IMG/VR virus record: IMGVR_UViG_3300028591_000071
Origin: a virus
Lineage: Duplodnaviria > Caudoviricetes
DNA: 64,000 nucleotides
Strand: one strand, 5' to 3'
The first letter of the stretch is position 1, and each line of letters opens with the position of its first letter. Positions 1 to 64,000 of this stretch are shown piece after piece. The position numbers and the translations under genes were made by a program. The notes beneath the pieces were generated by a model. It saw only the letters and a list, made by a program, of their open reading frames with translations. It had not been told where the DNA came from and did no database searches.

Positions 1-1
1 G

Positions 2-199
2 AAAGGGAAAGATGACGAAATTTCTGCCATCGGAAAAAACTATGCCTTTGTCATGCAATACAATTCGGCAAAGGGCAAGTACTATGCCTTCATCTACGAT
101 ATGGAAAGCGGAAATTATAAGATGTCAATAGTATCAAGCGACTATAATGCGGTACTGAAGTCCGCTAAGGAACTTGTTGAAAACCTTGAAAAATTTTGA
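2..199 (+). CDS. Partial hypothetical protein (5' end outside window)
   Basis: Open frame from base 2 to TGA at 197-199, read manually. Confidence 0.6.
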   Translation, partial: KGKDDEISAIGKNYAFVMQYNSAKGKYYAFIYDMESGNYKMSIVSSDYNAVLKSAKELVENLEKF

Positions 200-200
200 T

Positions 201-449
201 ATGAAGAAGATTATTTTACTTATTGTCGCGATGTTGGCGTTTTCCGCTTGCGATACAAGCATGATGTATGAGCCTGCAACTAACGAACGCGGGGTTACAG
301 AACAATTGATTTCGTCCGATGTTGCATCAAGTATTACAAAGGTGACGGTAGAGGGGCACGAATACTTTGTGTTTAGGAATAAAGTTTACTGTGGAAGTTC
401 GATTGCCGTCGTTCATTCAGAGTCGTGTCCTTGTCATAATAAAGAATAA
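201..449 (+). CDS. Small lipoprotein
   Basis: ATG at 201; signal peptide MKKIILLIVAMLAFSA-C with lipobox. Confidence 0.75.
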   Translation: MKKIILLIVAMLAFSACDTSMMYEPATNERGVTEQLISSDVASSITKVTVEGHEYFVFRNKVYCGSSIAVVHSESCPCHNKE

Positions 450-450
450 T

Positions 451-732
451 ATGAAGAAGATTTTTGCACTTTTAGCAGCGATTATGCTGTTTGCCTCATG
501 TTCGAAGAAAGACTATGAGGCGACGATAACCTATCGGATTTATTATCCGGGAAATACAGTTACGAGGTCATACACCATGGAGGCCACCGAGCACCCTGGA
601 TACATCTTAGCATCAAACAGAGGTTCAAATTACCTCGTCATCGTGGCAGGAGGTTCTTTCTCCCATCAAGAAAAACTCGAAGACACATCCGCTCCGATTG
701 AAGTTGTGTCTTTCACCAAGAAAAAGAAATAG
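451..732 (+). CDS. Small lipoprotein
   Basis: ATG at 451; MKKIFALLAAIMLFAS-C lipobox. Confidence 0.75.
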   Translation: MKKIFALLAAIMLFASCSKKDYEATITYRIYYPGNTVTRSYTMEATEHPGYILASNRGSNYLVIVAGGSFSHQEKLEDTSAPIEVVSFTKKKK

Positions 733-733
733 T

Positions 734-750
734 TTGGCACGATATTTGCA
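734..750 (+). promoter_or_regulatory. Sigma54-type (-24/-12) promoter
   Basis: TTGGCACG-ATAT-TTGCA matches the RpoN consensus TGGCACG-N4-TTGC; 22 nt upstream of ATG 773. Confidence 0.6.
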
Positions 751-772
751 GTAGTTTAAGAAAATAAAAAAC

Positions 773-1015
773 ATGGAAAAGAACTACATTATCAACGAAA
801 CCCTTATTAGGGAAATGGCTAACGAGGGAAAAAGGATTACCGACGACAACGGTTATGTGTATAGCATCGACAAGGACGAAGATAATGGCTATTTGTATTT
901 AGGTCGTTTTCTCCCTGGCGAAGGGGGGAACTGTCTCCCGTTTGGTAAACGCCTCAACGGAAAAACGATTGAGAAAATGATTGTTTATCTCGAAGACAAT
1001 TGGAATAAGGAGTAG
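773..1015 (+). CDS. Hypothetical protein
   Basis: 80-aa ORF downstream of a promoter motif. Confidence 0.7.
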   Translation: MEKNYIINETLIREMANEGKRITDDNGYVYSIDKDEDNGYLYLGRFLPGEGGNCLPFGKRLNGKTIEKMIVYLEDNWNKE

Positions 1016-1051
1016 GGGAGGTTTAAAAATTAAACTTTCCCAAGTATTTTG

Positions 1052-1059
1052 TATATTTG
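1052..1059 (+). promoter_or_regulatory. Bacteroidetes housekeeping -7 promoter element (TAnnTTTG)
   Basis: TATATTTG; same element at 1179, 2190, 29870, 43314 and 52144, each just upstream of a + strand gene or RNA. Confidence 0.7.
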
Positions 1060-1068
1060 AGGCAGTCG

Positions 1069-1154
1069 AAAACACCACACAGGTTTGAATCCCGTATTGG
1101 CGGTCCCGGCCACTAAAGGGCAACGCCGATTGCAAGGTGATGCAGTGGTGTTTT
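1069..1154 (+). ncRNA. Permuted tRNA-like structured RNA, copy 1
   Basis: Four-way junction: closing stem AAAACACCAC/GTGGTGTTTT, T-arm ACAGG-TTTGAAT-CCCGT, 7-bp stem ATTGGCG/CGCCGAT, D-like arm TGCA-AGGTGA-TGCA; promoter upstream and T-tract downstream. Confidence 0.7.
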
Positions 1155-1190
1155 TTTTGTTTTTATAAGAAGTTTTTATATATTTGTAAC

Positions 1191-1541
1191 ATGAAAGAAG
1201 AAAGTAGACGAAGAATCGCGAGGATGTTCCTCGAAGAAAATTTTGGTAAAAACGGCAGTCTTGCAGTCAATGCCTATGGTTTGTATATTTCAATACCCAA
1301 GCCGTTTGAACTGTACAGGTCTTGGGACAGCATGAAAAAAGATGCCCATGGAAACGAAGCAAGGGCTTTCGAAGTGATGTATGCCCCATATGTCTCTTCT
1401 GCCGAACATAGAATGATAGCAGTATCCGACAACAAAGATGAACTCAATGAAATAGTCAACCAATGTTTTGATAAAGAAAGAATTAAACTTGGTCTTGTTG
1501 AGTTTGAAGAGTATAATGGGTATAAAGTGGCGTATGATTGA
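1191..1541 (+). CDS. Hypothetical protein
   Basis: ATG at 1191 directly after TATATTTG (ORF-track start 1137 lies inside the RNA). Confidence 0.7.
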   Translation: MKEESRRRIARMFLEENFGKNGSLAVNAYGLYISIPKPFELYRSWDSMKKDAHGNEARAFEVMYAPYVSSAEHRMIAVSDNKDELNEIVNQCFDKERIKLGLVEFEEYNGYKVAYD

Positions 1542-2047
1542 TGAAGGACGAAAGGAATTTCATACACTTTTCAGACGGCAGCAGAATGTTTCATGCCTTC
1601 GGCAAAAAAGATGCGTGGTGCGTTTATTACGAGGCCAAAAGTTCAAAGCCGAAAGCAATGTTGGATAGGGAATATTTCAGTGTTCTAAAGTGGATGGCAG
1701 ACACATACGGAAAAGACAAAGTGTATTCCGACTTCGTTTCAATCTATGACACAACTAGTGATTGTTTCGACGAGCGCGTCATAGAACTGATAAAAGAAAA
1801 ATCAAACTCATACAAGGGCGGCGAAGTTCGGGCAGAGAAGTTATTTTGCATCCTATATATGGCAATGGTTTCCGAATACCATTATGTGTCTAAAAGAGGT
1901 GAACCAAGCAAGTTAAACAAGAAGGTGAAGAGACTTGCTGTACATCAGATACTTAATGACGGATATTCAGTGGATGATGCAGCAAATTTTAGTTACAGAA
2001 AAAACCCGGAAAAACTGAACGAGTTATGTAATCAATACGGATTTTAA
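1538..2047 (+). CDS. Hypothetical protein (resembles DUF7004-like proteins found near R-M loci)
   Basis: 169-aa ORF overlapping the upstream stop; family guess from memory of motifs (LYMAMVSE, KRLAVHQIL). Confidence 0.6.
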   Translation: MMKDERNFIHFSDGSRMFHAFGKKDAWCVYYEAKSSKPKAMLDREYFSVLKWMADTYGKDKVYSDFVSIYDTTSDCFDERVIELIKEKSNSYKGGEVRAEKLFCILYMAMVSEYHYVSKRGEPSKLNKKVKRLAVHQILNDGYSVDDAANFSYRKNPEKLNELCNQYGF

Positions 2048-2050
2048 AGT

Positions 2051-2067
2051 TTGGCACGATTTTTGTA
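2051..2067 (+). promoter_or_regulatory. Sigma54-type promoter, second copy
   Basis: TTGGCACG-ATTT-TTGTA; predicted +1 near 2078, just before RNA copy 2. Confidence 0.5.
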
Positions 2068-2080
2068 AGATAAATAGACG

Positions 2081-2166
2081 AAGTTATTACACGGGTTTGA
2101 ATCCCGTATTGGCGGTCCCGGTCACTAAAGGGCAACGCCGATTGCAAGGAGATGCAGTGGTGATTT
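2081..2166 (+). ncRNA. Permuted tRNA-like structured RNA, copy 2
   Basis: Near-identical core to 1069-1154; perfect T-stem ACGGG/CCCGT; closing stem AAGTTATTAC/GTGGTGATTT maintained by G-U pairs. Confidence 0.7.
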
Positions 2167-2375
2167 TTTGTTTTTTGAAAAGAAGTTTGTATATTTGAAT
2201 CGTGGGAACTATTTATAGAACACACAACAGAACATAATATTCTTACAGAGGTGAAGGGCTGCAAGAATAATACATATTAGAAATCCAGCGGATTGCAGTC
2301 ATAGTGCCCACCCTTCACTTTATGGTACGCCGATTGCGAGCCGCTTTTTTATGAGAATTATTAACATTTGAAAAT

Positions 2376-3725
2376 ATGGATACACCAAAAAAACCCAACA
2401 TTAAAAATTTGCCCGAAGGATATGATATTAGATGGAATCCTGCCACATCAAAGTGGCAAATGTATTGCATTAAAGGGTTCTCCGAAAGGTATTTGTCTAA
2501 AAACAAAAATAAATTCATACCAAAGCCATCCATAGCAAAAACAAAAGTTGGAGGAAAGAAGGGAAAAAACGAAAGTATGCTGGACGCCAAGCGAATTGGC
2601 TACGATGAGTTTTATACAAGAAAAGAAGATATTGCTGAAGAAGTTACACAATACAAAGATTATTTTAGGGGTAAAACGGTCTATTGTCCATGCGACAAAG
2701 CATATAATCTTGGAATGAGCAATTTTTTTGTTTTCTTTGCAACATATTTCAAAGAACTAGGCATTGAAAAGTTGATATGTACGCAATACAACCCAGAAGG
2801 GCACGGAACTGTGAAATCAATAACAGCATGCACGGTGTCTGAATTAGAAAGTAGAGGTATAAAATGGGAGTGGCACGGAGAAAATGGCGGAGATAAGCTA
2901 CCAGATGAGAGTGAAATACCAATTGATTTTCTTATGGGGGATGGCTCATTTGATTCCGAAGAATGCAAAAAAATAATGCTCGGCGAAAGTGGCGATGGGA
3001 AAAATGTTATAGTTTGTACGAATCCACCGTTCAGCAAGTGGAAAGAGTTCATAAAACAGGTTATGGACTGCGGATGCGGTTTTCTTGTTCTTTCTAATCA
3101 GAATGCAATTACATATAAAGAAACATTCCAATATATAAGAGATAATAAAATGTGGATTGGATATAAGCCTCTTGGGAGTGAAATGTTTTTCCATATTACG
3201 GATGAATATAAAGAAGAAATCCGTAAAAAGAAGAAAGAGGGCAGTGGATGGAAAGTCATTAACGGAGAAATAATGGCGAGAGTTGCCGTTGCTTGTTGGT
3301 TTACAAACCTTTCAAACGAAAAAAGGGCCAATGAACTGTATTTGTCAGAAACATATAAGGATAACGAAGAAAAGTATCCGAATGTCGTTAATATGGCAAA
3401 CTGTATAGACATTGGGCATTGGAAAAAGAACGGAAAATGGGAAGGCAAATTGGATATGATTCCTAAAGATTATCCATACACTATGGCGGTCCCTATTACA
3501 TTTCTCGGTAAATATAACCCTGAACAATTTGAAATTGTTGGTTGTCCAGACGCTGATGTTCTGCCAGAAGGATGGAATGGTATGCCACAGTGGTTTATTG
3601 ATGCTTATTATAAGCAGGGAAACACTGGTTCTTATAAGGAAGGGAATCGCTTGGATGCTTTTGTTAAAGACGGGAAGGCGGTTGTCGCCTTCAAAAGACT
3701 TTTGATTAAACACAAGAAAATTTAA
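2376..3725 (+). CDS. Adenine-specific DNA methyltransferase, M.EcoRI-like family
   Basis: DEFYT, VYCPCD, GDGSFDS and catalytic NPPFS motifs. Confidence 0.85.
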   Translation: MDTPKKPNIKNLPEGYDIRWNPATSKWQMYCIKGFSERYLSKNKNKFIPKPSIAKTKVGGKKGKNESMLDAKRIGYDEFYTRKEDIAEEVTQYKDYFRGKTVYCPCDKAYNLGMSNFFVFFATYFKELGIEKLICTQYNPEGHGTVKSITACTVSELESRGIKWEWHGENGGDKLPDESEIPIDFLMGDGSFDSEECKKIMLGESGDGKNVIVCTNPPFSKWKEFIKQVMDCGCGFLVLSNQNAITYKETFQYIRDNKMWIGYKPLGSEMFFHITDEYKEEIRKKKKEGSGWKVINGEIMARVAVACWFTNLSNEKRANELYLSETYKDNEEKYPNVVNMANCIDIGHWKKNGKWEGKLDMIPKDYPYTMAVPITFLGKYNPEQFEIVGCPDADVLPEGWNGMPQWFIDAYYKQGNTGSYKEGNRLDAFVKDGKAVVAFKRLLIKHKKI

Positions 3726-3744
3726 CTTATAATATTAGTTTATC

Positions 3745-5172
3745 ATGGGAAAAGAAAATTTTAGAATTCAATTAGATGCTGAATGCGTTGCAAATCCGTT
3801 GGATATTCACGAAGAGACATTTACTCTCAGACAATTAAAAGAAGGGTATTTTGACAACTCCAAAAAATTATCTGGCGAGGTTGTTGCTATGGCTGGCAAG
3901 CTTAATGTACGGCCTAAGTTTCAGAGAGCGTATGTGGTAGAGGCAGATAAGGTGTGGAAGGCGAAACTCATAAACTCCGTGCTAAATCACAGGCCAATTG
4001 GCCTGATTTATTTTGGGGTAGTGAAAGATAAAAAATCCCCATATCTATACATTAACATTGATGGGCAGCAGAGGATTATCACTATTTGTGATTTTATTCA
4101 AGATGTTGGAGCAACTGCAATGCCATTCACAATTAAGGGTGTTGATAAAACTCTTTTTTTCAAGGAACTTCCACAATATTATCAAGACAGAATTCTTGAT
4201 TACGAACTGAAAGTTCAAATTTGTGAAGGCAGCGAGGAAGAAATTTACGAGTGGTTTGAAACAATAAATCAAAAAGCAACAATTCTTGTTCCACAAGAAC
4301 TTAGAAATGTTGCCTACGGTGGTCAATGGCTTGAAGATGCTAAATTTTATTTTTCCGCGACACGCTCAAGTGACAAAAAGGAAATAAATGACAGAAAAAG
4401 CCGTTATTATGGGCCTCTTTATAAAAGTAATGTTGACCCAGTTCGTCAGGAATGCCTTGAAATGGCATTAGATTGGGCTTCTTTTAAGGAAGCCTACGAT
4501 GACGCATTATTGGAAAATCCAGAAACGCCAAAAGAAAAGATTGCAGAAGAAATTGAGAAGAAAGCAAGTGAAGATGCGAGAATCAGGCTTTACATGTTAA
4601 ACCACAAAGACGATGAAGATGCATCTGAACTGATTTCCTCGTACAAGGAAAGAATTGATTGGATTCACGATGTGTTTTTCCACAATGGAATATATTCTCC
4701 TCAGACAATAAAGAGTCAGCCTTGGGGTAGGATATATGCTATGTATTCAGATATGGACCTTTCGGAAGAGGATAAATCACGAATTTCAAATAGATGCAAA
4801 GTTATTTGTGGTGGGGGTTCTGAACTATACAATAAGTCAACTGGTGTTTACGAATGGGTTCTTCGTGGCGAAAAGGATGAAGAAATTAAGACATATTTGC
4901 AGTACCGTGGATTTGAAGAGAAGGATAGGCGCAACATGTGGGAACAGCAGGGGCATAGAGACCCAATTGACGGAAAAGAATATCCGTTTGAAGAAATGGA
5001 TGGACACCATATCATTTCTTGGAAAGACGGAGGACCAACAGATACGGGAAATCTAGTAATGCTTTCCAAAAATAATCATCAAAAATTGCACAGAGGATTT
5101 TATGGAATACCCCCATCCGAACTAAGGGTTAAAAGGGATGAATACATTAAAGAATATTACTCTAAAAAATAG
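3745..5172 (+). CDS. DUF262 (ParB-like, GmrS-type) plus C-terminal HNH nuclease
   Basis: RPKFQRAYV, IDGQQR, FETIN motifs; DGHHIISW..GG.T...NL.ML....H HNH motif. Confidence 0.85.
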   Translation: MGKENFRIQLDAECVANPLDIHEETFTLRQLKEGYFDNSKKLSGEVVAMAGKLNVRPKFQRAYVVEADKVWKAKLINSVLNHRPIGLIYFGVVKDKKSPYLYINIDGQQRIITICDFIQDVGATAMPFTIKGVDKTLFFKELPQYYQDRILDYELKVQICEGSEEEIYEWFETINQKATILVPQELRNVAYGGQWLEDAKFYFSATRSSDKKEINDRKSRYYGPLYKSNVDPVRQECLEMALDWASFKEAYDDALLENPETPKEKIAEEIEKKASEDARIRLYMLNHKDDEDASELISSYKERIDWIHDVFFHNGIYSPQTIKSQPWGRIYAMYSDMDLSEEDKSRISNRCKVICGGGSELYNKSTGVYEWVLRGEKDEEIKTYLQYRGFEEKDRRNMWEQQGHRDPIDGKEYPFEEMDGHHIISWKDGGPTDTGNLVMLSKNNHQKLHRGFYGIPPSELRVKRDEYIKEYYSKK

Positions 5173-5202
5173 ATGCAATCGCGTCGAAAGAACCAAAGAA
5201 AG

Positions 5203-5236
5203 GAGAAAACGCATCCTAACAAGGGTGCGTTTTCTC
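5203..5236 (+). terminator. Intrinsic terminator-like hairpin
   Basis: GAGAAAACGCATCC/GGGTGCGTTTTCTC stem after the nuclease gene. Confidence 0.6.
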
Positions 5237-5359
5237 GTTCTTGACAACTTTCTAAGAATCGCTATATTTATTATAGTACAGCATCCACCTAACCCGCATG
5301 GATGCGAAGGTAGGAAGACGGGTTACCTTAATAAAACAAACTAAAATAATTCCAAAGTT

Positions 5360-6736
5360 ATGGAAAACAATTTCTATTCGGGGCTCTCCCGAACATTTGA
5401 GGCGTACTTTCCGCAAGTCAAAGAAAGTGTAAAACAAACAATTGAATTCTTCAACGCCGAAACATTCGTATTACCAACACCAAAAGTAGATGACGAACAG
5501 TCAGCATTCGTATCGGACTATATTCCAAGAAGAAATGGCCGAAAGAAACATGTGTCTAAATTAGTGGGCAAATTCACTATTGAGGACGGGGATGAGGAAA
5601 ACATCTTGCCAAAACTCAAGTACGAAGTCCAATCAGGATGCGGTAAAAACCCGACATTTTATCTTGTAACAACGCCATTAGACGATGTAATCTACATCGG
5701 AACAACGGAGACGGGTAAAAGAAAAAAATCAGTGTCGGCATCAACGCTTACAGGTGGGCTTCTCCCACAACATGAAAACAGGCATGCGTATTGTGCCTAT
5801 CTTGGAATCATGTCGGTCGTAAAGAAATTTGGCCACGCACTCGTCTACGAAGTTGATACGCAGTACAGCAACACATTTTTAGACCAATATGGCTGCAAAA
5901 CCAAGATTTACCCGACGAACATCATCATCGACAATATCATCAACGAACTTTACGATGCTGCAGAACGCAACGGTAGTCTTATGATTTCATCAATGCCCGG
6001 ATGTGATGAAGAAACATCCGTTCAGGCTAAGACATCAATCTCCATTTGGAATAGCGTAAAGGCATTCTTCAATATGTACAAAAATGGGGCGTTAAATGTT
6101 AAAGGCAATCCATCAAACGGCGAAGAGATAAAGGTAGCAGTAATTGGAGACTATATGTCAATGGAGTTTTCAACCAATTTCAGCAAAAAAATACAGAGAA
6201 TGCGGAAAGAAAATGAGGAAGATAAAATAAATAACTTAATATCTGAAAAAGTAATTGGGCTATGTAACCCGAGTCGGGACAATGATAAATTTGCATTGAC
6301 AGATTGTAAAAAATCATTGATGCCATTTGCACCAATCGGACCGGAAAAAGAAATGGACGAAAATATAGGTGAAAAATACGGCAAAGAAACCAGAGATTAT
6401 GAATCAAAGATATACGCTATTATAAAGAAAAAATTTATAGCGTCCTATCTGAACATTGGTTGTGACATTCCGTTCAAAAATGAGGACAGTTATTCATCAA
6501 GTAGAGCAATAGTAACGTCACAAAAGAATAATAGCATGATTATTTTGTCGTTTAAAGGAGCTGAAGACCTATCATCCAAATCCGTCAATGAAATTGTAAG
6601 AGAAACAGAATTATTCTTAGGAATATGTATTCCCGACGCAAAAATAGTTGTTGATACAGCAATCACAATGGATGAGATAATTGCAATTGAAAACAAATTT
6701 AACTATGATGGATTAGGGCGACTTAAAATGAGATAA
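5360..6736 (+). CDS. Hypothetical protein
   Basis: 458-aa ORF with its own promoter region and structured leader; no motif recognised. Confidence 0.8.
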   Translation: MENNFYSGLSRTFEAYFPQVKESVKQTIEFFNAETFVLPTPKVDDEQSAFVSDYIPRRNGRKKHVSKLVGKFTIEDGDEENILPKLKYEVQSGCGKNPTFYLVTTPLDDVIYIGTTETGKRKKSVSASTLTGGLLPQHENRHAYCAYLGIMSVVKKFGHALVYEVDTQYSNTFLDQYGCKTKIYPTNIIIDNIINELYDAAERNGSLMISSMPGCDEETSVQAKTSISIWNSVKAFFNMYKNGALNVKGNPSNGEEIKVAVIGDYMSMEFSTNFSKKIQRMRKENEEDKINNLISEKVIGLCNPSRDNDKFALTDCKKSLMPFAPIGPEKEMDENIGEKYGKETRDYESKIYAIIKKKFIASYLNIGCDIPFKNEDSYSSSRAIVTSQKNNSMIILSFKGAEDLSSKSVNEIVRETELFLGICIPDAKIVVDTAITMDEIIAIENKFNYDGLGRLKMR

Positions 6737-6739
6737 CAA

Positions 6740-6780
6740 AAAAGCGTGACTCTCAATGAGCCACGCTTTCTTTTTCTTTT
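6740..6780. terminator. Bidirectional terminator
   Basis: AAAGCGTG...CACGCTTT hairpin with A and T tracts between convergent genes. Confidence 0.6.
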
Positions 6781-6813
6781 ACAGATATTGCTTAGCCTCT
6801 GAGATTAACAAGA

Positions 6814-7335
6814 TTATCCACCAATGGCAGAGTTCATTTCACCTTGGTATTGTTTATTTAACCAATCGGCAATCATCTTATACAAAGCACTTGTAGCATC
6901 AGATTCTTCTTGTACATTATATAAATAATCATATAGTTCTTTCACTTTCATTAAAGTGTCCTCACTTGGGCGTGCCCAAGTTTCACTTAGTATCTTCTTC
7001 ACGCTCTCAGCGACAATCTGCCTGAGAGTATTTTCACTCAATTTTACAGTATTCTCGTTGGTGGATTTTTTGCTGATAATCCTTACATTGTTCTTTCCTT
7101 GACGGCGTAAAGCATCAGCCTTTCTTTCTGCCGCTTCTCTTGTCTTGAATCCCTTATCGCCAACAATACTTCTGTTTGGGCCTTCGCCAATTGTGACAAA
7201 GAAATTCAGGTTTTCATCTTTTGGCCCGACATTTCCCTTCGGGTTTTTTGGGTCAGTAACCCTTTGGAACTTCAGAGCCTCAGCAACAATCTTCCTGATG
7301 GTATTCTCGTTTATCTTTACTACATTCTTTTTCAT
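6814..7335 (-). CDS. Putative head-internal protein with two copies of the helical tag
   Basis: KINENTIRKIVAEAL and KLSENTLRQIVAESVKKILSE; upstream TATTTAT at 7353-7359. Confidence 0.75.
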   Translation of the reverse strand: MKKNVVKINENTIRKIVAEALKFQRVTDPKNPKGNVGPKDENLNFFVTIGEGPNRSIVGDKGFKTREAAERKADALRRQGKNNVRIISKKSTNENTVKLSENTLRQIVAESVKKILSETWARPSEDTLMKVKELYDYLYNVQEESDATSALYKMIADWLNKQYQGEMNSAIGG

Positions 7336-7365
7336 AATAAATCGATTTTCTTATAAATAGTACAA

Positions 7366-7695
7366 TTATTTGATTAACCACATATAATCATTTTCTTCAT
7401 TGTCTTTCTCCAAATCATTGTATCCGTGCCGTTTATACCACGAATACGCGTTGCTTCCTATTTTCGCTTTAAGGCATATTTGCTTACAGCCAAACTTTTC
7501 AGCGATTTTGTCAGCCGTTTCAAGTATTTTATTTCCTAACCCTTCACCACGATGCTCTTTTGACACAAAGACATTTGAAAGGTACAAGGTGCTATGGTCA
7601 TCGTCATAAACATATACGGAAAACCTAAACGACTTATTTTCGCCGTTTATGTTCCAAACCATTCCCCAATCAGTTTTTTCTTTATCTATTGTCAT
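7366..7695 (-). CDS. GNAT acetyltransferase
   Basis: VFVSKEHRGEGLG acetyl-CoA motif; WYKRHGY. Confidence 0.85.
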   Translation of the reverse strand: MTIDKEKTDWGMVWNINGENKSFRFSVYVYDDDHSTLYLSNVFVSKEHRGEGLGNKILETADKIAEKFGCKQICLKAKIGSNAYSWYKRHGYNDLEKDNEENDYMWLIK

Positions 7696-7698
7696 ATT

Positions 7699-9072
7699 TT
7701 ACTTGATTAACCACCTGTAAGGGGCAAATTTGTCTTCTTTTTCCTTCTTGCTTTCGCCTGTATAAAACGGCATTGAGTAATTTCTCTTCGGTGTAATTGA
7801 AATTTCTGTGTTCACTTTTATATCATGTGTTTTCGTGCTTGCTGTAATAGTATTGCTTGCCACCCAAGATTTAAGAAGAACTTTATCCTTTTCCTTTGCC
7901 GCAATGAATTTCTTCATTGAATAGTTCATGACGAAGCAAGCCATTGCAAGGCAGGTAAGCGTATCATCGTGAGCGCCGTCCTGATGGTCGATTCTCGCAG
8001 CCGTTCCCTTGTAAATCCAAGTATCGAGTTCTGCGATAACACGCTTTGAACGAATCTTTATCTGATTGGTCTTTACCATATTTGCGAAGAAGGTAAGCAT
8101 TTGGAAACGGACGGCGTTACTATGGAATCCTGGAAGTTTCCCTTCGGCATTCGGCTTAAGCGAAGATGCTTCGATTTCCATGGTAAATTTGTTCAACTGA
8201 GGGTCATCATAGTAAAGATTCTTATACCCGAGCCTCTGCATCATAAGGATACAAGCATCACCCGTACCACCAATACAATCAACCGTACAGAACGCCTCGC
8301 CGTACATCATGCCATATCTGTAAGCAAGTTCACCGCAGTCGTCACCCGTAATCTTTCCGTGATATTCAAGAACCTGTTCAAGGATTGGCTCACCCGTCTC
8401 TTCGTCAATTCCGTCCATGTCAAGTATTTCAATGGCCGTTCTATCTGCAGCATCACCACGGGAGCAGTCGATACTCATCATATACCTATGCCCCGGAATC
8501 GGCTCTTTCCAAATCCATGTGTCGTCCATCATCGGGTCGGTGTACTTCGGGTCTCTTTGGTTGAGTTTCTGCTGCATTTCGATGTATTCAGGCTCAACGA
8601 CATTGGATGCAGACCCAAGGAATGATACATCCAACTCCTGTGCAATCTTTTGACTGTCGTTGTTGAACTGTTTGCACATCGTTACATACCAAGGGCTTCT
8701 CGGAGACCACCCGTCCTGTACCATCTGCTCCCAATGCTCTTCGTCGTACTTAATGTTTCCTTCCTTGTCAAGCGTCGGTTCTTTTTCAATAATCCAATCG
8801 CCCGTTTCGGGGTCTTTTTTCGTCCATTCAAGATGCTTGTTGTATCGAGGGTCTTGATACCACTTGAGTTTTACAAGTTCAAAGTTGTTCCAATCTTTCG
8901 TACCCTTTAACTCAGCCCTTCTGCATGTTTCATAATACAACATGTCTTTACCGTTGGGGGTTGAAATGAGTATTATATGGCCTCCTGTGGAAACAGTAGG
9001 CAATGCAGATGCATAAACATCTTTTCCGTTCTCAATAAACGCGGCCTCATCGAAGATTAGCCATTGAACTCC
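7699..9072 (-). CDS. terL: Large terminase subunit, exon 2
   Basis: Frame stays open upstream of 9003 to 9072: GVQWLIFDEAAF (Walker B), ISTPNG, RNase H SIDCSRG and HDD. Confidence 0.9.
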   Translation of the reverse strand, partial: GVQWLIFDEAAFIENGKDVYASALPTVSTGGHIILISTPNGKDMLYYETCRRAELKGTKDWNNFELVKLKWYQDPRYNKHLEWTKKDPETGDWIIEKEPTLDKEGNIKYDEEHWEQMVQDGWSPRSPWYVTMCKQFNNDSQKIAQELDVSFLGSASNVVEPEYIEMQQKLNQRDPKYTDPMMDDTWIWKEPIPGHRYMMSIDCSRGDAADRTAIEILDMDGIDEETGEPILEQVLEYHGKITGDDCGELAYRYGMMYGEAFCTVDCIGGTGDACILMMQRLGYKNLYYDDPQLNKFTMEIEASSLKPNAEGKLPGFHSNAVRFQMLTFFANMVKTNQIKIRSKRVIAELDTWIYKGTAARIDHQDGAHDDTLTCLAMACFVMNYSMKKFIAAKEKDKVLLKSWVASNTITASTKTHDIKVNTEISITPKRNYSMPFYTGESKKEKEDKFAPYRWLIK

Positions 9073-9320
9073 CTGTTAATCAATTAATTACGAAGTTTTT
9101 TATCATCGTACTCATATAATTTCTTATATGTTTGGCGTACATTTTCACATAAAGTGTTCCGCACTCTTGGATGGATTATATTTATTCACCATCTACGCTC
9201 TACGGTGTTTCTGAGCCTTTCGCAATCTCAGAACTTACCTCGGTATTGCCATATCCGTACTTTGCAGCAGAGACTTAGGGTTCACCGATTTTGCGGAATT
9301 TAAAGTCGGCAGAGTTGTTT
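9073..9320 (-). ncRNA. Group I self-splicing intron without ORF (248 nt)
   Basis: 5' exon ends in U with P1 AGUCGGU/GCCGACU; terminal G; P3 UUCCGCA/UGCGGAA; P7 GCGUA/UACGC; removal joins the exons in frame. Confidence 0.9.
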
Positions 9321-9845
9321 ACCGACTCCACGAGATGCGTCAGGGCCCGAAGAACGGGCAACTACTTTACATCCGTTTTTAAGCACCAACTCTTTTGAGT
9401 TGCACACATCAAAGATTACATTCTTGTTTGGTGGAGGTGATAGTGGGTCTTTTGCGTTCTTAATGAATTCGTCTCCCCACATCCACAGCGGGAACTGTAG
9501 AAGAAAATCCCTTATCTTGAAAAGCATTTGCTGAGCAAGGTCTAGTGTGTTTCCAATTGCAAGAACTGTTTGCGGCGATTTTTTGTCTGCAAGACACATT
9601 TCACACGCAATAAATGCGCCGGCCGTGGTTGTGGCTCCGGCTTGTCTTGGCTTAGTTAGGACAGCATTATTTGCGTTTCCTAAAGTTTTACAAAGGTCTT
9701 GCTGCCTTGGAAATAACATAAATGGAACCATTGCCCTTTGTGTGTTATCAAATGTTTTAAGATAATGCTGAATCATATAAATACGACTCTTATCCTTCCA
9801 ACATTTTGCGAATTCAGACGATAAATAATCATAATCAATAATCAT
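9321..9845 (-). CDS. terL: Large terminase subunit, exon 1
   Basis: Walker A KPRQAGATT; 175 codons ending ASRGVG; spliced product 632 aa. Confidence 0.9.
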
Positions 9846-9862
9846 ATCAATTGTCTTTTAAC

Positions 9863-9874
9863 TATTTATAAATA
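9863..9874. promoter_or_regulatory. Palindromic double TATTTAT (putative bidirectional late promoter)
   Basis: TATTTATAAATA between divergent terL and endonuclease genes. Confidence 0.55.
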
Positions 9875-9899
9875 TATTAAATAGTAGTATTTGTAAAAA

Positions 9900-11519
9900 A
9901 TGCCCGCAAAATCAAATAAAGAAGAATTCATAAGAAGAGCAAAGTTAGTTCATGGAGATAAATATGACTATTCTAAAGTGAATTATGTAAATAATAGAAC
10001 AAAGGTCATAATTATCTGTCCTGAGCATGGAGAATTTGAACAAGTTCCCGATTCTCATTTAAGGGGGAGCGGATGCCCAATTTGTAGGTGGAAAAAAGCA
10101 AAAGAAAGTATTAGAAGAGCTCAGGGAATGACGACAGATGAATTTATAGAAAGGGCAAAGAAAGTACATGGAAATAAATATGATTACTCAAAAGTAAAAT
10201 ACGAAAATACAGAAACAAAGGTGTGTATAATATGTCCTAAACATGGCGAATTTTGGCAAACACCCCATCATCACTTAATGGGAATTGGATGCCCCCTTTG
10301 TGGCCAAAAGAAGTATGGAACAGAAGAGTTCATTGAACGAGCAAAGAAAATACATGGAGATAAATACGATTATTCAAAAACCAATTTTATTGGCAAAAAA
10401 TATAAAGTAATAATAACATGCCCAATTCACGGAGATTTTGAGCAATTACCGCTGAATCATTTAAAAGGATATGGGTGTCCAGAATGCGGTAGACATTTCG
10501 GAAAACAAGAAAAAGCGGTCCTTAAACTTCTTAAAGAAAAATATGAGCATGTTGAGTATCAATATACCAACAATACATTCTTAAAGGGATTAAAGAAAAA
10601 TCTTACATTGGACTATTTTTTGCCGGACTATAACATTGGAATAGAATATCAGGGGATACAACATTTTTATCCACAAAATGTTTTTGGCGGACAAAAAGCA
10701 TATGATGTTGTTTATGAAAGAGATTTTAGAAAATATCAACAATGCAAAGAACACGGAATTCAAATATTCTACATATCTTTCGAAAAGAAGATTCCTGAAG
10801 ATTATTTTGCCCCTGTGTATAAAACATTTGAAGATTTAGCAAATGCAATTGATATTTATATTAGTAAAAAAGACGAAAACAATATGAAGACACTTAACGA
10901 ATCCATTATAAGAAAAATCGTCGCGGAATCGCTGAAAAAAGCCCTTATGGAGAACATAGAGGGCGAATACAGGACAAAAGGCTCTCTCAATAAGAAGACC
11001 TTGGAGAAGAATGCAGGAAAATCTGCAGAGGAAATTATTGCCGACAGGAAGAAGAAAGCAGAAGAAGATGAACTCGCATCAAGATGGGAGGATACCGCAG
11101 AGGATGTCCTTTCAAGATGGAATGACGGGGATGAAAATGAATTTGACGACACAACAGCAGGCGGAGACTATAAGATAGATTTCTCCGACCCATATTTCTT
11201 CAAAGACGGACAGCGTTGTGACGCGGATGCAATAGGAAATTTCCATAATGATTTTGCAATCGTAAAGAAAGATGGGAAGTGCAATTATGTCAATTCAAAC
11301 GGTGAACTTCTTTCAGACGATTGGTTTGACGCATGCAACGACTTTGAAGATGGCTTTGGTCTTGTAGCGAAAGACAGGAAAAGAAACTTCATAGGAAGTA
11401 ACGGCCAGTTGCTGATGGACATATGGGCCGATAGAGCGGGAGATTTCATTGGTGGAACCGCCCCTCTCATTATCAACGGAGAACGCCACGAGGTTGATAG
11501 GAACGGAAACATACGATAA
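9900..11519 (+). CDS. Homing-endonuclease-like protein (three zinc-ribbon repeats plus PD-(D/E)XK/Vsr-like domain) fused to a tagged WG-repeat-like protein
   Basis: Three YDYSK...IICPxHGEF...GCPxC repeats; LDYFLPDYNIGIEYQGIQH; internal MKTLNESIIRKIVAES at 10884; C-terminal FxxGFAxV-type repeats. Confidence 0.8.
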   Translation: MPAKSNKEEFIRRAKLVHGDKYDYSKVNYVNNRTKVIIICPEHGEFEQVPDSHLRGSGCPICRWKKAKESIRRAQGMTTDEFIERAKKVHGNKYDYSKVKYENTETKVCIICPKHGEFWQTPHHHLMGIGCPLCGQKKYGTEEFIERAKKIHGDKYDYSKTNFIGKKYKVIITCPIHGDFEQLPLNHLKGYGCPECGRHFGKQEKAVLKLLKEKYEHVEYQYTNNTFLKGLKKNLTLDYFLPDYNIGIEYQGIQHFYPQNVFGGQKAYDVVYERDFRKYQQCKEHGIQIFYISFEKKIPEDYFAPVYKTFEDLANAIDIYISKKDENNMKTLNESIIRKIVAESLKKALMENIEGEYRTKGSLNKKTLEKNAGKSAEEIIADRKKKAEEDELASRWEDTAEDVLSRWNDGDENEFDDTTAGGDYKIDFSDPYFFKDGQRCDADAIGNFHNDFAIVKKDGKCNYVNSNGELLSDDWFDACNDFEDGFGLVAKDRKRNFIGSNGQLLMDIWADRAGDFIGGTAPLIINGERHEVDRNGNIR

Positions 11520-11615
11520 GCGTTAAAAATAGTATAATTCATGCGATGTTGATTTTTTCAGCATCGCATTTGTTTTTGTTCCTATTATTTTGTATATTAA
11601 TGTAAAACATTGACA

Positions 11616-12014
11616 ATGGATTATAAGGATATGACGGTCGAACAACTCGACAGGGAAAAGGAGCGACTTAAGAACAAATACAATGAGATAGAAGACCAAT
11701 GTGTCCACGACGGTCTCAATTGGGAAGAATTCTGCAAGAAGGCGAAGAAAGAAAGAGAAGGTCTCTATTTCATAGACAAATATAAGCGGCTCAGACAAGA
11801 CCCTGCCGTTGAATATGGTAAGGAGTGGAAGGGTGATACACTTACATTGGAAGAGTTCGTAAGAAAGTGTAAGAACAAGGAATTTGTTGACGAAGACGGC
11901 GTCGGATATTATGCGACGGAATCAGCAAAGAGCGATGTAAAGATATTCCCGTCAGATGTTGAAGAAAATTTAATAAGAGAGGATTTCTCTCATGTAATAT
12001 GGTTTGACAAATGA
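11616..12014 (+). CDS. Hypothetical protein
   Basis: ORF after a TATATT promoter-like element; FVDEDGVGYYAT. Confidence 0.7.
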   Translation: MDYKDMTVEQLDREKERLKNKYNEIEDQCVHDGLNWEEFCKKAKKEREGLYFIDKYKRLRQDPAVEYGKEWKGDTLTLEEFVRKCKNKEFVDEDGVGYYATESAKSDVKIFPSDVEENLIREDFSHVIWFDK

Positions 12015-12508
12015 AAATAGATTTAGAGACAAAGGTGACAAAGGAAATAGATGTCAAATACATCTGTATGAATGTTGGCCCAAGATATTGGGAAGATGGC
12101 GATGTCAACGGAGAAGAGGACATCTCATACGAAGAGCAGGAAAAAGGTGCAAAACCGAGGATGCCGATGGCCGTTGAAAATCCCGATTCAAAGCGGAAGG
12201 ACGAAAGTTACAGGTTTGCGGTAAAGATTGATGCTGAAACGGGAAATATTGTAGGATGGCCGGAGGGAGTTGAAGCAGACATACATTATAAGGTGTGCGA
12301 CGATGGAACTTATTGGCTTGAAGACGCCAAAGGAAACAAAATTCATGAGATAGATTCTTATGTTCCTGAACTTTGGGATTTTTATGATGACTCATATGGC
12401 GATTATATTATAATGACGGTCGAAGGCAACGGACATGTGAAAGAGTGGTATGATGAGTCGAAATTGAAGAGCAGGATTGATTTGTTTCTTAAGGAAGAAG
12501 GATTTTAA
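12011..12508 (+). CDS. Hypothetical phage protein
   Basis: 165-aa ORF, ATGA overlap; VGPRYWED, HYKVCD. Confidence 0.75.
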   Translation: MKIDLETKVTKEIDVKYICMNVGPRYWEDGDVNGEEDISYEEQEKGAKPRMPMAVENPDSKRKDESYRFAVKIDAETGNIVGWPEGVEADIHYKVCDDGTYWLEDAKGNKIHEIDSYVPELWDFYDDSYGDYIIMTVEGNGHVKEWYDESKLKSRIDLFLKEEGF

Positions 12509-12553
12509 TAGGAATGATATACCTGTCACACATAAGTAAAATTGTACACAATT

Positions 12554-13066
12554 ATGACGAAAGAAAAAGCAATTGAAGAACTTGGGTATGATATAATACC
12601 AACATACATCTGCGATATTTTAAAGGATGCCAATGTTAACATGAGTGTGAATGAGTGTTCCGTAACATATTTTGGCGAAAAGTTTGAACCATACGAAAAA
12701 CCGCTCGATGATTTTGCAAAGTGGCTCACGGAATATAAGAATATCAACAAGCCGGACAGACTCTCTGTATCTGATGTTGCAATCGTCAACTCAAACGAAA
12801 GATACTGTCATGGAGTTATTCAAGTTTTCAATGGGCTTAATGGTACAACTTTAGTCTCAAGGCAGTCCCTCAAACATGTTATGGATATCATTCAACACCT
12901 TGAAGACTATTTTGGCGCTCGTGCTTGGATTTCTCAAGTGTCGTATCACAGCGATTGTTTTTGTTACGCAATCTCCTTTGTATTCTGGGATGACTATTTC
13001 CATGTAATTCGTGACGGAATAAATGGGCAGTACGGAACATTCCGTCCACTCTACCATTGGGATTAA
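12554..13066 (+). CDS. Hypothetical protein
   Basis: ORF starting MTKEKAIEEL. Confidence 0.7.
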   Translation: MTKEKAIEELGYDIIPTYICDILKDANVNMSVNECSVTYFGEKFEPYEKPLDDFAKWLTEYKNINKPDRLSVSDVAIVNSNERYCHGVIQVFNGLNGTTLVSRQSLKHVMDIIQHLEDYFGARAWISQVSYHSDCFCYAISFVFWDDYFHVIRDGINGQYGTFRPLYHWD

Positions 13067-13107
13067 CAAATAGGGTAAACATGTATATAAAAGAAAAAAC
13101 GCAGGTG

Positions 13108-14805
13108 CTATTCCTGCGTTTCTTTTTTCCATACGTACCTTATTAGACCGCAGTCCCAAATTCTGTCAAAGCCTATTTTCTTTGCCATCTCAGATTCTGT
13201 CATATCTTTTGTAAGTTCATACTTGTCCCCGTATTTTGCGATAATCCTGTCTTTGCGGAATCCGAACTTATGGAATCTTTGGCATCTGCCAACTTTATCG
13301 TTTATATAAGTATAACTTGGTTTTGTATATCCATCATTTTCAAACCCAAGGATTGTATAAACATTCTTATCTTCATTTATTGTCCACCTTCTGTCCGCAA
13401 ACGAAATTATTTCTGACGGGTCATGCTCTGAAACAAATCGTTTGAACAATTTTCCGCCAACACCTTGGCACACAAAGTTATAATCGCTTGCAAATCGTGT
13501 TAGTTCCCATATATTCTTTTCTGTGTTTCTTTTTTTAAACGACATAATAGCAATTAGTTTCCCATTAAAAAACGCCCCATATGATATGGTTGAACCAACC
13601 CATCCTTGTATGTGGTATCTGTTCAAGAAATTTTTCGCATCTTCAACACCGACTTCAGAGATAATGCATTTTCTACCCATTATTTTTGGCAAATCATATT
13701 GAAGTCCAATGATATGACCTATTTTGTTAAACACTATATCTTTTTTATGAACAAATTCGTCTTCAAAAATATGAATCAATTTTATTCCATTCTTTTTACA
13801 TTCGTTCGTCTTTGATACATGAAAAAATGGGGTCTTTTTGCCGCGCCATTCAGAGTGCCATCTTAGGCCGTCATATTCAATTCCAATATTTTTCTGTGGA
13901 ATAAATATATCAATTTCTTTTCCGTGTAATATGCTGCGATTTTTTTCGCAAAATACATTGTTTGACTCAAGAAAAGATAAAATTTCTTTTTCTGCTTTAG
14001 ATGTATATGATTTTTTTGTGTTTAAGTTTGTTTGTTCGGCTCGTTTCTTGCCAAATTCTCGTAGAGAATCTGATACGGTTTTATCGCCATATTTTTCCAC
14101 ATATTCTTTTTTAGTAATACCATGTTTTAATAAGTGGTGCCAATCTATCCTTGACAATTTTTTCCCACAAATTGCACATGTTACGAATTTTTTAGCATCA
14201 GTCTCTGTTTGTAAATCGAGAGTTTTATTTGCAAGTCTTAAATATTCTTTGTCTTCAGGATGTTCTAAAAGATATTTTTCTTTTGTAATTCCGTGTTCTT
14301 TAATGATATGATTTAAAAATGCACCACTTTTATTTTCAACATCAATAGTCTCCCAATTACAGTATGGGCACTTTTTAGAAATTTCAGTATTTTCTACCTG
14401 TATGATATCAAACCATTGTTCGTACCATTGATATCCGTTTTTTTTGAAAAAAGTAGTTCTCTTATAAAGAGACGGAACTTCAATACCCATCTCTTTTATA
14501 TAAGACGTGAGGGCGCCAGAAGAATTCAAATAATCCTTAAATCTTTTACCGGTGTTTTTTTCTATTGCTTCGTAGTGAAATCCGTTTTTTGGCGGATATC
14601 GTTTCTTTAGCTCTTCGTTATAATTCCATCCGTTGTCTATAACCTTTTTTGTTGGGCAAAAAATTGTAATTCCGTTTTCTAACAGAATACTTTTTACCCT
14701 ACGGTCACCGATTTTGAAATTTTTAGAAATTTCTTGTATTGTTTTTCTTTCCTCTTTGTACAGATTACAAATCTCAATTTTGTCTTTTTCGTTAAGTTTT
14801 CTCAT
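13108..14805 (-). CDS. Hef-like homing endonuclease (zinc fingers, PD-(D/E)XK, GNAT-like C-terminus)
   Basis: CPYC..H...H and CAIC..H...H fingers; EIDIFIP..IGIEYDG.RWH...IFEDE; WELTRFAS, SFADRRW, IWDCG. Confidence 0.75.
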   Translation of the reverse strand: MRKLNEKDKIEICNLYKEERKTIQEISKNFKIGDRRVKSILLENGITIFCPTKKVIDNGWNYNEELKKRYPPKNGFHYEAIEKNTGKRFKDYLNSSGALTSYIKEMGIEVPSLYKRTTFFKKNGYQWYEQWFDIIQVENTEISKKCPYCNWETIDVENKSGAFLNHIIKEHGITKEKYLLEHPEDKEYLRLANKTLDLQTETDAKKFVTCAICGKKLSRIDWHHLLKHGITKKEYVEKYGDKTVSDSLREFGKKRAEQTNLNTKKSYTSKAEKEILSFLESNNVFCEKNRSILHGKEIDIFIPQKNIGIEYDGLRWHSEWRGKKTPFFHVSKTNECKKNGIKLIHIFEDEFVHKKDIVFNKIGHIIGLQYDLPKIMGRKCIISEVGVEDAKNFLNRYHIQGWVGSTISYGAFFNGKLIAIMSFKKRNTEKNIWELTRFASDYNFVCQGVGGKLFKRFVSEHDPSEIISFADRRWTINEDKNVYTILGFENDGYTKPSYTYINDKVGRCQRFHKFGFRKDRIIAKYGDKYELTKDMTESEMAKKIGFDRIWDCGLIRYVWKKETQE

Positions 14806-14920
14806 ATCTTTTTACAATATACAATAAATAGTTTAAAAAATCAATAACGCCAAAAACGGGCGCAAAAAAATTCACGCCGTTTTTTGGTGTTTCTGAAAAT
14901 AAAATTTGATTGTGAGAATA

Positions 14921-14949
14921 AAAAATGGGGCTTGAAACCAAGCCCCATT
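14921..14949 (-). terminator. Intrinsic terminator after major capsid gene
   Basis: AATGGGGCTT/AAGCCCCATT stem followed by a U-tract on the minus strand. Confidence 0.7.
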
Positions 14950-14981
14950 AACTATAATTTACTATTATTCAATAGTTTAGA

Positions 14982-16997
14982 TTAGCGAATCTCCTGAGGG
15001 TCCCACTGTACAAGACCATCAACCTTCACAGCACCGAAGAAGCGATTGTTCACACACTTCTTGGCATATCTCGTCATGATTCCCTTTACAGGTGCGAAGT
15101 TTTCAGGGTTGTAGATGGTAGGAGTCAACTGCATAGGGATATAAGGTGCATAGATGTAACCTGTGTCGAGGAGGCTCTTGCCCTTATGTCCGATGATGAT
15201 TGACCATGCAGGTGAATATGGGTCGCGATATACCTGATACCTGTTCTGGAGAGCACCGATGCGCTCAATACCCATGTTGTACTGGTCTGACTCAGCAGAA
15301 GCGTCACTTACATGGAAGTACTCAAGGTTGTCGAATACAGCTGAGATTTCAGATGAAACAACAATCCAGTTTGCACCACCACGAAGGGTTGACTTGTGAA
15401 TCTGTGCAGAAATCTGATTGACTCTTGTCATGAGTTCCTGATTCCAATCCTTCTGAGTGTAGTTGGTTGAGAAACCAGCCTGCCTTCTCCAACCATTGAC
15501 ATCCCAACGGAGCTGCCATGGAGCAGCCTTACGGAGGTCACGGAGGATTTCACGGTCGATTTCAGCAGCAATCTGCTCTGAAAGGAGAGCGGTGAGCTCA
15601 GCCTCAGCGTCAATATTGTGGAATGCTGAAACGTCCTGTGCAAGTTCAGGTGACCAAGTTGCACGGAGCTTACGCTCTTCAACTGATACGGTCACGCTGC
15701 TGAGGTTGAATGAAACCTCACCGATTTCGGTCTCAAGCTCGAGTGAGTCGTACTGTGACCATGCTACTGAGAACATTTCCTTAATCTCATCAGCGGTCTT
15801 CTTCTCAATACCTACATAACCGTCAAGGCTGATGCCCTGCTTCTTAGCAGGCTTTGCAAGGTCGAGGTCGATAAGGATGCTTCCGTCTGGTGCGCAGAGG
15901 TTGCTTCCGTATTCAACGATACCCTTACCATACTTCTGAGAAACAACGCGGAATGGGATTCCTTCGTACTTCTCGAAGCAAGCGTGCTCGTTGTCACCCT
16001 CGGTTCCGATAGCGTCCTTTGCAAAAACCTTAAGGGATGCGAGGAAACCTTCGGTATCCATTTCGTTTCCGTCAGGACCGGTAAGTTTACCTGCGTTGAA
16101 CTGTGAGAATCCCTTAACCTTAAGCATGACATTACGGAGAGTTCCATCAGCATAAACCCTGATGTTGTCGTCTGTAAGTTCAACTGGTTCGAAGTCAATC
16201 ATAGTTACAGGAGTTACATCCTCGCTTACGCGGATACGAATCTTACCCTTAGAGTTGTCATAAAGGAAGTCGTTATAGAAGAGGTCATAGAGAGTCCTCT
16301 TGTGGTACTTGGTAACTGAAGGCTTTACCTGACGGATGATTGCATCCTCCTTGTTCTGTGCCTTAAGATACTGAAGTGCTGAGTCGTAGTTGTCTACAGG
16401 GCCCTGTGCTGTTGCATAGGTTCCGTCAGCCTGCTGCTTGTTGTAATCGATAGTGGTTGAAGGGTCGATTTCGGTCCAAGTCTCACCACCGTCCTCACTG
16501 TACTCGAATACCATTCCGTTGACAACCTCATCAGGAAGATAGAAACGGTTGTACTTGTCACCATTGTGGCGGCTTGTACGCTCGTAACCCATCAAACCCT
16601 TATGACGGCCAACTGACTTGTCCTGTACGCGACCGTTCTCATCCAAGAACTCCCACTCACGCTCTGAGGTAACAGGAAGCATGAAGAACAAACGACCAAC
16701 AGGAAGGTTCATTGCCTGTACTGAAACGATGTCGTTAGCAAGAAGCTTGCTGAAAACACGACGGATGATAGGGAAAACAACAGTCTCGAATGAGCCGCTG
16801 CTATCAGTGTTAGTAGCCTCTGAGAGGAGTGCCTTAGCCTCGTTCTCGTAAAGAGTTGCTACATTCTCCTTAACGATACCCTTAAGGCCTTCGGTCATAC
16901 CGAGAGATGCCCAACGGTCGCTAATCTCTTTTCTAATTCTTTTCTGTTCGTTGAGCTCGATTGTGCCCACCTGACCAGATTTCAAAAATTCTTTCAT
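14982..16997 (-). CDS. Major capsid protein (T4 gp23-like)
   Basis: FPIIRRVF, SVQAMNLP, RKLRATWSPELAQD, EIDREI, GYIYAPYIP, GIMTRYA. Confidence 0.95.
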   Translation of the reverse strand: MKEFLKSGQVGTIELNEQKRIRKEISDRWASLGMTEGLKGIVKENVATLYENEAKALLSEATNTDSSGSFETVVFPIIRRVFSKLLANDIVSVQAMNLPVGRLFFMLPVTSEREWEFLDENGRVQDKSVGRHKGLMGYERTSRHNGDKYNRFYLPDEVVNGMVFEYSEDGGETWTEIDPSTTIDYNKQQADGTYATAQGPVDNYDSALQYLKAQNKEDAIIRQVKPSVTKYHKRTLYDLFYNDFLYDNSKGKIRIRVSEDVTPVTMIDFEPVELTDDNIRVYADGTLRNVMLKVKGFSQFNAGKLTGPDGNEMDTEGFLASLKVFAKDAIGTEGDNEHACFEKYEGIPFRVVSQKYGKGIVEYGSNLCAPDGSILIDLDLAKPAKKQGISLDGYVGIEKKTADEIKEMFSVAWSQYDSLELETEIGEVSFNLSSVTVSVEERKLRATWSPELAQDVSAFHNIDAEAELTALLSEQIAAEIDREILRDLRKAAPWQLRWDVNGWRRQAGFSTNYTQKDWNQELMTRVNQISAQIHKSTLRGGANWIVVSSEISAVFDNLEYFHVSDASAESDQYNMGIERIGALQNRYQVYRDPYSPAWSIIIGHKGKSLLDTGYIYAPYIPMQLTPTIYNPENFAPVKGIMTRYAKKCVNNRFFGAVKVDGLVQWDPQEIR

Positions 16998-17035
16998 AAT
17001 TTTGTTTTATTGATTTGTCTTATTTTTAATTTTTT

Positions 17036-18748
17036 TTAGCAATTTAGTACTCTGTTCATGAAATCAATAGTCTTAAGAACTTCGTCTGACTTGTAAACCT
17101 TGTTCTCATTGAGTTCCTTTGTTCCGTTTGCGGTAACAGAGGCGTTGTTCAAATCAACATTGTTTGTATTGGTCTTCTTCAATTCCCTATTGATTGACTC
17201 ATAGAGGGTTTCTGACTGCTTTACCGTCTTTGCCTCGTTTGCGAAGCGGTTGACGATATCAACTTTCTCGGCCTTTGAAGTTGTATTCTCAAGGAAGAGT
17301 TTCGTAATCTTTCCGAGGTTTACATTCGTGATGTATGCCTCATTGAGATGCTTGCGGAGTTCAACGACTGCCTTCTTGAGTTCGCGGTTCTCAGCCTTGA
17401 TGGCCTTGAGTTCTTTACTCTCATTTACACCTTTGTAGCGTGGGTCAGGAGTACCTGTTACCTCAACGCCCTGTGATGCACTTCTCTGTGACCTTGCCTT
17501 CCTACCGTTTGAGTTAGGAATATGGCTTCCAACTGTGGTGTTTTGCTGTACGAATCCACCTACATTTGTTGCTTCGTCAACTTCTTTTTCACATGTGCAT
17601 TCTTTTCCGCACTTGCCGCACTTAGGGCAGCATTTCTCTTCTTCTTCGTCAACTGTCTTGTCGCCGAATGGGTCGCTCTTGTCCTTTGATGAGCCTGCCC
17701 ATGGTTTTTCTGTTCCCGTAGGAACACCTTTGTGCCAAGACTTGCCACTCTTAGAGGGTTCGTTATTAGAAAGTCCTTTAATAGGGTCTTTGTCTTGGTA
17801 GTTGTCCGTGTATCCAAGGTCTACCTCGAATAGGACCTCTTTGCTTTCTTTCATTGGCTTTTTCATTTTCTTGTTTTCAAATGCAAAGTTATTCATCTCC
17901 TCGCCTTCCAATTCATCGGAATCGAAACTGTCGTCGCCGAATTCATCGTCATCGAAATTGTCGAACTCATCTTCAAAAGATGTTTCATCGTCCCATGGCT
18001 GACTTCCATTAGGAATATCATCGATTTCTCCTTCGTCGTCCTCGTCGTCTGGTAAACCAGCAATGTCGAAACCTTCATTTAGTTCGGCTGAAGGGTCTTC
18101 CTCACCACCCATATCTTCCGTTGGCTCATCTCCGCCAAGGTCGATAACATACTCAGTGCCTGCCTGACCATCCTGTAATTGGATAGTATTTCCTTCTTTC
18201 TTGACAACAACTTGGTCGTCGTCCTTGAGAAGTTTATAAATCTTCACTACATTGTCGTAGTCATTCTCACCGGTGAGGTCATATGTATTGTCGCCTACCT
18301 GATAGTTTGAAAATTCATCCCATCCTTCTTCGCCTTCACCATCCTGAGGTTCTGCAGGCTCTTCGCCTTCGATACCCGCATCAACTGGTGCTTCCTCGGC
18401 TCCTGCCTGTGGCTGTTCTGCTCCCGCCTGCATTGCATTAGGGTCCTGTGCTCCCGCCTGTGGCTGAGGTCCTTCTATCTCGTCATTCTCGTCTTCGCTG
18501 ACATCTGATGAAGAACTTTCTTCGGAATCTTTTTCATTCTCATCTTCGGCGTCATTCTTTTCGTCATCATCGACAACCTCGTAGTCCTTTTCTTCCTCGT
18601 CTTCTACGCTCTCTCTGAGTGCGTCCTTAACGGCTTCATTAAGCATACTACCAAGTGTCTTCTTGCTCTCCTCCTTTATAGCGGAAACTATTGAATCCAT
18701 CTCTAAAAGTGCTTGAGCTGCTACGCCTTTATTATTCTTTACGCTCAT
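17036..18748 (-). CDS. Prohead core/scaffold protein
   Basis: Very acidic, C-terminal coiled coil, many (L/V/I)xE sites; lies between protease and capsid genes. Confidence 0.7.
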   Translation of the reverse strand: MSVKNNKGVAAQALLEMDSIVSAIKEESKKTLGSMLNEAVKDALRESVEDEEEKDYEVVDDDEKNDAEDENEKDSEESSSSDVSEDENDEIEGPQPQAGAQDPNAMQAGAEQPQAGAEEAPVDAGIEGEEPAEPQDGEGEEGWDEFSNYQVGDNTYDLTGENDYDNVVKIYKLLKDDDQVVVKKEGNTIQLQDGQAGTEYVIDLGGDEPTEDMGGEEDPSAELNEGFDIAGLPDDEDDEGEIDDIPNGSQPWDDETSFEDEFDNFDDDEFGDDSFDSDELEGEEMNNFAFENKKMKKPMKESKEVLFEVDLGYTDNYQDKDPIKGLSNNEPSKSGKSWHKGVPTGTEKPWAGSSKDKSDPFGDKTVDEEEEKCCPKCGKCGKECTCEKEVDEATNVGGFVQQNTTVGSHIPNSNGRKARSQRSASQGVEVTGTPDPRYKGVNESKELKAIKAENRELKKAVVELRKHLNEAYITNVNLGKITKLFLENTTSKAEKVDIVNRFANEAKTVKQSETLYESINRELKKTNTNNVDLNNASVTANGTKELNENKVYKSDEVLKTIDFMNRVLNC

Positions 18749-18861
18749 TTTAAAATCAGCAATTATTTCGGTTATTTTTAATAATAAATATCAGTATGTT
18801 TTGAAAAAAATCGTAAATGCCTACTAAAACAGGTGTTTATGGTTTCTATTTAAACCTTTTC

Positions 18862-19584
18862 TTAAAGAATTTGCCCCAAAATCTCATCTGCCCTGATGAA
18901 TCTTTCGTCCAAAACAGGCTTCTCTTCCTCTTTTGACTCAAGATATTGCCCCAATTCTTCCTTTCCGTTAGGGGAGATAAAGGCCCCCGGAGTACTAGGG
19001 TCACTAACCACATCCCAACAGACTATCTCATAATCATCAGCCACATAGAGTATTCCCATCTTGTTCGTAACGGTTCCGAGACCCCTTGATGAAACGCCTA
19101 TTTTATATCCTTGCAGCAAAAGGTTTGCTGTTTGGTCACCCTGACAGGATATGATTCCATGCTTCCTGAAGCCCGGGCTTGTTATGATTTCAAGTTTTCC
19201 TACAAGCGTGTGTCCTTCCCAATGGAGTTCTACAATGTTTATCGCAACGCGTGAAAGGTCTATTACTGATTCTGATGGGTGATTCAATTCTCCCATTGCC
19301 CTTTTCTCCTGAATCTTGGCCGCGTAGTTATTTACTTCCCTCTTAAGGATTTCCTCAGGATAAATTCTTCCGTTTGCGTTCTCAATGCCGTATTTTTGGA
19401 ATACCGCATCTACAACAAATGGGTATGGGCAATGAAACTCGTCTCCCGATGCGTTTTCGGCGTTGATTGCCTCAAACAACTTCTTATTGTTTCCGCATTC
19501 TGAGGAGATGAATCCGTCATGCTCTATAAGCAAGCCGGTTCCAGTCTGCCCCTTCTTTATTTCAACTAAATTTTGTCTGTCCAT
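18862..19584 (-). CDS. Prohead protease (T4 gp21-like)
   Basis: NANGRIYP, GELNHP, GVSSRG, WDVVSDPS. Confidence 0.9.
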   Translation of the reverse strand: MDRQNLVEIKKGQTGTGLLIEHDGFISSECGNNKKLFEAINAENASGDEFHCPYPFVVDAVFQKYGIENANGRIYPEEILKREVNNYAAKIQEKRAMGELNHPSESVIDLSRVAINIVELHWEGHTLVGKLEIITSPGFRKHGIISCQGDQTANLLLQGYKIGVSSRGLGTVTNKMGILYVADDYEIVCWDVVSDPSTPGAFISPNGKEELGQYLESKEEEKPVLDERFIRADEILGQIL

Positions 19585-19585
19585 A

Positions 19586-20746
19586 TTATAACTCCTCTGG
19601 GTGGATATAATCGTCTGTTATTATTCCCTTGTCTTTTTTCATCTTGTCCATCCTGTCAACGAACTTGTCGTATTCAGAATCATCCTTTGCCTTATTGCAA
19701 ATAAACGCCATGATTCTCCTTCCCTTCTTAGTTCCTGCAAGAACCTCTTTCATAAGGAAGTTGAATTTATCGGTCTCCAATGAAGACAATCTTTTAAATA
19801 AATAGGGTATATAGTCGAAACTTATGTCATTTAATGATTTTCTGACCATATTCCACATATGTCTTCCCAATCTCATGTCCCATGGCTCGGCCTTAAGGAA
19901 ATCAGACTTTCCGAGAACGGATATAGCCCTGTTTCTTTCCTTTGGAAGCCCGTGTGAAATGAATAAATCCATGAAGCCCCTTATCGTCTCGCAAAGCAAG
20001 AACGGGAATATGACCCCCTGCGACTCTATCCTGCATTTTGTTTCCTCATTTCCGAGGCGGAGTTCAAATGTTCCCATCTGCAGGTTGTTATCGTCGGTCA
20101 TTCCCAAATCTTCTTTCGTAAAGAGAAGATAATTGTTAAGGGCTGTTATTTCCGTGTATAGTTTTCTGAGTTCAGGATTTATCTCGTCAATTTGATGAAG
20201 GACGGATTCGTCGATTGAATATGATAAATCAAGGCCGATTCCCATACATACCGCATCCAAGAATCTTCTCTTATAAACCTCGCCCTTTATTGCCATCGCG
20301 TCTCCGAGGTCGTCGAATTCCATGTCTTCATCTCCGTCGGCGGGGTCTAATATGACTGAATCCCTGCTTGTGTCCACCTTGTCGGTAAGTGTTATGGAAA
20401 GGTCGACCGCATCTTCAGGAACCGCAAACAGGTCAATGATATAATTGAAGCATATCTTTTCGAGTTCGCTCCTATATGGCCTTTCAATTTCTTCACATTT
20501 GTGAATAAGACCAGCCAAAGCGGATTCAAGGGAAGTCTCATCAACTCCGTCGATTGAACCTATTTCTTTTAAGGCATCCTTTGCAGAATCGAATTCGGTA
20601 TTTACTACTTTCAATATATAAGGTATGTCATAGATATCCGGAATCGCCGGATTATTACCCAATGACGTGCGATGCTGTAAAACCGCCTGTCTTATATCAT
20701 CAGGTATTGTATCTAATAAAATTGATTCTGTAATCAAACGTTTCAT
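19586..20746 (-). CDS. Hypothetical head-module protein
   Basis: Start MKRLITE at 20746, 6 nt after TATTTAT. Confidence 0.75.
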   Translation of the reverse strand: MKRLITESILLDTIPDDIRQAVLQHRTSLGNNPAIPDIYDIPYILKVVNTEFDSAKDALKEIGSIDGVDETSLESALAGLIHKCEEIERPYRSELEKICFNYIIDLFAVPEDAVDLSITLTDKVDTSRDSVILDPADGDEDMEFDDLGDAMAIKGEVYKRRFLDAVCMGIGLDLSYSIDESVLHQIDEINPELRKLYTEITALNNYLLFTKEDLGMTDDNNLQMGTFELRLGNEETKCRIESQGVIFPFLLCETIRGFMDLFISHGLPKERNRAISVLGKSDFLKAEPWDMRLGRHMWNMVRKSLNDISFDYIPYLFKRLSSLETDKFNFLMKEVLAGTKKGRRIMAFICNKAKDDSEYDKFVDRMDKMKKDKGIITDDYIHPEEL

Positions 20747-20804
20747 ACCTATATAAATAGTTAATATATAACAAAAATGGCCCACATTGCTGTGAGCCAT
20801 AACC

Positions 20805-21248
20805 TTATTTAAATGATTCCCGAAGTTGTTTCTTTGTCATAACAGTTCCTTCTACTCTCATTTTCTTTAATCTCGCTTTTTCTATGTCTTTCTTTGAATA
20901 AGACTTTGTTTCGGATATTCCATCACCTGATATTTCAACATCACCGCCAGTTCCTGTTGCTGCCGGGTTCAATTGATTCTGCATCGCCCTTTCAATTGTG
21001 TCACCCTTTCCGACTTCAACGTGCTGTGTCAATTTGGAATCGTCCGACCCGTTTTGTGAATTCGGGTTTGATATGTGTATAACAGGGTCTCCGAGTTTGC
21101 TTGCCTGATTGATGTCTGCCCTGTTCTGTGTAACGGTATTTACCATTCCTGCTATGGTATTTGCCGTTGACTGGAGCCCGACATTCACATTGTTCTCCTC
21201 ATTTAAACAACGGTCTAACTGCTTTGTATTAATTACAATCCTTTTCAT
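20805..21248 (-). CDS. Hypothetical head-module protein
   Basis: 147-aa ORF, MKRIVINTKQLDRCLNEE. Confidence 0.75.
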   Translation of the reverse strand: MKRIVINTKQLDRCLNEENNVNVGLQSTANTIAGMVNTVTQNRADINQASKLGDPVIHISNPNSQNGSDDSKLTQHVEVGKGDTIERAMQNQLNPAATGTGGDVEISGDGISETKSYSKKDIEKARLKKMRVEGTVMTKKQLRESFK

Positions 21249-21249
21249 A

Positions 21250-21867
21250 TTATTTGAACTTTGGTGAATTGAATGGAGATTTCTTATTTAGTTTTCCGCC
21301 TTTCTTTTTCTCCACCGCATTATTCTTTTCATCTTCGGGTTGAGTTGTCAATAAGTTTTCGTTAATTGCCCTTAACTGACCTTTTCTGAAAATGACAGTT
21401 TCCATCATTGGTGCTGCATTCGGGTCTCCGCCTTCAGGACCATCCATAGGTGGCATTTCCCCGCCGTCTTCAGGCCCATTTGATTCGTCTCTTGAAATCA
21501 TACTTTCAATGTAACCCCTTGCCGCCTTCTTGTCTTCATCAGAAAGTTGGTTAAAGAGAGACATCGTGCTGTCATCACCTTCTCCGCCCTCAGGCTCGTT
21601 CATAGGCGGCTCGCCTTCCATTCCAGGGCCTCCTCCCATGTTTGGGTCAAGTTCTCCGTTTCCGTCAGGCGGTACATCTCCGCCCATTCCGTCCATAGGC
21701 GCTCCCGCAGGGTCTCCTTCAGGACCATTTGGGCCCATATCTCCCGCAGGAACATCAGAAGCACCGTCCATAGGTGCCGGAGCCGGTGCCCCGCCCATAG
21801 ATGGTGCTTCGTTATTGCTACCGCCTAACTTGAGGACTTTTCTCTCGTCCTCAAAGTTTTCAGTTAC
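21250..21867 (-). CDS. Pro/Gly/Met-rich ORF; probable -1 frameshift extension of the upstream acidic protein
   Basis: Frame is open 23 codons upstream of ATG 21798, back to the A9 run at the end of the upstream gene. Confidence 0.65.
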   Translation of the reverse strand, partial: VTENFEDERKVLKLGGSNNEAPSMGGAPAPAPMDGASDVPAGDMGPNGPEGDPAGAPMDGMGGDVPPDGNGELDPNMGGGPGMEGEPPMNEPEGGEGDDSTMSLFNQLSDEDKKAARGYIESMISRDESNGPEDGGEMPPMDGPEGGDPNAAPMMETVIFRKGQLRAINENLLTTQPEDEKNNAVEKKKGGKLNKKSPFNSPKFK

Positions 21868-23651
21868 TCTTTTTTTTTATTCTCGCCCTCGATAGGGATA
21901 CCGGCCTTCAATTGGTACATGATGTCCTTGGTAACTGCATCAACCAACTGATTGAACGGGTCACCGTCACCAATCTTTGAGCCGAATGGCTCTTCGCTGT
22001 GAACGCTCTCGTCGTTCCAGTCTTCACCCCACTGATTCTTGTCTTCACCCGTTGTAGGGAGTTCCATTGGCTTCTTCCTGTAGCCAGGGTGCTTTCCGAA
22101 AACATGGAGTTCATCTTCTGCGAGAATCTTGCTAACAACAGACTCTACGATGCTGTTCATAATCTTCTGCTTTGCTTCCATCATTGGAGTTGGCTCCATC
22201 ATGCTGCCGTCACCGCACTCGTCAAGGTCGTCATCGTCTCCGAGGGTATCCTCGTCTCCGCCGAATTCACCTTCTCTTTCTCCCGAGAGGTCAGCACCGA
22301 ATTCACCTTCGTCGTCTGCGCCAAGGTCTTCGCCACCATCAGCGTCGAGTTCATCTTCGCCGCCGTCTGCGAATGACTCTGCGTCACCTTCGAAATCAGG
22401 TTCCTCACCTGCGATATCTCCGACAGGTTCCTCTTCGCCACCGTCTAATTTTGCACGGAGTGCGTCAAGTTGTGCCTGAAGGTCTTCAATCTGTGCCATA
22501 AGGTCAGCATCGTCGTCGCTTTCAACGCCGTCCTCTGCATCAAAGTCGTCTTCTGCGTCAAGTTCTGAATCAAAATCGGCAGCGCCGCCATCAACATCCT
22601 CAACACCCGCGTCAAGGTCTGTATCTGTTGCAGGGTCTTCGTCGTCTCCGCCGAAATCCTCTACATCAAAGTCATCTCCGCCTTCTGCAGGAACAGCCTC
22701 TGTGTCAACATCGGCCTCTGTATCAACAGGTGCTTCTACATCTTCCTCTCCGTCGAGTTCTTCTTCCTCATTTACATTCTTGTTGAATGGGTCGTTGTTA
22801 TGGTCGGTATCTGCCTCACCAACTCCTGCTGATGAAGGAAGTCCCTCTGAAGCCCAATCGTTCTCTTCCTCGTTGACCTTCTGCTGTCCATCCATTTCCC
22901 AACCGATTTCCTTAGGGTCGCGGCCCTTTCCGATGCCTTCGGTCCCCCAGTTCTCCGTGTTAGGGTGGAGAGGAGCGTCACCGATGTCTCCGGCCTCTTC
23001 CTTGAGCTGGTCTTTTGGATTGCCTTCACCCTGGTCGAATGGAGCAACTTTCTTATCAACACCATTGGTCTTTGAACCCTTGTATTCAGGGTCTGCCTTT
23101 GTTTCCTTTCCGCCTTCGTCACCCTTCTTGCCTGTCTCGGCCTCAGGATTCTTGCCGTCGTACATTACAACGTCCCCGTCGCGTGAAGCGCCAATTTCGC
23201 TTGACTCTTCCATCAACATTGAAACATTGTACATAATCTGACGTTGACGAGCGATTTCGTCGCGCATTGCGTCGGTTGCTTCCTGAAGTACCTGATGTGA
23301 CCTGAAAGGATTAAGTGATTCGATATTCACTTTCTGGTCATGCGCCTCATTGATGGAAGCCATTTTGAGTTCAAACTGCTTGAGGGCGTTTGCGTAACTC
23401 TTATATTCATAGTCGCCCTTGTTGCAGAACCCGCCAAGATACTCATAAGCCTCAGCGATAGTCTCCTTGCCCTTAGGAGCAGACTTAATATAATACTTGC
23501 TATTCTCCTTGATGATACCGTAAGTAACGCCGTCTGCTGCTACTGCGCGATGCTCAAGGGTGTGGGTTTTTAGGTTATTGCTCTCATTTAATTCCTTACC
23601 ATAGGTATAAAGGTCTTTCATTCTTGCGAGAGCTTCGTCAAAACTTGGCAT
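21864..23651 (-). CDS. Highly acidic prohead core/internal protein
   Basis: 595 aa, D/E-rich, repeated xNE sites, ends AAT AAA AAA AAA GAG TAA. Confidence 0.8.
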   Translation of the reverse strand: MPSFDEALARMKDLYTYGKELNESNNLKTHTLEHRAVAADGVTYGIIKENSKYYIKSAPKGKETIAEAYEYLGGFCNKGDYEYKSYANALKQFELKMASINEAHDQKVNIESLNPFRSHQVLQEATDAMRDEIARQRQIMYNVSMLMEESSEIGASRDGDVVMYDGKNPEAETGKKGDEGGKETKADPEYKGSKTNGVDKKVAPFDQGEGNPKDQLKEEAGDIGDAPLHPNTENWGTEGIGKGRDPKEIGWEMDGQQKVNEEENDWASEGLPSSAGVGEADTDHNNDPFNKNVNEEEELDGEEDVEAPVDTEADVDTEAVPAEGGDDFDVEDFGGDDEDPATDTDLDAGVEDVDGGAADFDSELDAEDDFDAEDGVESDDDADLMAQIEDLQAQLDALRAKLDGGEEEPVGDIAGEEPDFEGDAESFADGGEDELDADGGEDLGADDEGEFGADLSGEREGEFGGDEDTLGDDDDLDECGDGSMMEPTPMMEAKQKIMNSIVESVVSKILAEDELHVFGKHPGYRKKPMELPTTGEDKNQWGEDWNDESVHSEEPFGSKIGDGDPFNQLVDAVTKDIMYQLKAGIPIEGENKKKE

Positions 23652-23718
23652 ATTGTTTCTATTTTTATTTCGAAATTATTTCGTTATTTTTCATATAAAT
23701 ATCGTTCAAAGTCAAAAA

Positions 23719-26700
23719 CTACGATAAACTATTCAATTTATCATATGTATCTGACATCAAAGTCGTAATTTTTTCTATATATCCTAATCTTCGGAGGCAC
23801 TTAAAAATAAGGTTTCCGTTTGTAATTTCTATCTCTTTATCGTTCAGACTGCTTTTCCTTTCCTTTTTTATCTCGTCGAAAAGTTTGTCAGCATCTTCAG
23901 ACACTTTCCTTATTTTATAATCGCTATCCGCTCCCTTATAAATAGTAAGAAGTTTGTCAATTTTATCAATGTATTCTGCCACCTTATTTTTAATAAGTGA
24001 CTTGTTTATCTTTGACTTAGATAACTTTTCCCTTTCAGGTTCCTTAATCCATTTGTCCTTGTCGAGAGAATAGACACCGGTTGACGCATGCTTCTCTTTC
24101 GTGTCCTGTACATATAGTTCAACTGGGAAGCCGAATATCTTAAGGTCTTTATGCTCGTCGTTCCAAAGTTTCTTCTGTGAATAGAAATAGTTATCAACGA
24201 AATCGGTTCTCTTATCAACCTTTGAATAATCCATAAGGACATGAAGGTCAATGTCCGAAAATTTCTTATTCCAATTGTAATTGGCGAGAGAGCCCGTCAT
24301 TATGATATCGTCAGGCTTGACCCAATCAACCCCAAGAAACTCGATGAAATCGTCTGCTATATCTAATAATTTCATTCTAATCCTCGAATCGAGTCGCCCG
24401 TCTTTCCAGAATTTGGGGTTGAGTTGCGTCTTTATGTTAAATGATGATAGGTCAATATCGTCAGGGTCTGTTGCTTCAGAAAGATTTTCTATTCCGTCAG
24501 GGTTACGCCTCTGCATGAGTTGAATGAGCCATTTTGAGTATTTACCCTCCTGAAGGATATCCTTTGAATCCTTCTTTGCATATTCAGTCCATTTCCTGAA
24601 ATAGACATTCCCCTTGAGGTATGCTTCAGATTCAATCTCTTCAAGACGCTCGTTATCCTTCACATCATCTTCTGAACTGAAATTAAGGTCAACGCCGTCA
24701 AGGTTCTGTGAGTGGTGAATCATCTCGTGCGCGTATGTGCGTAATATATCTTTAGGGTGTCTGTCCTTACAGAATATTACAATCGTTTTTGATTCAGGTT
24801 CATAATACCCTGTCTTTATGAAAAGTCCGTCCTGTTCATCCCAATTAAGTCTAATCTTCGGATATGGATATACATTGAGGCCGTCGTTCTTCATGAATTC
24901 GGCAATGGACCTCATCATAGGCGTATAATCATCTGCGGAATGCATTTCAATTGATTCATTTACCGCATGGAAATATTCATTGTTTCCGCCTTCTCCGCCA
25001 ATCTTATATTCATCTGCTTCAGGTTCTGCGCCTTCTGCCATTTCATGTTGAACAGAGCCAAACGGAACCTTCCTACCAAATTCATCATATTCCCAAGAGC
25101 CGTCTTTTCCCGGAATAAACTTGAACACATCTTCAAACTTAATTCCAAGCAGTTTTTCCAACTGGCCCTTTGTGAGATAGTCTCCGTCAAATTCGTTTGG
25201 CATGTTGTATCTTGAATATACGACGAAATTGTTTTTAAAAACGATGACAACAAATCTGCTGAGGCCATAGTAGTCGTATGGGAATTTCCAAGAGCCGGGT
25301 TTGTTTGTCCAAGACAAGTCGCTGTTTATAAGACCCATTTCGCCCATGTCATCCTCTTCTCCTGCGATATCGCATAGTTCTCCGAATTGGTTTGCATATT
25401 CCTGATTTTCCATCGCCTCGTCGTGCTTGTTGATGAGTTCTTCGTTCTCAACGAGGTAAACAGTCCCGTCTCCAATCAATCCATACCAAAGGTCGTCTGC
25501 ATATGAAATACACCATTCGCCATCGCAACGGGCATTCATTTCATCATAACTATCAATTCTTGTAACGGTGAACCCGTCTTTGAGCCTGACCATTTTTTCC
25601 GATGTGGAAAATTCAGTTCCTTCGAAATCGGGGACAAAAAACTTCTCTTTTAGTTCCTCAAAGGTTTTTCCTCCGAGATTAGGGTCGTTTATTCCTTGTC
25701 TTTCATAATAATTGCTGTTAGCAATCTTATATAATATCTTATTAAGTACGCTGTATTCATCCCTTGGCAGTCCCTCCTCAAAAAGAATCCTCATAACCCC
25801 AAGCATGAATCTTCCTCCGCAAACTCTTGCATAAGGAATAGCCTCATAGATTTCCATTACCTTATTTCTAATGTCTTGGAAGTCAGTGAGTCCGAATTTT
25901 TCCTTAATATATTTGTTTACCTTTCGGTCGTTTGAGTTTTCGTCAATCACTTCTTCTTCCATCATTCCACCACCGGTAACTGCATCCATGATTCCGGCAT
26001 TTACCTTGTTATGAACTTGGTCTTGTGCGGTTGGAACTTTTTCTTCCAGGAGATGCATCTGCATGAGTTGCTGATTATTTCTTGGCTTAAATGTTTGCAG
26101 ATAGTTTATGCCTGTCAATTCCTGTATCTGCTCTGCGTTCCACATGTTGTTATGATTTTCTCCGCCGAATTCGTGGTTCCATCTCGTAGTAACATTATCA
26201 GGAAGTCCGTCCGCCCCAACTATTAGGGCAATAAGTGAAAGCCCATATTCGTCAAGCGGGCAATTTTCGCCCTGTTCCCTAGGGACATTCTCGAATCCGT
26301 CACGCATCAAGATATACAACTTTCCTCCGTTACTGAGATATTGCGAATATTCCCATAATCCATTCTGTCCGCACACACACCAATCAGTATATTGGTCAAG
26401 CATATTAAGTATATTCCTTCCATTCGCATCAGGAGTAACCATTCCCTGATGATTAACGGTATCGTTAATTGGAACAACCTTATAATGATGGTTGCCTCCC
26501 CCATTGTATTGCGCTAATCGTTCTTTCGCTCCATTTACATACGCATCCATTTTCCCGGCAAATTTTTGCATAATCTCGCCGTAAGACATACCATTAAGGT
26601 CTTTATCCAATTCTTCTCCGTCAAGCATAAACTCAGGCATCTTGTCAATCATCTTCATCAACTTTGAGAACTTGATGATTCCGCCACCATTCATGTTTTC

Positions 26701-27105
26701 ACCGAAAGAATAAAATCCGAGGTCTTGGCAAAGAATCCTCGCTATTCCGACAATATATTTATCAGGGCCGTTTCCGTGTGATATTCCGACCTGCCCCTTA
26801 AGATTAAGGACAAGGAAGTCTATGAAACGGTTCATTCCGTGTTGGTTATTCTTAACCGAGACCCACGCACCTTGTTCCTGCCCTTCCGGGTTGCACATAT
26901 CATGTAACCAATTGGGCACATCTGAAAGCGGGGTCATTAAATATGGCTTACAATATGTTCTATTGCAATTATCGGCAATGATTTTCATCACCTTCTTCCT
27001 GTCAGTTCCCGTCTCCTCGTTCAACATCATGGACCATCTGCCCGTTTTACTGGTAGATTTTTCCAATTCGTTCCGCTGATTTTCCGTTATGTAAATGGTT
27101 TTCAT
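23719..27105 (-). CDS. Multidomain protein: two WC-motif (PcfJ-like) domains, zincin peptidase, Pol-beta-type nucleotidyltransferase
   Basis: DWCVC and EWCIS; RTYAHEMIH (HExxH); TGSLANYNW..SDIDLH; domains separated by LxE-type linkers. Confidence 0.8.
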   Translation of the reverse strand: MKTIYITENQRNELEKSTSKTGRWSMMLNEETGTDRKKVMKIIADNCNRTYCKPYLMTPLSDVPNWLHDMCNPEGQEQGAWVSVKNNQHGMNRFIDFLVLNLKGQVGISHGNGPDKYIVGIARILCQDLGFYSFGENMNGGGIIKFSKLMKMIDKMPEFMLDGEELDKDLNGMSYGEIMQKFAGKMDAYVNGAKERLAQYNGGGNHHYKVVPINDTVNHQGMVTPDANGRNILNMLDQYTDWCVCGQNGLWEYSQYLSNGGKLYILMRDGFENVPREQGENCPLDEYGLSLIALIVGADGLPDNVTTRWNHEFGGENHNNMWNAEQIQELTGINYLQTFKPRNNQQLMQMHLLEEKVPTAQDQVHNKVNAGIMDAVTGGGMMEEEVIDENSNDRKVNKYIKEKFGLTDFQDIRNKVMEIYEAIPYARVCGGRFMLGVMRILFEEGLPRDEYSVLNKILYKIANSNYYERQGINDPNLGGKTFEELKEKFFVPDFEGTEFSTSEKMVRLKDGFTVTRIDSYDEMNARCDGEWCISYADDLWYGLIGDGTVYLVENEELINKHDEAMENQEYANQFGELCDIAGEEDDMGEMGLINSDLSWTNKPGSWKFPYDYYGLSRFVVIVFKNNFVVYSRYNMPNEFDGDYLTKGQLEKLLGIKFEDVFKFIPGKDGSWEYDEFGRKVPFGSVQHEMAEGAEPEADEYKIGGEGGNNEYFHAVNESIEMHSADDYTPMMRSIAEFMKNDGLNVYPYPKIRLNWDEQDGLFIKTGYYEPESKTIVIFCKDRHPKDILRTYAHEMIHHSQNLDGVDLNFSSEDDVKDNERLEEIESEAYLKGNVYFRKWTEYAKKDSKDILQEGKYSKWLIQLMQRRNPDGIENLSEATDPDDIDLSSFNIKTQLNPKFWKDGRLDSRIRMKLLDIADDFIEFLGVDWVKPDDIIMTGSLANYNWNKKFSDIDLHVLMDYSKVDKRTDFVDNYFYSQKKLWNDEHKDLKIFGFPVELYVQDTKEKHASTGVYSLDKDKWIKEPEREKLSKSKINKSLIKNKVAEYIDKIDKLLTIYKGADSDYKIRKVSEDADKLFDEIKKERKSSLNDKEIEITNGNLIFKCLRRLGYIEKITTLMSDTYDKLNSLS

Positions 27106-27176
27106 CAACGATAAATAGTTTTATAAACAAAAAGAGCCACCGAAGCGGCTCTCTTTTCGTTATTTGCAAGATTTGA

Positions 27177-27398
27177 TTATCCACCAATCTGTGCTCCGTT
27201 CTCTTCGAAGAACTTCTCAACATCAACAATCTCGAGCTGGTCGTGCCCAAGTGCCTTAGCACCCATGAACTCGATAAGCGGCTGCTCATCGTTCGTTCCG
27301 ACACCGCCGGCTGCGTCGATTGCCTTAGGCATGAGTCCTTCAAACTCAATTCCTTCGATGAAATCATAGTTCATCATTTCATGGTTTTCTGTAAACAT
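27177..27398 (-). CDS. Small protein paralogous to the N-terminus of the neighbouring 529-aa protein
   Basis: YDFIEGIEFEGLMPKA versus YDFIEGIVFDGLAPKA. Confidence 0.75.
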   Translation of the reverse strand: MFTENHEMMNYDFIEGIEFEGLMPKAIDAAGGVGTNDEQPLIEFMGAKALGHDQLEIVDVEKFFEENGAQIGG

Positions 27399-27425
27399 AA
27401 TAGCTATTAGTTTTTTCTTTTATTT

Positions 27426-29015
27426 TTAGTCTTTAACAACTTCATATACTTTCTTTCCTTCTTCAACGGATTCTACTACATGATAACCTTCTGCAACATA
27501 ACTTACAGGACCGCCAGGTTCGCCGTATGTAACTGCGGGGTTATACTCGTAAAATTTACCGCCGTAAACTTTGATTTTTGCTGTTCCAGCAGTATAATTT
27601 GCGTCGTAGCAATTTAACAAGAACTTAAGGTTTCCATTAGCGTCCCTTTCTGCGGTTTCCGCGTTAAGCAGTTTGAATGTTCCGCCATATACATTGATGG
27701 TTCCGAGTAACGAATAAAGCGTGTGGGTGTAACCGCGATATTCGCCTGACATGAGGTTAACGACGGCATTTTCTCCATTTGAGAAAATAAGATATGCTTC
27801 GTGATTGTTTTCAAATACGCCACCGCCAACGGAGTCCATGATTGTGATTTCTGAAGCGCCGCCCCTTATGTAATATGAGCCAAGGTTTGAACTTTCCGCC
27901 CTTGTGTCGCCGCACCTCCAAGTATGTCCGTTAAGGTCGATAATTTCCTTTCCGCTTGCAAGTACAGAGTATGCACGACCCTTTGTCAGTTCAATATCAG
28001 TATCGAGGATAATCTTACCATTTGCAGGTGATGATGACATAAGTTTTGAGTTACTGTCCTGTGTCACATGGTATTCAGGGTAAGTAATAACACAACCGTC
28101 AGGGACAACCAACTCATCGACGAAATCGTTGATGTCAGTTCCGTTTACGAAGATATTTCCTTTCTTAAGGATAAGTTTGTTGGCGTGGAATCCATTCTTT
28201 AACACAAGCGTGTTTTCGCTTACGGTCGCAGTAAGAACATCATATTTTCCACCCACTTCAACAGTTGCGTTTGGCGCGTAGATTTCAGGGCTTGCAGTAA
28301 CTGCGGTAACGCCATCGCTGAGCGTCAATTTTTCCTCTCCAAGATAAGTGATTCCGCAATCATCTCCCACGAAGTTAACAGAAACGCTTACAGGCTGATT
28401 CGTATCTTCAACTGATATGGTTCCGTGTACATTAGGGTATTGTGAACTTTCCACCGGCAACGACTTTCCGCTTAGGTAAATGTCATTATATTCCCCCTTT
28501 AGATAAACACTTCCGCCATTTGATACAACCGACACATTTGTAGGCTCTTCACTAGTGTTGTAAATCATCAAAGACTTTCCACTAGACTCATTGGTGAATG
28601 TCGCCCCGTTTTGAACCGCTCCGGAAATCGCGCCAGTGCGCTTTGCTCCTTCTGGAACCGTTATGTTGTTAACAGAATCTGTGCTTGTTGAATACCTTGT
28701 ACTTCCTGATTCAGCCGTCATTCCCGCAGCGATATCTTCAGCCGCCTGTTCTTGTTCCGCTGTATTTTCAGTTTCTTCGGGTTTTACTACTTCATGTTTT
28801 GTTTCACCGCTTTCGGACCCGCCTGACTTTTCAAACAAAGCATTGATGCTTATCACTTCAAGTGCATCAGCACCAAGGTGTGCACTTTTAAATAAATGAT
28901 TGGATTTGGCATCTCCGCCATCGCCGGTTGAATATCCTTCCATCGCCTTCGGTGCAAGACCGTCGAATACTATGCCTTCGATGAAGTCATATTTTTTCAT
29001 TTCATTGTTAGCCAT
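27426..29015 (-). CDS. Putative virion decoration/fibre protein with beta-strand-rich repeats
   Basis: IDLNGHT and IxVYGGxF repeats typical of beta-helix adhesins; upstream TATTTAT. Confidence 0.65.
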   Translation of the reverse strand: MANNEMKKYDFIEGIVFDGLAPKAMEGYSTGDGGDAKSNHLFKSAHLGADALEVISINALFEKSGGSESGETKHEVVKPEETENTAEQEQAAEDIAAGMTAESGSTRYSTSTDSVNNITVPEGAKRTGAISGAVQNGATFTNESSGKSLMIYNTSEEPTNVSVVSNGGSVYLKGEYNDIYLSGKSLPVESSQYPNVHGTISVEDTNQPVSVSVNFVGDDCGITYLGEEKLTLSDGVTAVTASPEIYAPNATVEVGGKYDVLTATVSENTLVLKNGFHANKLILKKGNIFVNGTDINDFVDELVVPDGCVITYPEYHVTQDSNSKLMSSSPANGKIILDTDIELTKGRAYSVLASGKEIIDLNGHTWRCGDTRAESSNLGSYYIRGGASEITIMDSVGGGVFENNHEAYLIFSNGENAVVNLMSGEYRGYTHTLYSLLGTINVYGGTFKLLNAETAERDANGNLKFLLNCYDANYTAGTAKIKVYGGKFYEYNPAVTYGEPGGPVSYVAEGYHVVESVEEGKKVYEVVKD

Positions 29016-29062
29016 AATGTTTTAAAGTTAGTGTTTTATACTAACCATAAATAGTCAGGAAA

Positions 29063-29785
29063 CTAGAAAGTTTTGAGCATGTGTCTCCTTAATATGTTCT
29101 GTGCTGTTCCCGAGTTCTTTTTTATGTCTCTCACCAATGCAATGTCCCTCGATGATGCCGCCGTCATCGCCGCATCACGTTCTTCATCACCCTTAAAGCC
29201 GCCCTTTGTTTTAGTAATCTTAGGATTTATATTCCTCGGGGCATCAAGCATGTGATACACAGTAACCCTTTCGGGCTCGATGCAGAGAATGTCCATCAAA
29301 TAATTCTGTGCCATTATATCTGCCCCCTGATAATCACCGACAATGAATTTTGCATTTGGATTTTCGTGGAGTGCAAAGTTTATAAGTGGTTCGTAATTGA
29401 ATTCGAATTCGTTTGCTGTTATATCCCTGTGGCCTGAAATAAAATAGGTATTTTCAACATCCAACGTGTCTTCTTCCGATTTATGCAGTTCTTCATAAAT
29501 CTTGTCAAGGTCCGCGTTACCTACCTTCTCATATTCATACTTTCCCTTTATCACCTTGTTCAGGGTCTTTCCCTGTGACGCATCAGTTCCGCCACCGACG
29601 AAGAGGACATAATCTTCAAATTTTACACCCGTATATTTGTATGTGGTTCCGTTGTTGAATGTTATGAACAGGTCGCCTTTGTTTTCGTTGTCGTATTCAA
29701 CCATCTCGGAGTATTTTATCATTGACGAATCATACCACACTTTTTGAGTTTTCGTTTTTTCTTCGTATATTTTTTTGAGTATCAT
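29063..29785 (-). CDS. KTSC domain plus SLOG (YspA-like) domain protein
   Basis: SSMI...LFITFNNG..YKY..V...SQGK; FISGHRD, VGDYQGAD, SGTAQNI. Confidence 0.7.
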   Translation of the reverse strand: MILKKIYEEKTKTQKVWYDSSMIKYSEMVEYDNENKGDLFITFNNGTTYKYTGVKFEDYVLFVGGGTDASQGKTLNKVIKGKYEYEKVGNADLDKIYEELHKSEEDTLDVENTYFISGHRDITANEFEFNYEPLINFALHENPNAKFIVGDYQGADIMAQNYLMDILCIEPERVTVYHMLDAPRNINPKITKTKGGFKGDEERDAAMTAASSRDIALVRDIKKNSGTAQNILRRHMLKTF

Positions 29786-29905
29786 GGTTTTTTATTTTAA
29801 TATAAGGTATATAGTTCGTCAAATCAATACGGCTGAACCCCCTTATTTGCTTTTTAATCCATTTTTGTGTATATTTGCAAAGACAAGAAATTTTATTTTT
29901 AGCAT

Positions 29906-32458
29906 ATGGCAGAAAACGAAAATGCAAAACCTGATGTACAGGTTCCAACACCGCAGATGTCGGATGAATTGATTAATCTTTTGGATTTCATAAAGAAGGA
30001 TTTATCAAAAGAATTACCAACCCTCACGATTGACTTGAATTATTTCCTCCTTGGAGTGTTGTCACACAAGGATAATGATTTGTATGTCCGTCTTGAGAGT
30101 TGCATCATGTCATCAACGCTGTCGGCGATGTACAACACATGGTATCAGGTGGTTTCGACAAAACAGATTTCAGCGGTTAAGCCGAACAGGGTTCCTTCAT
30201 TTGACCAAAAGATGACCGAAATCCTTATTGCCGCCGAAAAGGAGGCGATTGATATGGAGAGTGAATTTATTACTTCCGAACATGTTTTTCTCGCCATCCT
30301 CGCCGACCTCGATGATTCCAATAAAATAAGGAAGGTATTCAATAAAGCGGGCATCACATACGGTTATATGCGAGGAAAGATGTCAGAGGGGCGTCCAATG
30401 GAAGTCAAGGAAGTTGGAACTATTCAACTTCCAAACGGAGACAATGCACAGGTAAGGATGATTCGGGTTAAAGACCCTGAAGACATCAAGCGTGCGATTA
30501 AGAAAATGACCGGCCACGATATCATGGAGGACATGATGGGTAATTCGGAGATGGTGCCCGGCATGTCAAGGAAGAAAAAAGGGAAAAGCCAATATATTGA
30601 GGAGTATTGCACAAACCTCAATAAACTTGCATCCGAGGGAAAGATTGAAAAACTCGTTGGAAGAGAGCGCGAGGTAAATGAAATCATCCGCATTCTCGGA
30701 AGAAAGAAAAAGAACAACGCAATCCTCGTCGGAGGAGAAGGTGTTGGAAAAACCGCGATTGGAGAATCTATCGCGTGGAACATCGTCCATGGAGATGTGC
30801 CCGAGTTCCTTGTTGACAGGAAACTCGTATCTCTTGACATGACCGCTCTTATGGCGGGAACGACCCTTAGGGGCATGTTCGAAGAGCGAGTAAAGGGCAT
30901 TCTCGACGATATTCGTGCAGATAATTCATACATCCTGTTTATGGATAATATCGGAGCAATCCTCGCCGATAAGGGAAAGAACGATTTTGAGATTTCTGCG
31001 ATGCTCTCCCGCGCTTTGGAAAATGGCGAGATTCAGGTTATCGGAACATCTGATTTTGCCTCCTACAGGAAGACTTTTGACAAAGACCCGAGCCTTGCTC
31101 GCCGCTTTCAAAAAATTATAGTTGAAGCGCCGTCAAAGGAAGATTCCGTAAAGATACTTGAAGGTATTAAGCCTGCATACGAAAAGCATCACAATGTAAA
31201 ATATGATGATGCCGCAATCAAAGCGTGCGTTGAACTTGCTGACAGATACATTTCCGAAAGAAACCTTCCGGACTCGGCCATCGACCTTATCGATGAGGCT
31301 GGCGCCCACGAGAGTTTGATTAACGAGCCAGAAAAGTTAAGAGAACTCCGTATAAAGATGCTTGAAGAAAAAGAAGAGGAATCCGCGCCGCTCATCGAAG
31401 AGTATAACGAACTCAAGAAAGAGTTTGACGAGGATAGAAAGGAGAATCCAATTATCGTTACGAAAGAGAATATCCTTGACATCGTTTCGATGAAAACTGG
31501 TATTCCGGTCAACAATCTTACATCTGATGACAAGAAGAAGTTGTCAAATATCAATGACAGAATCAAAGAGGGTGTAATAGGACAGGACGAGGCTATCGAT
31601 ACCATTTGCAAAGCCCTCAAGAGAAACCGTATCGGATTGCACAAGAGCGGCTGTATGTACAGTTGTATAGAAATCGGAAAGACAGGTGTTGGGAAGACGC
31701 TTATTGCCAAGAAACTCGCCAAAGAATTGTTTGGCGACGAGAAGGCCCTTGTCCGTTTTGACATGTCTGAATATTCCGATAAGGTTTCGGTTAACAAACT
31801 CATTGGCTCGAATCCTGGATATGTCGGTTATGAAGAGGGCGGACAACTCACGGAAGCAATTAAGAACAAAAAGCATTGCGTGCTTCTCCTTGATGAAATT
31901 GAAAAGGCCGACCCCGAGGTGTATAACATCTTCCTTCAGGTTCTCGATGAAGGATTCCTTACTGACAACTCAGGCATGCATGTTGATTTCAGCAATGTGA
32001 TTGTCATTTTCACTTCCAATGTTGGCGCAAAGGCCGCAAGCGAATTTGGTCGTGGAATTGGATTTAACGAGAATGAGTCAGAGAACACGAAGAGGATATT
32101 GCTTAAGCAATTGAAGGGCAAATTCCCGCCCGAATTCCTGAACAGAATAGATGACATAATCTATTTCAACTCACTCACAGATGACAATCTTAAGGACATC
32201 ATCAAGATTGAACTCGACAAGTTGGAGAATAATGTAAATTCAATCGGCCACGACATTGAATATGATGACTGCGTTGTAGAATATATTCTTGAAATTGTCA
32301 AAAGCGAAAAAGAATTTGGTGCAAGACCGATTATGCGTGCGATACAGGATGAAATTGAAGATAAGATAACAGAAGCCATTCTCGACAACGACTACGAGGA
32401 TGGGCACAGATTCAAAATTTCTTGTTGTTCCGACGAAAGCAAAGTCGTTGTTGCTTAG
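29906..32458 (+). CDS. clpC: ClpC/ClpB-family AAA+ chaperone
   Basis: Clp N-domain, GGEGVGKT, AGTTLRGMFEER, LPDSAIDLIDEA, GKTGVGKT, LLDEIEKA, GARP. Confidence 0.9.
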   Translation: MAENENAKPDVQVPTPQMSDELINLLDFIKKDLSKELPTLTIDLNYFLLGVLSHKDNDLYVRLESCIMSSTLSAMYNTWYQVVSTKQISAVKPNRVPSFDQKMTEILIAAEKEAIDMESEFITSEHVFLAILADLDDSNKIRKVFNKAGITYGYMRGKMSEGRPMEVKEVGTIQLPNGDNAQVRMIRVKDPEDIKRAIKKMTGHDIMEDMMGNSEMVPGMSRKKKGKSQYIEEYCTNLNKLASEGKIEKLVGREREVNEIIRILGRKKKNNAILVGGEGVGKTAIGESIAWNIVHGDVPEFLVDRKLVSLDMTALMAGTTLRGMFEERVKGILDDIRADNSYILFMDNIGAILADKGKNDFEISAMLSRALENGEIQVIGTSDFASYRKTFDKDPSLARRFQKIIVEAPSKEDSVKILEGIKPAYEKHHNVKYDDAAIKACVELADRYISERNLPDSAIDLIDEAGAHESLINEPEKLRELRIKMLEEKEEESAPLIEEYNELKKEFDEDRKENPIIVTKENILDIVSMKTGIPVNNLTSDDKKKLSNINDRIKEGVIGQDEAIDTICKALKRNRIGLHKSGCMYSCIEIGKTGVGKTLIAKKLAKELFGDEKALVRFDMSEYSDKVSVNKLIGSNPGYVGYEEGGQLTEAIKNKKHCVLLLDEIEKADPEVYNIFLQVLDEGFLTDNSGMHVDFSNVIVIFTSNVGAKAASEFGRGIGFNENESENTKRILLKQLKGKFPPEFLNRIDDIIYFNSLTDDNLKDIIKIELDKLENNVNSIGHDIEYDDCVVEYILEIVKSEKEFGARPIMRAIQDEIEDKITEAILDNDYEDGHRFKISCCSDESKVVVA

Positions 32459-32532
32459 TCTTAATCCCACAGGTTTCTGTGGGATTTTCTTTATTTAACG
32501 GCTATTTATTTAAGAATATAGTATGCAATTAT

Positions 32533-34125
32533 ATGAAAAAAATTATATTGAGCGAATCACAGTCAAAAATGCTTGCATCAATTCTTAAAGAAGAAGAGAG
32601 ACAAGTGCAAAACATGCCTGTTGATAAGAAGATGAATAAACCATATTGTATAAACCCCGATAAAGTCCTTGCCGTAAAGAAGTACCTTGACAACGGATTT
32701 ACAGCACACGATTTTGAAAGGGTCGGGGCTAATGGTTATCCGGAGAAGATTAAAATCATCACGATGAATGCTTCAAACGGACAGCCACTAAAGCCAATGT
32801 ACAAAGACCAGTTAAAAGACCTCCTCATAGATAAGTTCCAAAAGATGTTCTTGGATAAGGTTGAAAGGGAGATGTTCATCACGCAGGTCTTGAATGACTG
32901 GCTCAACGGCTCCATAGGTGTTCATGGAACGCTTACTACAAATCTATTGAAAGAAACTACGGTGTCTTCTGATATGGTTGATGAGCGTGCCTCTGAAACA
33001 AATACGGAGCCAACAGAAAAGCAAAAAGAAGCCGGAAACTATAAGATGGGGCACATCTCAATTAAGGGAATGCATATTTCAATAGAAAATCCAAAGGGGT
33101 CGCTCAGGAAGGGGAAGGACCGCAACGGAAAAGAGTGGGAAGTAAAGATGAAAAATCATTACGGATATTTCACCAACACGACCGGAAACGGAAAGGATGG
33201 TGACGCTGTGGATGTGTTCATCGGACCTCATACAGAGGATTTCGACAAGATTTATGTCGTTGACCAAAAAGTTGATGGTGAATTTGATGAGAGCAAGGTC
33301 ATGCTCGGATTCTATGACAAGGATGAGGCAAAGAGGGCTTATTTATCAAATTATTCACCTGGATGGAATGGATTTTGGAAGATAACAGCTGTTTCAATAA
33401 AGACCTTCAAGAGGTGGCTCTATCGCGGAAACAAACAAAGAAAACCGTTCTTCGATTATGTTACGATAAAGAAACAGAAACTTAACGAAGCAAGGCTCAA
33501 TGAAGAAGAATATAATGAAATAAGATTCATTGGAAGAGCGTTTGATGAGAAGGGGGCGCAAGAAATTGCTGAAGAGTTAAATGCAAAAGGAATAGAAACA
33601 TATGTAAGAGGAACTTCGGTCTATATCATTGTAGAACAGGACAGAATGTACCCTTCATATGTCGATGAGATTGAATCCCTCGCAAAGAGAACCATGGGCG
33701 AATACATGCAGACCCACTCAATTACCGCAGACGAGCCTGAATTTGCGACTGCATTGTCAGAGGATATTTCTCCTTTGGACATGTACAAAAACCTCAAGAC
33801 AAATAATCCAGGAATATCAAGAACCGAAGAGCCACCATTTGACTCATGGAAAAGAGTGAAGAGAAAGGACGGAAAAATGAACTTGAAGAACATAGATACC
33901 GATGAAGTTCTTTCAGATATTTGGTTTGATTGGATTGGTTATCTAATAAATGGTTATGCAATAGTTGGAATTGATGATAAGGGATACAACCTTATTGACA
34001 AAGACGGCAACATCATTTTACCGGAATGGCACGAAGATATATACGAACCGCTTGGCAACGAAGACAGTTATGTTATAGTTGATGGAAAAGAAAGGTCGTT
34101 GTTCAATCCGACATCTGAAAAATAA
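32533..34125 (+). CDS. Tagged protein with polyvalent-type InPase domain and WG-like repeat
   Basis: PTEKQKEAGNYKMGH, IENPKGSLR, YGYF, DGDAVDVFIG, FDESKVMLGF; start 32533 after TATTTAT. Confidence 0.8.
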   Translation: MKKIILSESQSKMLASILKEEERQVQNMPVDKKMNKPYCINPDKVLAVKKYLDNGFTAHDFERVGANGYPEKIKIITMNASNGQPLKPMYKDQLKDLLIDKFQKMFLDKVEREMFITQVLNDWLNGSIGVHGTLTTNLLKETTVSSDMVDERASETNTEPTEKQKEAGNYKMGHISIKGMHISIENPKGSLRKGKDRNGKEWEVKMKNHYGYFTNTTGNGKDGDAVDVFIGPHTEDFDKIYVVDQKVDGEFDESKVMLGFYDKDEAKRAYLSNYSPGWNGFWKITAVSIKTFKRWLYRGNKQRKPFFDYVTIKKQKLNEARLNEEEYNEIRFIGRAFDEKGAQEIAEELNAKGIETYVRGTSVYIIVEQDRMYPSYVDEIESLAKRTMGEYMQTHSITADEPEFATALSEDISPLDMYKNLKTNNPGISRTEEPPFDSWKRVKRKDGKMNLKNIDTDEVLSDIWFDWIGYLINGYAIVGIDDKGYNLIDKDGNIILPEWHEDIYEPLGNEDSYVIVDGKERSLFNPTSEK

Positions 34126-34138
34126 AAAAGGGCAGGTT

Positions 34139-34855
34139 TCAACCTGCCTTTATTTGTTTAAGATTGCTTCCGTAGAAGTCCGTTGGACTCGTTCCGCAAT
34201 ATTCGGCCATCCTCGTTATTGCATCCAAATAAGACATTCCGCCCCACCCGAATAGCGTTGATGGGTCTGATTTTACATGTTCAAGTTTTGGGCAGTCCAC
34301 TTCATAGAATGCAACGCTCGAAACCCCGTCTATCTTTTTTGCTGCGGAATTGAATTGCTGAATGTTTCCTTTCTCACATTTACAAATCCACCATTTATAG
34401 TCAGTTCCTTCTGGCTTCTTTATTATGCATAATATAGCGGCGTCGTACTGTTGGTTCTTGCCTTCGGTATCCGTGTCCGTCCTTATTGTTTCAGATGAAA
34501 TTTTCCACCCGTCGGCGTTTATTCTCTGAGCGATGCTCATGAATTCCTTTCCGTGTTTGTTTTGCGGACATATCCCCATTACGAGATAAACATATTCATG
34601 ACACATTTCGTGCAGAAGAGTACTTATGACGGCATTTTCGTCCCTTGAATAACGGTTTGTAAGCGTTATCTTTCCGGTTCCATTGACTTTCGTAATCTTA
34701 AGTGTTTTAAGATTATACCTTGCATCAAGGTCATATACGCCCCATAGCCCGCTAAGTCCCTCAACTGCAAATTGCGGGGTAGGCAACTGCCCGCCAAAAT
34801 ACTTCTGATTGTATTCGGCGAACTTCTGCCTCATCCATGGAACTGTTGGAATCAT
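34139..34855 (-). CDS. SprT-like zinc metalloprotease
   Basis: YNQKYFGG, TLLHEMCHEY, HGKEF. Confidence 0.85.
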   Translation of the reverse strand: MIPTVPWMRQKFAEYNQKYFGGQLPTPQFAVEGLSGLWGVYDLDARYNLKTLKITKVNGTGKITLTNRYSRDENAVISTLLHEMCHEYVYLVMGICPQNKHGKEFMSIAQRINADGWKISSETIRTDTDTEGKNQQYDAAILCIIKKPEGTDYKWWICKCEKGNIQQFNSAAKKIDGVSSVAFYEVDCPKLEHVKSDPSTLFGWGGMSYLDAITRMAEYCGTSPTDFYGSNLKQIKAG

Positions 34856-35214
34856 TACTTGCTAACCTTAATGAAACAACCGGTTTGACCATTGTATTCT
34901 TCCATACCTTCCGCCCTTGTTCTTACGCCCTTATCTTGATAATAGATGTTGAGGTCTTCAACAAGTTCCTCGAAAGGAAGTGATTCATCAAATGCAAACA
35001 CTGCATCATTACTCTTATAGCACCTGAGTACCAAGAAATTAGGGCCCTTATCGGCTGTGACTGCTTTCCATCCGTTACCTTTTATAACATCAGACGCTTT
35101 CTGTGGTTTTCCTTCCGGTCTTGTCCTTCTGAAAAGGCCCTCACTTAGCATCTTTTTTGTTGCGTTATAAACTATAGCGGCAATCTCGTTTTCGTTCAAC
35201 TTAAGTTTGTTCAT
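34855..35214 (-). CDS. Tagged hypothetical protein
   Basis: LKLNENEIAAIVYNATKKMLSE; upstream TATTTAT at 35236-35242. Confidence 0.7.
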   Translation of the reverse strand: MNKLKLNENEIAAIVYNATKKMLSEGLFRRTRPEGKPQKASDVIKGNGWKAVTADKGPNFLVLRCYKSNDAVFAFDESLPFEELVEDLNIYYQDKGVRTRAEGMEEYNGQTGCFIKVSK

Positions 35215-35410
35215 ATTAAAATGCATTTTATATCTATAAATAGAATGTATATTACTAAAAAAGCGGGATTTCTCCCGCCAAAACCTTACACAAGCGGAAG
35301 AGGCCCTGTCTCTCTAAAATATGCCGTCCAATCCGAAGGTGGTTTGACGATAATTATCTTGTTTCTTTGGAAAATACTACAAAAAAGCGTATATTAGACA
35401 AAAAATTAGT

Positions 35411-36991
35411 ATGATTTTTAGCAAAGAACAGGAAGACATATTCGAATACGCGCAAAAGGGGCCGTTCAACATGGTTATTCAAGCGGTCGCAGGTGCGGGA
35501 AAAACAACGACGCTCATTGAATGCGCAAACAGGATTGACAGCGACAAGCGGATACTGATGCTCGCCCATAACAGGTCTACAAGGGACACGCTAAAGGAGC
35601 GGATAGGGAACAAGCCGAATGTGAGGATTTTTACTCTTCACGGGCTTGCGTATAGGATGTTTTCCGAGCATTTCGAAAAGGAGCCGAAAATCAACGAGGA
35701 AAAATATAGGGAATACATAAACAAAAATCTGTCTGACATAGCCGGATTCAAATTTGAATCTTTATCACATCAGAAAAAGATGATGTATAAAGCAAATGTG
35801 TTTGATATGTTGGACAAGGCGAGGTATAACCTAAAACAATCAGAAAAGGAAATTAAGAAACTCGCAGAAAAGAAATACGGATACACACTCGTTGCAAACG
35901 AGGCCGAAACGGTTTCTAAAATCCTTAAATGGGGCGCGGAAAATTTGGATGTTGTAGATTTCCAAGACCTGCTTTGGCTACCGTCGCAAATTGGCTACTA
36001 CACGAAAAAATATGTGGCTGATGTGATAATGCTCGACGAGGCACAGGATGCGTCACTTGCTCAACAAGATATCGTAAAACGGTGTTTTATGAGGCAGACA
36101 AGGTTAATGGCGTTCGGAGACAGAGACCAAACAATAAACAATTGGTGTGGCTCAGATATTGAATCATTTGAACATCTGCACGACAGTAATGAATTCCGCC
36201 GTCCTGCGGTTGATTTCCCGCTTACAACGAATTACAGGTGCGGAAAGAACATAATAGAATACGCGAAACAATTTACCGACAATCCGATAAAGGCAAAAGA
36301 CGATGCAGAAGACGGCATAGTGCGGCACGAAGCGAGCCTTAACGATGTTGCAAACGGAGACATGATTCTTTGTAGGAATGTTGCGCCATTGATGGCTGTT
36401 TATAGGATTGGCATTTCATTGGGAAAGAAAATGTATTTCCGTGGCGAATCGCTCGGAAAGAATCTCATAGAACAGGTGGATTGTGCGACGGGCGACAAGA
36501 TAGAAGATATTATAAAGAGTCTAAAACGAAGGTTGATTGCCACATGGGAATTTCTTACCATCAACAGCGACCTTGGAGAAAAAGAGACGATGACCGACCC
36601 GAGGGTGGTATCGCTTCTTGACACGATACAAACGCTTGAAAACCTACCGAGAACGGTTGAAACAAGGCATGACCTTGAGAAATTTTCAAGAGATGTATTT
36701 TTGGAGGAAGGGAAAGAAGGTATAGAACTGTCAACCATCCACAGGGCAAAAGGACTTGAGGCAGACAATGTGTTTATTATTTGTCCGTCACTTATACCAT
36801 CAAGACTTGCAACGCTTGACTGGCAGCAGAAAGAAGAACGCCACCTCCAATATGTAATGTGTACGAGGCCGAAGCATAGTCTTAATTTTATTACAGAAAA
36901 AGAAGTTCGTCCATACAGTGCTTTTTCCGATAGCATTGCATTGTATTCGGAATTGAAAAAAATAAAGGAAGAAGTAATAGAAGAACGATAA
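35411..36991 (+). CDS. UvrD/Rep-like SF1 helicase
   Basis: AVAGAGKTT, LDEAQD, FGDRDQTI, LTTNYRC, STIHRAKGLE, YVMCTR. Confidence 0.9.
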   Translation: MIFSKEQEDIFEYAQKGPFNMVIQAVAGAGKTTTLIECANRIDSDKRILMLAHNRSTRDTLKERIGNKPNVRIFTLHGLAYRMFSEHFEKEPKINEEKYREYINKNLSDIAGFKFESLSHQKKMMYKANVFDMLDKARYNLKQSEKEIKKLAEKKYGYTLVANEAETVSKILKWGAENLDVVDFQDLLWLPSQIGYYTKKYVADVIMLDEAQDASLAQQDIVKRCFMRQTRLMAFGDRDQTINNWCGSDIESFEHLHDSNEFRRPAVDFPLTTNYRCGKNIIEYAKQFTDNPIKAKDDAEDGIVRHEASLNDVANGDMILCRNVAPLMAVYRIGISLGKKMYFRGESLGKNLIEQVDCATGDKIEDIIKSLKRRLIATWEFLTINSDLGEKETMTDPRVVSLLDTIQTLENLPRTVETRHDLEKFSRDVFLEEGKEGIELSTIHRAKGLEADNVFIICPSLIPSRLATLDWQQKEERHLQYVMCTRPKHSLNFITEKEVRPYSAFSDSIALYSELKKIKEEVIEER

Positions 36992-36992
36992 T

Positions 36993-37247
36993 ATGGGCTC
37001 AATAAGAAGACACAAGAAACACGAATCCGACTACGATTCATATCAGGCATGGCCGATAGTTGATGAGGAACATGACCGCCTTAAATTTGGTGACATTCCG
37101 TTTGCTTCAACACGGTCATCCATTGGCCGCTCGTGGGACAATAACTCTGTGCTACAGATAAAAGTCAAACAGGACTTCAAAGAAGATGAATATCCGCAAA
37201 TGCAATATTCTGAAGCTTTTACATTCCATTTTATTTCGATGATATGA
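36993..37247 (+). CDS. Hypothetical protein
   Basis: 84-aa ORF immediately after the helicase. Confidence 0.55.
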   Translation: MGSIRRHKKHESDYDSYQAWPIVDEEHDRLKFGDIPFASTRSSIGRSWDNNSVLQIKVKQDFKEDEYPQMQYSEAFTFHFISMI

Positions 37248-37294
37248 TTTTTGTTTTTTGAAGATTTTTTTGTATATATTAGTTAATAGAAATT

Positions 37295-38419
37295 ATGGTT
37301 ATAAACAAATTCAAGAAAACTGGGAATGTAAATCTCCCATTTACAGAATCAGGCTACTACGGCGATGTCGATGGACTTTCGCTGCAGAACATGTTCTATG
37401 CAAGAAACGGCGTTTTTCCAAGTTGTTTTTTGTTTGATTACGAAACAAGGACAAACGGAGATTTCACCTTTGACACGCACAAGATGTCAAAATACCTCAT
37501 AGAGAACATAGACCCCGAAGAGAATGTGGAAATATCCACTTATTATACAAAGATTCTTGGGAGTCCAGAAGACAAACTCGAACTTGGGTTCTGTATTATT
37601 CTCAACAAGAGTAAGATTTATGCCCGTTTTGAGAAAAGGGTTACCGAATCGTATATCCTTTATACAAACGACCATGCGGACGAATTTGAGAAGTTCCTTG
37701 AAATGGTGCTTCAGTTCTATGTCGCTCCAACGGGCGAGGAAAACACATATTGGAGAATCTGTTCTGCGCAGGGAGGATACTACCTTGAAAAGGGTAACAC
37801 AAAGTGCCCTCCGAATTTCGATGTTGCAAAATTATACAACGACTCATTTGCTGCGGAAGATGAAAAGATTCAAAAATTCATCGAGGAAAAGGAGAACAGC
37901 GGCCTTGTAATCCTTCACGGAGAAAAGGGAACGGGTAAGAGTTCATATATCAAACACCTTATCAACAAACACCCTGACAAGAAATTCGTTTTTGTTCCCG
38001 CCGCCATGATTAGGCTTCTTGGGGATACCTCTTTCGGGTCGTTCCTTTCAACCCTCAACGAGCATGTAATTATCCTTGAGGATTGCGAGGGTGCAATCAG
38101 GGACAGGAAGAATCAAATGTTCGGGGATACCGCAGCCGTATCACTCCTTCTTAACATGACGGACGGAATTCTCGCAGATGACCTTAACATGAAGTTCATC
38201 TGTACCTTCAACGAGGACATGAACAACATTGATTCGGCTCTCTTGAGAAAGGGAAGATGCGTGTCAAAGTATGAATTTGAGCCGCTTTGTGCTGAAAAGG
38301 CGCAGAAACTACTCAGCGAGCGAGGAATTGATGCACTCGTAACAAAACCGCTTACGCTTTCAGACATCTTCCATTATGAAGATGATGATTACCAAATAAA
38401 GAAGAAATCAATAATCTAA
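37295..38419 (+). CDS. AAA+ ATPase
   Basis: [31 protein letters not shown]. Confidence 0.85.
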
Positions 38420-38420
38420 T

Positions 38421-38636
38421 ATGCCAAAAACACAACCATTATCAGCCGAAGGTGTTGTAACCGAGGCTCTTCCAAATGCCATGTTCAGGGTTGAGCTTGA
38501 CAACGGATACAACATACTTTGCGTTGCAAGTGGAAAAATGAGAAAGAACTATATTAAAATAATAGTCGGTGATAAGGTAAAGATAGAGATGACCCCTTAT
38601 GACCTGACGAGAGGACGAATAGTAACAAGATTATAA
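38421..38636 (+). CDS. infA: Translation initiation factor IF-1
   Basis: [20 protein letters not shown]...[27 protein letters not shown]. Confidence 0.95.
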
Positions 38637-38659
38637 ACCATTTTTAAACATTTTTAGTT

Positions 38660-39088
38660 ATGCTTAATTCATTGATTAGATTGCTTGACGATTCCAATCT
38701 TGATTATCTTGAGAATCGCCTCAGTGCGGGTATTGACCGCTTCAAGAAGGCTTTTGGCGCCGCTTTTACTTCACTTGAGGACAAGGAAGACCATTATGAA
38801 CTCGCTCTTGATGTCGCTGACGACGCAAAGGCAAGCAATGTCTCCGTTAATTATGATGACGAGACCCGTGAACTCTCTGTCGAGTATAAGTACGAGTCTG
38901 CCAATTATAAGAACACAGCCACTGTCATTGAGACTTTGCCTGTAGATGCGGATGAGGAGACTATTGGCGCAACCGTAGAAAACGGAAAGTTCACGCTTAC
39001 CGTTTGGAAAAAGGTTGTTGAGGATAATGAGCCTGAAGAGGAAGTTTCAGATGTGATTGTTCCAATCAACAGAAAGAACCGCAAGTAA
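38660..39088 (+). CDS. Hsp20/alpha-crystallin-like small heat shock protein
   Basis: LPVDAD...IGATVENGKFTLTV. Confidence 0.7.
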   Translation: MLNSLIRLLDDSNLDYLENRLSAGIDRFKKAFGAAFTSLEDKEDHYELALDVADDAKASNVSVNYDDETRELSVEYKYESANYKNTATVIETLPVDADEETIGATVENGKFTLTVWKKVVEDNEPEEEVSDVIVPINRKNRK

Positions 39089-39095
39089 AAAAAAC

Positions 39096-39123
39096 AAGGG
39101 AGGGCTTGATGCTCTCCCTTTTT
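39096..39123. terminator. Bidirectional terminator
   Basis: AAGGGAGGGC/GCTCTCCCTT stem between convergent genes. Confidence 0.65.
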
Positions 39124-39844
39124 ATTTCATATAGTTGTTTATGAATTCAAGCAAATCAGAATATCCGCTGTTGAATGCCATCCGTTCCCCAAATTCTTCG
39201 CAGAGGTCTTCTTCGTCAAAACCAAGCAGCCACCTGACGGCTTTCAGTTTTTTACCTTTGAATATTCCCGTTCCCCGCTGAGTGTCAAGCCTTCTCTGCT
39301 GCTTAATCCAATCAATGAGCCCGTGGCCACATTCATGCCAAAGACTTACCCTTATTTGGTCTATCACATCGTCGTAGGTTATGAAATCATCTTCATCTTC
39401 GAGCCATGACATTATAGCAGCCTTATTCACGGAAAATCTCATGCAGCCATCACGCCTGACGCTTCTGTTCTGATACACAGCCACGCAGTCAGCGTAATAT
39501 CCCGAAAAATCGTAACGCTTGTTGAACTTCGCCTTTATTCCGAATTGCGATAGATATTCGTTTATTAACTGGCATATTTGCGAGACTTCGTCATCGAAAT
39601 TCTGTTCAACCATATCGGAAACCTCAGATTCGGCAATCATCCTGACTGATTCATAGACCATTTTCCTGATGTCATCCTCACATAGGTCAATCTTGTGTTT
39701 TTCCTTTCTCGTGTAGGCTTTCTTGTTTCTCGTCTTGGTTGTCCTGAACACAGTCGGCTTACCGTGATGTTCGATGTCTTCCCGTCTTCTCTCAGCACCG
39801 TCACGCTTGATTATGTCTCTGTTTATGTCAGTCTTTTTCGGCAT
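39122..39844 (-). CDS. Tagged zincin-like protein
   Basis: DLCEDDIRKMVYESVRMIAE tag; LWHECGH. Confidence 0.7.
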   Translation of the reverse strand: MPKKTDINRDIIKRDGAERRREDIEHHGKPTVFRTTKTRNKKAYTRKEKHKIDLCEDDIRKMVYESVRMIAESEVSDMVEQNFDDEVSQICQLINEYLSQFGIKAKFNKRYDFSGYYADCVAVYQNRSVRRDGCMRFSVNKAAIMSWLEDEDDFITYDDVIDQIRVSLWHECGHGLIDWIKQQRRLDTQRGTGIFKGKKLKAVRWLLGFDEEDLCEEFGERMAFNSGYSDLLEFINNYMK

Positions 39845-40656
39845 TACTTAAGCGATTTGATATAGTTTATTATTCCGTCAACATGTGTCTTAATCACGGC
39901 TTCTCTTCCTGAGGCAGAAAGGATATACGACACATCGTCAGGGTTATCGTAGAAGAAATTTTCCGTAAGGACTGCCGGGCACAGAGACTTATAGATAACC
40001 GTGAAATTTGCCTCCCAATCCCTGTCTCCATCGGACATGTCTTTTCTTATAGCCCTTCCTTTGAAGTTTTTCTCCGCTTCGTCATAAAGTGCTTCAGCGA
40101 GTTTGTCGCTCTTCGTAGTACCCTTTGTCGTATACGCGCTCCACCCTTTAGCCTTCATCCATTCGCTTCCATTTCCTGCTGCGTTAGAGTGAATAGACAC
40201 CAAGATGCAGTTTGCTGCGCCAAGTTTTTTACAGAAGGCGTTCACCCTGTTTGCCCTTTCTGTAAGGGATATGTCACTTTCTTCCTTTACGAGGAGTTCG
40301 GCATCGTATCCACGGCGTACCAATTCGTCAACAATCGGCTTTGCAATCTCCCTGTTCCACTTATATTCGTAGAACTCTATTTCAGGTTTAACCTTCGCAG
40401 CACACCAAGGACTTCTTTTTCCCGGCGTGTTCGTTCCGTGCCCGTTGTCTATGAGAATCTTTATATTTGACTTCTTTCCTGTCAGCGTTATTGTTTCTTC
40501 CGTTGTGCCGCTCTCTTCTTTGGGCTCTTCTTCGTGTATCGGCTCTGTGACGGTAATCGTTTCACCGCTTTCAACGCTTGGCTCAGATACGATTGGCTCC
40601 TCTTTCTTAAAGAGCCCTTTTATAAAATCAATTAACGCTTTAAACAAATTCTTCAT
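39844..40656 (-). CDS. N-acetylmuramoyl-L-alanine amidase (Amidase_3; endolysin candidate)
   Basis: ILIDNGHG, YEYKWN, VSIHSNA, PAVLTENFF. Confidence 0.9.
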   Translation of the reverse strand: MKNLFKALIDFIKGLFKKEEPIVSEPSVESGETITVTEPIHEEEPKEESGTTEETITLTGKKSNIKILIDNGHGTNTPGKRSPWCAAKVKPEIEFYEYKWNREIAKPIVDELVRRGYDAELLVKEESDISLTERANRVNAFCKKLGAANCILVSIHSNAAGNGSEWMKAKGWSAYTTKGTTKSDKLAEALYDEAEKNFKGRAIRKDMSDGDRDWEANFTVIYKSLCPAVLTENFFYDNPDDVSYILSASGREAVIKTHVDGIINYIKSLK

Positions 40657-43249
40657 CTCCGTTCCTCCTTCTATCAACATCTATTATTGATTTGTAAATC
40701 TTGTTGAAATTTTCCCTCACCTGTACCTGTTCAGGATATATAATCGATTGAACTATTTGCCCAATTTCAGGTTTGTTCGGATATGTAATAAAAACCGGAT
40801 TTTTTGACCACGGCAGATAGCTAAATCTTATTTCTTTTCCATTTCTCGTTGTCGTAAATTGAATTCCACCGTCATACGATTTTGACAAATCAATTCCATC
40901 CAGCAATATTCCATTCTGATTCGGAAGAAGGCTCGTATCTATACCGTTTGTCTCAATATAGAAAAAACGATTATTGTCAATCACAGGAATATAAGCGTTG
41001 GCCGATATCCTACCACCTTGGATAATGTTCAATTTCTTTTTCAGAACGATATTCTTGTTTCCCATGATATATCCACCGGTAAGGTCTTGGTCCCAAATTA
41101 CCCAAACTACGATGTTGGTGTCTGCTACGATTCCGTAAAAAACAGGCGTTTTTCTTCCACTAACCCCATTCAGAACACAAGTTCCATTGAAATAGTCGTA
41201 CAAAGAAACATTATCTTTATCTTTTCCGAGATAAACGAGGCCGAGTTTTTCAAGTTGAGGAACCGTTCCATATACGCCAAATTCTCCTTCAATCGCAAAC
41301 CTACCCGCTTCTATGTCAAATACATTTACATGGTCATTTTTGTCGGTAACAACGACATATCCATCATGTATATTTTGGTATGCCATCTTTTTGAACGGAC
41401 CGAATATTCTTGGGCCATCCTGTCTGTCAAATGAGAATATGTAAAAGTCTTTGCCCTCCGTTCTGCATGCCCAATAAAATCCCCTTGAAGTCATTGGTCT
41501 GCTGTAATCATCCACCGTATCACCGACCCATTTCCTATTGTCAATATCAAAGAAGCGGAAACCCGTAGAGTCTTCACATATTGCGAGGTCGCATGCCGTG
41601 GTCGAATACCATTCTATATCTTTGAATGGATGTTCAAAAACAAATTTCTTTTCTTCAACGGAGTAGATATTCTTTCCCGGCTTTCCTTCAACGATAAAGA
41701 AATGGTCGTTGATTTTTTCGGCTATGTGGTAGTTGGCTTCGGATTCTGATTCAAGTTCATACTCAAAATATTGTCCTTTCGCACATAGTTTCCCTCCCTT
41801 CATGAACGGGGTAAAATAAGACTTTTCTGGCTTGTCATTATGGATGAAGAAATCATATCCTTCGCTATCCATATAAAGAAGCCCGCGATTTCCGTTCACA
41901 TATATCAATTCAACAAATGAGCCAGGATATGTGTTAAGTCCTGGGTTCGTTCCTTTATATTGGCGGATAAACGCCTCGATTGCTTCTGACGGTTCTACGC
42001 TTTCTATTGAAAAATCTGAATCCGCGTCTTCAAGTTCCTTTATCTTATACGGCCCATAGCCGCCATTTGCAGGGACAGCAAACACTTTACCCCCTCCCGT
42101 TGCTATAATATCAACTTCCCTTGAACATCTTATGGACAAATCGTCTTCTTCTTCCCAATCAAAATAGGTTCCGCCCCATCGTCCGTCAGATTCTTCTCCG
42201 TAAACGAGAACCGGATATTCGTGATAATCTTTCAATATCGCTATCGGTTCGTCCGTGTTTGGATATGACTTTATGAGGAAGTCTTCGGGATTATATGGCG
42301 TATTCGGGAAAACGGAATCCGAATAGTCTTCGTTATCATAAAGAAACCAATTAACGCCGTCAATGTCGCAGTCATCATTTTCCTCAGGCATGAGGTCGAG
42401 ATATCTTCCGTTATAATCGAGAACTCCGATTGCAGCGTTAATCCTCTCTTCTTCGTATTCTATTCTTCTGCGTTCAGCGTCATTTTCCGGTCCGTTTTCT
42501 ATTATTTCTCCGTATCTTTCATCCTGACTTCTGTAGAAATCAACAACGCCCTCAGGAAAATCCATCTCAGAAATATTTACCCTGTGGTCGTACTTATCCA
42601 TGAACTCGCCTGCCCAATTTTCCCATTCAAACAAGAATTGATATCTTTTGTATGGGTATTCCTTGTTATCTTCAGGACATATTTCACTTCCCCGCCTGTC
42701 AAAATTAACCCAAAGAGGACCCTTTGATGAATATCTGTTATAGTAATGCTGCCCATCTCCGAAAGCGCCAGCCGTACACCATTTGCACCCCTTTCCGAGT
42801 TTCTTTGCCGCCGGATATGAATGCGGGACGGCAATAGTCCATTCGGGTGTATCATAAACGACGTCAAAGTCATTCTCTTCTTCGCTACCATCTTCCTTGT
42901 CAAGAACGGGGTCCACATCAGGAAGCATCTCAATCGCTTGTGCAACGCTTTTCATCGCATTAAGGTCAAGTCCTTGGCCGGCTCTCTCCTTGAAGAGTTT
43001 GAAAACCCTCTTCATCGTCTTATCTTTTATCGCTGAAAGTATAACGTTTCTTTCGCTCTCCCAATGTATAAGAACCCAATTCGTGAAGTTTTTCTTCTTG
43101 GTCGGGTCTATCTCCAAAAGGTAGTTAAGAACTTCCTGCGGAACACCCTTTCCCTGTACGAACTTATATTCCATAGTCCGCTTTATCTCCTCGGGTGACT
43201 TCGCTTCGGCTATCAATCTATCGTAATATTCTTCAAGTCCTAAAATCAT
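40640..43249 (-). CDS. Large putative late protein with WCT (PcfJ-like) domain and beta-repeat C-terminus
   Basis: AAKKLGKGCKWCTA, KRYQF; start MILGLEE after TATTTAT. Confidence 0.75.
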   Translation of the reverse strand: MILGLEEYYDRLIAEAKSPEEIKRTMEYKFVQGKGVPQEVLNYLLEIDPTKKKNFTNWVLIHWESERNVILSAIKDKTMKRVFKLFKERAGQGLDLNAMKSVAQAIEMLPDVDPVLDKEDGSEEENDFDVVYDTPEWTIAVPHSYPAAKKLGKGCKWCTAGAFGDGQHYYNRYSSKGPLWVNFDRRGSEICPEDNKEYPYKRYQFLFEWENWAGEFMDKYDHRVNISEMDFPEGVVDFYRSQDERYGEIIENGPENDAERRRIEYEEERINAAIGVLDYNGRYLDLMPEENDDCDIDGVNWFLYDNEDYSDSVFPNTPYNPEDFLIKSYPNTDEPIAILKDYHEYPVLVYGEESDGRWGGTYFDWEEEDDLSIRCSREVDIIATGGGKVFAVPANGGYGPYKIKELEDADSDFSIESVEPSEAIEAFIRQYKGTNPGLNTYPGSFVELIYVNGNRGLLYMDSEGYDFFIHNDKPEKSYFTPFMKGGKLCAKGQYFEYELESESEANYHIAEKINDHFFIVEGKPGKNIYSVEEKKFVFEHPFKDIEWYSTTACDLAICEDSTGFRFFDIDNRKWVGDTVDDYSRPMTSRGFYWACRTEGKDFYIFSFDRQDGPRIFGPFKKMAYQNIHDGYVVVTDKNDHVNVFDIEAGRFAIEGEFGVYGTVPQLEKLGLVYLGKDKDNVSLYDYFNGTCVLNGVSGRKTPVFYGIVADTNIVVWVIWDQDLTGGYIMGNKNIVLKKKLNIIQGGRISANAYIPVIDNNRFFYIETNGIDTSLLPNQNGILLDGIDLSKSYDGGIQFTTTRNGKEIRFSYLPWSKNPVFITYPNKPEIGQIVQSIIYPEQVQVRENFNKIYKSIIDVDRRRNGDEEFV

Positions 43250-43325
43250 ACTATACAATATCTCTAAGATAAATAGTTTATGCCTTCCATTTGTGCTATT
43301 CAAATTATTTTTGTATATTTGAGAC

Positions 43326-43931
43326 ATGGAAAACATGGTAGCAAAAATCATTCAGAAAATGAAGAAAGACGGAAAGACCCGTTTTTGGTCTCCTATGTTC
43401 GGCACTACTGAAGTTACGGAAGTGACTGATACTATGATAGAGATTCATGCCGAATACAATCATCTTAATGGCATCACACTTAACGGCGATGGAAAAATGG
43501 ACGATGGCGGAGAGGTGCTTATATTCCCCGAGAAGGGCGTCAATTGGGACGAATCAATGCTGTACGACGACGGAGAAATAAAGCCGCTCGGATATTACAT
43601 CACTGATGAAATCAAGGTAAGGGTAATCAAAGATGCTGTTGATAACCTTGATTTCGAACTAATTCATCGGGTAATGGACCTCCTTAATTGGACATGGTGG
43701 ACGCCCGAAGGCGGCGCAGTTCCGTCCGTCTATGAATTGAAGAAAACGGTGAGCAGTTATCTTGGCGATATTCTTTCCAGAAAGGAATGCGATAATTATC
43801 ACATCGCGACAGGCGGGTTTGAGTATTCATTCAGAGTTTATGAGCCAAATGAAGGCGAGGCGGATACCTTTGACAACTGCGTTAATGTCAGTGTAAAATT
43901 TGTCTTAGATGACTTTGATTCTTTGATTTAG
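43326..43931 (+). CDS. Hypothetical protein
   Basis: 201-aa ORF after TATATTTG. Confidence 0.75.
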   Translation: MENMVAKIIQKMKKDGKTRFWSPMFGTTEVTEVTDTMIEIHAEYNHLNGITLNGDGKMDDGGEVLIFPEKGVNWDESMLYDDGEIKPLGYYITDEIKVRVIKDAVDNLDFELIHRVMDLLNWTWWTPEGGAVPSVYELKKTVSSYLGDILSRKECDNYHIATGGFEYSFRVYEPNEGEADTFDNCVNVSVKFVLDDFDSLI

Positions 43932-44009
43932 GCGTTGGAAAATTCCAACGCTTTTTTTATGAAATCATAAATTGATGCAACGAACTATTTATAAGAAAAC
44001 TTATAAGTT

Positions 44010-44492
44010 ATGAAGTGTATTGATAAAATTAAAGAACTCTGGGCAAAGATTGTTGCTTGGGTAAAGGGTGCATCATCAAAGGTTGACGACTTCATCGTCA
44101 AGTACGCACCTATCGCTGTTACGGTCGTTAACAGCATCAAGGATTTCAATGAGTCTGCAACCGCAGATGTAGTTGAGATGATTTTGTCAAATGTCAAGGA
44201 TAAGTACGGCAACAAGCTTGTTCCTATCATAAGAACATGGTTGGAGGTTACCCTTCCAAAGGTTATCGATGCTCTTAACCTTGCGAATGAAGTTGCAGAA
44301 GGCGCAACGCTCGCAGAGAAGATTCTCGCGGCACAGAAGGCAATTGCTCTTCTTCCGGAGAGCCTCAATGCTACCACATGGACAACGCTTTCAACCCTTC
44401 TTGCAAACGCACTTGCTGATGACAACAAGCTCTCACTTTCTGAGGCATTCGCAATCATCGGTTATGTTTACGAGAACAATCTCAACAAGTAA
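44010..44492 (+). CDS. Hypothetical alpha-helical late protein
   Basis: 160-aa ORF after TATTTAT, followed by a terminator hairpin. Confidence 0.75.
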   Translation: MKCIDKIKELWAKIVAWVKGASSKVDDFIVKYAPIAVTVVNSIKDFNESATADVVEMILSNVKDKYGNKLVPIIRTWLEVTLPKVIDALNLANEVAEGATLAEKILAAQKAIALLPESLNATTWTTLSTLLANALADDNKLSLSEAFAIIGYVYENNLNK

Positions 44493-44550
44493 TTCTTTGA
44501 GGGATAAAAAAAGAAATCCACTCCAATTGGGGTGGATTTTTTTTGTTTAT

Positions 44551-45883
44551 GATTTGCGAACGGGAAAACCCACTACTTTAGTGGTGGGATGAAAGCGAAC
44601 TCACCTTCTTTTTTGCAAATATACATTTTTTTTACAAAAAATCAAAACTTTTTGTAAAAACAAACTATTTATATGTAGAATGAAGGAAATTTACAAATCA
44701 TACAGATTCAGAATCTACCCGAACAAGGAACAACAAGCCGTCCTTGCCCGGTATTTTGGCTCTGTGCGTTTTGTGTATAACTATTTCCTTGCTGAACGGA
44801 AACGACAATACGAAGAAAGAAATTATTCTGATAATTACTATGCACAGGCGAAGGCGTTGACGGAACTCAAGCATTCTGAAGAATTCTCGTGGCTATCCGA
44901 AATCAATTCCCAAACCCTACAGCACGCACTTCGTCATCTTGAAACGGCATATGTCAATTTCTTCCGTGGAAATGCAAAGTTTCCCTCATTTAAATCAAAG
45001 AAAGCCAAGAATAGTTTTACTGTTCCACAGCATTGTACAATATCAGGCAACAAAATCTATATTCCTAAGTTCAAAGAAGGCATTAAGGTAAGGGAGCACC
45101 GCAAGGTTAAGGGTACTGTAAAGAGTATGACAATTTCTTTGACACCGGCTGGTAAATACTATGTTTCCATCCTATCAAAAGAAAATTGTGAAACTATAGG
45201 CAAAACCGGTAAGGCGGTAGGTGTTGACTTGGGCTTGAAGGATTTCGTTATTACCTCCGATGGAAAGAAGTATAAGAATCATCGTTACATAAAACAATAT
45301 GAAAAAAAATTAGCGGCAGCGCAAAAGCATCTTTCTCGTAAACAACACGGTAGCAATTCCTATGAAAAACAAAGAAGAAAAGTTGCCAAGATATACGAGA
45401 AAATAACCAACTGTCGTATGGATAATCAACAGAAAGTTTCTCTTGATTTAATCAGAAACTATGATGTTATCTGTTTAGAAGACTTAAACATCAAGGGGAT
45501 GGTTAAAAACCGTCACATGGCAAAAGCAATCAATGACGCCTCCTGGGGACAATTTGTTTCAATGCTCTCCTATAAGGCAGAATTAAATGATAAACAGGTT
45601 GTCAAAATAGATAGATGGTATCCTTCAAGCAAAACCTGCCACAATTGCGGGTGGGTTAATGAAGGTTTAAAACTATCCGACAGGCAATGGGTTTGCCCTC
45701 ATTGTGGCGAGGTGATAGACAGAGATGTTAATGCTGCTAAAAATATCCTCTCAGAAGGATTAAGAAATATATCGGTGGGGCACACCGATTACACTGATGG
45801 AGACAGAGTAAGACTTAGTAATAAGCATCAGTCCGTGAAGTCAGGAAGAAGCCCACGATTTTAATCGTGGGGGTCTATGTCAC
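44551..45883 (+). mobile_element. IS200/IS605-family solo-TnpB element (IS1341-like)
   Basis: Subterminal hairpins at 44569-44588 and 45852-45871, right end TCAC; no TnpA; left boundary approximate. Confidence 0.75.
44680..45864 (+). CDS. tnpB: TnpB RNA-guided endonuclease
   Basis: YRFRIYP HTH, VGVDLG, ICLEDL, CHNC..CPHC, DRDVNAA; catalytic D-E-D intact. Confidence 0.95.
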   Translation: MKEIYKSYRFRIYPNKEQQAVLARYFGSVRFVYNYFLAERKRQYEERNYSDNYYAQAKALTELKHSEEFSWLSEINSQTLQHALRHLETAYVNFFRGNAKFPSFKSKKAKNSFTVPQHCTISGNKIYIPKFKEGIKVREHRKVKGTVKSMTISLTPAGKYYVSILSKENCETIGKTGKAVGVDLGLKDFVITSDGKKYKNHRYIKQYEKKLAAAQKHLSRKQHGSNSYEKQRRKVAKIYEKITNCRMDNQQKVSLDLIRNYDVICLEDLNIKGMVKNRHMAKAINDASWGQFVSMLSYKAELNDKQVVKIDRWYPSSKTCHNCGWVNEGLKLSDRQWVCPHCGEVIDRDVNAAKNILSEGLRNISVGHTDYTDGDRVRLSNKHQSVKSGRSPRF

Positions 45884-45893
45884 AATGAGTTTT

Positions 45894-47651
45894 TCATTGT
45901 CCCAATAACTTTTTTACGCACTCATTTATCATTTCTTCAATATCTTCTTGGTTGAACAATGATGGCTCTTTTAATGCCCTCTTTGTGTTTGACACTTTAG
46001 CCGCGATTGAAGTTTTCTTTGACATAAAATCATATGACGGAACAAGTTCTGACAATTTTTTTATAGCATCATGTGTGTCAGTAACATTGGTTATAGTGAC
46101 CGGTTTTCCGTTAATTCTAAATGTTAAAGAAGGAATAACAATGTCTGATGGTTTTCTTCCCCTCTTTTTAGGCTCTCCATTTACTTTATCCAATTTTTTG
46201 AGTTTCGATGCGGCTGCGTTACCTCTTTGATATTGTGTAACAATACCCTTTCGCCTGTCTTTCATCCTCTCATATGCCGCATGGTTTCTTGCTTTCTTGT
46301 CTTTGTCCGCAGTCTTTATATCTTCATCATGCGGCCATATCATTTTCATTATATTCGCCGCCGCCACAAACAATTTCTTATAATTGTCAAGGTTAAACCT
46401 TTCTTCAATTATCTTGAAGATTGAATGTATCATTGATTTCGATATGCCCTTAAGAAAATCAAACTTTGGATTGCTGCTAAAACAATATTTTGCTATTTCC
46501 GAATTAGTCAAAGATTCGTATGTAGAAAATATCATATCGGTTATCTTCTTGTTCAAACTCGGTTCCCTTATCGGGCCGGTCAATTCTTTAATGACACTAA
46601 GAACATTTTCTGCTGAGAATAATGAATTGAATCTGAAAAGACCGGTATGCATGTTAGATTCGTTAACGGGCACTAGATTGCCATATTTTTCCATGAAAAG
46701 AACAATCCAAACAAAGACGGCGAGATTTTTGAGTTTTGCACTCTCAATCAACTTCGGCATTCTTTTTTTCTTTGCCTGCATCGTGTCTAATTTATCTGTT
46801 ATTTCCGGTCTCCATGTAAGCGGAGATATGCCAACTTTTTCTCCCGCGCTTTTAATTCTCTCAAAATCAGGCCTGTTATATGATTTAAAATCCCCATAGA
46901 CATGAATCTTCCCTTCAACGGGGGTTCCTTTTGCTAAATCCAAAATTTCTTTAGCGTCAACTATAGAATCTTTGGACGATGCCAATATATCTATCCTCGT
47001 AATATAATTGAGTATTCCGTCAAAATCGTATGTGTAGCCAAACAATCTATCTTCGGCTTGTTTAATCATTGACATTTTTGTTGCGTCACCGTTCGCCCAT
47101 TTGCCCGAGGTAGTTTGAAGGTTGTGTTTATGGACCTTTCCGTTCTCATCAGTATATGGCCCGAAAAAATCTATTGGCTTTATAACGCGGCCGGCGGACA
47201 ATGCCCTTCCATCAAATGTTATTCTTGCAGAGCCAACACTGTTTGGTAATGTTGGGGATACATTTATCTGTTTTCCTCCCTTTCCGTATGAGGCATTAGG
47301 GTCTATTGCCTTTGTATAGCCCCAGTTTGCGTTTGGACTTCTTGTAAGACTTAGATAATGAGTGTAATTACCTTCTCGTCCCAATATTTGTTTATCAACT
47401 TTTCCAGGATGGCTTAGTGAGAAATATCCGCCATTCTTTCCGTTGTTCTGGAGCATTGACTTTATTGAGTTTATGCTTGTAAAATGGTATAGAATTTCAG
47501 AGCCGCCCCTTTCATTTATTTTGTTTTCGTTTAGTGCGGATTGATGGTCGAATTTACTCCTGTCATGGCATAGCGTTCCCATATTCCTTTCAAGGAGCAA
47601 GGAAACACATTCTGTAACCATCTTGCGTATATCTGATTCTAAAAATACCAT
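45894..47651 (-). CDS. Tagged protein with possible ADP-ribosyltransferase-like N-terminal domain
   Basis: Tag at both ends; LYHFT...LSLTRS...AEDR; the ART assignment is inference. Confidence 0.65.
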   Translation of the reverse strand: MVFLESDIRKMVTECVSLLLERNMGTLCHDRSKFDHQSALNENKINERGGSEILYHFTSINSIKSMLQNNGKNGGYFSLSHPGKVDKQILGREGNYTHYLSLTRSPNANWGYTKAIDPNASYGKGGKQINVSPTLPNSVGSARITFDGRALSAGRVIKPIDFFGPYTDENGKVHKHNLQTTSGKWANGDATKMSMIKQAEDRLFGYTYDFDGILNYITRIDILASSKDSIVDAKEILDLAKGTPVEGKIHVYGDFKSYNRPDFERIKSAGEKVGISPLTWRPEITDKLDTMQAKKKRMPKLIESAKLKNLAVFVWIVLFMEKYGNLVPVNESNMHTGLFRFNSLFSAENVLSVIKELTGPIREPSLNKKITDMIFSTYESLTNSEIAKYCFSSNPKFDFLKGISKSMIHSIFKIIEERFNLDNYKKLFVAAANIMKMIWPHDEDIKTADKDKKARNHAAYERMKDRRKGIVTQYQRGNAAASKLKKLDKVNGEPKKRGRKPSDIVIPSLTFRINGKPVTITNVTDTHDAIKKLSELVPSYDFMSKKTSIAAKVSNTKRALKEPSLFNQEDIEEMINECVKKLLGQ

Positions 47652-47752
47652 ATTACTAATAGATAAATAGTCCGTTACAGGTCATTTGTTATGCATTTTA
47701 ATAATTTAACAAAAACCGAATAAAATAGTATTTATTATTAAAGACAATTATT

Positions 47753-48610
47753 GTGAAATTTACCGAAACAGACATAATGGAAATGACCCGCAGGGCTGTA
47801 GAACGGATTCTTTCTGAAAATGTTCAGAACGAATTGGAATCGTGGCATGGCTCTGCTGCTGATTTCGATAAATTTGACTTAAGTTTCATTGGGACGGGTG
47901 AAGGAACGCAGGCCTATGGATACGGAGTATATGTAACGGGTGTTGAAGATACGGGAAGGATGTACGCCGTGGTAGCGACATATAACGGAAATGTAAAAAC
48001 AAACAAAAGTGCTGAGTCACTTAAGCAATACAAGAGATTCGTTTCGGCCCTGAAAAGCGTGCTCAAAGAAATAAGGAAAAACATTGGCAACAACCCATCA
48101 GAATTTATACCATTTGCTGTTAATAAGATATCAAAGGTGAAGGGTGTTACTCCTGAGATGATTGATATGGTCAGGTCTGCAGATTCAATTTGGAAAATGA
48201 GGCAGTTGTTCGTCAGGTTTCAAACCATGGCAACAAGGTCTTTCTCAAGATTCCTATACAGACTTGAGATACCTGATGAAGGATATATTGATTGGAACAG
48301 CACGGATACAAACCTGATAAGTAGAATATATGAGGAATTCAAGAAAAATTTCGATGTAAGGCATGTCAATCTCAAAAAGGTACAAACATTCGGAGACCTG
48401 TATTCACAATTAAGAGGGTGGTCAAAATTGAGACATGAGGCAAAGAAAACAGTTATACCACAGAAACAAATTAGTTTGTTCTTATCAAAACTTGGATATA
48501 CAGGGATAAGGGTTCCAATCGGGAACATGCACGGAGGAGACAATATTGGAAATAATTATGTGATATTCGATGCCAATGACATAAAGATAGAAAATAAGGA
48601 GAGGTTTTAA
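47753..48610 (+). CDS. Tagged ART-PolyVal-like ADP-ribosyltransferase
   Basis: WHGS..DFDKFD...IGTGEG.QAYG.GVY; LGYTGI, NYVIFD. Confidence 0.75.
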   Translation: MKFTETDIMEMTRRAVERILSENVQNELESWHGSAADFDKFDLSFIGTGEGTQAYGYGVYVTGVEDTGRMYAVVATYNGNVKTNKSAESLKQYKRFVSALKSVLKEIRKNIGNNPSEFIPFAVNKISKVKGVTPEMIDMVRSADSIWKMRQLFVRFQTMATRSFSRFLYRLEIPDEGYIDWNSTDTNLISRIYEEFKKNFDVRHVNLKKVQTFGDLYSQLRGWSKLRHEAKKTVIPQKQISLFLSKLGYTGIRVPIGNMHGGDNIGNNYVIFDANDIKIENKERF

Positions 48611-48695
48611 GCCTCTCTTTTTCATTTTGCATTTTCCGTAAAATCCGCCGAAACACACTATTTATTTTTGAAAGGAAGAAACAAATCCAACATTT

Positions 48696-49025
48696 ATGGC
48701 AAAAGAGAAGAAGGATGTTAATATCGCGAGAGAGTGGGCGAAATTAGGCATAGGCGTGTTCTTTGCCATCGCCGGCGTAGGTCTCATAGCATGGAGCATG
48801 CTCATACCTCCTGCGGGGGTGATACATGCCACCGTACTCGGAGCATTCGGAACGCTTCTCACATGGGCGGGAGCGATGTTCGGAATGGATTCCAATACGA
48901 AGATAAAAATGCACGAACAGGACATCGACTTCGAGATAAAGAAAATGGAACTCGACGAACGCATGCGGCAGTTCGATGCCCGTCTCTATGCCGAAACGAG
49001 GAAAGAAGAAAAGAAGGAAGAATAA
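48696..49025 (+). CDS. Two-TM membrane protein (holin-like)
   Basis: Two hydrophobic segments and a charged C-terminus; upstream TATTTAT. Confidence 0.6.
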   Translation: MAKEKKDVNIAREWAKLGIGVFFAIAGVGLIAWSMLIPPAGVIHATVLGAFGTLLTWAGAMFGMDSNTKIKMHEQDIDFEIKKMELDERMRQFDARLYAETRKEEKKEE

Positions 49026-49116
49026 TTTTGTGATACATATCTTATTTATAGAAAATGCACTTCCATTAAACAGGAAGTGCATTTTTGTTTTTACGATATA
49101 ATGATGTATATTTGCA

Positions 49117-51456
49117 TCATGCGTTCAGAAGCAATGACACGCATTCATTGACCATTTTCTTTATGTCAGATTCGTTTATGCGCATTGTATCAGGCTTTCC
49201 TTCTATCTTTCCAAGATATTCTCCGCTATTCGGGTCTATTACATGCCAAATATCGTTTTCATATTCGTCATATGACTTGTTAAAATAAAACTTTCCTTGA
49301 ACGACATCGTATTCGTAGATTTCCTTGGCAATGATTTTACCGGTGGATAAATTGACCAAATCGTTCAGTATGCTATCATCGTTAAAAGAATATCTCTCCA
49401 ATAGAGCAATCGCTCCCCAAACACGCCTGCGAACGAAATGTCCTTTGAATCTCGCCAAAACATCGCTTCCTCCGTCTACCGTTCCCCCGTTTGCGGACAC
49501 CACAAACGCGTGCGAGCAAATGTCGTCCGACCAATCGCTTGATTCTTCGTATGCCCTGCTTACAAAGTTTCGTTCAAAATCGTTCGTTCCATTGCATTCA
49601 ACATTAACCAACATTCTGTTTGTTTCCCTTGAGATAATCCTGAATATTCCAAAATCAAATTTTATTGGGTACCCCATTTTCGCCTCGTTATCGCTGCCGT
49701 GTTCAATAATGGCGTGGATAAGTTCATCGTCGTACATCCCATCATTGACACTCTTTTCAAGTGATGCCGTGGCCTTTTGTTCGAAGGTGATTACTCGTTC
49801 CTCCCAATAATCTTGCTCATTTTCTACCCCTTTGACTGTTTGTTCAATAAGTTCTCCGTACGGAATCTCTTGCAAGAGTTTGTTTAATGTTTCAGGATTT
49901 GAGAAAAGTGCGGCGACATCTTTCATATTCTTGTCCTTGTCAAGAAAGTCACAGCACGAATCAAGTTCCCCGTCTTCGTAGAATTGGCATTGGATGCTGA
50001 GTTGTCTGTTTTTCTTTGAAACGAACTGAACAAGGCAAGCATATCCTTCTGTTGTATAGTAGCAGAACATCTTGAAACCGTTATACCTTCCCGCAATGTC
50101 AGATGCCGTGCACCAGTGTGAGTCTCCGTAATATTTCTTTGATGCGGAATAACTTGTCGTACAGGTGACGAGCACATTATCGTCTTCAAATATCTTTATG
50201 AGCCCATTATCGGCGAATTTCATTTCTGTGTGATAAGGCATCTTTTCCGTTGTTTCAAGAAAACGAAGAAGTGAATGGAACGAAGGGTTTCTACCTCTTT
50301 TCTTCCACCCGTTTATCATGTCAATGACATATTGCCTTCCCTCGCCATCAAGTTTGTTCCAAACCCCAGGAACCTTCTCTGCGAGTTGTTGACTCCATCC
50401 ACCATAGTCCTTGAACATGGCATCTAGCGCGAGTTTATGGAGCGGGGTCATTGTCGGAGCACCGGACATGAATGCGTTCCACTGCTCAGGTGAAACCTTA
50501 TCCTTGTAAAATTTGTTGTATGCATCGGCTGAAGAAATCTCGTTGAGCATCGCCTTCTTGAACGCGGAGACAACCATCTCCTTCAAGTCATTTCTGGTCA
50601 TCTCCATAACGGTTCCGTTGTCAATCCTTGCCGTAAATTTAAATTTACCCAACTCATTTACAATCGGTTTACCTGTGATGTCCCAATATCTGTATGTTTT
50701 CATTTCGTGCTTGTATCCTTTTTCGAACAGTAGGCTTACCAAATCAGGGTCTTGTGATGTGAGGAGCCTCAGGCATCTTCCTTCCCTACTTTCAATCCTT
50801 TCCACTTCGCCGACAAGATTCCAATTATTGGCATTCATGAGCCTAACTTCTCCGTTTTTCATATACATGACTACGACAATAATCCTTGAGGCTTTTGCCG
50901 CCGCTCTTCTTTTTTTCTTTTCGGCGAACACGGAATTGAGTTCCATCTCGTTCATCTGCTCAGCCTTCGCAATCCTTTCTACGGTGAAGAACTCGTTTGA
51001 CTTTTGGCTGACTCGGAACGCTATAGACTTGAATTCATTGCCGTGGTGCTGAACGGGCCTCCATCCATCCATGTTGCAATAATAATGGCACATCTCATGA
51101 ATCAATGTGCTGAGCGCAGCCTTTTTTGACCACTTATAATTGCCGTTCAGTTCAATGCGAGGCTTGCAGACCGATGCGAAATTTTCTTTCGTGATGTAGT
51201 TTTTGTCGCCCCACATATCCTTTGTAAACATCCTTCTTGAACTCTTGGAAACATATATGCCGGTGCCGGTTATCTTGAACCAACCAAGAACACCGCCCTC
51301 TGCGCCCTTTCCTGTTGTGAAGAGCCCGAATGAACAATCTCCAAGTTTTCCGTCAAAGTAAGATGTGTTCAACCTGTTATACTCCGTCTGAATCCAAGCG
51401 GGGGTAAGGTCAATTACATCATTCTCATCAAGTTCGTTTATCAGGTCGTATTTCAT
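49117..51456 (-). CDS. Tagged SprT-like protease plus WCT (PcfJ-like) domain protein
   Basis: TLIHEMCHYY, HGNEF; SHWCTAS; tags MTRNDLKEMV and INESDIKKMVNECV. Confidence 0.8.
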   Translation of the reverse strand: MKYDLINELDENDVIDLTPAWIQTEYNRLNTSYFDGKLGDCSFGLFTTGKGAEGGVLGWFKITGTGIYVSKSSRRMFTKDMWGDKNYITKENFASVCKPRIELNGNYKWSKKAALSTLIHEMCHYYCNMDGWRPVQHHGNEFKSIAFRVSQKSNEFFTVERIAKAEQMNEMELNSVFAEKKKRRAAAKASRIIVVVMYMKNGEVRLMNANNWNLVGEVERIESREGRCLRLLTSQDPDLVSLLFEKGYKHEMKTYRYWDITGKPIVNELGKFKFTARIDNGTVMEMTRNDLKEMVVSAFKKAMLNEISSADAYNKFYKDKVSPEQWNAFMSGAPTMTPLHKLALDAMFKDYGGWSQQLAEKVPGVWNKLDGEGRQYVIDMINGWKKRGRNPSFHSLLRFLETTEKMPYHTEMKFADNGLIKIFEDDNVLVTCTTSYSASKKYYGDSHWCTASDIAGRYNGFKMFCYYTTEGYACLVQFVSKKNRQLSIQCQFYEDGELDSCCDFLDKDKNMKDVAALFSNPETLNKLLQEIPYGELIEQTVKGVENEQDYWEERVITFEQKATASLEKSVNDGMYDDELIHAIIEHGSDNEAKMGYPIKFDFGIFRIISRETNRMLVNVECNGTNDFERNFVSRAYEESSDWSDDICSHAFVVSANGGTVDGGSDVLARFKGHFVRRRVWGAIALLERYSFNDDSILNDLVNLSTGKIIAKEIYEYDVVQGKFYFNKSYDEYENDIWHVIDPNSGEYLGKIEGKPDTMRINESDIKKMVNECVSLLLNA

Positions 51457-51621
51457 CGGCGTACAATTATTTTAAAATAAATAGTTCGTGGCATTTGTTT
51501 ATCTGGCATGGTTTTTGTATTATATTCATTGAAATTAATTGAAGCGATATGAAAATTATTGGATTTGGTGTCATCATCTTGCTTGGAGCAATTTGGTGGA
51601 GTGTAAAAGAAAGTGAATAGT

Positions 51622-52125
51622 ATGAAGAATTTCCCTATTGAAAAAGACGGAAAGACCTATTGGGTAAGCCGTTCCGTCGCGGCTGTTGCTTATGTTTTTT
51701 CTTATGATGAGAACGGGAAGATGTGTGTCCTTGCCAATAAGCGGGGGCCCGGCCTTCCTAACAATATAGGAAAGTGGAATTGTCCGAGCGGATTCCTTGA
51801 CTATGGGGAAACAATCAGGCAATGTGCGATGAGGGAGGTATTTGAAGAGACGGGTGTCCGTATAAACGAAGACGACCTTAAGTTGTATGCCGTTGACGAC
51901 AATCCGAATCGTTCAAATCAGGTTGTTCTTTTCCGCTATTATGCAAAGGCAGACCATTCGGAGAAATTGACAAACGAAAACTGCGAACCAAACGAGGTTG
52001 AAGAGGTCAAGTGGATTCCGCTCGACGAGATTGGGAATTACGATTGGACATCGGACATCCATGTCAGGGCACTTTTTTCTTGCGCAAATGCAGTTGTTAC
52101 CGGAGGCAAAGTGACTGTATTTTGA
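51622..52125 (+). CDS. Nudix hydrolase
   Basis: Nudix box GFLDYGETIRQCAMREVFEETG. Confidence 0.9.
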   Translation: MKNFPIEKDGKTYWVSRSVAAVAYVFSYDENGKMCVLANKRGPGLPNNIGKWNCPSGFLDYGETIRQCAMREVFEETGVRINEDDLKLYAVDDNPNRSNQVVLFRYYAKADHSEKLTNENCEPNEVEEVKWIPLDEIGNYDWTSDIHVRALFSCANAVVTGGKVTVF

Positions 52126-52176
52126 AAAGTTAGATGAATTTTGTATATTTGCGATATAGAAAATTAAAGAACAAAG

Positions 52177-52296
52177 ATGAGTAAAAAAGATATTTTGAAC
52201 GAGATTAAGTATCAGATGAATGAAGGATGTTCCGACTGCTTTGATTTCATTGATTGGCTCAGGGACTTCATTGACGAACAACTTGACGAATTTTAG
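52177..52296 (+). CDS. Small hypothetical protein (39 aa)
   Basis: Read manually; first ORF after TATATTTG at 52144. Confidence 0.5.
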   Translation: MSKKDILNEIKYQMNEGCSDCFDFIDWLRDFIDEQLDEF

Positions 52297-52299
52297 GAT

Positions 52300-52518
52300 A
52301 TGACTAAGGAAGAAAAGAGAGAACAGTTTGCCCCGAAACGGTGGTCGTTATATTGCAACGATGTATTTGTTGCTTCGTTTGCATCACATACGGAAGCAAA
52401 ACACGCGCTCTATAATAAGTGTGAAGAAATAAAAAAGCATCCACGCAAATATCGCGGAAAATATTACACAATAAAACCAGACGAAAATGACACAGGAAGA
52501 GAAACGGGTTTTAATTAA
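52300..52518 (+). CDS. Hypothetical protein
   Basis: 72-aa ORF starting MTKEEK. Confidence 0.6.
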   Translation: MTKEEKREQFAPKRWSLYCNDVFVASFASHTEAKHALYNKCEEIKKHPRKYRGKYYTIKPDENDTGRETGFN

Positions 52519-52648
52519 CTGGTGTAAAAAGAAAAAGAAAGAATTTGATTGGTATCCTCTTACTATGCGTAATATTATATCCGGCAATCCGAACAAAGAC
52601 AAAATAGAGTTGCTTGATGAATTTATTGAAAAAATATCAGAGTTATGA
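52487..52648 (+). CDS. Small hypothetical protein (53 aa) with MTQEEK start
   Basis: Read manually; ATGA overlap with the next gene. Confidence 0.55.
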   Translation: MTQEEKRVLINWCKKKKKEFDWYPLTMRNIISGNPNKDKIELLDEFIEKISEL

Positions 52649-53013
52649 CACAGGAAGAAAAACAAATATTACTAAAAGACCTTTGCTCAAGGTTGTTTTA
52701 TGGAGTTAGAGCAAGATTTTGCGATGGGGTAAAAGAGGAGATAGATGATGTTTGGGACATTGATATGTTCAGTGGTGCAATCAATGCAGATTATATCATT
52801 GATGATGTCAAACCTTATCTCCGTCCAATGTCTTCTATGACCGAGGAAGAGAAGGATGAGTTATTAAATCTTCGTAAGGAAATGAATATGCACATGCATC
52901 CGTGGATTGATAGAATATTGGATTTTTATCTTTCTCACCATCTAGACTGGCGTGGTTTGATTCTCCTTGGACTCGCTCTTGAAGCACCGGAGGGCATGTA
53001 TAAAACTGAATAG
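52645..53013 (+). CDS. Paralog family A (YopX-like appearance), copy 1
   Basis: MTQEEKQ.LL.DL, KPYLRPMSSMTEEE, GLALEAPEGMY. Confidence 0.8.
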   Translation: MTQEEKQILLKDLCSRLFYGVRARFCDGVKEEIDDVWDIDMFSGAINADYIIDDVKPYLRPMSSMTEEEKDELLNLRKEMNMHMHPWIDRILDFYLSHHLDWRGLILLGLALEAPEGMYKTE

Positions 53014-53019
53014 AACATT

Positions 53020-53478
53020 ATGTGCTTACTTACCACCCGCCAAACACCACTTGTCGCTGCTAACCCTATAAGAGTCTATAAGGTCCTGGAGGTGATGCCT
53101 CCACAATTGTCCTGTAGAACCCCATTCAGACATTTCGATATAGCGTTCGATGAGGAAGGAAAATGTGAACTAAAAGCAGAAATAGAAGGGCAAAAATTTT
53201 CAACTGGCGTGTTCGTTGTCCAATCCGGAATACATTCATTCCGTAAACAATGGGCGGCAGAAGAATTAACAAAGGATATCGCACCATCCATACACATGGG
53301 ACGGCATAGCAAAGCTAAAGTCTTCTATGCAATAATCCCAACGGGAAGTGAATACTACCTCGGCGAGGATGAGGATATAGTGGCAAACCACATGATTATC
53401 TTCAAAAGACACGACCTTATGAGGGACTATATGAACAAACAAGACATTACACATAGAAAATATGACACAGGAAGATAA
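53020..53478 (+). CDS. Hypothetical phage protein
   Basis: VYKVL, GIHSF, AIIPTGSEYY. Confidence 0.75.
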   Translation: MCLLTTRQTPLVAANPIRVYKVLEVMPPQLSCRTPFRHFDIAFDEEGKCELKAEIEGQKFSTGVFVVQSGIHSFRKQWAAEELTKDIAPSIHMGRHSKAKVFYAIIPTGSEYYLGEDEDIVANHMIIFKRHDLMRDYMNKQDITHRKYDTGR

Positions 53479-53911
53479 ACAACTATTACTCATAACACTT
53501 TGTGGTATGTTGCCTTATGGGGTAAATTTGCACATAGAGTTTTATGATTTGCAGGGCGATGGAAAACTTGCAAACAGGGATATAAAATTAACTCCGGGCA
53601 ATATCGCCTATTGCTTTGATAACAGCCATTGGGTGAGTGTCAAACCTTATCTTCGCCTTATGTCAAGCATGACTGAAGAAGAGAAAGATGAACTCAATAA
53701 TTTATTTAATGGTACATTTCAATATTTCAATCAAAGGGTTATTTCAGCTGAATGGGATAACAATGAGGCAGTTTTTGTTGGAGAACTTGATTGCTCAAAG
53801 TTAATTGATTGGCTCAATGCCCATCACTTTGACTACCGTGGGTTAATTGAGAAAGGTCTTGCTCTTGAAGCACCGAAGGATATGTACAAAACTGAAAAGA
53901 TATGGAAGTAG
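53462..53911 (+). CDS. Paralog family A, copy 2
   Basis: Same three conserved blocks as copy 1. Confidence 0.8.
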   Translation: MTQEDKQLLLITLCGMLPYGVNLHIEFYDLQGDGKLANRDIKLTPGNIAYCFDNSHWVSVKPYLRLMSSMTEEEKDELNNLFNGTFQYFNQRVISAEWDNNEAVFVGELDCSKLIDWLNAHHFDYRGLIEKGLALEAPKDMYKTEKIWK

Positions 53912-54075
53912 TAGCAAATAAACATTCAAAGAGATACCCGATAGAAATAAACTTTCAGGATGTTGATAAGGAAGTTTCAGTTGTTTTTTCATTGGAAAAT
54001 GCAAAAAAGTTGTTGTCTGACTTGGGCGCGGCAATTAAAGAGATAGAAAATGGGATTGGCATTGGAAGCACCTGA
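53902..54075 (+). CDS. Small hypothetical protein (57 aa)
   Basis: Read manually; ends inside an out-of-frame family A 3' repeat. Confidence 0.5.
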   Translation: MEVVANKHSKRYPIEINFQDVDKEVSVVFSLENAKKLLSDLGAAIKEIENGIGIGST

Positions 54076-54093
54076 AGATATGTACACACAGAT

Positions 54094-54321
54094 ATGAACA
54101 GGAAAGACGAAATCATCATCGAAGCCGAGAAGGACCTTCTCGACCTCATAACAAGACTCAAGGGACTCCATGGGGCTTACGTCCGTGAACGTGACTACTG
54201 CGCCATACGGAACCTTGCACTGGCAGCTAACAACATAAAGAAAGACTGCATGAGAATCATGGACACCTTCGATTTCGTGGAACCCAACATGAGGGACAAT
54301 GACCGCGACCTGCTGAGGTGA
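54094..54321 (+). CDS. Hypothetical protein
   Basis: 75-aa ORF. Confidence 0.6.
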   Translation: MNRKDEIIIEAEKDLLDLITRLKGLHGAYVRERDYCAIRNLALAANNIKKDCMRIMDTFDFVEPNMRDNDRDLLR

Positions 54322-54527
54322 CAAAAAAGATTTAGTTCTTGGAACACCTGAAGGAATGTATTAAAGCATATGAAAATAAAAGAACTTATTTGGAAACTAA
54401 TAGAGCCCAGCGTGAAAAGAAAGCGTGCATATTATGAGGGGCTTTGGTGTAAAGGAAAAATGTCTGCCGGGGAAATGTGTGAGAAAGTTGCAAATCTTTA
54501 TAGATTAAAACCCTAATATGAATAGAT

Positions 54528-54764
54528 ATGAATAAGATTTTACTTAACAGTTACGATGGTTTTGTCTCTTTTGTAGATGCTCATACCGGTAACATTCCCG
54601 GACACGGAAATGTCGTATCTGATTTTTGGACAAGCCCTGAAAAATATCCTTGTGTGGTCATTTGGGGTATTAGATATGATGGGAATGGTCCTGATGAACT
54701 ATATGGGGAGTTTGTTTATTTAGATGATTTTGAAGCACCTGAAGATATGTATAAAACTGAATAA
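54528..54764 (+). CDS. Hypothetical protein ending in the family A C-terminus
   Basis: Unrelated body ending EAPEDMYKTE. Confidence 0.65.
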   Translation: MNKILLNSYDGFVSFVDAHTGNIPGHGNVVSDFWTSPEKYPCVVIWGIRYDGNGPDELYGEFVYLDDFEAPEDMYKTE

Positions 54765-54770
54765 ATTATT

Positions 54771-54953
54771 ATGAAATTCCGTCAGGCAAAAAAGATAGTT
54801 GAACATTGTGACAAATATCGTGGATGGTATCATGGAACACCTCATTGGTATAAGAAGGCTGTACAGGTATATGTTCATCACAAAAAGCGAAGCAATTGGC
54901 ATTTCTATGAATCAAGAAGAATTATCAACAAGCAAGGACAAATAATAATATGA
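54771..54953 (+). CDS. Small basic protein
   Basis: MKFRQAKKI; overlaps the next start. Confidence 0.55.
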   Translation: MKFRQAKKIVEHCDKYRGWYHGTPHWYKKAVQVYVHHKKRSNWHFYESRRIINKQGQIII

Positions 54954-55309
54954 TTACCGAAGATTATGTAAGCTTTGAAACAGCAAAGATTTTGAAGGAA
55001 AAAGGGTTTGATGAAGAATGCATCTATGTTTATCGTCACGACGGTTCGGAAGATATTTGGGATGCTGATGAAGAAGATATTGCATGTCAGAAGCCAACCC
55101 TCCAAATGGCTATGAAATGGTTAAGGGAAATTCACGATATTGATATTGTTGTTACATTACACAGGCCGGATAATACTAAATGGTATCTTTGGGACGCTTA
55201 TACCGATTCAGATGTCCATTATTCCAAATTTATTAATGGGTATGCGTATCGTAAAAATGAGGAAGCATGTGAAGCAGCAATAAAGTATTGTCTTGAAAAT
55301 TTGATTTAG
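54950..55309 (+). CDS. Paralog family B, copy 1
   Basis: MITEDYVSFETAK.LKEKGF, PTLQMAMKWLRE, EACEAAIKYCLENLI. Confidence 0.8.
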   Translation: MITEDYVSFETAKILKEKGFDEECIYVYRHDGSEDIWDADEEDIACQKPTLQMAMKWLREIHDIDIVVTLHRPDNTKWYLWDAYTDSDVHYSKFINGYAYRKNEEACEAAIKYCLENLI

Positions 55310-55311
55310 AT

Positions 55312-55629
55312 ATGACACAGGAAGAATTAGACAGATATTGCAGGCAATACCTTTTGGATGTTCTTACTTACGAAGAATATCACAGCATGGGGCTCGACGG
55401 CTTCCGTGACTATGCGAAGGAACACATCATCCCAATCCCGAAGGCGGAACTTGTTGTCGGGCAGGAATACCCCGGTCACTGCAGGAATGCAAGCAGGGCG
55501 ACTTGGGACGGAAAGAAGTTTCATTATGAAAAATATGAGTTTGGCACGGTTTTTGAAGAAACTATAAATCACTACGAGGACGATGACAAGATAGGAATTG
55601 ATGTGTTCGTCCCGATAAAGGAAATTTAG
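55312..55629 (+). CDS. Hypothetical protein with MTQEE start
   Basis: 105-aa ORF; YPGHCRNA. Confidence 0.7.
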   Translation: MTQEELDRYCRQYLLDVLTYEEYHSMGLDGFRDYAKEHIIPIPKAELVVGQEYPGHCRNASRATWDGKKFHYEKYEFGTVFEETINHYEDDDKIGIDVFVPIKEI

Positions 55630-55646
55630 GCATAAAAGTATGTAAT

Positions 55647-56009
55647 ATGGAACAGGATAAAAAGAAAGTACTTGTCCCGTGGGATGAATATCAGGGACTG
55701 TTAAAAGATAGCGAAGCCCTTAAAGAAGCGAGGGAAGAATTGAAGAAAGACAGCAAGGAGCGTGGAGTTTATATGGAACACAAAATATATCTGTCAACCG
55801 AAAACCTTACAGGTCTTTCCTACATTAGTTCTGACATTCCCCGTCTGTCAATCATATCAAAGGAAGAAGGCCTTAAAGAGGCGCAGAATGAGATAGACAG
55901 GCTCTTGGTGGTGGTTAAAAACGTTAAGGATATTGCCGAGCAGCGCGAAAAAACTATTGACCGTCTCAGAAGTAGGAACCTATGGCAAAGGATTATTAAC
56001 AAACGGTAA
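55647..56009 (+). CDS. Coiled-coil protein, paralog family C
   Basis: KKVLVPWDEY...AQNEI...LWQRI; similar to 56298-56732. Confidence 0.7.
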   Translation: MEQDKKKVLVPWDEYQGLLKDSEALKEAREELKKDSKERGVYMEHKIYLSTENLTGLSYISSDIPRLSIISKEEGLKEAQNEIDRLLVVVKNVKDIAEQREKTIDRLRSRNLWQRIINKR

Positions 56010-56060
56010 TTTAGCGGCAGTATGAAAGCTTCTGAAGAAACGTATAAAACTGAATAAGGT

Positions 56061-56279
56061 ATGACTTACATTATTATAACCGTTGCGTTTGTACTTGGGT
56101 TACTCTGTTATGCGGTTGATAACATAATCACGAAATCAAATGCTTTTCGTGAATTAAGAAAGACTCATTGGGAAACCGTCCTGAATTTAAAAACGTGGCT
56201 TAGTATTTTCATTATTCTGTGTGCAGCTGTTATTACATTAACTGTAATATTTGGTGTAATTGGCGGAATTATTTTATAA
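56061..56279 (+). CDS. Small two-TM membrane protein
   Basis: Two hydrophobic segments. Confidence 0.6.
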   Translation: MTYIIITVAFVLGLLCYAVDNIITKSNAFRELRKTHWETVLNLKTWLSIFIILCAAVITLTVIFGVIGGIIL

Positions 56280-56297
56280 AAATGAGAAAAATATAAT

Positions 56298-56732
56298 ATG
56301 GAAACAACAGATACAAAGAAAGTGACACTCCCAATGTCGGAGTACGAATACCTCAAGGCGAGGGAAAAGGAAGCGGACGATATTAAGGCTGAACTCTTAA
56401 AGGAAGACAAGGAACGGAAGTATATCGTTATCAATGCAAGAGACCTTTATTATCGGGGAAAGGTCAATAAGTACATGGAAATATGGTCCGAGTCAGAAGT
56501 CTTAAGGGACGCACAGGATGAAATTAGCTACATGGACACAATGCTGAACAGGGCTAATAAAACCATTGACTACTGCCGTGAGGAAATCCGCAAAGGAAAC
56601 CACAACAAGGCTTGTCTTTATGATACCCTTATGGAGTGTAGGAAAATGACATTCTGTGAAAGGATTTTCAAGTGGAGGAAGATGAAGAAGAAGATGGAAG
56701 ATGTTTTAAATGAAGATTCTAAACGAATTTAG
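56298..56732 (+). CDS. Coiled-coil protein, paralog family C
   Basis: KKVTLPMSEY...AQDEI...FCERI. Confidence 0.7.
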   Translation: METTDTKKVTLPMSEYEYLKAREKEADDIKAELLKEDKERKYIVINARDLYYRGKVNKYMEIWSESEVLRDAQDEISYMDTMLNRANKTIDYCREEIRKGNHNKACLYDTLMECRKMTFCERIFKWRKMKKKMEDVLNEDSKRI

Positions 56733-56736
56733 AAAT

Positions 56737-56916
56737 ATGATTACTGAAGATTACGTTTCCTTTGAAACAGCCAAACTCCTTAAGGAAAAGGGGTTTGATA
56801 AAAAATGCTTTACTGTTTACAATAATAATCATGAATATCGTTCTTCAGATTATTTTGACTCTTATGAAGAAGCCTGTGAGGCAGGCATTAAATATTATCT
56901 TGAAAATTTGATTTAA
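56737..56916 (+). CDS. Paralog family B, internally deleted copy
   Basis: Keeps both end blocks, lacks the PTLQMAM block. Confidence 0.65.
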   Translation: MITEDYVSFETAKLLKEKGFDKKCFTVYNNNHEYRSSDYFDSYEEACEAGIKYYLENLI

Positions 56917-56918
56917 CA

Positions 56919-57365
56919 ATGGGATTGCCAAAAAGAGATTTATACGTTACATACCTTGGTGATGACAAAACCCTGTTTTTTTCTACATGGGTGCCACCAA
57001 AGAATAAAGACGGGGAATACTATCATCCATCCGATGTACCAATAGGGCTTGATATGTTCATTCCGAATGTACTCAATATGAAGCGTGATGAGGGGCCCGT
57101 TAAAGTTAAGGTGGTTAAGTCAGATAAGGAAACAGGATTATGGCTTATATGCTATAATGATTGTTTCGGAAACGAAACACATCTTCACAATTACAAGCCA
57201 AGATTCAAACCAGATGCAAAATATCCGAAGATTGATTTCGATTATGAAGATTCGCTTTATGATACAATGGACTATGAGCCTTGGTCAATCCACGTATGGG
57301 CTGAGGACTTTGGCATGAAAGCTGGTGACGGTCCAATACCAGTAACCCTTGAAGTATTGCCTTAA
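56919..57365 (+). CDS. Hypothetical protein
   Basis: 148-aa ORF with a weak internal duplication (MKRDEGPVKV / MKAGDGPIPV). Confidence 0.7.
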   Translation: MGLPKRDLYVTYLGDDKTLFFSTWVPPKNKDGEYYHPSDVPIGLDMFIPNVLNMKRDEGPVKVKVVKSDKETGLWLICYNDCFGNETHLHNYKPRFKPDAKYPKIDFDYEDSLYDTMDYEPWSIHVWAEDFGMKAGDGPIPVTLEVLP

Positions 57366-57384
57366 AAAATTGATTTAATAAACT

Positions 57385-57984
57385 ATGGATAATAGCCAAC
57401 TATCAGAGCAGATAAACAAGAAATACGCCTCCCTGAAACGTCACGAGGCAAATGTAGAACGCTTGCTCAACAAAGAACCGTTCACAGAATTTGACAATAA
57501 AAAGTTGCACAGGGAAAAATATATGGTAAGGAAAATACGCAAGGCGATTTCCGATATTGAAGAACACCTCAAAAATAAGAATATGATTACAGAAGATTAC
57601 GTTTCCTTTGAAATTGCAAAACTCCTTAAGGAAAAGGGGTTTGATGAAGTTACTTCAAAGTGGTATTTGAAATATAAAGGAGAATATTCCCTCGTTTCAA
57701 GAGGAAGTGCTGAACATACAGATGATTCCATTGATGTCCCAACTCTTCAAATGGCAATGAGGTGGCTGAGAGAAGTACATCACTTGTTCATTGGTGTTGA
57801 ACCGAGACTGAGCTTTACCGACTACTACTGGATAACAGCTAATGTGTACAGAGTAAGAAAAAAGAACAGTTTATACCATGCCGAGCCTGTAGATGACTAT
57901 AGCTGCGTGGCTTGCTGCGATGGGGATTCTTTTGAGGACGCCTGTGAAAAGGCTATTAAGTATTGTCTTGAAAATTTGATTTAG
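57385..57984 (+). CDS. Helical N-terminal domain fused in frame to family B copy 3 (internal ATG 57583)
   Basis: MITEDYVSF begins at residue 67. Confidence 0.75.
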   Translation: MDNSQLSEQINKKYASLKRHEANVERLLNKEPFTEFDNKKLHREKYMVRKIRKAISDIEEHLKNKNMITEDYVSFEIAKLLKEKGFDEVTSKWYLKYKGEYSLVSRGSAEHTDDSIDVPTLQMAMRWLREVHHLFIGVEPRLSFTDYYWITANVYRVRKKNSLYHAEPVDDYSCVACCDGDSFEDACEKAIKYCLENLI

Positions 57985-57986
57985 AT

Positions 57987-58130
57987 ATGACTAAAGAACA
58001 AGCAATAGAACAACTTGAACAATCCATAGATGGGTGGTACGAGTTTTGGGATGATGCTTCTCATCATATATCTGAAAAGGATATTGAAGCGATACAGATT
58101 TTGATTGAAATCGCAAAAAATAGTAAATAA
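57987..58130 (+). CDS. Small protein (47 aa) starting MTKEQAIE
   Basis: Read manually. Confidence 0.5.
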   Translation: MTKEQAIEQLEQSIDGWYEFWDDASHHISEKDIEAIQILIEIAKNSK

Positions 58131-58133
58131 TAT

Positions 58134-59321
58134 ATGAAACAAGAAGAAGCAATAGAAAGAATTAAGGCTCGTTTTGATAAATGGGCTTTGGATAATGAAG
58201 ACATGAAAGCGATTCAAACCCTTATTCCCGAACTCCGCGAGAACGAGGACGAGAGGATAAGAAAGGCGTTGATTGAGGGTGTGAGACAAATTCGTTGTAA
58301 GAATGGTATCACGCAAGAACAGATGGTTGCTTACCTCGAAAAGCAGAAAGAAACAGGGATTCAATGGTTTAAAAGTGATAATGTGAAAAATCCCGACAAG
58401 CCGTATATTGACAAGGCAGGAATGTTTTACACGACTGACGGCAGAATGTGTTATGCTTCCGAGATTGAAAAGCAGAAAGAACAGAAGCCAATCAAGTGGA
58501 CAGATTTGACTTGGAAAGATATAGTTGAGCTTGAAGGTATCATCAATAATGTCCACTACGATTTCAGTGATGGAATAGGCCAAGAATCATTCGGAAAAGA
58601 AGTTCTTGAGAGATTTCGTAGTACAAAGGGCATAGAATATCTTGATGAAGCAGAACAAAAGTATTGGCGAGAAGAGGGACAGAAAGAGCAGAAACTTGCT
58701 TGCGAAGACAATTTTAAGTGGACAAGTCAAGATGAAAGATGTAGAGGCAAACTAATAGATATACTTGAACTCGCTGATATAAAATATCCAGCAACAAAAG
58801 ATAGTAGAGACGAATTGTGGGAATGGCTAAAAGAATTACCAATGAAATTCCCCAACAAAAATGCTTTTGTATATGGTACTTTAGATAGTGACGATAAGTG
58901 GTCACAAACCGAAGAAATCTTAGGCGTTGATGGGAATCCTACTTGCTATAAGCAGAAGCCCGCAGATGATAAATCCTTTGAAGAATGGATTGATGATTGG
59001 TGGAAATACAATAAGGTAAACAATCCTGATTCATATAACAAAGGCGATGAAATTCAATTCGACGAACAGGGTTTCAAGAGATTTTGCCGGGGCATTAGAA
59101 ATATGTATCAACAGAAGCTCGTACATACCGCAAAAGAGATGTGGAAAGAAATGAGGCTTGAGACATATGCTCAGGCATCTGGCAATCGCCACGAGCCAAA
59201 TTATTCTGATGATTCTACGAAAATGTTTTCACTTTGTGATATAGACGAAATCTTCGAGAAAATCGATAATTCTATTGTTGGTTACAGCCCACAGATGATG
59301 TATCCAAAGAAGTATGTATAA
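58134..59321 (+). CDS. Mosaic protein with EKQKEQKP linkers
   Basis: EDERIRKAL, YLEKQKE, EKQKEQKP, QKEQK, KQKP. Confidence 0.8.
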   Translation: MKQEEAIERIKARFDKWALDNEDMKAIQTLIPELRENEDERIRKALIEGVRQIRCKNGITQEQMVAYLEKQKETGIQWFKSDNVKNPDKPYIDKAGMFYTTDGRMCYASEIEKQKEQKPIKWTDLTWKDIVELEGIINNVHYDFSDGIGQESFGKEVLERFRSTKGIEYLDEAEQKYWREEGQKEQKLACEDNFKWTSQDERCRGKLIDILELADIKYPATKDSRDELWEWLKELPMKFPNKNAFVYGTLDSDDKWSQTEEILGVDGNPTCYKQKPADDKSFEEWIDDWWKYNKVNNPDSYNKGDEIQFDEQGFKRFCRGIRNMYQQKLVHTAKEMWKEMRLETYAQASGNRHEPNYSDDSTKMFSLCDIDEIFEKIDNSIVGYSPQMMYPKKYV

Positions 59322-59333
59322 AAACGATTAGAT

Positions 59334-59645
59334 ATGAGTAAAGCATTTTTCATTTATAGGGACGGCGAAAAATTCGGGAATCCAACGGGATACACGACAG
59401 AGAAAGGCGCGAAGAAATCACTTGTAGGTTGTGATGATTGGTACAGGCTCCTGATGCCTTATCAACTTCTCAATGCGAAGGAAGACATTAGCGAAGAAAT
59501 GAAGGCAACAGGTTTCTTCTATTGGAGCAAATACGGCAACTGTTGGTTGTTTGACAGGAAGGTTTGGAGCAGGAAAATATGGGCTCCGTATGTCAAGGAA
59601 CACTATCAGATTATCGAAAAAAATTACGAAATAAATACCGATTAG
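59334..59645 (+). CDS. Hypothetical protein
   Basis: 103-aa ORF. Confidence 0.7.
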   Translation: MSKAFFIYRDGEKFGNPTGYTTEKGAKKSLVGCDDWYRLLMPYQLLNAKEDISEEMKATGFFYWSKYGNCWLFDRKVWSRKIWAPYVKEHYQIIEKNYEINTD

Positions 59646-59647
59646 AT

Positions 59648-60046
59648 ATGACACAAGAAGAAAAACAGTTACTCTTTAAGGACCTTTGTTCGAGGTTGCC
59701 TTATGGGGTTAAATGCAAAATACGTTATACGTTCAATAACGAAACAACTTTTGGTGAGGATGTTGAAGCGGAAGAAGATGACGTTCTTGTCAAAATAGAC
59801 CCACAAATCCAATCTGCATTTTTTGATTGGTATGGTGATTTTATAAGTATTGAAAATTTCAAGCCTTATCTCCGCCCAATGTCAAGTATGACGAAAGCAG
59901 AAAAGGAGGAATATGAGAAAATGACTGCTTGGGGCTCCTTTGATTGGGAAATGGTTGATTTCTATAATGAGCATCACTTTGATTATCGTGGATTGATACC
60001 TATGGGCCTCGCTCTTGAAGCACCTGAGGGAATGTATAAACAGTAA
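59648..60046 (+). CDS. Paralog family A, copy 3
   Basis: Start MTQEEK at 59648; conserved blocks. Confidence 0.8.
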   Translation: MTQEEKQLLFKDLCSRLPYGVKCKIRYTFNNETTFGEDVEAEEDDVLVKIDPQIQSAFFDWYGDFISIENFKPYLRPMSSMTKAEKEEYEKMTAWGSFDWEMVDFYNEHHFDYRGLIPMGLALEAPEGMYKQ

Positions 60047-60160
60047 ATGATATGGACAAGGCGGAATATAATGTAACAATGTATCATTGCTACGTGAAAT
60101 GCAAGCCACAGGAGGAAAAATGCAAGGACTGCGAGTTATTAAAGATTTATAGGGAAATAT

Positions 60161-60523
60161 ATGACACAGGAAGAAAAACAACTATTGCTGATTGATTTAA
60201 GTGCGAGGCTACCTTATGGAGTAAAAGTTCATATCACAGACGAGTGGTTTTATGATAAGATTGAACCATATGATAGAAGACTTGATTGTGATGTTATAAA
60301 ACATATAAGAGAAAATCGATACACAGTCAAGCCATATCTCCGTCCAATGTCAAGTATGACAATGGAAGAGAAAAGAGAGTATATCCCTGTTGGAAGAGGT
60401 ATGTCCCCCGATAATCCAAGTGTTTTAGCTGATTGGCTCAACGAACATTACTTTGACTATCGTGGTTTAATCCCAATGGGGCTTGCTCTTGAAGCACCTG
60501 CAGGAATGTATAAAGCAGTATAA
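60161..60523 (+). CDS. Paralog family A, copy 4
   Basis: Conserved blocks. Confidence 0.8.
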   Translation: MTQEEKQLLLIDLSARLPYGVKVHITDEWFYDKIEPYDRRLDCDVIKHIRENRYTVKPYLRPMSSMTMEEKREYIPVGRGMSPDNPSVLADWLNEHYFDYRGLIPMGLALEAPAGMYKAV

Positions 60524-60536
60524 AACACAGAAAAAA

Positions 60537-60755
60537 ATGGATTACGAAAATTTTATAAATGAATACGATAAACAGCATGCTTGCTGCCCAATATGTCACA
60601 GTGAGAATTTTTCTTCAACAATGGTGGCATATCCCTACTATGAAGAACATCCTGAAAATTACAAAGACAGGAATCGTGTGAGATGCCATGATTGTGGATG
60701 GGTAGGAATACGGCACGAACTTATTCCAATTATAAAGATGAGTAAAAAGAAATAA
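60537..60755 (+). CDS. Small zinc-ribbon protein
   Basis: CPIC...CHDC. Confidence 0.65.
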   Translation: MDYENFINEYDKQHACCPICHSENFSSTMVAYPYYEEHPENYKDRNRVRCHDCGWVGIRHELIPIIKMSKKK

Positions 60756-60768
60756 TAGAGATAGAAAT

Positions 60769-61422
60769 ATGAAACAAGAAGATAAACAACTTTTATTAAT
60801 AGATTTATCTGCAAGGTTGCCTTATAAGGTGAAGGGGGTATATGCCAGAACCGATATTAAAAACCTGTCCATATGTGAAATCACCGCGCATCTATATGGT
60901 GAGATGGAAGAATCATTTAATGGAAAAGAAAAATGCGAGTTTATCCCCTATCTCCGCCCAATGTCAAGTATGACGGAGGAAGAAGAAAATGAATATAGAG
61001 CAATAAATTGTTATGAAGGCTTATTTCCTCGTAATGAAGAAGCCCTTGATTATGTTCTTGAACATCATTTTGACTATCGCGGCTTGATTGAAAAAGGTTT
61101 TGCTCTTGAAGCACCTCCGGGGATGTATAATAAAGAAGAGTCAGAAAAAGAGAGTGAGATTCCCATCCCAAAAACCGTTGATGAGGCAGTAAAAACTTTG
61201 GCTAAGATAGTTTCAAAAGAAGACAGGGATTACCTTCTCGAAAACGGTGCAATTTCAATGCATAACTCATTGGGTAGATGGATTAGGAATGAATGGGGAC
61301 TATGGACCGGTTCTGAACTTAAAGATGAGATGATGAATATGAATAAAGGCCTTAATCACCCTGATGATATGTCGAATTATATTATAGAAGAATTCATTAA
61401 ATATTGGAATAGTAAAATATGA
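60769..61422 (+). CDS. Paralog family A, copy 5, fused to a C-terminal DUF6794-like domain
   Basis: Family A blocks, then LGRWIRNEWGLW...HPDDMS. Confidence 0.75.
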   Translation: MKQEDKQLLLIDLSARLPYKVKGVYARTDIKNLSICEITAHLYGEMEESFNGKEKCEFIPYLRPMSSMTEEEENEYRAINCYEGLFPRNEEALDYVLEHHFDYRGLIEKGFALEAPPGMYNKEESEKESEIPIPKTVDEAVKTLAKIVSKEDRDYLLENGAISMHNSLGRWIRNEWGLWTGSELKDEMMNMNKGLNHPDDMSNYIIEEFIKYWNSKI

Positions 61423-61814
61423 TGACTGAGGACTACGTTAGTTTTGAAACGGCAAAACTCCTGAAAGAAAAGGGGTTTGATGGAGATGGCAGTCATTTCT
61501 ATGAAAATAAAAAGATTGTTAGTTTTGTTGATTATTGGAATAGAATAACACCTTATGAAAGGTATTGTGCTATAGAATGCCCAACCCTCCAAATGGCTAT
61601 GAAGTGGTTGAGGGAAGTGCATAATCTCCATTGTGCTGTTGATTATGATTTTGCCCTCGGATGGTATTGCCAAATTACTAGCCTCAAAGAAACCGTTGAA
61701 TACGATTACGAAGAATTAGTGAAACATTATCATCCGGAGAAGAACAGCGGTTTTTCATCCCCAGAAGAAGCCTGTGAATCGGCTATTAAGTATTGTCTTG
61801 AAAATTTGATTTAG
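61419..61814 (+). CDS. Paralog family B, copy 4
   Basis: Conserved blocks. Confidence 0.8.
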   Translation: MMTEDYVSFETAKLLKEKGFDGDGSHFYENKKIVSFVDYWNRITPYERYCAIECPTLQMAMKWLREVHNLHCAVDYDFALGWYCQITSLKETVEYDYEELVKHYHPEKNSGFSSPEEACESAIKYCLENLI

Positions 61815-62124
61815 ATGGACAACACAGTAACAACAGAGAAACTTAATCTGTATCTCTTCTCAGGAAGTCCTTCGAGGCTTTGCATTTGTTTTTGCCAATA
61901 AATCTTTGTATTTTTATATAAATAAGAATTATAACAAGAGAAAAAATGAAAACAACATTAACCTTGGGTGACATTGGAACGATAACAATCCCAAAGAAAA
62001 AAGAAGCTCAACAGTGGCTTTATTCGCTAATTGAAAGTTTTGTGTGGAGAAAGGATTATCCATATAGTAAAACTCAAATTCTTAAATATATTGCTGAATT
62101 ATAAACACAATACAGGTAAGAATT

Positions 62125-64000
62125 ATGACAAGAGAAGAAGCAATAAAAGAAATCAAGATGTGGGGAATCGAAGCCCCAAGACAAAGAGAAGCACTTGAAA
62201 CACTCATCCCCGAACTCAAAGAGACCGAGGACGAGAGGATAAGAAAAGCGCTTATTAACCTCGTAAGTACGGTTGGAGAGTATTATCTCCCGAAACTTGA
62301 AGCCAGAAACAAGATGCTTGCCTACCTTGAAAAGCAAGAGATATTTTCAAAAAATGGAGAAGGTTGTTACTATTATCACGCAGATGGTAATTATACTTTT
62401 ATTGGCTCGATGGGGTTCGGACCAATCGAAGATATAAAACTTAACGGGGAGCGACCTAAAACCGAAAATAATAGCGTTGACTTGTCAGGTGCTTGTCTTT
62501 GTGTAGAAAAACAGAAAGAAGCAAGTAAAGCAATAGAAGCGGTAGATAGGATTGACAAGTACATTGATGAACATCTTGCCAATGCTCATGATATGAAGGA
62601 TTCCAACCCTGACAAAAAGTATTACCGTGGATGGGATGACGCTCTTGGTGAAATGGCTAGAATATTGCAAGATGTTTATTCGGGAGAAAAGCAGAAAGAA
62701 TCTTTACATATTTCCGAAACATGTAAAGAAAGTGCTGATTCTTTTACAGATGAGGACGAGAGGATAAGGAAATGGTTGTATGACTATATAAGTAATTGTC
62801 CTAATAATAACTTTGCCTTCTACGGTGGGGTCGGTAAAGATGCAGTCTTGAACTACCTCGAAAAGCAGAAAGAAGAGGAAGGATATGAGGAAATTCCTGT
62901 GGAATCCACACTTGAATATAAGTTGGGATTTAAAGCGGGCAAGGAATCTGAAAAACAGAAAGAGCAAGAACATATTTGTGATTCATATCAATTTGAGGAA
63001 GGATTCAAGACAGGTTTAGAAATAGGCTTGAGGAATCAGAAAGAGCAAAAGCCCATACGCGATATTATATCCGGTGATGCTATTGAGTCTTGTATGCTTC
63101 GTTATCTCCAATCCGCCGCTAATCGGAAGGATGACATTGAAATTATTGAAGATACGAAAAAATATAAAAAGGAACTTCTTGAAATAATCGAAAAAGAGCA
63201 GAAGCCAGTGGAATGGGACGATGATGAGATGATGTGTAAAAGGGCAATAGCGATATTAAAACGACAACGAGACTTTTGGAGTTATGACGGGTCAATGGAT
63301 AAATTCCCACCAGCAACGCCGAGAAAAGACCTTGTCAATGCTCTTGATATTGCTATATCTTACCTTGAAAAGCATAAACTTGATGCTTCAAAACTTGAGA
63401 ACTTTGACCCTGTTGATGTACTTAATAGGATAAAGACGGAGTGGCCGATGGCTTGGGAAAAAGTTGTCGGAAAGCAAGAGTGGAGCGAAAAGGATGAACG
63501 GATAAGGAAAGGATTAATTAACTTCCTTCGTTCTTCGTTCATCAAAGAAAACGTCACTGATGAAACGGTTGCCCCGTGGATTACCTACCTTGAAAGGCAG
63601 AAGCCGTTCGTTACAATACCTGCGACTGAAATTGTCAAAAACGAGCCAATGGAGATGCCAAGCGGAGAGTCTCTCGATGCTTTAGCAGATGTTGTACAAG
63701 CCAAAGATTGGAAGCCCACCGAGAAACAAAAATATGATGGAAATATGGATAATGAATGTATTAAGCTTTGTAATACTCTCAATTCCATCCCATCAATAGA
63801 TACATTTGAATCTTGCTGCGGGCATTTGAAAGACAGGTATTCTATATGGTTTTTCTGTAATGATATTATTACAATCTCACGACTTGGAAGATGTGTTGAG
63901 CGTAATTATTCTGACGGGAAGTGGGAGTTACTTGTGGATTCAACTGACACCCACCCAACCGGTGTTTTCTGTTTGAGAAGCAAAGTTCCTTTCCAAGATT
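62125..64000 (+). CDS. Large mosaic protein with EKQKE linkers (runs off window; absent from the ORF track)
   Basis: Manual translation from ATG 62125 stays open for 625 codons; three DERIRK...YLE(K/R)Q modules; C-terminal TFESCCGH. Confidence 0.85.
   Translation, partial: MTREEAIKEIKMWGIEAPRQREALETLIPELKETEDERIRKALINLVSTVGEYYLPKLEARNKMLAYLEKQEIFSKNGEGCYYYHADGNYTFIGSMGFGPIEDIKLNGERPKTENNSVDLSGACLCVEKQKEASKAIEAVDRIDKYIDEHLANAHDMKDSNPDKKYYRGWDDALGEMARILQDVYSGEKQKESLHISETCKESADSFTDEDERIRKWLYDYISNCPNNNFAFYGGVGKDAVLNYLEKQKEEEGYEEIPVESTLEYKLGFKAGKESEKQKEQEHICDSYQFEEGFKTGLEIGLRNQKEQKPIRDIISGDAIESCMLRYLQSAANRKDDIEIIEDTKKYKKELLEIIEKEQKPVEWDDDEMMCKRAIAILKRQRDFWSYDGSMDKFPPATPRKDLVNALDIAISYLEKHKLDASKLENFDPVDVLNRIKTEWPMAWEKVVGKQEWSEKDERIRKGLINFLRSSFIKENVTDETVAPWITYLERQKPFVTIPATEIVKNEPMEMPSGESLDALADVVQAKDWKPTEKQKYDGNMDNECIKLCNTLNSIPSIDTFESCCGHLKDRYSIWFFCNDIITISRLGRCVERNYSDGKWELLVDSTDTHPTGVFCLRSKVPFQD

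Follow-up and report, generated by a model that had tools for sequence, protein, structure and literature searches.

Why should one short peptide recur in otherwise unrelated proteins of a phage? The question is raised by the 64,000-nucleotide stretch of DNA analysed here (the window), which is that of an uncultured T4-like jumbo phage of ruminant Prevotella. A preliminary description had listed a set of such peptides, and in the translations all of them occur at the ORFs to which it had assigned them. By HMM and regular expression we found an amphipathic helix of 22 residues (the tag) in nine copies across seven unrelated ORFs of the window, at N-termini, at C-termini or between domains, and a weak tenth copy that is backed by homology.

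7255..7320, (-) strand: tag copy 1, near the N-terminus (aa 6-27) of ORF 6814-7335; 25.0 bits
6982..7047, (-) strand: tag copy 2, internal (aa 97-118) in ORF 6814-7335, ending L-S-E
10887..10952, (+) strand: tag copy 3, internal linker (aa 330-351) in ORF 9900-11519
35140..35205, (-) strand: tag copy 4, N-terminal (aa 8-29) in ORF 34855-35226 (123 aa); 10.7 bits, borderline
39626..39691, (-) strand: tag copy 5, aa 52-73 of ORF 39122-39844 (240 aa, HExxH motif)
47586..47651, (-) strand: tag copy 6, N-terminal (aa 1-22) in ORF 45894-47651 (585 aa)
45897..45962, (-) strand: tag copy 7, C-terminus (aa 564-585) of ORF 45894-47651; 16.6 bits, without terminal LxE
47753..47818, (+) strand: tag copy 8, N-terminal (aa 1-22), GTG start, ORF 47753-48610
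49120..49185, (-) strand: tag copy 9, C-terminus (aa 758-779) of ORF 49117-51456
50539..50604, (-) strand: weak internal leader (aa 285-306) in ORF 49117-51456, ending L-N-E right before a conserved cargo domain

Between tagged proteins, the tag is the sole aligning stretch. A strict regular expression run in six frames gave six matches, five of which lie within ORFs cited by the preliminary description; the sixth, at 16787(-), falls inside the capsid gene and is not a tag. The same expression gave a mean of 0.08 matches, and a maximum of 1, in 50 shuffles. A first HMM, made from the five regular-expression copies, found four further copies at 25.0, 16.6, 15.4 and 10.7 bits; with the top unlisted ORF at 9.4 bits, the 34855 copy is borderline under this model. 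When the HMM was rebuilt on the nine copies, the scan of the window that had been suggested returned all nine, and the next best ORF dropped to 6.8 bits. Short K/E/I/V-rich helical peptides are common, and the repeat could in principle reflect chance or a low-complexity helical bias in an AT-rich phage. The shuffles (0.08 matches expected vs 5 true), the register-specific conservation of the tag in 5/5 related genomes and its match to 7207 database cluster representatives at E<=1e-3 reject this explanation, which we hold to be vanishingly improbable. "Shorter variants" had also been reported at 32533, 27105 and 21248; these are visible by eye, but the HMM did not find them. Two half-tagged genes are as follows.

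32533..34125, (+) strand: InPase-domain protein (PF18823 4.2e-51) with an N-terminal half-tag only; CTATTTAT at 32502-32509
23719..27105, (-) strand: 1128-aa multidomain protein with an N-terminal half-tag; CTATTTAT at 27111-27118

The tag helix has a mean hydrophobic moment of 0.46 (0.25 in shuffles) and begins N-cap-like. In family scans of window and related proteins its 22 residues are covered by no Pfam, PHROG or PADLOC model, and among 120 listed proteins the precomputed Pfam column has no entry for 117 and, for three, PF14903 or PF11450 outside the tag. A literature search on the motif found no description of it. The proposal that the tag ends in a protease-type site holds for N-terminal and internal copies, which finish in hydrophobic-x-Glu (h-x-E), and fails for the two C-terminal copies of the window, whose translations lack the terminal LxE. 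Glu occupies tag position 5 in 426/436 and position 22 in 415/436 tags from 265 database proteins, a sample biased in that it holds the top-scoring matches. Database proteins often have two or three copies. Within one cargo family 6 members carry the tag at the N-terminus, 4 inside the protein and 1 at the C-terminus, which bears out the claim that it is portable, and in P0305 it serves as the linker that connects two cargo families.

The tagged proteins themselves are diverse. ORF 6814-7335 (173 aa) matches no known family, and its AF2 model shows both tag copies as helical with low confidence. In ORF 9900-11519, copy 3 joins a homing-endonuclease-like part to a WG-repeat part. The gene after tagged ORF 34855-35226, at 34139-34855, encodes a SprT-like zincin, and ORF 39122-39844 closes the operon 43249->39122, in which an Amidase_3 gene is also found. 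ORF 47753-48610 encodes an ART-PolyVal-like ADP-ribosyltransferase (ART), with PF18760 at E=7.1e-5, under the gathering score, and an atlas score of 0.91 with 190 shared features; one structure row reaches the bar. For ORF 45894-47651, the atlas lead to DarT/PARP/Arr reaches only 0.86-0.89. The C-terminal tag of this 585-aa protein is kept in 13/13 orthologues, and a second site, L-N-E42/N, lies at the leader/enzyme junction: E42-N43 is invariant in 13/13, and the junction reads L/I/M-x-E-N in all 13 members of the family. ORF 49117-51456 (779 aa) has a SprT-like zincin at its N-terminal part. Its leader at aa 285-306 scores just 2-3 bits with the HMM and occupies the exact place of the N-terminal leaders of 40 homologues, abutting the same domain start. 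In the family of this ORF's C-terminal part the leader varies from 7 to 36 aa, with [LIVMF]-x-E right before the domain in 33/38 members and one residue earlier in 5/38. Among the domains named by the preliminary description, ART is supported and InPase and SprT-like zincin were confirmed, whereas Pfam at E<=0.01 recovered no PcfJ-like or NTase domain. By Pfam there is one domain of the polyvalent repertoire per protein: SprT-like (49117), weak ART-PolyVal (47753) and InPase (32422). Cargo in relatives includes ArdA (3e-30) and a SAM-lyase-like protein.

All seven tagged genes or operons have the late-type word CTATTTAT in common with head genes. The word occurs 18 times in the window (3.07 expected); 13 of the 18 precede an ORF start by 10-50 nt, as may a 14th (48658+). 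TATTTAT, expected upstream of each tagged gene or operon, lies at most 60 nt upstream of 6/7 tagged ORFs vs 9/63 others (Fisher p = 2.3e-4), and the seventh tagged gene (39122) is reached through its operon head, since it belongs to a co-directional run led by the following word.

43269..43276, (-) strand: example of the late-type promoter word CTATTTAT, heading the 43249->39122 run

The converse expectation, that genes driven by TAnnTTTG are untagged, is also borne out (0/4 of the ORFs with this word upstream). In the array of small genes at 52-62 kb, which is likely early, the 9-copy HMM finds no tag.

The head genes of the window are those of a T4-type phage.

18862..19584, (-) strand: prohead protease of the T4 gp21 family (Pfam Peptidase_S77 1.2e-26; BLASTP 32% identity to T4 gp21, E=1e-24)
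14982..16997, (-) strand: major capsid protein, Gp23 family (Gp23 2e-72)
17036..18748, (-) strand: acidic scaffold-like protein, from its composition and its gp22 position between protease and capsid genes; aligned in a set of 56 sequences that includes that of the window; TATTTAT upstream
19586..20746, (-) strand: head-module protein, 386 aa from Met19, with a short N-terminal leader ending I-T-E; own CTATTTAT at 20753-20760

A gp21-family protease and a Gp23-type capsid protein, the pair expected of a CTS-type system, are thus found in the same phage, and the S77 protease is present in 5/5 complete relatives. The predicted maturation site of the capsid protein, L-S-E60/A, aligns with T4 gp23 L-T-E65/A, and 77/78 relatives have L/I/M-x-E there. 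Orthologues of the head-module protein retain hydrophobic-x-E 7-10 aa from the start.

By analogy with T4, the tag is probably a CTS-like leader or linker for capsid loading and processing, enlarged and position-independent. The motif, its portability, protein-level selection, the common promoter word, the protease family and the conserved h-x-E junctions were computed directly; core binding, cleavage, packaging and ejection are steps that we infer. Tagged proteins would be expressed late, alongside head proteins. The amphipathic helix would bind a prohead core component, and the protein would be built into the prohead, where the S77 protease would cut after the hydrophobic-x-Glu sites with which the tag begins and ends, and so free the cargo; the same cuts would divide tag-cargo-tag-cargo polyproteins into individual cargoes. 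The cargo (ADP-ribosyltransferase, zincins and nuclease-like proteins; ArdA and SAM-lyase-like proteins in relatives) would be ejected with the DNA and act ahead of phage gene expression.

Several observations speak against capsid loading. In addition to the window's two C-terminal copies without terminal LxE, only 9/12 C-terminal database copies have E22. For one cargo, the HMM finds no full tag in 30/41 homologues, most of these 30 having shorter leaders. The residue following E22 is often Ile, whereas the capsid protein's site has A/S/T there. When the tag was compared with the N-terminus of the scaffold, the match was unconvincing (hhalign probability 33%). A homing-endonuclease-like protein is an unexpected cargo, and tagged genes also occur in host chromosomes (IS1595, see below), where capsid loading has no obvious need. 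Finally, a ClpB-like ATPase gene, found in 5/5 complete relatives and in the window, co-occurs with the tag no less consistently than the protease (5/5 for either).

A different role would be that of a docking or assembly helix for a non-capsid hub, with h-x-E serving helix capping and surface contacts, not proteolysis; candidate hubs are a multi-enzyme body inside the cell and the phage's ClpB-like AAA+ unfoldase together with Hsp20. The amphipathic helix with its N-cap-like start, its occurrence at either protein end or internally, the presence of the ClpB-like gene, and the C-terminal copies without LxE would all suit such a role. However, the ClpB-like gene of the window uses the host-type TAnnTTTG promoter, not that of the tagged genes; leaders of 7-8 residues are too short for a docking helix; and an invariant E exactly at leader/domain junctions, over leaders of 7-36 aa, is hard to account for by docking alone. 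We consider this role unlikely.

IS1595-family insertion sequences can carry passenger genes. In Prevotella chromosomes and related phage genomes, tagged genes with the same promoter are passengers of IS1595-family transposons; these differ from known IS1595 elements in that the passengers are phage-family tagged genes with a phage late-type promoter. The transposase (DDE_Tnp_IS1595 plus Zn-ribbon) was found at 7/8 loci by Pfam and at 17/34 loci by phmmer. Terminal inverted repeats of 22-36 nt flank the passengers at loci L122, L133 and L109 and in phage genomes G001 and G003, and in the IS1595 elements of related loci the repeats enclose both transposase and passenger genes. The window itself has no IS1595-type element, and our literature search on IS1595 passenger genes found no description of a link to tagged phage genes.

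These elements bring in the possibility that the tag is mainly a recombination joint, a promoter-leader-5' coding cassette used by phages and IS elements for cargo swaps and domain fusion, with the peptide a tolerated linker that has no addressing role. The promoter-UTR-tag cassette is nearly identical between phage genes and IS passenger genes, and in two pairs of bacterial loci (L115/L118, L119/L131) DNA homology ends at the tag. An upstream Met is retained in 67/112 internal tags, as expected of fused tandem genes, and codon sharing in the IRLTE class is somewhat raised (0.541 vs 0.43 expected). Among the window's nine copies, however, the same-codon share at identical residues is no higher than chance (0.379 vs 0.408 expected), which indicates that the repeat is maintained as protein, not as DNA. 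Amino acids are kept despite synonymous changes and changes between codon families, as with Ser6, written TCA (16) or AGT (14), and as judged from such sequence comparisons selection on the tag acts at the amino-acid level. DNA exchange needs neither C-terminal or internal copies nor invariant Glu positions, and it can coexist with an addressing role instead of replacing it. As the main explanation, an exchange joint has a small chance of being right.

Capsid loading, which we favour, draws on the following likenesses. T4 gp21 cleaves after L/I-X-E and removes the N-terminal CTS propeptides (10-19 residues) of the internal proteins IPI/IPII/IPIII as well as the propeptides of Alt, which lie at both ends (PMC9026906, PMC3012670). 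Here too, a T4-type phage with Gp23 and S77 protease homologues has a short peptide ending L/I-x-E that is common to otherwise unrelated, fast-evolving proteins. Like Alt, one ADP-ribosyltransferase-like protein has the peptide at its two ends, and anti-host or anti-restriction cargo is another point in common. Unlike the T4 CTS as described (about 10 residues, N-terminal), the tag has 22 residues, forms a defined amphipathic helix, is also an internal linker or C-terminal, often with 2-3 copies per protein, and belongs to thousands of cargo clusters and to IS1595 passenger genes. The likeness is one of form and setting, and the function is predicted from it. The cargo classes match proteins known as packaged or injected: the ART parallels T4 Alt in kind, although the window's ART has no detectable similarity to it (E = 1.7), and ArdA and SAM-lyase-like cargo in relatives parallel the anti-restriction logic of T4 IPI* and P1 Dar outlined in PMC5512222.

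Two other systems invite comparison. In the giant phages phiKZ, 201phi2-1 and SPN3US, head and ejection proteins have propeptides: many head-internal proteins are cut after the Glu of a three-residue motif, the propeptides hold multiple sites and have a proposed targeting role, and some are as short as 20-24 aa (PMC10052503). These traits are shared with the tag; in that account, however, the motif is A/S-x-E, not L/I-x-E, no single conserved portable sequence is described, and the lineage is different. For polyvalent proteins and MuF/portal-fused effectors, loading is ascribed to the MuF/portal fusion and processing to their own peptidases (Iyer et al. 2017, PMC5512222). Their repertoire, as presented there, overlaps with that found here (ART-PolyVal, InPase, SprT/zincin-like) and delivery with DNA is proposed for both, whereas in the present phage cargoes, whether separate or fused, would be brought in by a short tag and cut by the head protease.

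If the capsid-loading reading is true, the T4 capsid-targeting principle, known from a 10-residue N-terminal peptide of T-even phages, would be extended to a longer, helical and modular code that works at the N- or C-terminus or between domains. The reading predicts that cuts fall after defined Glu residues and that a minimal tag can be transferred; the tag could be tried as a handle for protein delivery. It would also explain the loading and separation of polyvalent-type enzymes. In uncultured jumbo phages of the rumen and gut, a very large set of injected effectors would then be organised by the tag. A wider and doubtful form of the idea is that the tag acts as a general address code independent of position, loading thousands of cargo proteins into capsids of a Prevotella jumbo phage clade, and that host IS1595 transposons exploit it, their passengers being switched on only by an infecting phage and the products loaded into progeny capsids. 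Were this so, the passengers might serve to hitch a ride, to bias the next infection by the phage, or to sabotage it. The IS1595 link suggests "capsid-addressed" genes that move between phage and host chromosomes.

All of the peptides listed in the preliminary description are present in translations of the window. A strict pattern for the tag, a 22-residue amphipathic helix whose N-terminal and internal copies end in hydrophobic-x-Glu, gave five true matches in six frames, against an average of 0.08 in 50 shuffles; a sixth match, within the capsid gene, is unrelated. A Hidden Markov Model (HMM) built from these five copies, as that description had suggested, found four further copies (25.0, 16.6, 15.4 and 10.7 bits). 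The top unlisted window ORF scored 9.4 bits, and with a model rebuilt from all nine copies the next-ranked ORF reached only 6.8 bits. Both scores belong to a weak tag-like stretch at the N-terminus of the small ORF 773-1015(+), upstream of which TATTTAT is absent; this ORF may carry a degenerate copy. None of the "shorter variants" that had been reported at 32533, 27105 and 21248 was detected by the HMM. The nine copies are spread over seven ORFs, named here by their first coordinate.

Positions of the nine tag copies
At or near the N-terminus: four copies, in ORFs 6814, 34855, 45894 and 47753
Internal: three copies, in ORFs 6814, 9900 and 39122
At the very C-terminus: two copies, in ORFs 45894 and 49117

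Same-codon sharing at identical residues is no higher among the nine copies than codon usage predicts (0.379 versus 0.408), so the repeat is maintained as protein sequence. The mean helical hydrophobic moment of tag residues 5-22 is 0.46, versus 0.25 +/- 0.13 in shuffles. A single-sequence AF2 model of the 173-aa double-tag protein (ORF 6814; mean pLDDT 54) places both tags, helical at low confidence, outside a small folded core, with no sign in this model that they pack together. Comparison of the tag profile with that of the scaffold N-terminus gave an hhalign probability of 33%, which we do not take as homology.

The window derives from an uncultured T4-like jumbo phage. Scanning IMG/VR matched at least 598 stretches, and 597 of the matches listed encode relatives of the capsid protein; among the best 80 loci are contigs 273-412 kb long. 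A 306-kb contig is on record as carrying the 173-aa window protein, and DNA near-identical to the window is contained in gut runs of sheep, goat and bovine origin (12 studies). Megablast of the head region against annotated phages gave no match. In T4, the portal and core genes are located upstream of the protease; no portal gene was recognised within the window.

Head genes and other genes of the window
14982-16997(-): major capsid protein, Gp23 family (Pfam 2e-72)
18862-19584(-): prohead protease, Peptidase_S77 (Pfam 1.2e-26), 32% identical to T4 gp21 (E=1e-24)
21864-23651(-) and 21250-21798(-): very acidic or Pro/Gly/Met-rich head-module proteins of no known family, upstream of the protease
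7699-9003(-) and 9300-9845(-): large terminase gene in two ORFs, both matching terminase PHROGs
9113-9378(-): group I intron match (RF00028) between the terminase ORFs, 21.8 bits, below the gathering score of 50 (E=0.0049)
2376-3725(+) and 3745-5172(+): EcoRI-like adenine methyltransferase (3.1e-80) and adjoining GmrSD_N+HNH protein, which look like a modification/restriction-type pair in a phage
29906-32458(+): ClpB-like double-AAA+ ATPase with Clp_N domain, behind a TAnnTTTG promoter
38660-39088(+): Hsp20 small heat-shock protein
44680-45864(+): TnpB/IS605 OrfB-like gene (Cas12f1-like_TNB 4.3e-27), with CTATTTAT 14 nt before its start

An RNA-library contig links position 44542 directly to 45896 and omits 1353 nt covering the TnpB/IS605 OrfB-like region; since one contig skips this segment, the element is an insertion that is missing in a close relative.

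Each tagged gene or its operon had been described as preceded by TATTTAT. Of the 70 window ORFs, 15 have this word in the 60 nt before their start, among them six of the seven tagged ones (Fisher's exact test, p = 2.3e-4). The seventh, ORF 39122, is the last of a co-directional run with CTATTTAT at its head (43269-43276, within the over-long 5' end of ORF 40640-43351). Other ORFs preceded by TATTTAT include a scaffold-like gene, the acidic 595-aa head-module gene, the first terminase ORF and the genes of a 1128-aa protein and the InPase protein, among others. Both words are over-represented in the window: 18 occurrences of CTATTTAT versus 3.07 expected, and 38 of TATTTAT versus 18.4. The location of CTATTTAT before head genes suggests that it is a late promoter. 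It is also found upstream of two homing-endonuclease-like genes, 9900-11519(+) (phrog_559) and 13108-14805(-) (phrog_3339). As had been stated for genes driven by the Bacteroidota-type word TAnnTTTG, all four such ORFs, that of the ClpB-like ATPase among them, are untagged. Neither the tag (by HMM) nor CTATTTAT was found in the small-gene array at 52-62 kb. In one sheep metatranscriptome library, contigs identical to the window represent three tagged genes in part (34894-35211, 39189-39512 and 51210-51456); such contigs are silent on transcription, strand and ends, and may stem from DNA carry-over.

A second motif had been cited in ORF 49117-51456. It scores just 2-3 bits with the HMM, but its position agrees with that of a leader in homologous proteins. 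We found 41 homologues of the C-terminal part of this ORF, nearly all of which start with a leader of 7-36 residues whose final hydrophobic-x-Glu abuts the start of the conserved domain. All but 4 of the 42 sequences had an anchor; in the resulting 38, [LIVMF]-x-E directly precedes the domain in 33 and lies one residue earlier in the other five. The weak motif falls exactly at this leader/domain junction, which settles its status; a SprT-like zincin fused upstream makes it internal in the window protein. In the family of the 585-aa protein (ORF 45894; 13 members) the leader is variable, and five members have no more of the tag there than its second half, but the leader/enzyme junction reads L/I/M-x-E-N in all 13. 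The tag at the C-terminus is likewise retained in 13/13, including three with an inserted P-loop domain. A similar short leader is carried by the neighbouring head-module protein 19586-20746 (from Met19), with hydrophobic-x-E kept 7-10 residues from the start in 20 orthologues.

These junctions resemble the predicted processing site of the capsid protein. L-S-E60/A of the window capsid protein aligns by BLASTP with L-T-E65/A of T4 gp23, which we take to be the T4 cleavage site, and L/I/M-x-E is kept there in 77 of 78 aligned relatives, the remaining one being truncated. Start and end of the tag both have this hydrophobic-x-Glu form. Among 436 tags from 265/266 high-scoring database proteins, a sample biased towards the consensus, positions 5, 14 and 22 retain Glu in 426, 395 and 415 tags, respectively. 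According to passages of a review, T4 gp21 cleaves after L/I-X-E, T4 internal proteins have N-terminal capsid targeting sequences (CTS) of 10-19 residues, and Alt is trimmed at both ends (PMC9026906); another paper describes the internal proteins of T-even phages as a varied set of defence proteins with the CTS as their sole common part (PMC3012670).

The tag could instead be a docking signal for a hub outside the capsid, such as the ClpB-like ATPase, which is encoded in 5/5 complete relatives. The protease is also present in 5/5, so co-occurrence fails to separate the two; docking leaves unexplained why an invariant Glu stands at leader/domain junctions behind leaders of very different length, and we consider it improbable. 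We also looked for tagged arrays in the slot of T4 gp67/68, where they would precede the protease gene on its own strand, and rejected this arrangement, which holds for just 2 of 61 loci. Tagged genes lie within 3.5 kb of the protease gene, on either strand, in 11/61 loci; 16/61 carry a tag at all.

The enzyme domains proposed for the tagged set were partly recovered. An ART-PolyVal-like window protein matches Pfam at E=7.1e-5, below the gathering score, and the atlas gives it 0.91 with 190 shared features, with one structure row reaching the bar; a PDB sequence search with it gave nothing meaningful, and BLASTP against T4 Alt gave E = 1.7. For the 585-aa protein, a DarT/PARP/Arr atlas match (0.86-0.89) is the sole basis for an ART fold and serves as a lead. 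SprT-like zincins were confirmed in ORF 49117 (3e-8) and in ORF 34139 (6.9e-14), the gene after tagged ORF 34855. In the tagged ORF 9900-11519(+), the tag is the internal linker that joins a homing-endonuclease-like part to WG repeats, and a small HExxH protein is also among the cargo. Pfam families were matched by 9 of 32 tagged ORFs of relatives.

Pfam families in tagged ORFs of relatives
ArdA (3e-30); DUF3293/SAM-lyase; DUF3008 (three); WG repeats (two); DUF6926

The tag is portable within families. Among the 41 members of one cargo family, the HMM finds the full tag at the N-terminus of 6, inside 4 and at the C-terminus of 1, and misses it in 30. The protein P0305 uses a tag as linker to join two families, those of neighbouring genes in the window. 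The tag profile matches 6-14 times in each of the five complete relatives (295-412 kb) and 7 times in one that is 80% complete; LR756508 has weak ones only, and the profile is absent from the more distant T4-like phages Flavobacterium phage immuto, Microcystis phage Mel-JY01 and Rhodothermus phage RM378. A word-seeded protein search scored 7999 candidates, 791 of them at E<=1e-3 and all named merely "hypothetical protein"; an exhaustive profile search gave 7207 cluster representatives at E<=1e-3, of which 349 reach E<=1e-10. No match was obtained by tblastn of a 40-aa tag segment against annotated phages, no Pfam, PHROG or PADLOC model covers the tag, and PADLOC gave no match for 10 tagged or polyvalent proteins. 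A literature search for characteristic motif words found no paper, the sole match being chance OCR.

The commonest tag variant was found at 34 loci in species-representative bacterial genomes, nearly all of them rumen or gut Prevotellaceae/Bacteroidales assemblies, with two isolates (Segatella bryantii DSM 11371 and Prevotella sp. MA2016). Barring one endonuclease-like match, no other window phage genes occur at these loci. A whole or fragmentary IS1595-family transposase abuts the tagged gene in 17/34, and DDE_Tnp_IS1595 with a Zn ribbon was recognised by Pfam in 7 of 8 loci scanned. In three of four loci examined, terminal inverted repeats of 24-36 nt surround the transposase and one or two small genes, often tagged. 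These elements, about 2.5 kb long, lie among glycoside hydrolase, TonB-receptor and other chromosomal genes. Similar elements bounded by inverted repeats occur in 2/5 complete phage genomes; none is present in the window.

IS1595-family elements with tagged passenger genes
Prevotellaceae chromosomes: L122:4892-7488, L133:5272-7727, L109:5101-7633
Two related jumbo-phage genomes: L140:2602-5085, L141:2802-5266

The phage late-type promoter precedes some of these passengers. TATTTAT lies within 57 nt upstream of tagged starts in 16/35 cases at bacterial loci, and in 14/26 and 15/25 at phage loci. Among IS passengers and phage genes, several have a nearly identical promoter-leader cassette in common. 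Between some bacterial loci, DNA homology stops at the tag, same-codon sharing in the IRLTE tag class is 0.541 versus 0.43 expected, and Ser6 comes from two codon families; together these observations indicate a tag under amino-acid selection that is also a recombination joint. That it is mainly a recombinational cassette joint nevertheless seems unlikely to us, as this too leaves unexplained the invariant Glu at junctions behind leaders of such different length. Recombination and addressing roles probably coexist.

The most economical reading, and the one we moderately favour by analogy with T4, is that the motif is a CTS-like leader or linker marking late-expressed accessory enzymes for prohead incorporation and trimming. 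It refines the preliminary description: in contrast to the T4 CTS, the tag is helical, longer, usable at any position and bracketed by head-protease-type sites. The cargo functions in relatives are of the kinds delivered with DNA by T4 (Alt, IPI*) and P1 (Dar), and the same kinds of function were proposed for polyvalent proteins by Iyer et al. (PMC5512222). Beyond sequence, context and analogy, the reading is a proposal: accessory enzymes made late would bind the core through the tag and be incorporated into the prohead, where the head protease would trim them at the sites bracketing the tag before the cargo is ejected.
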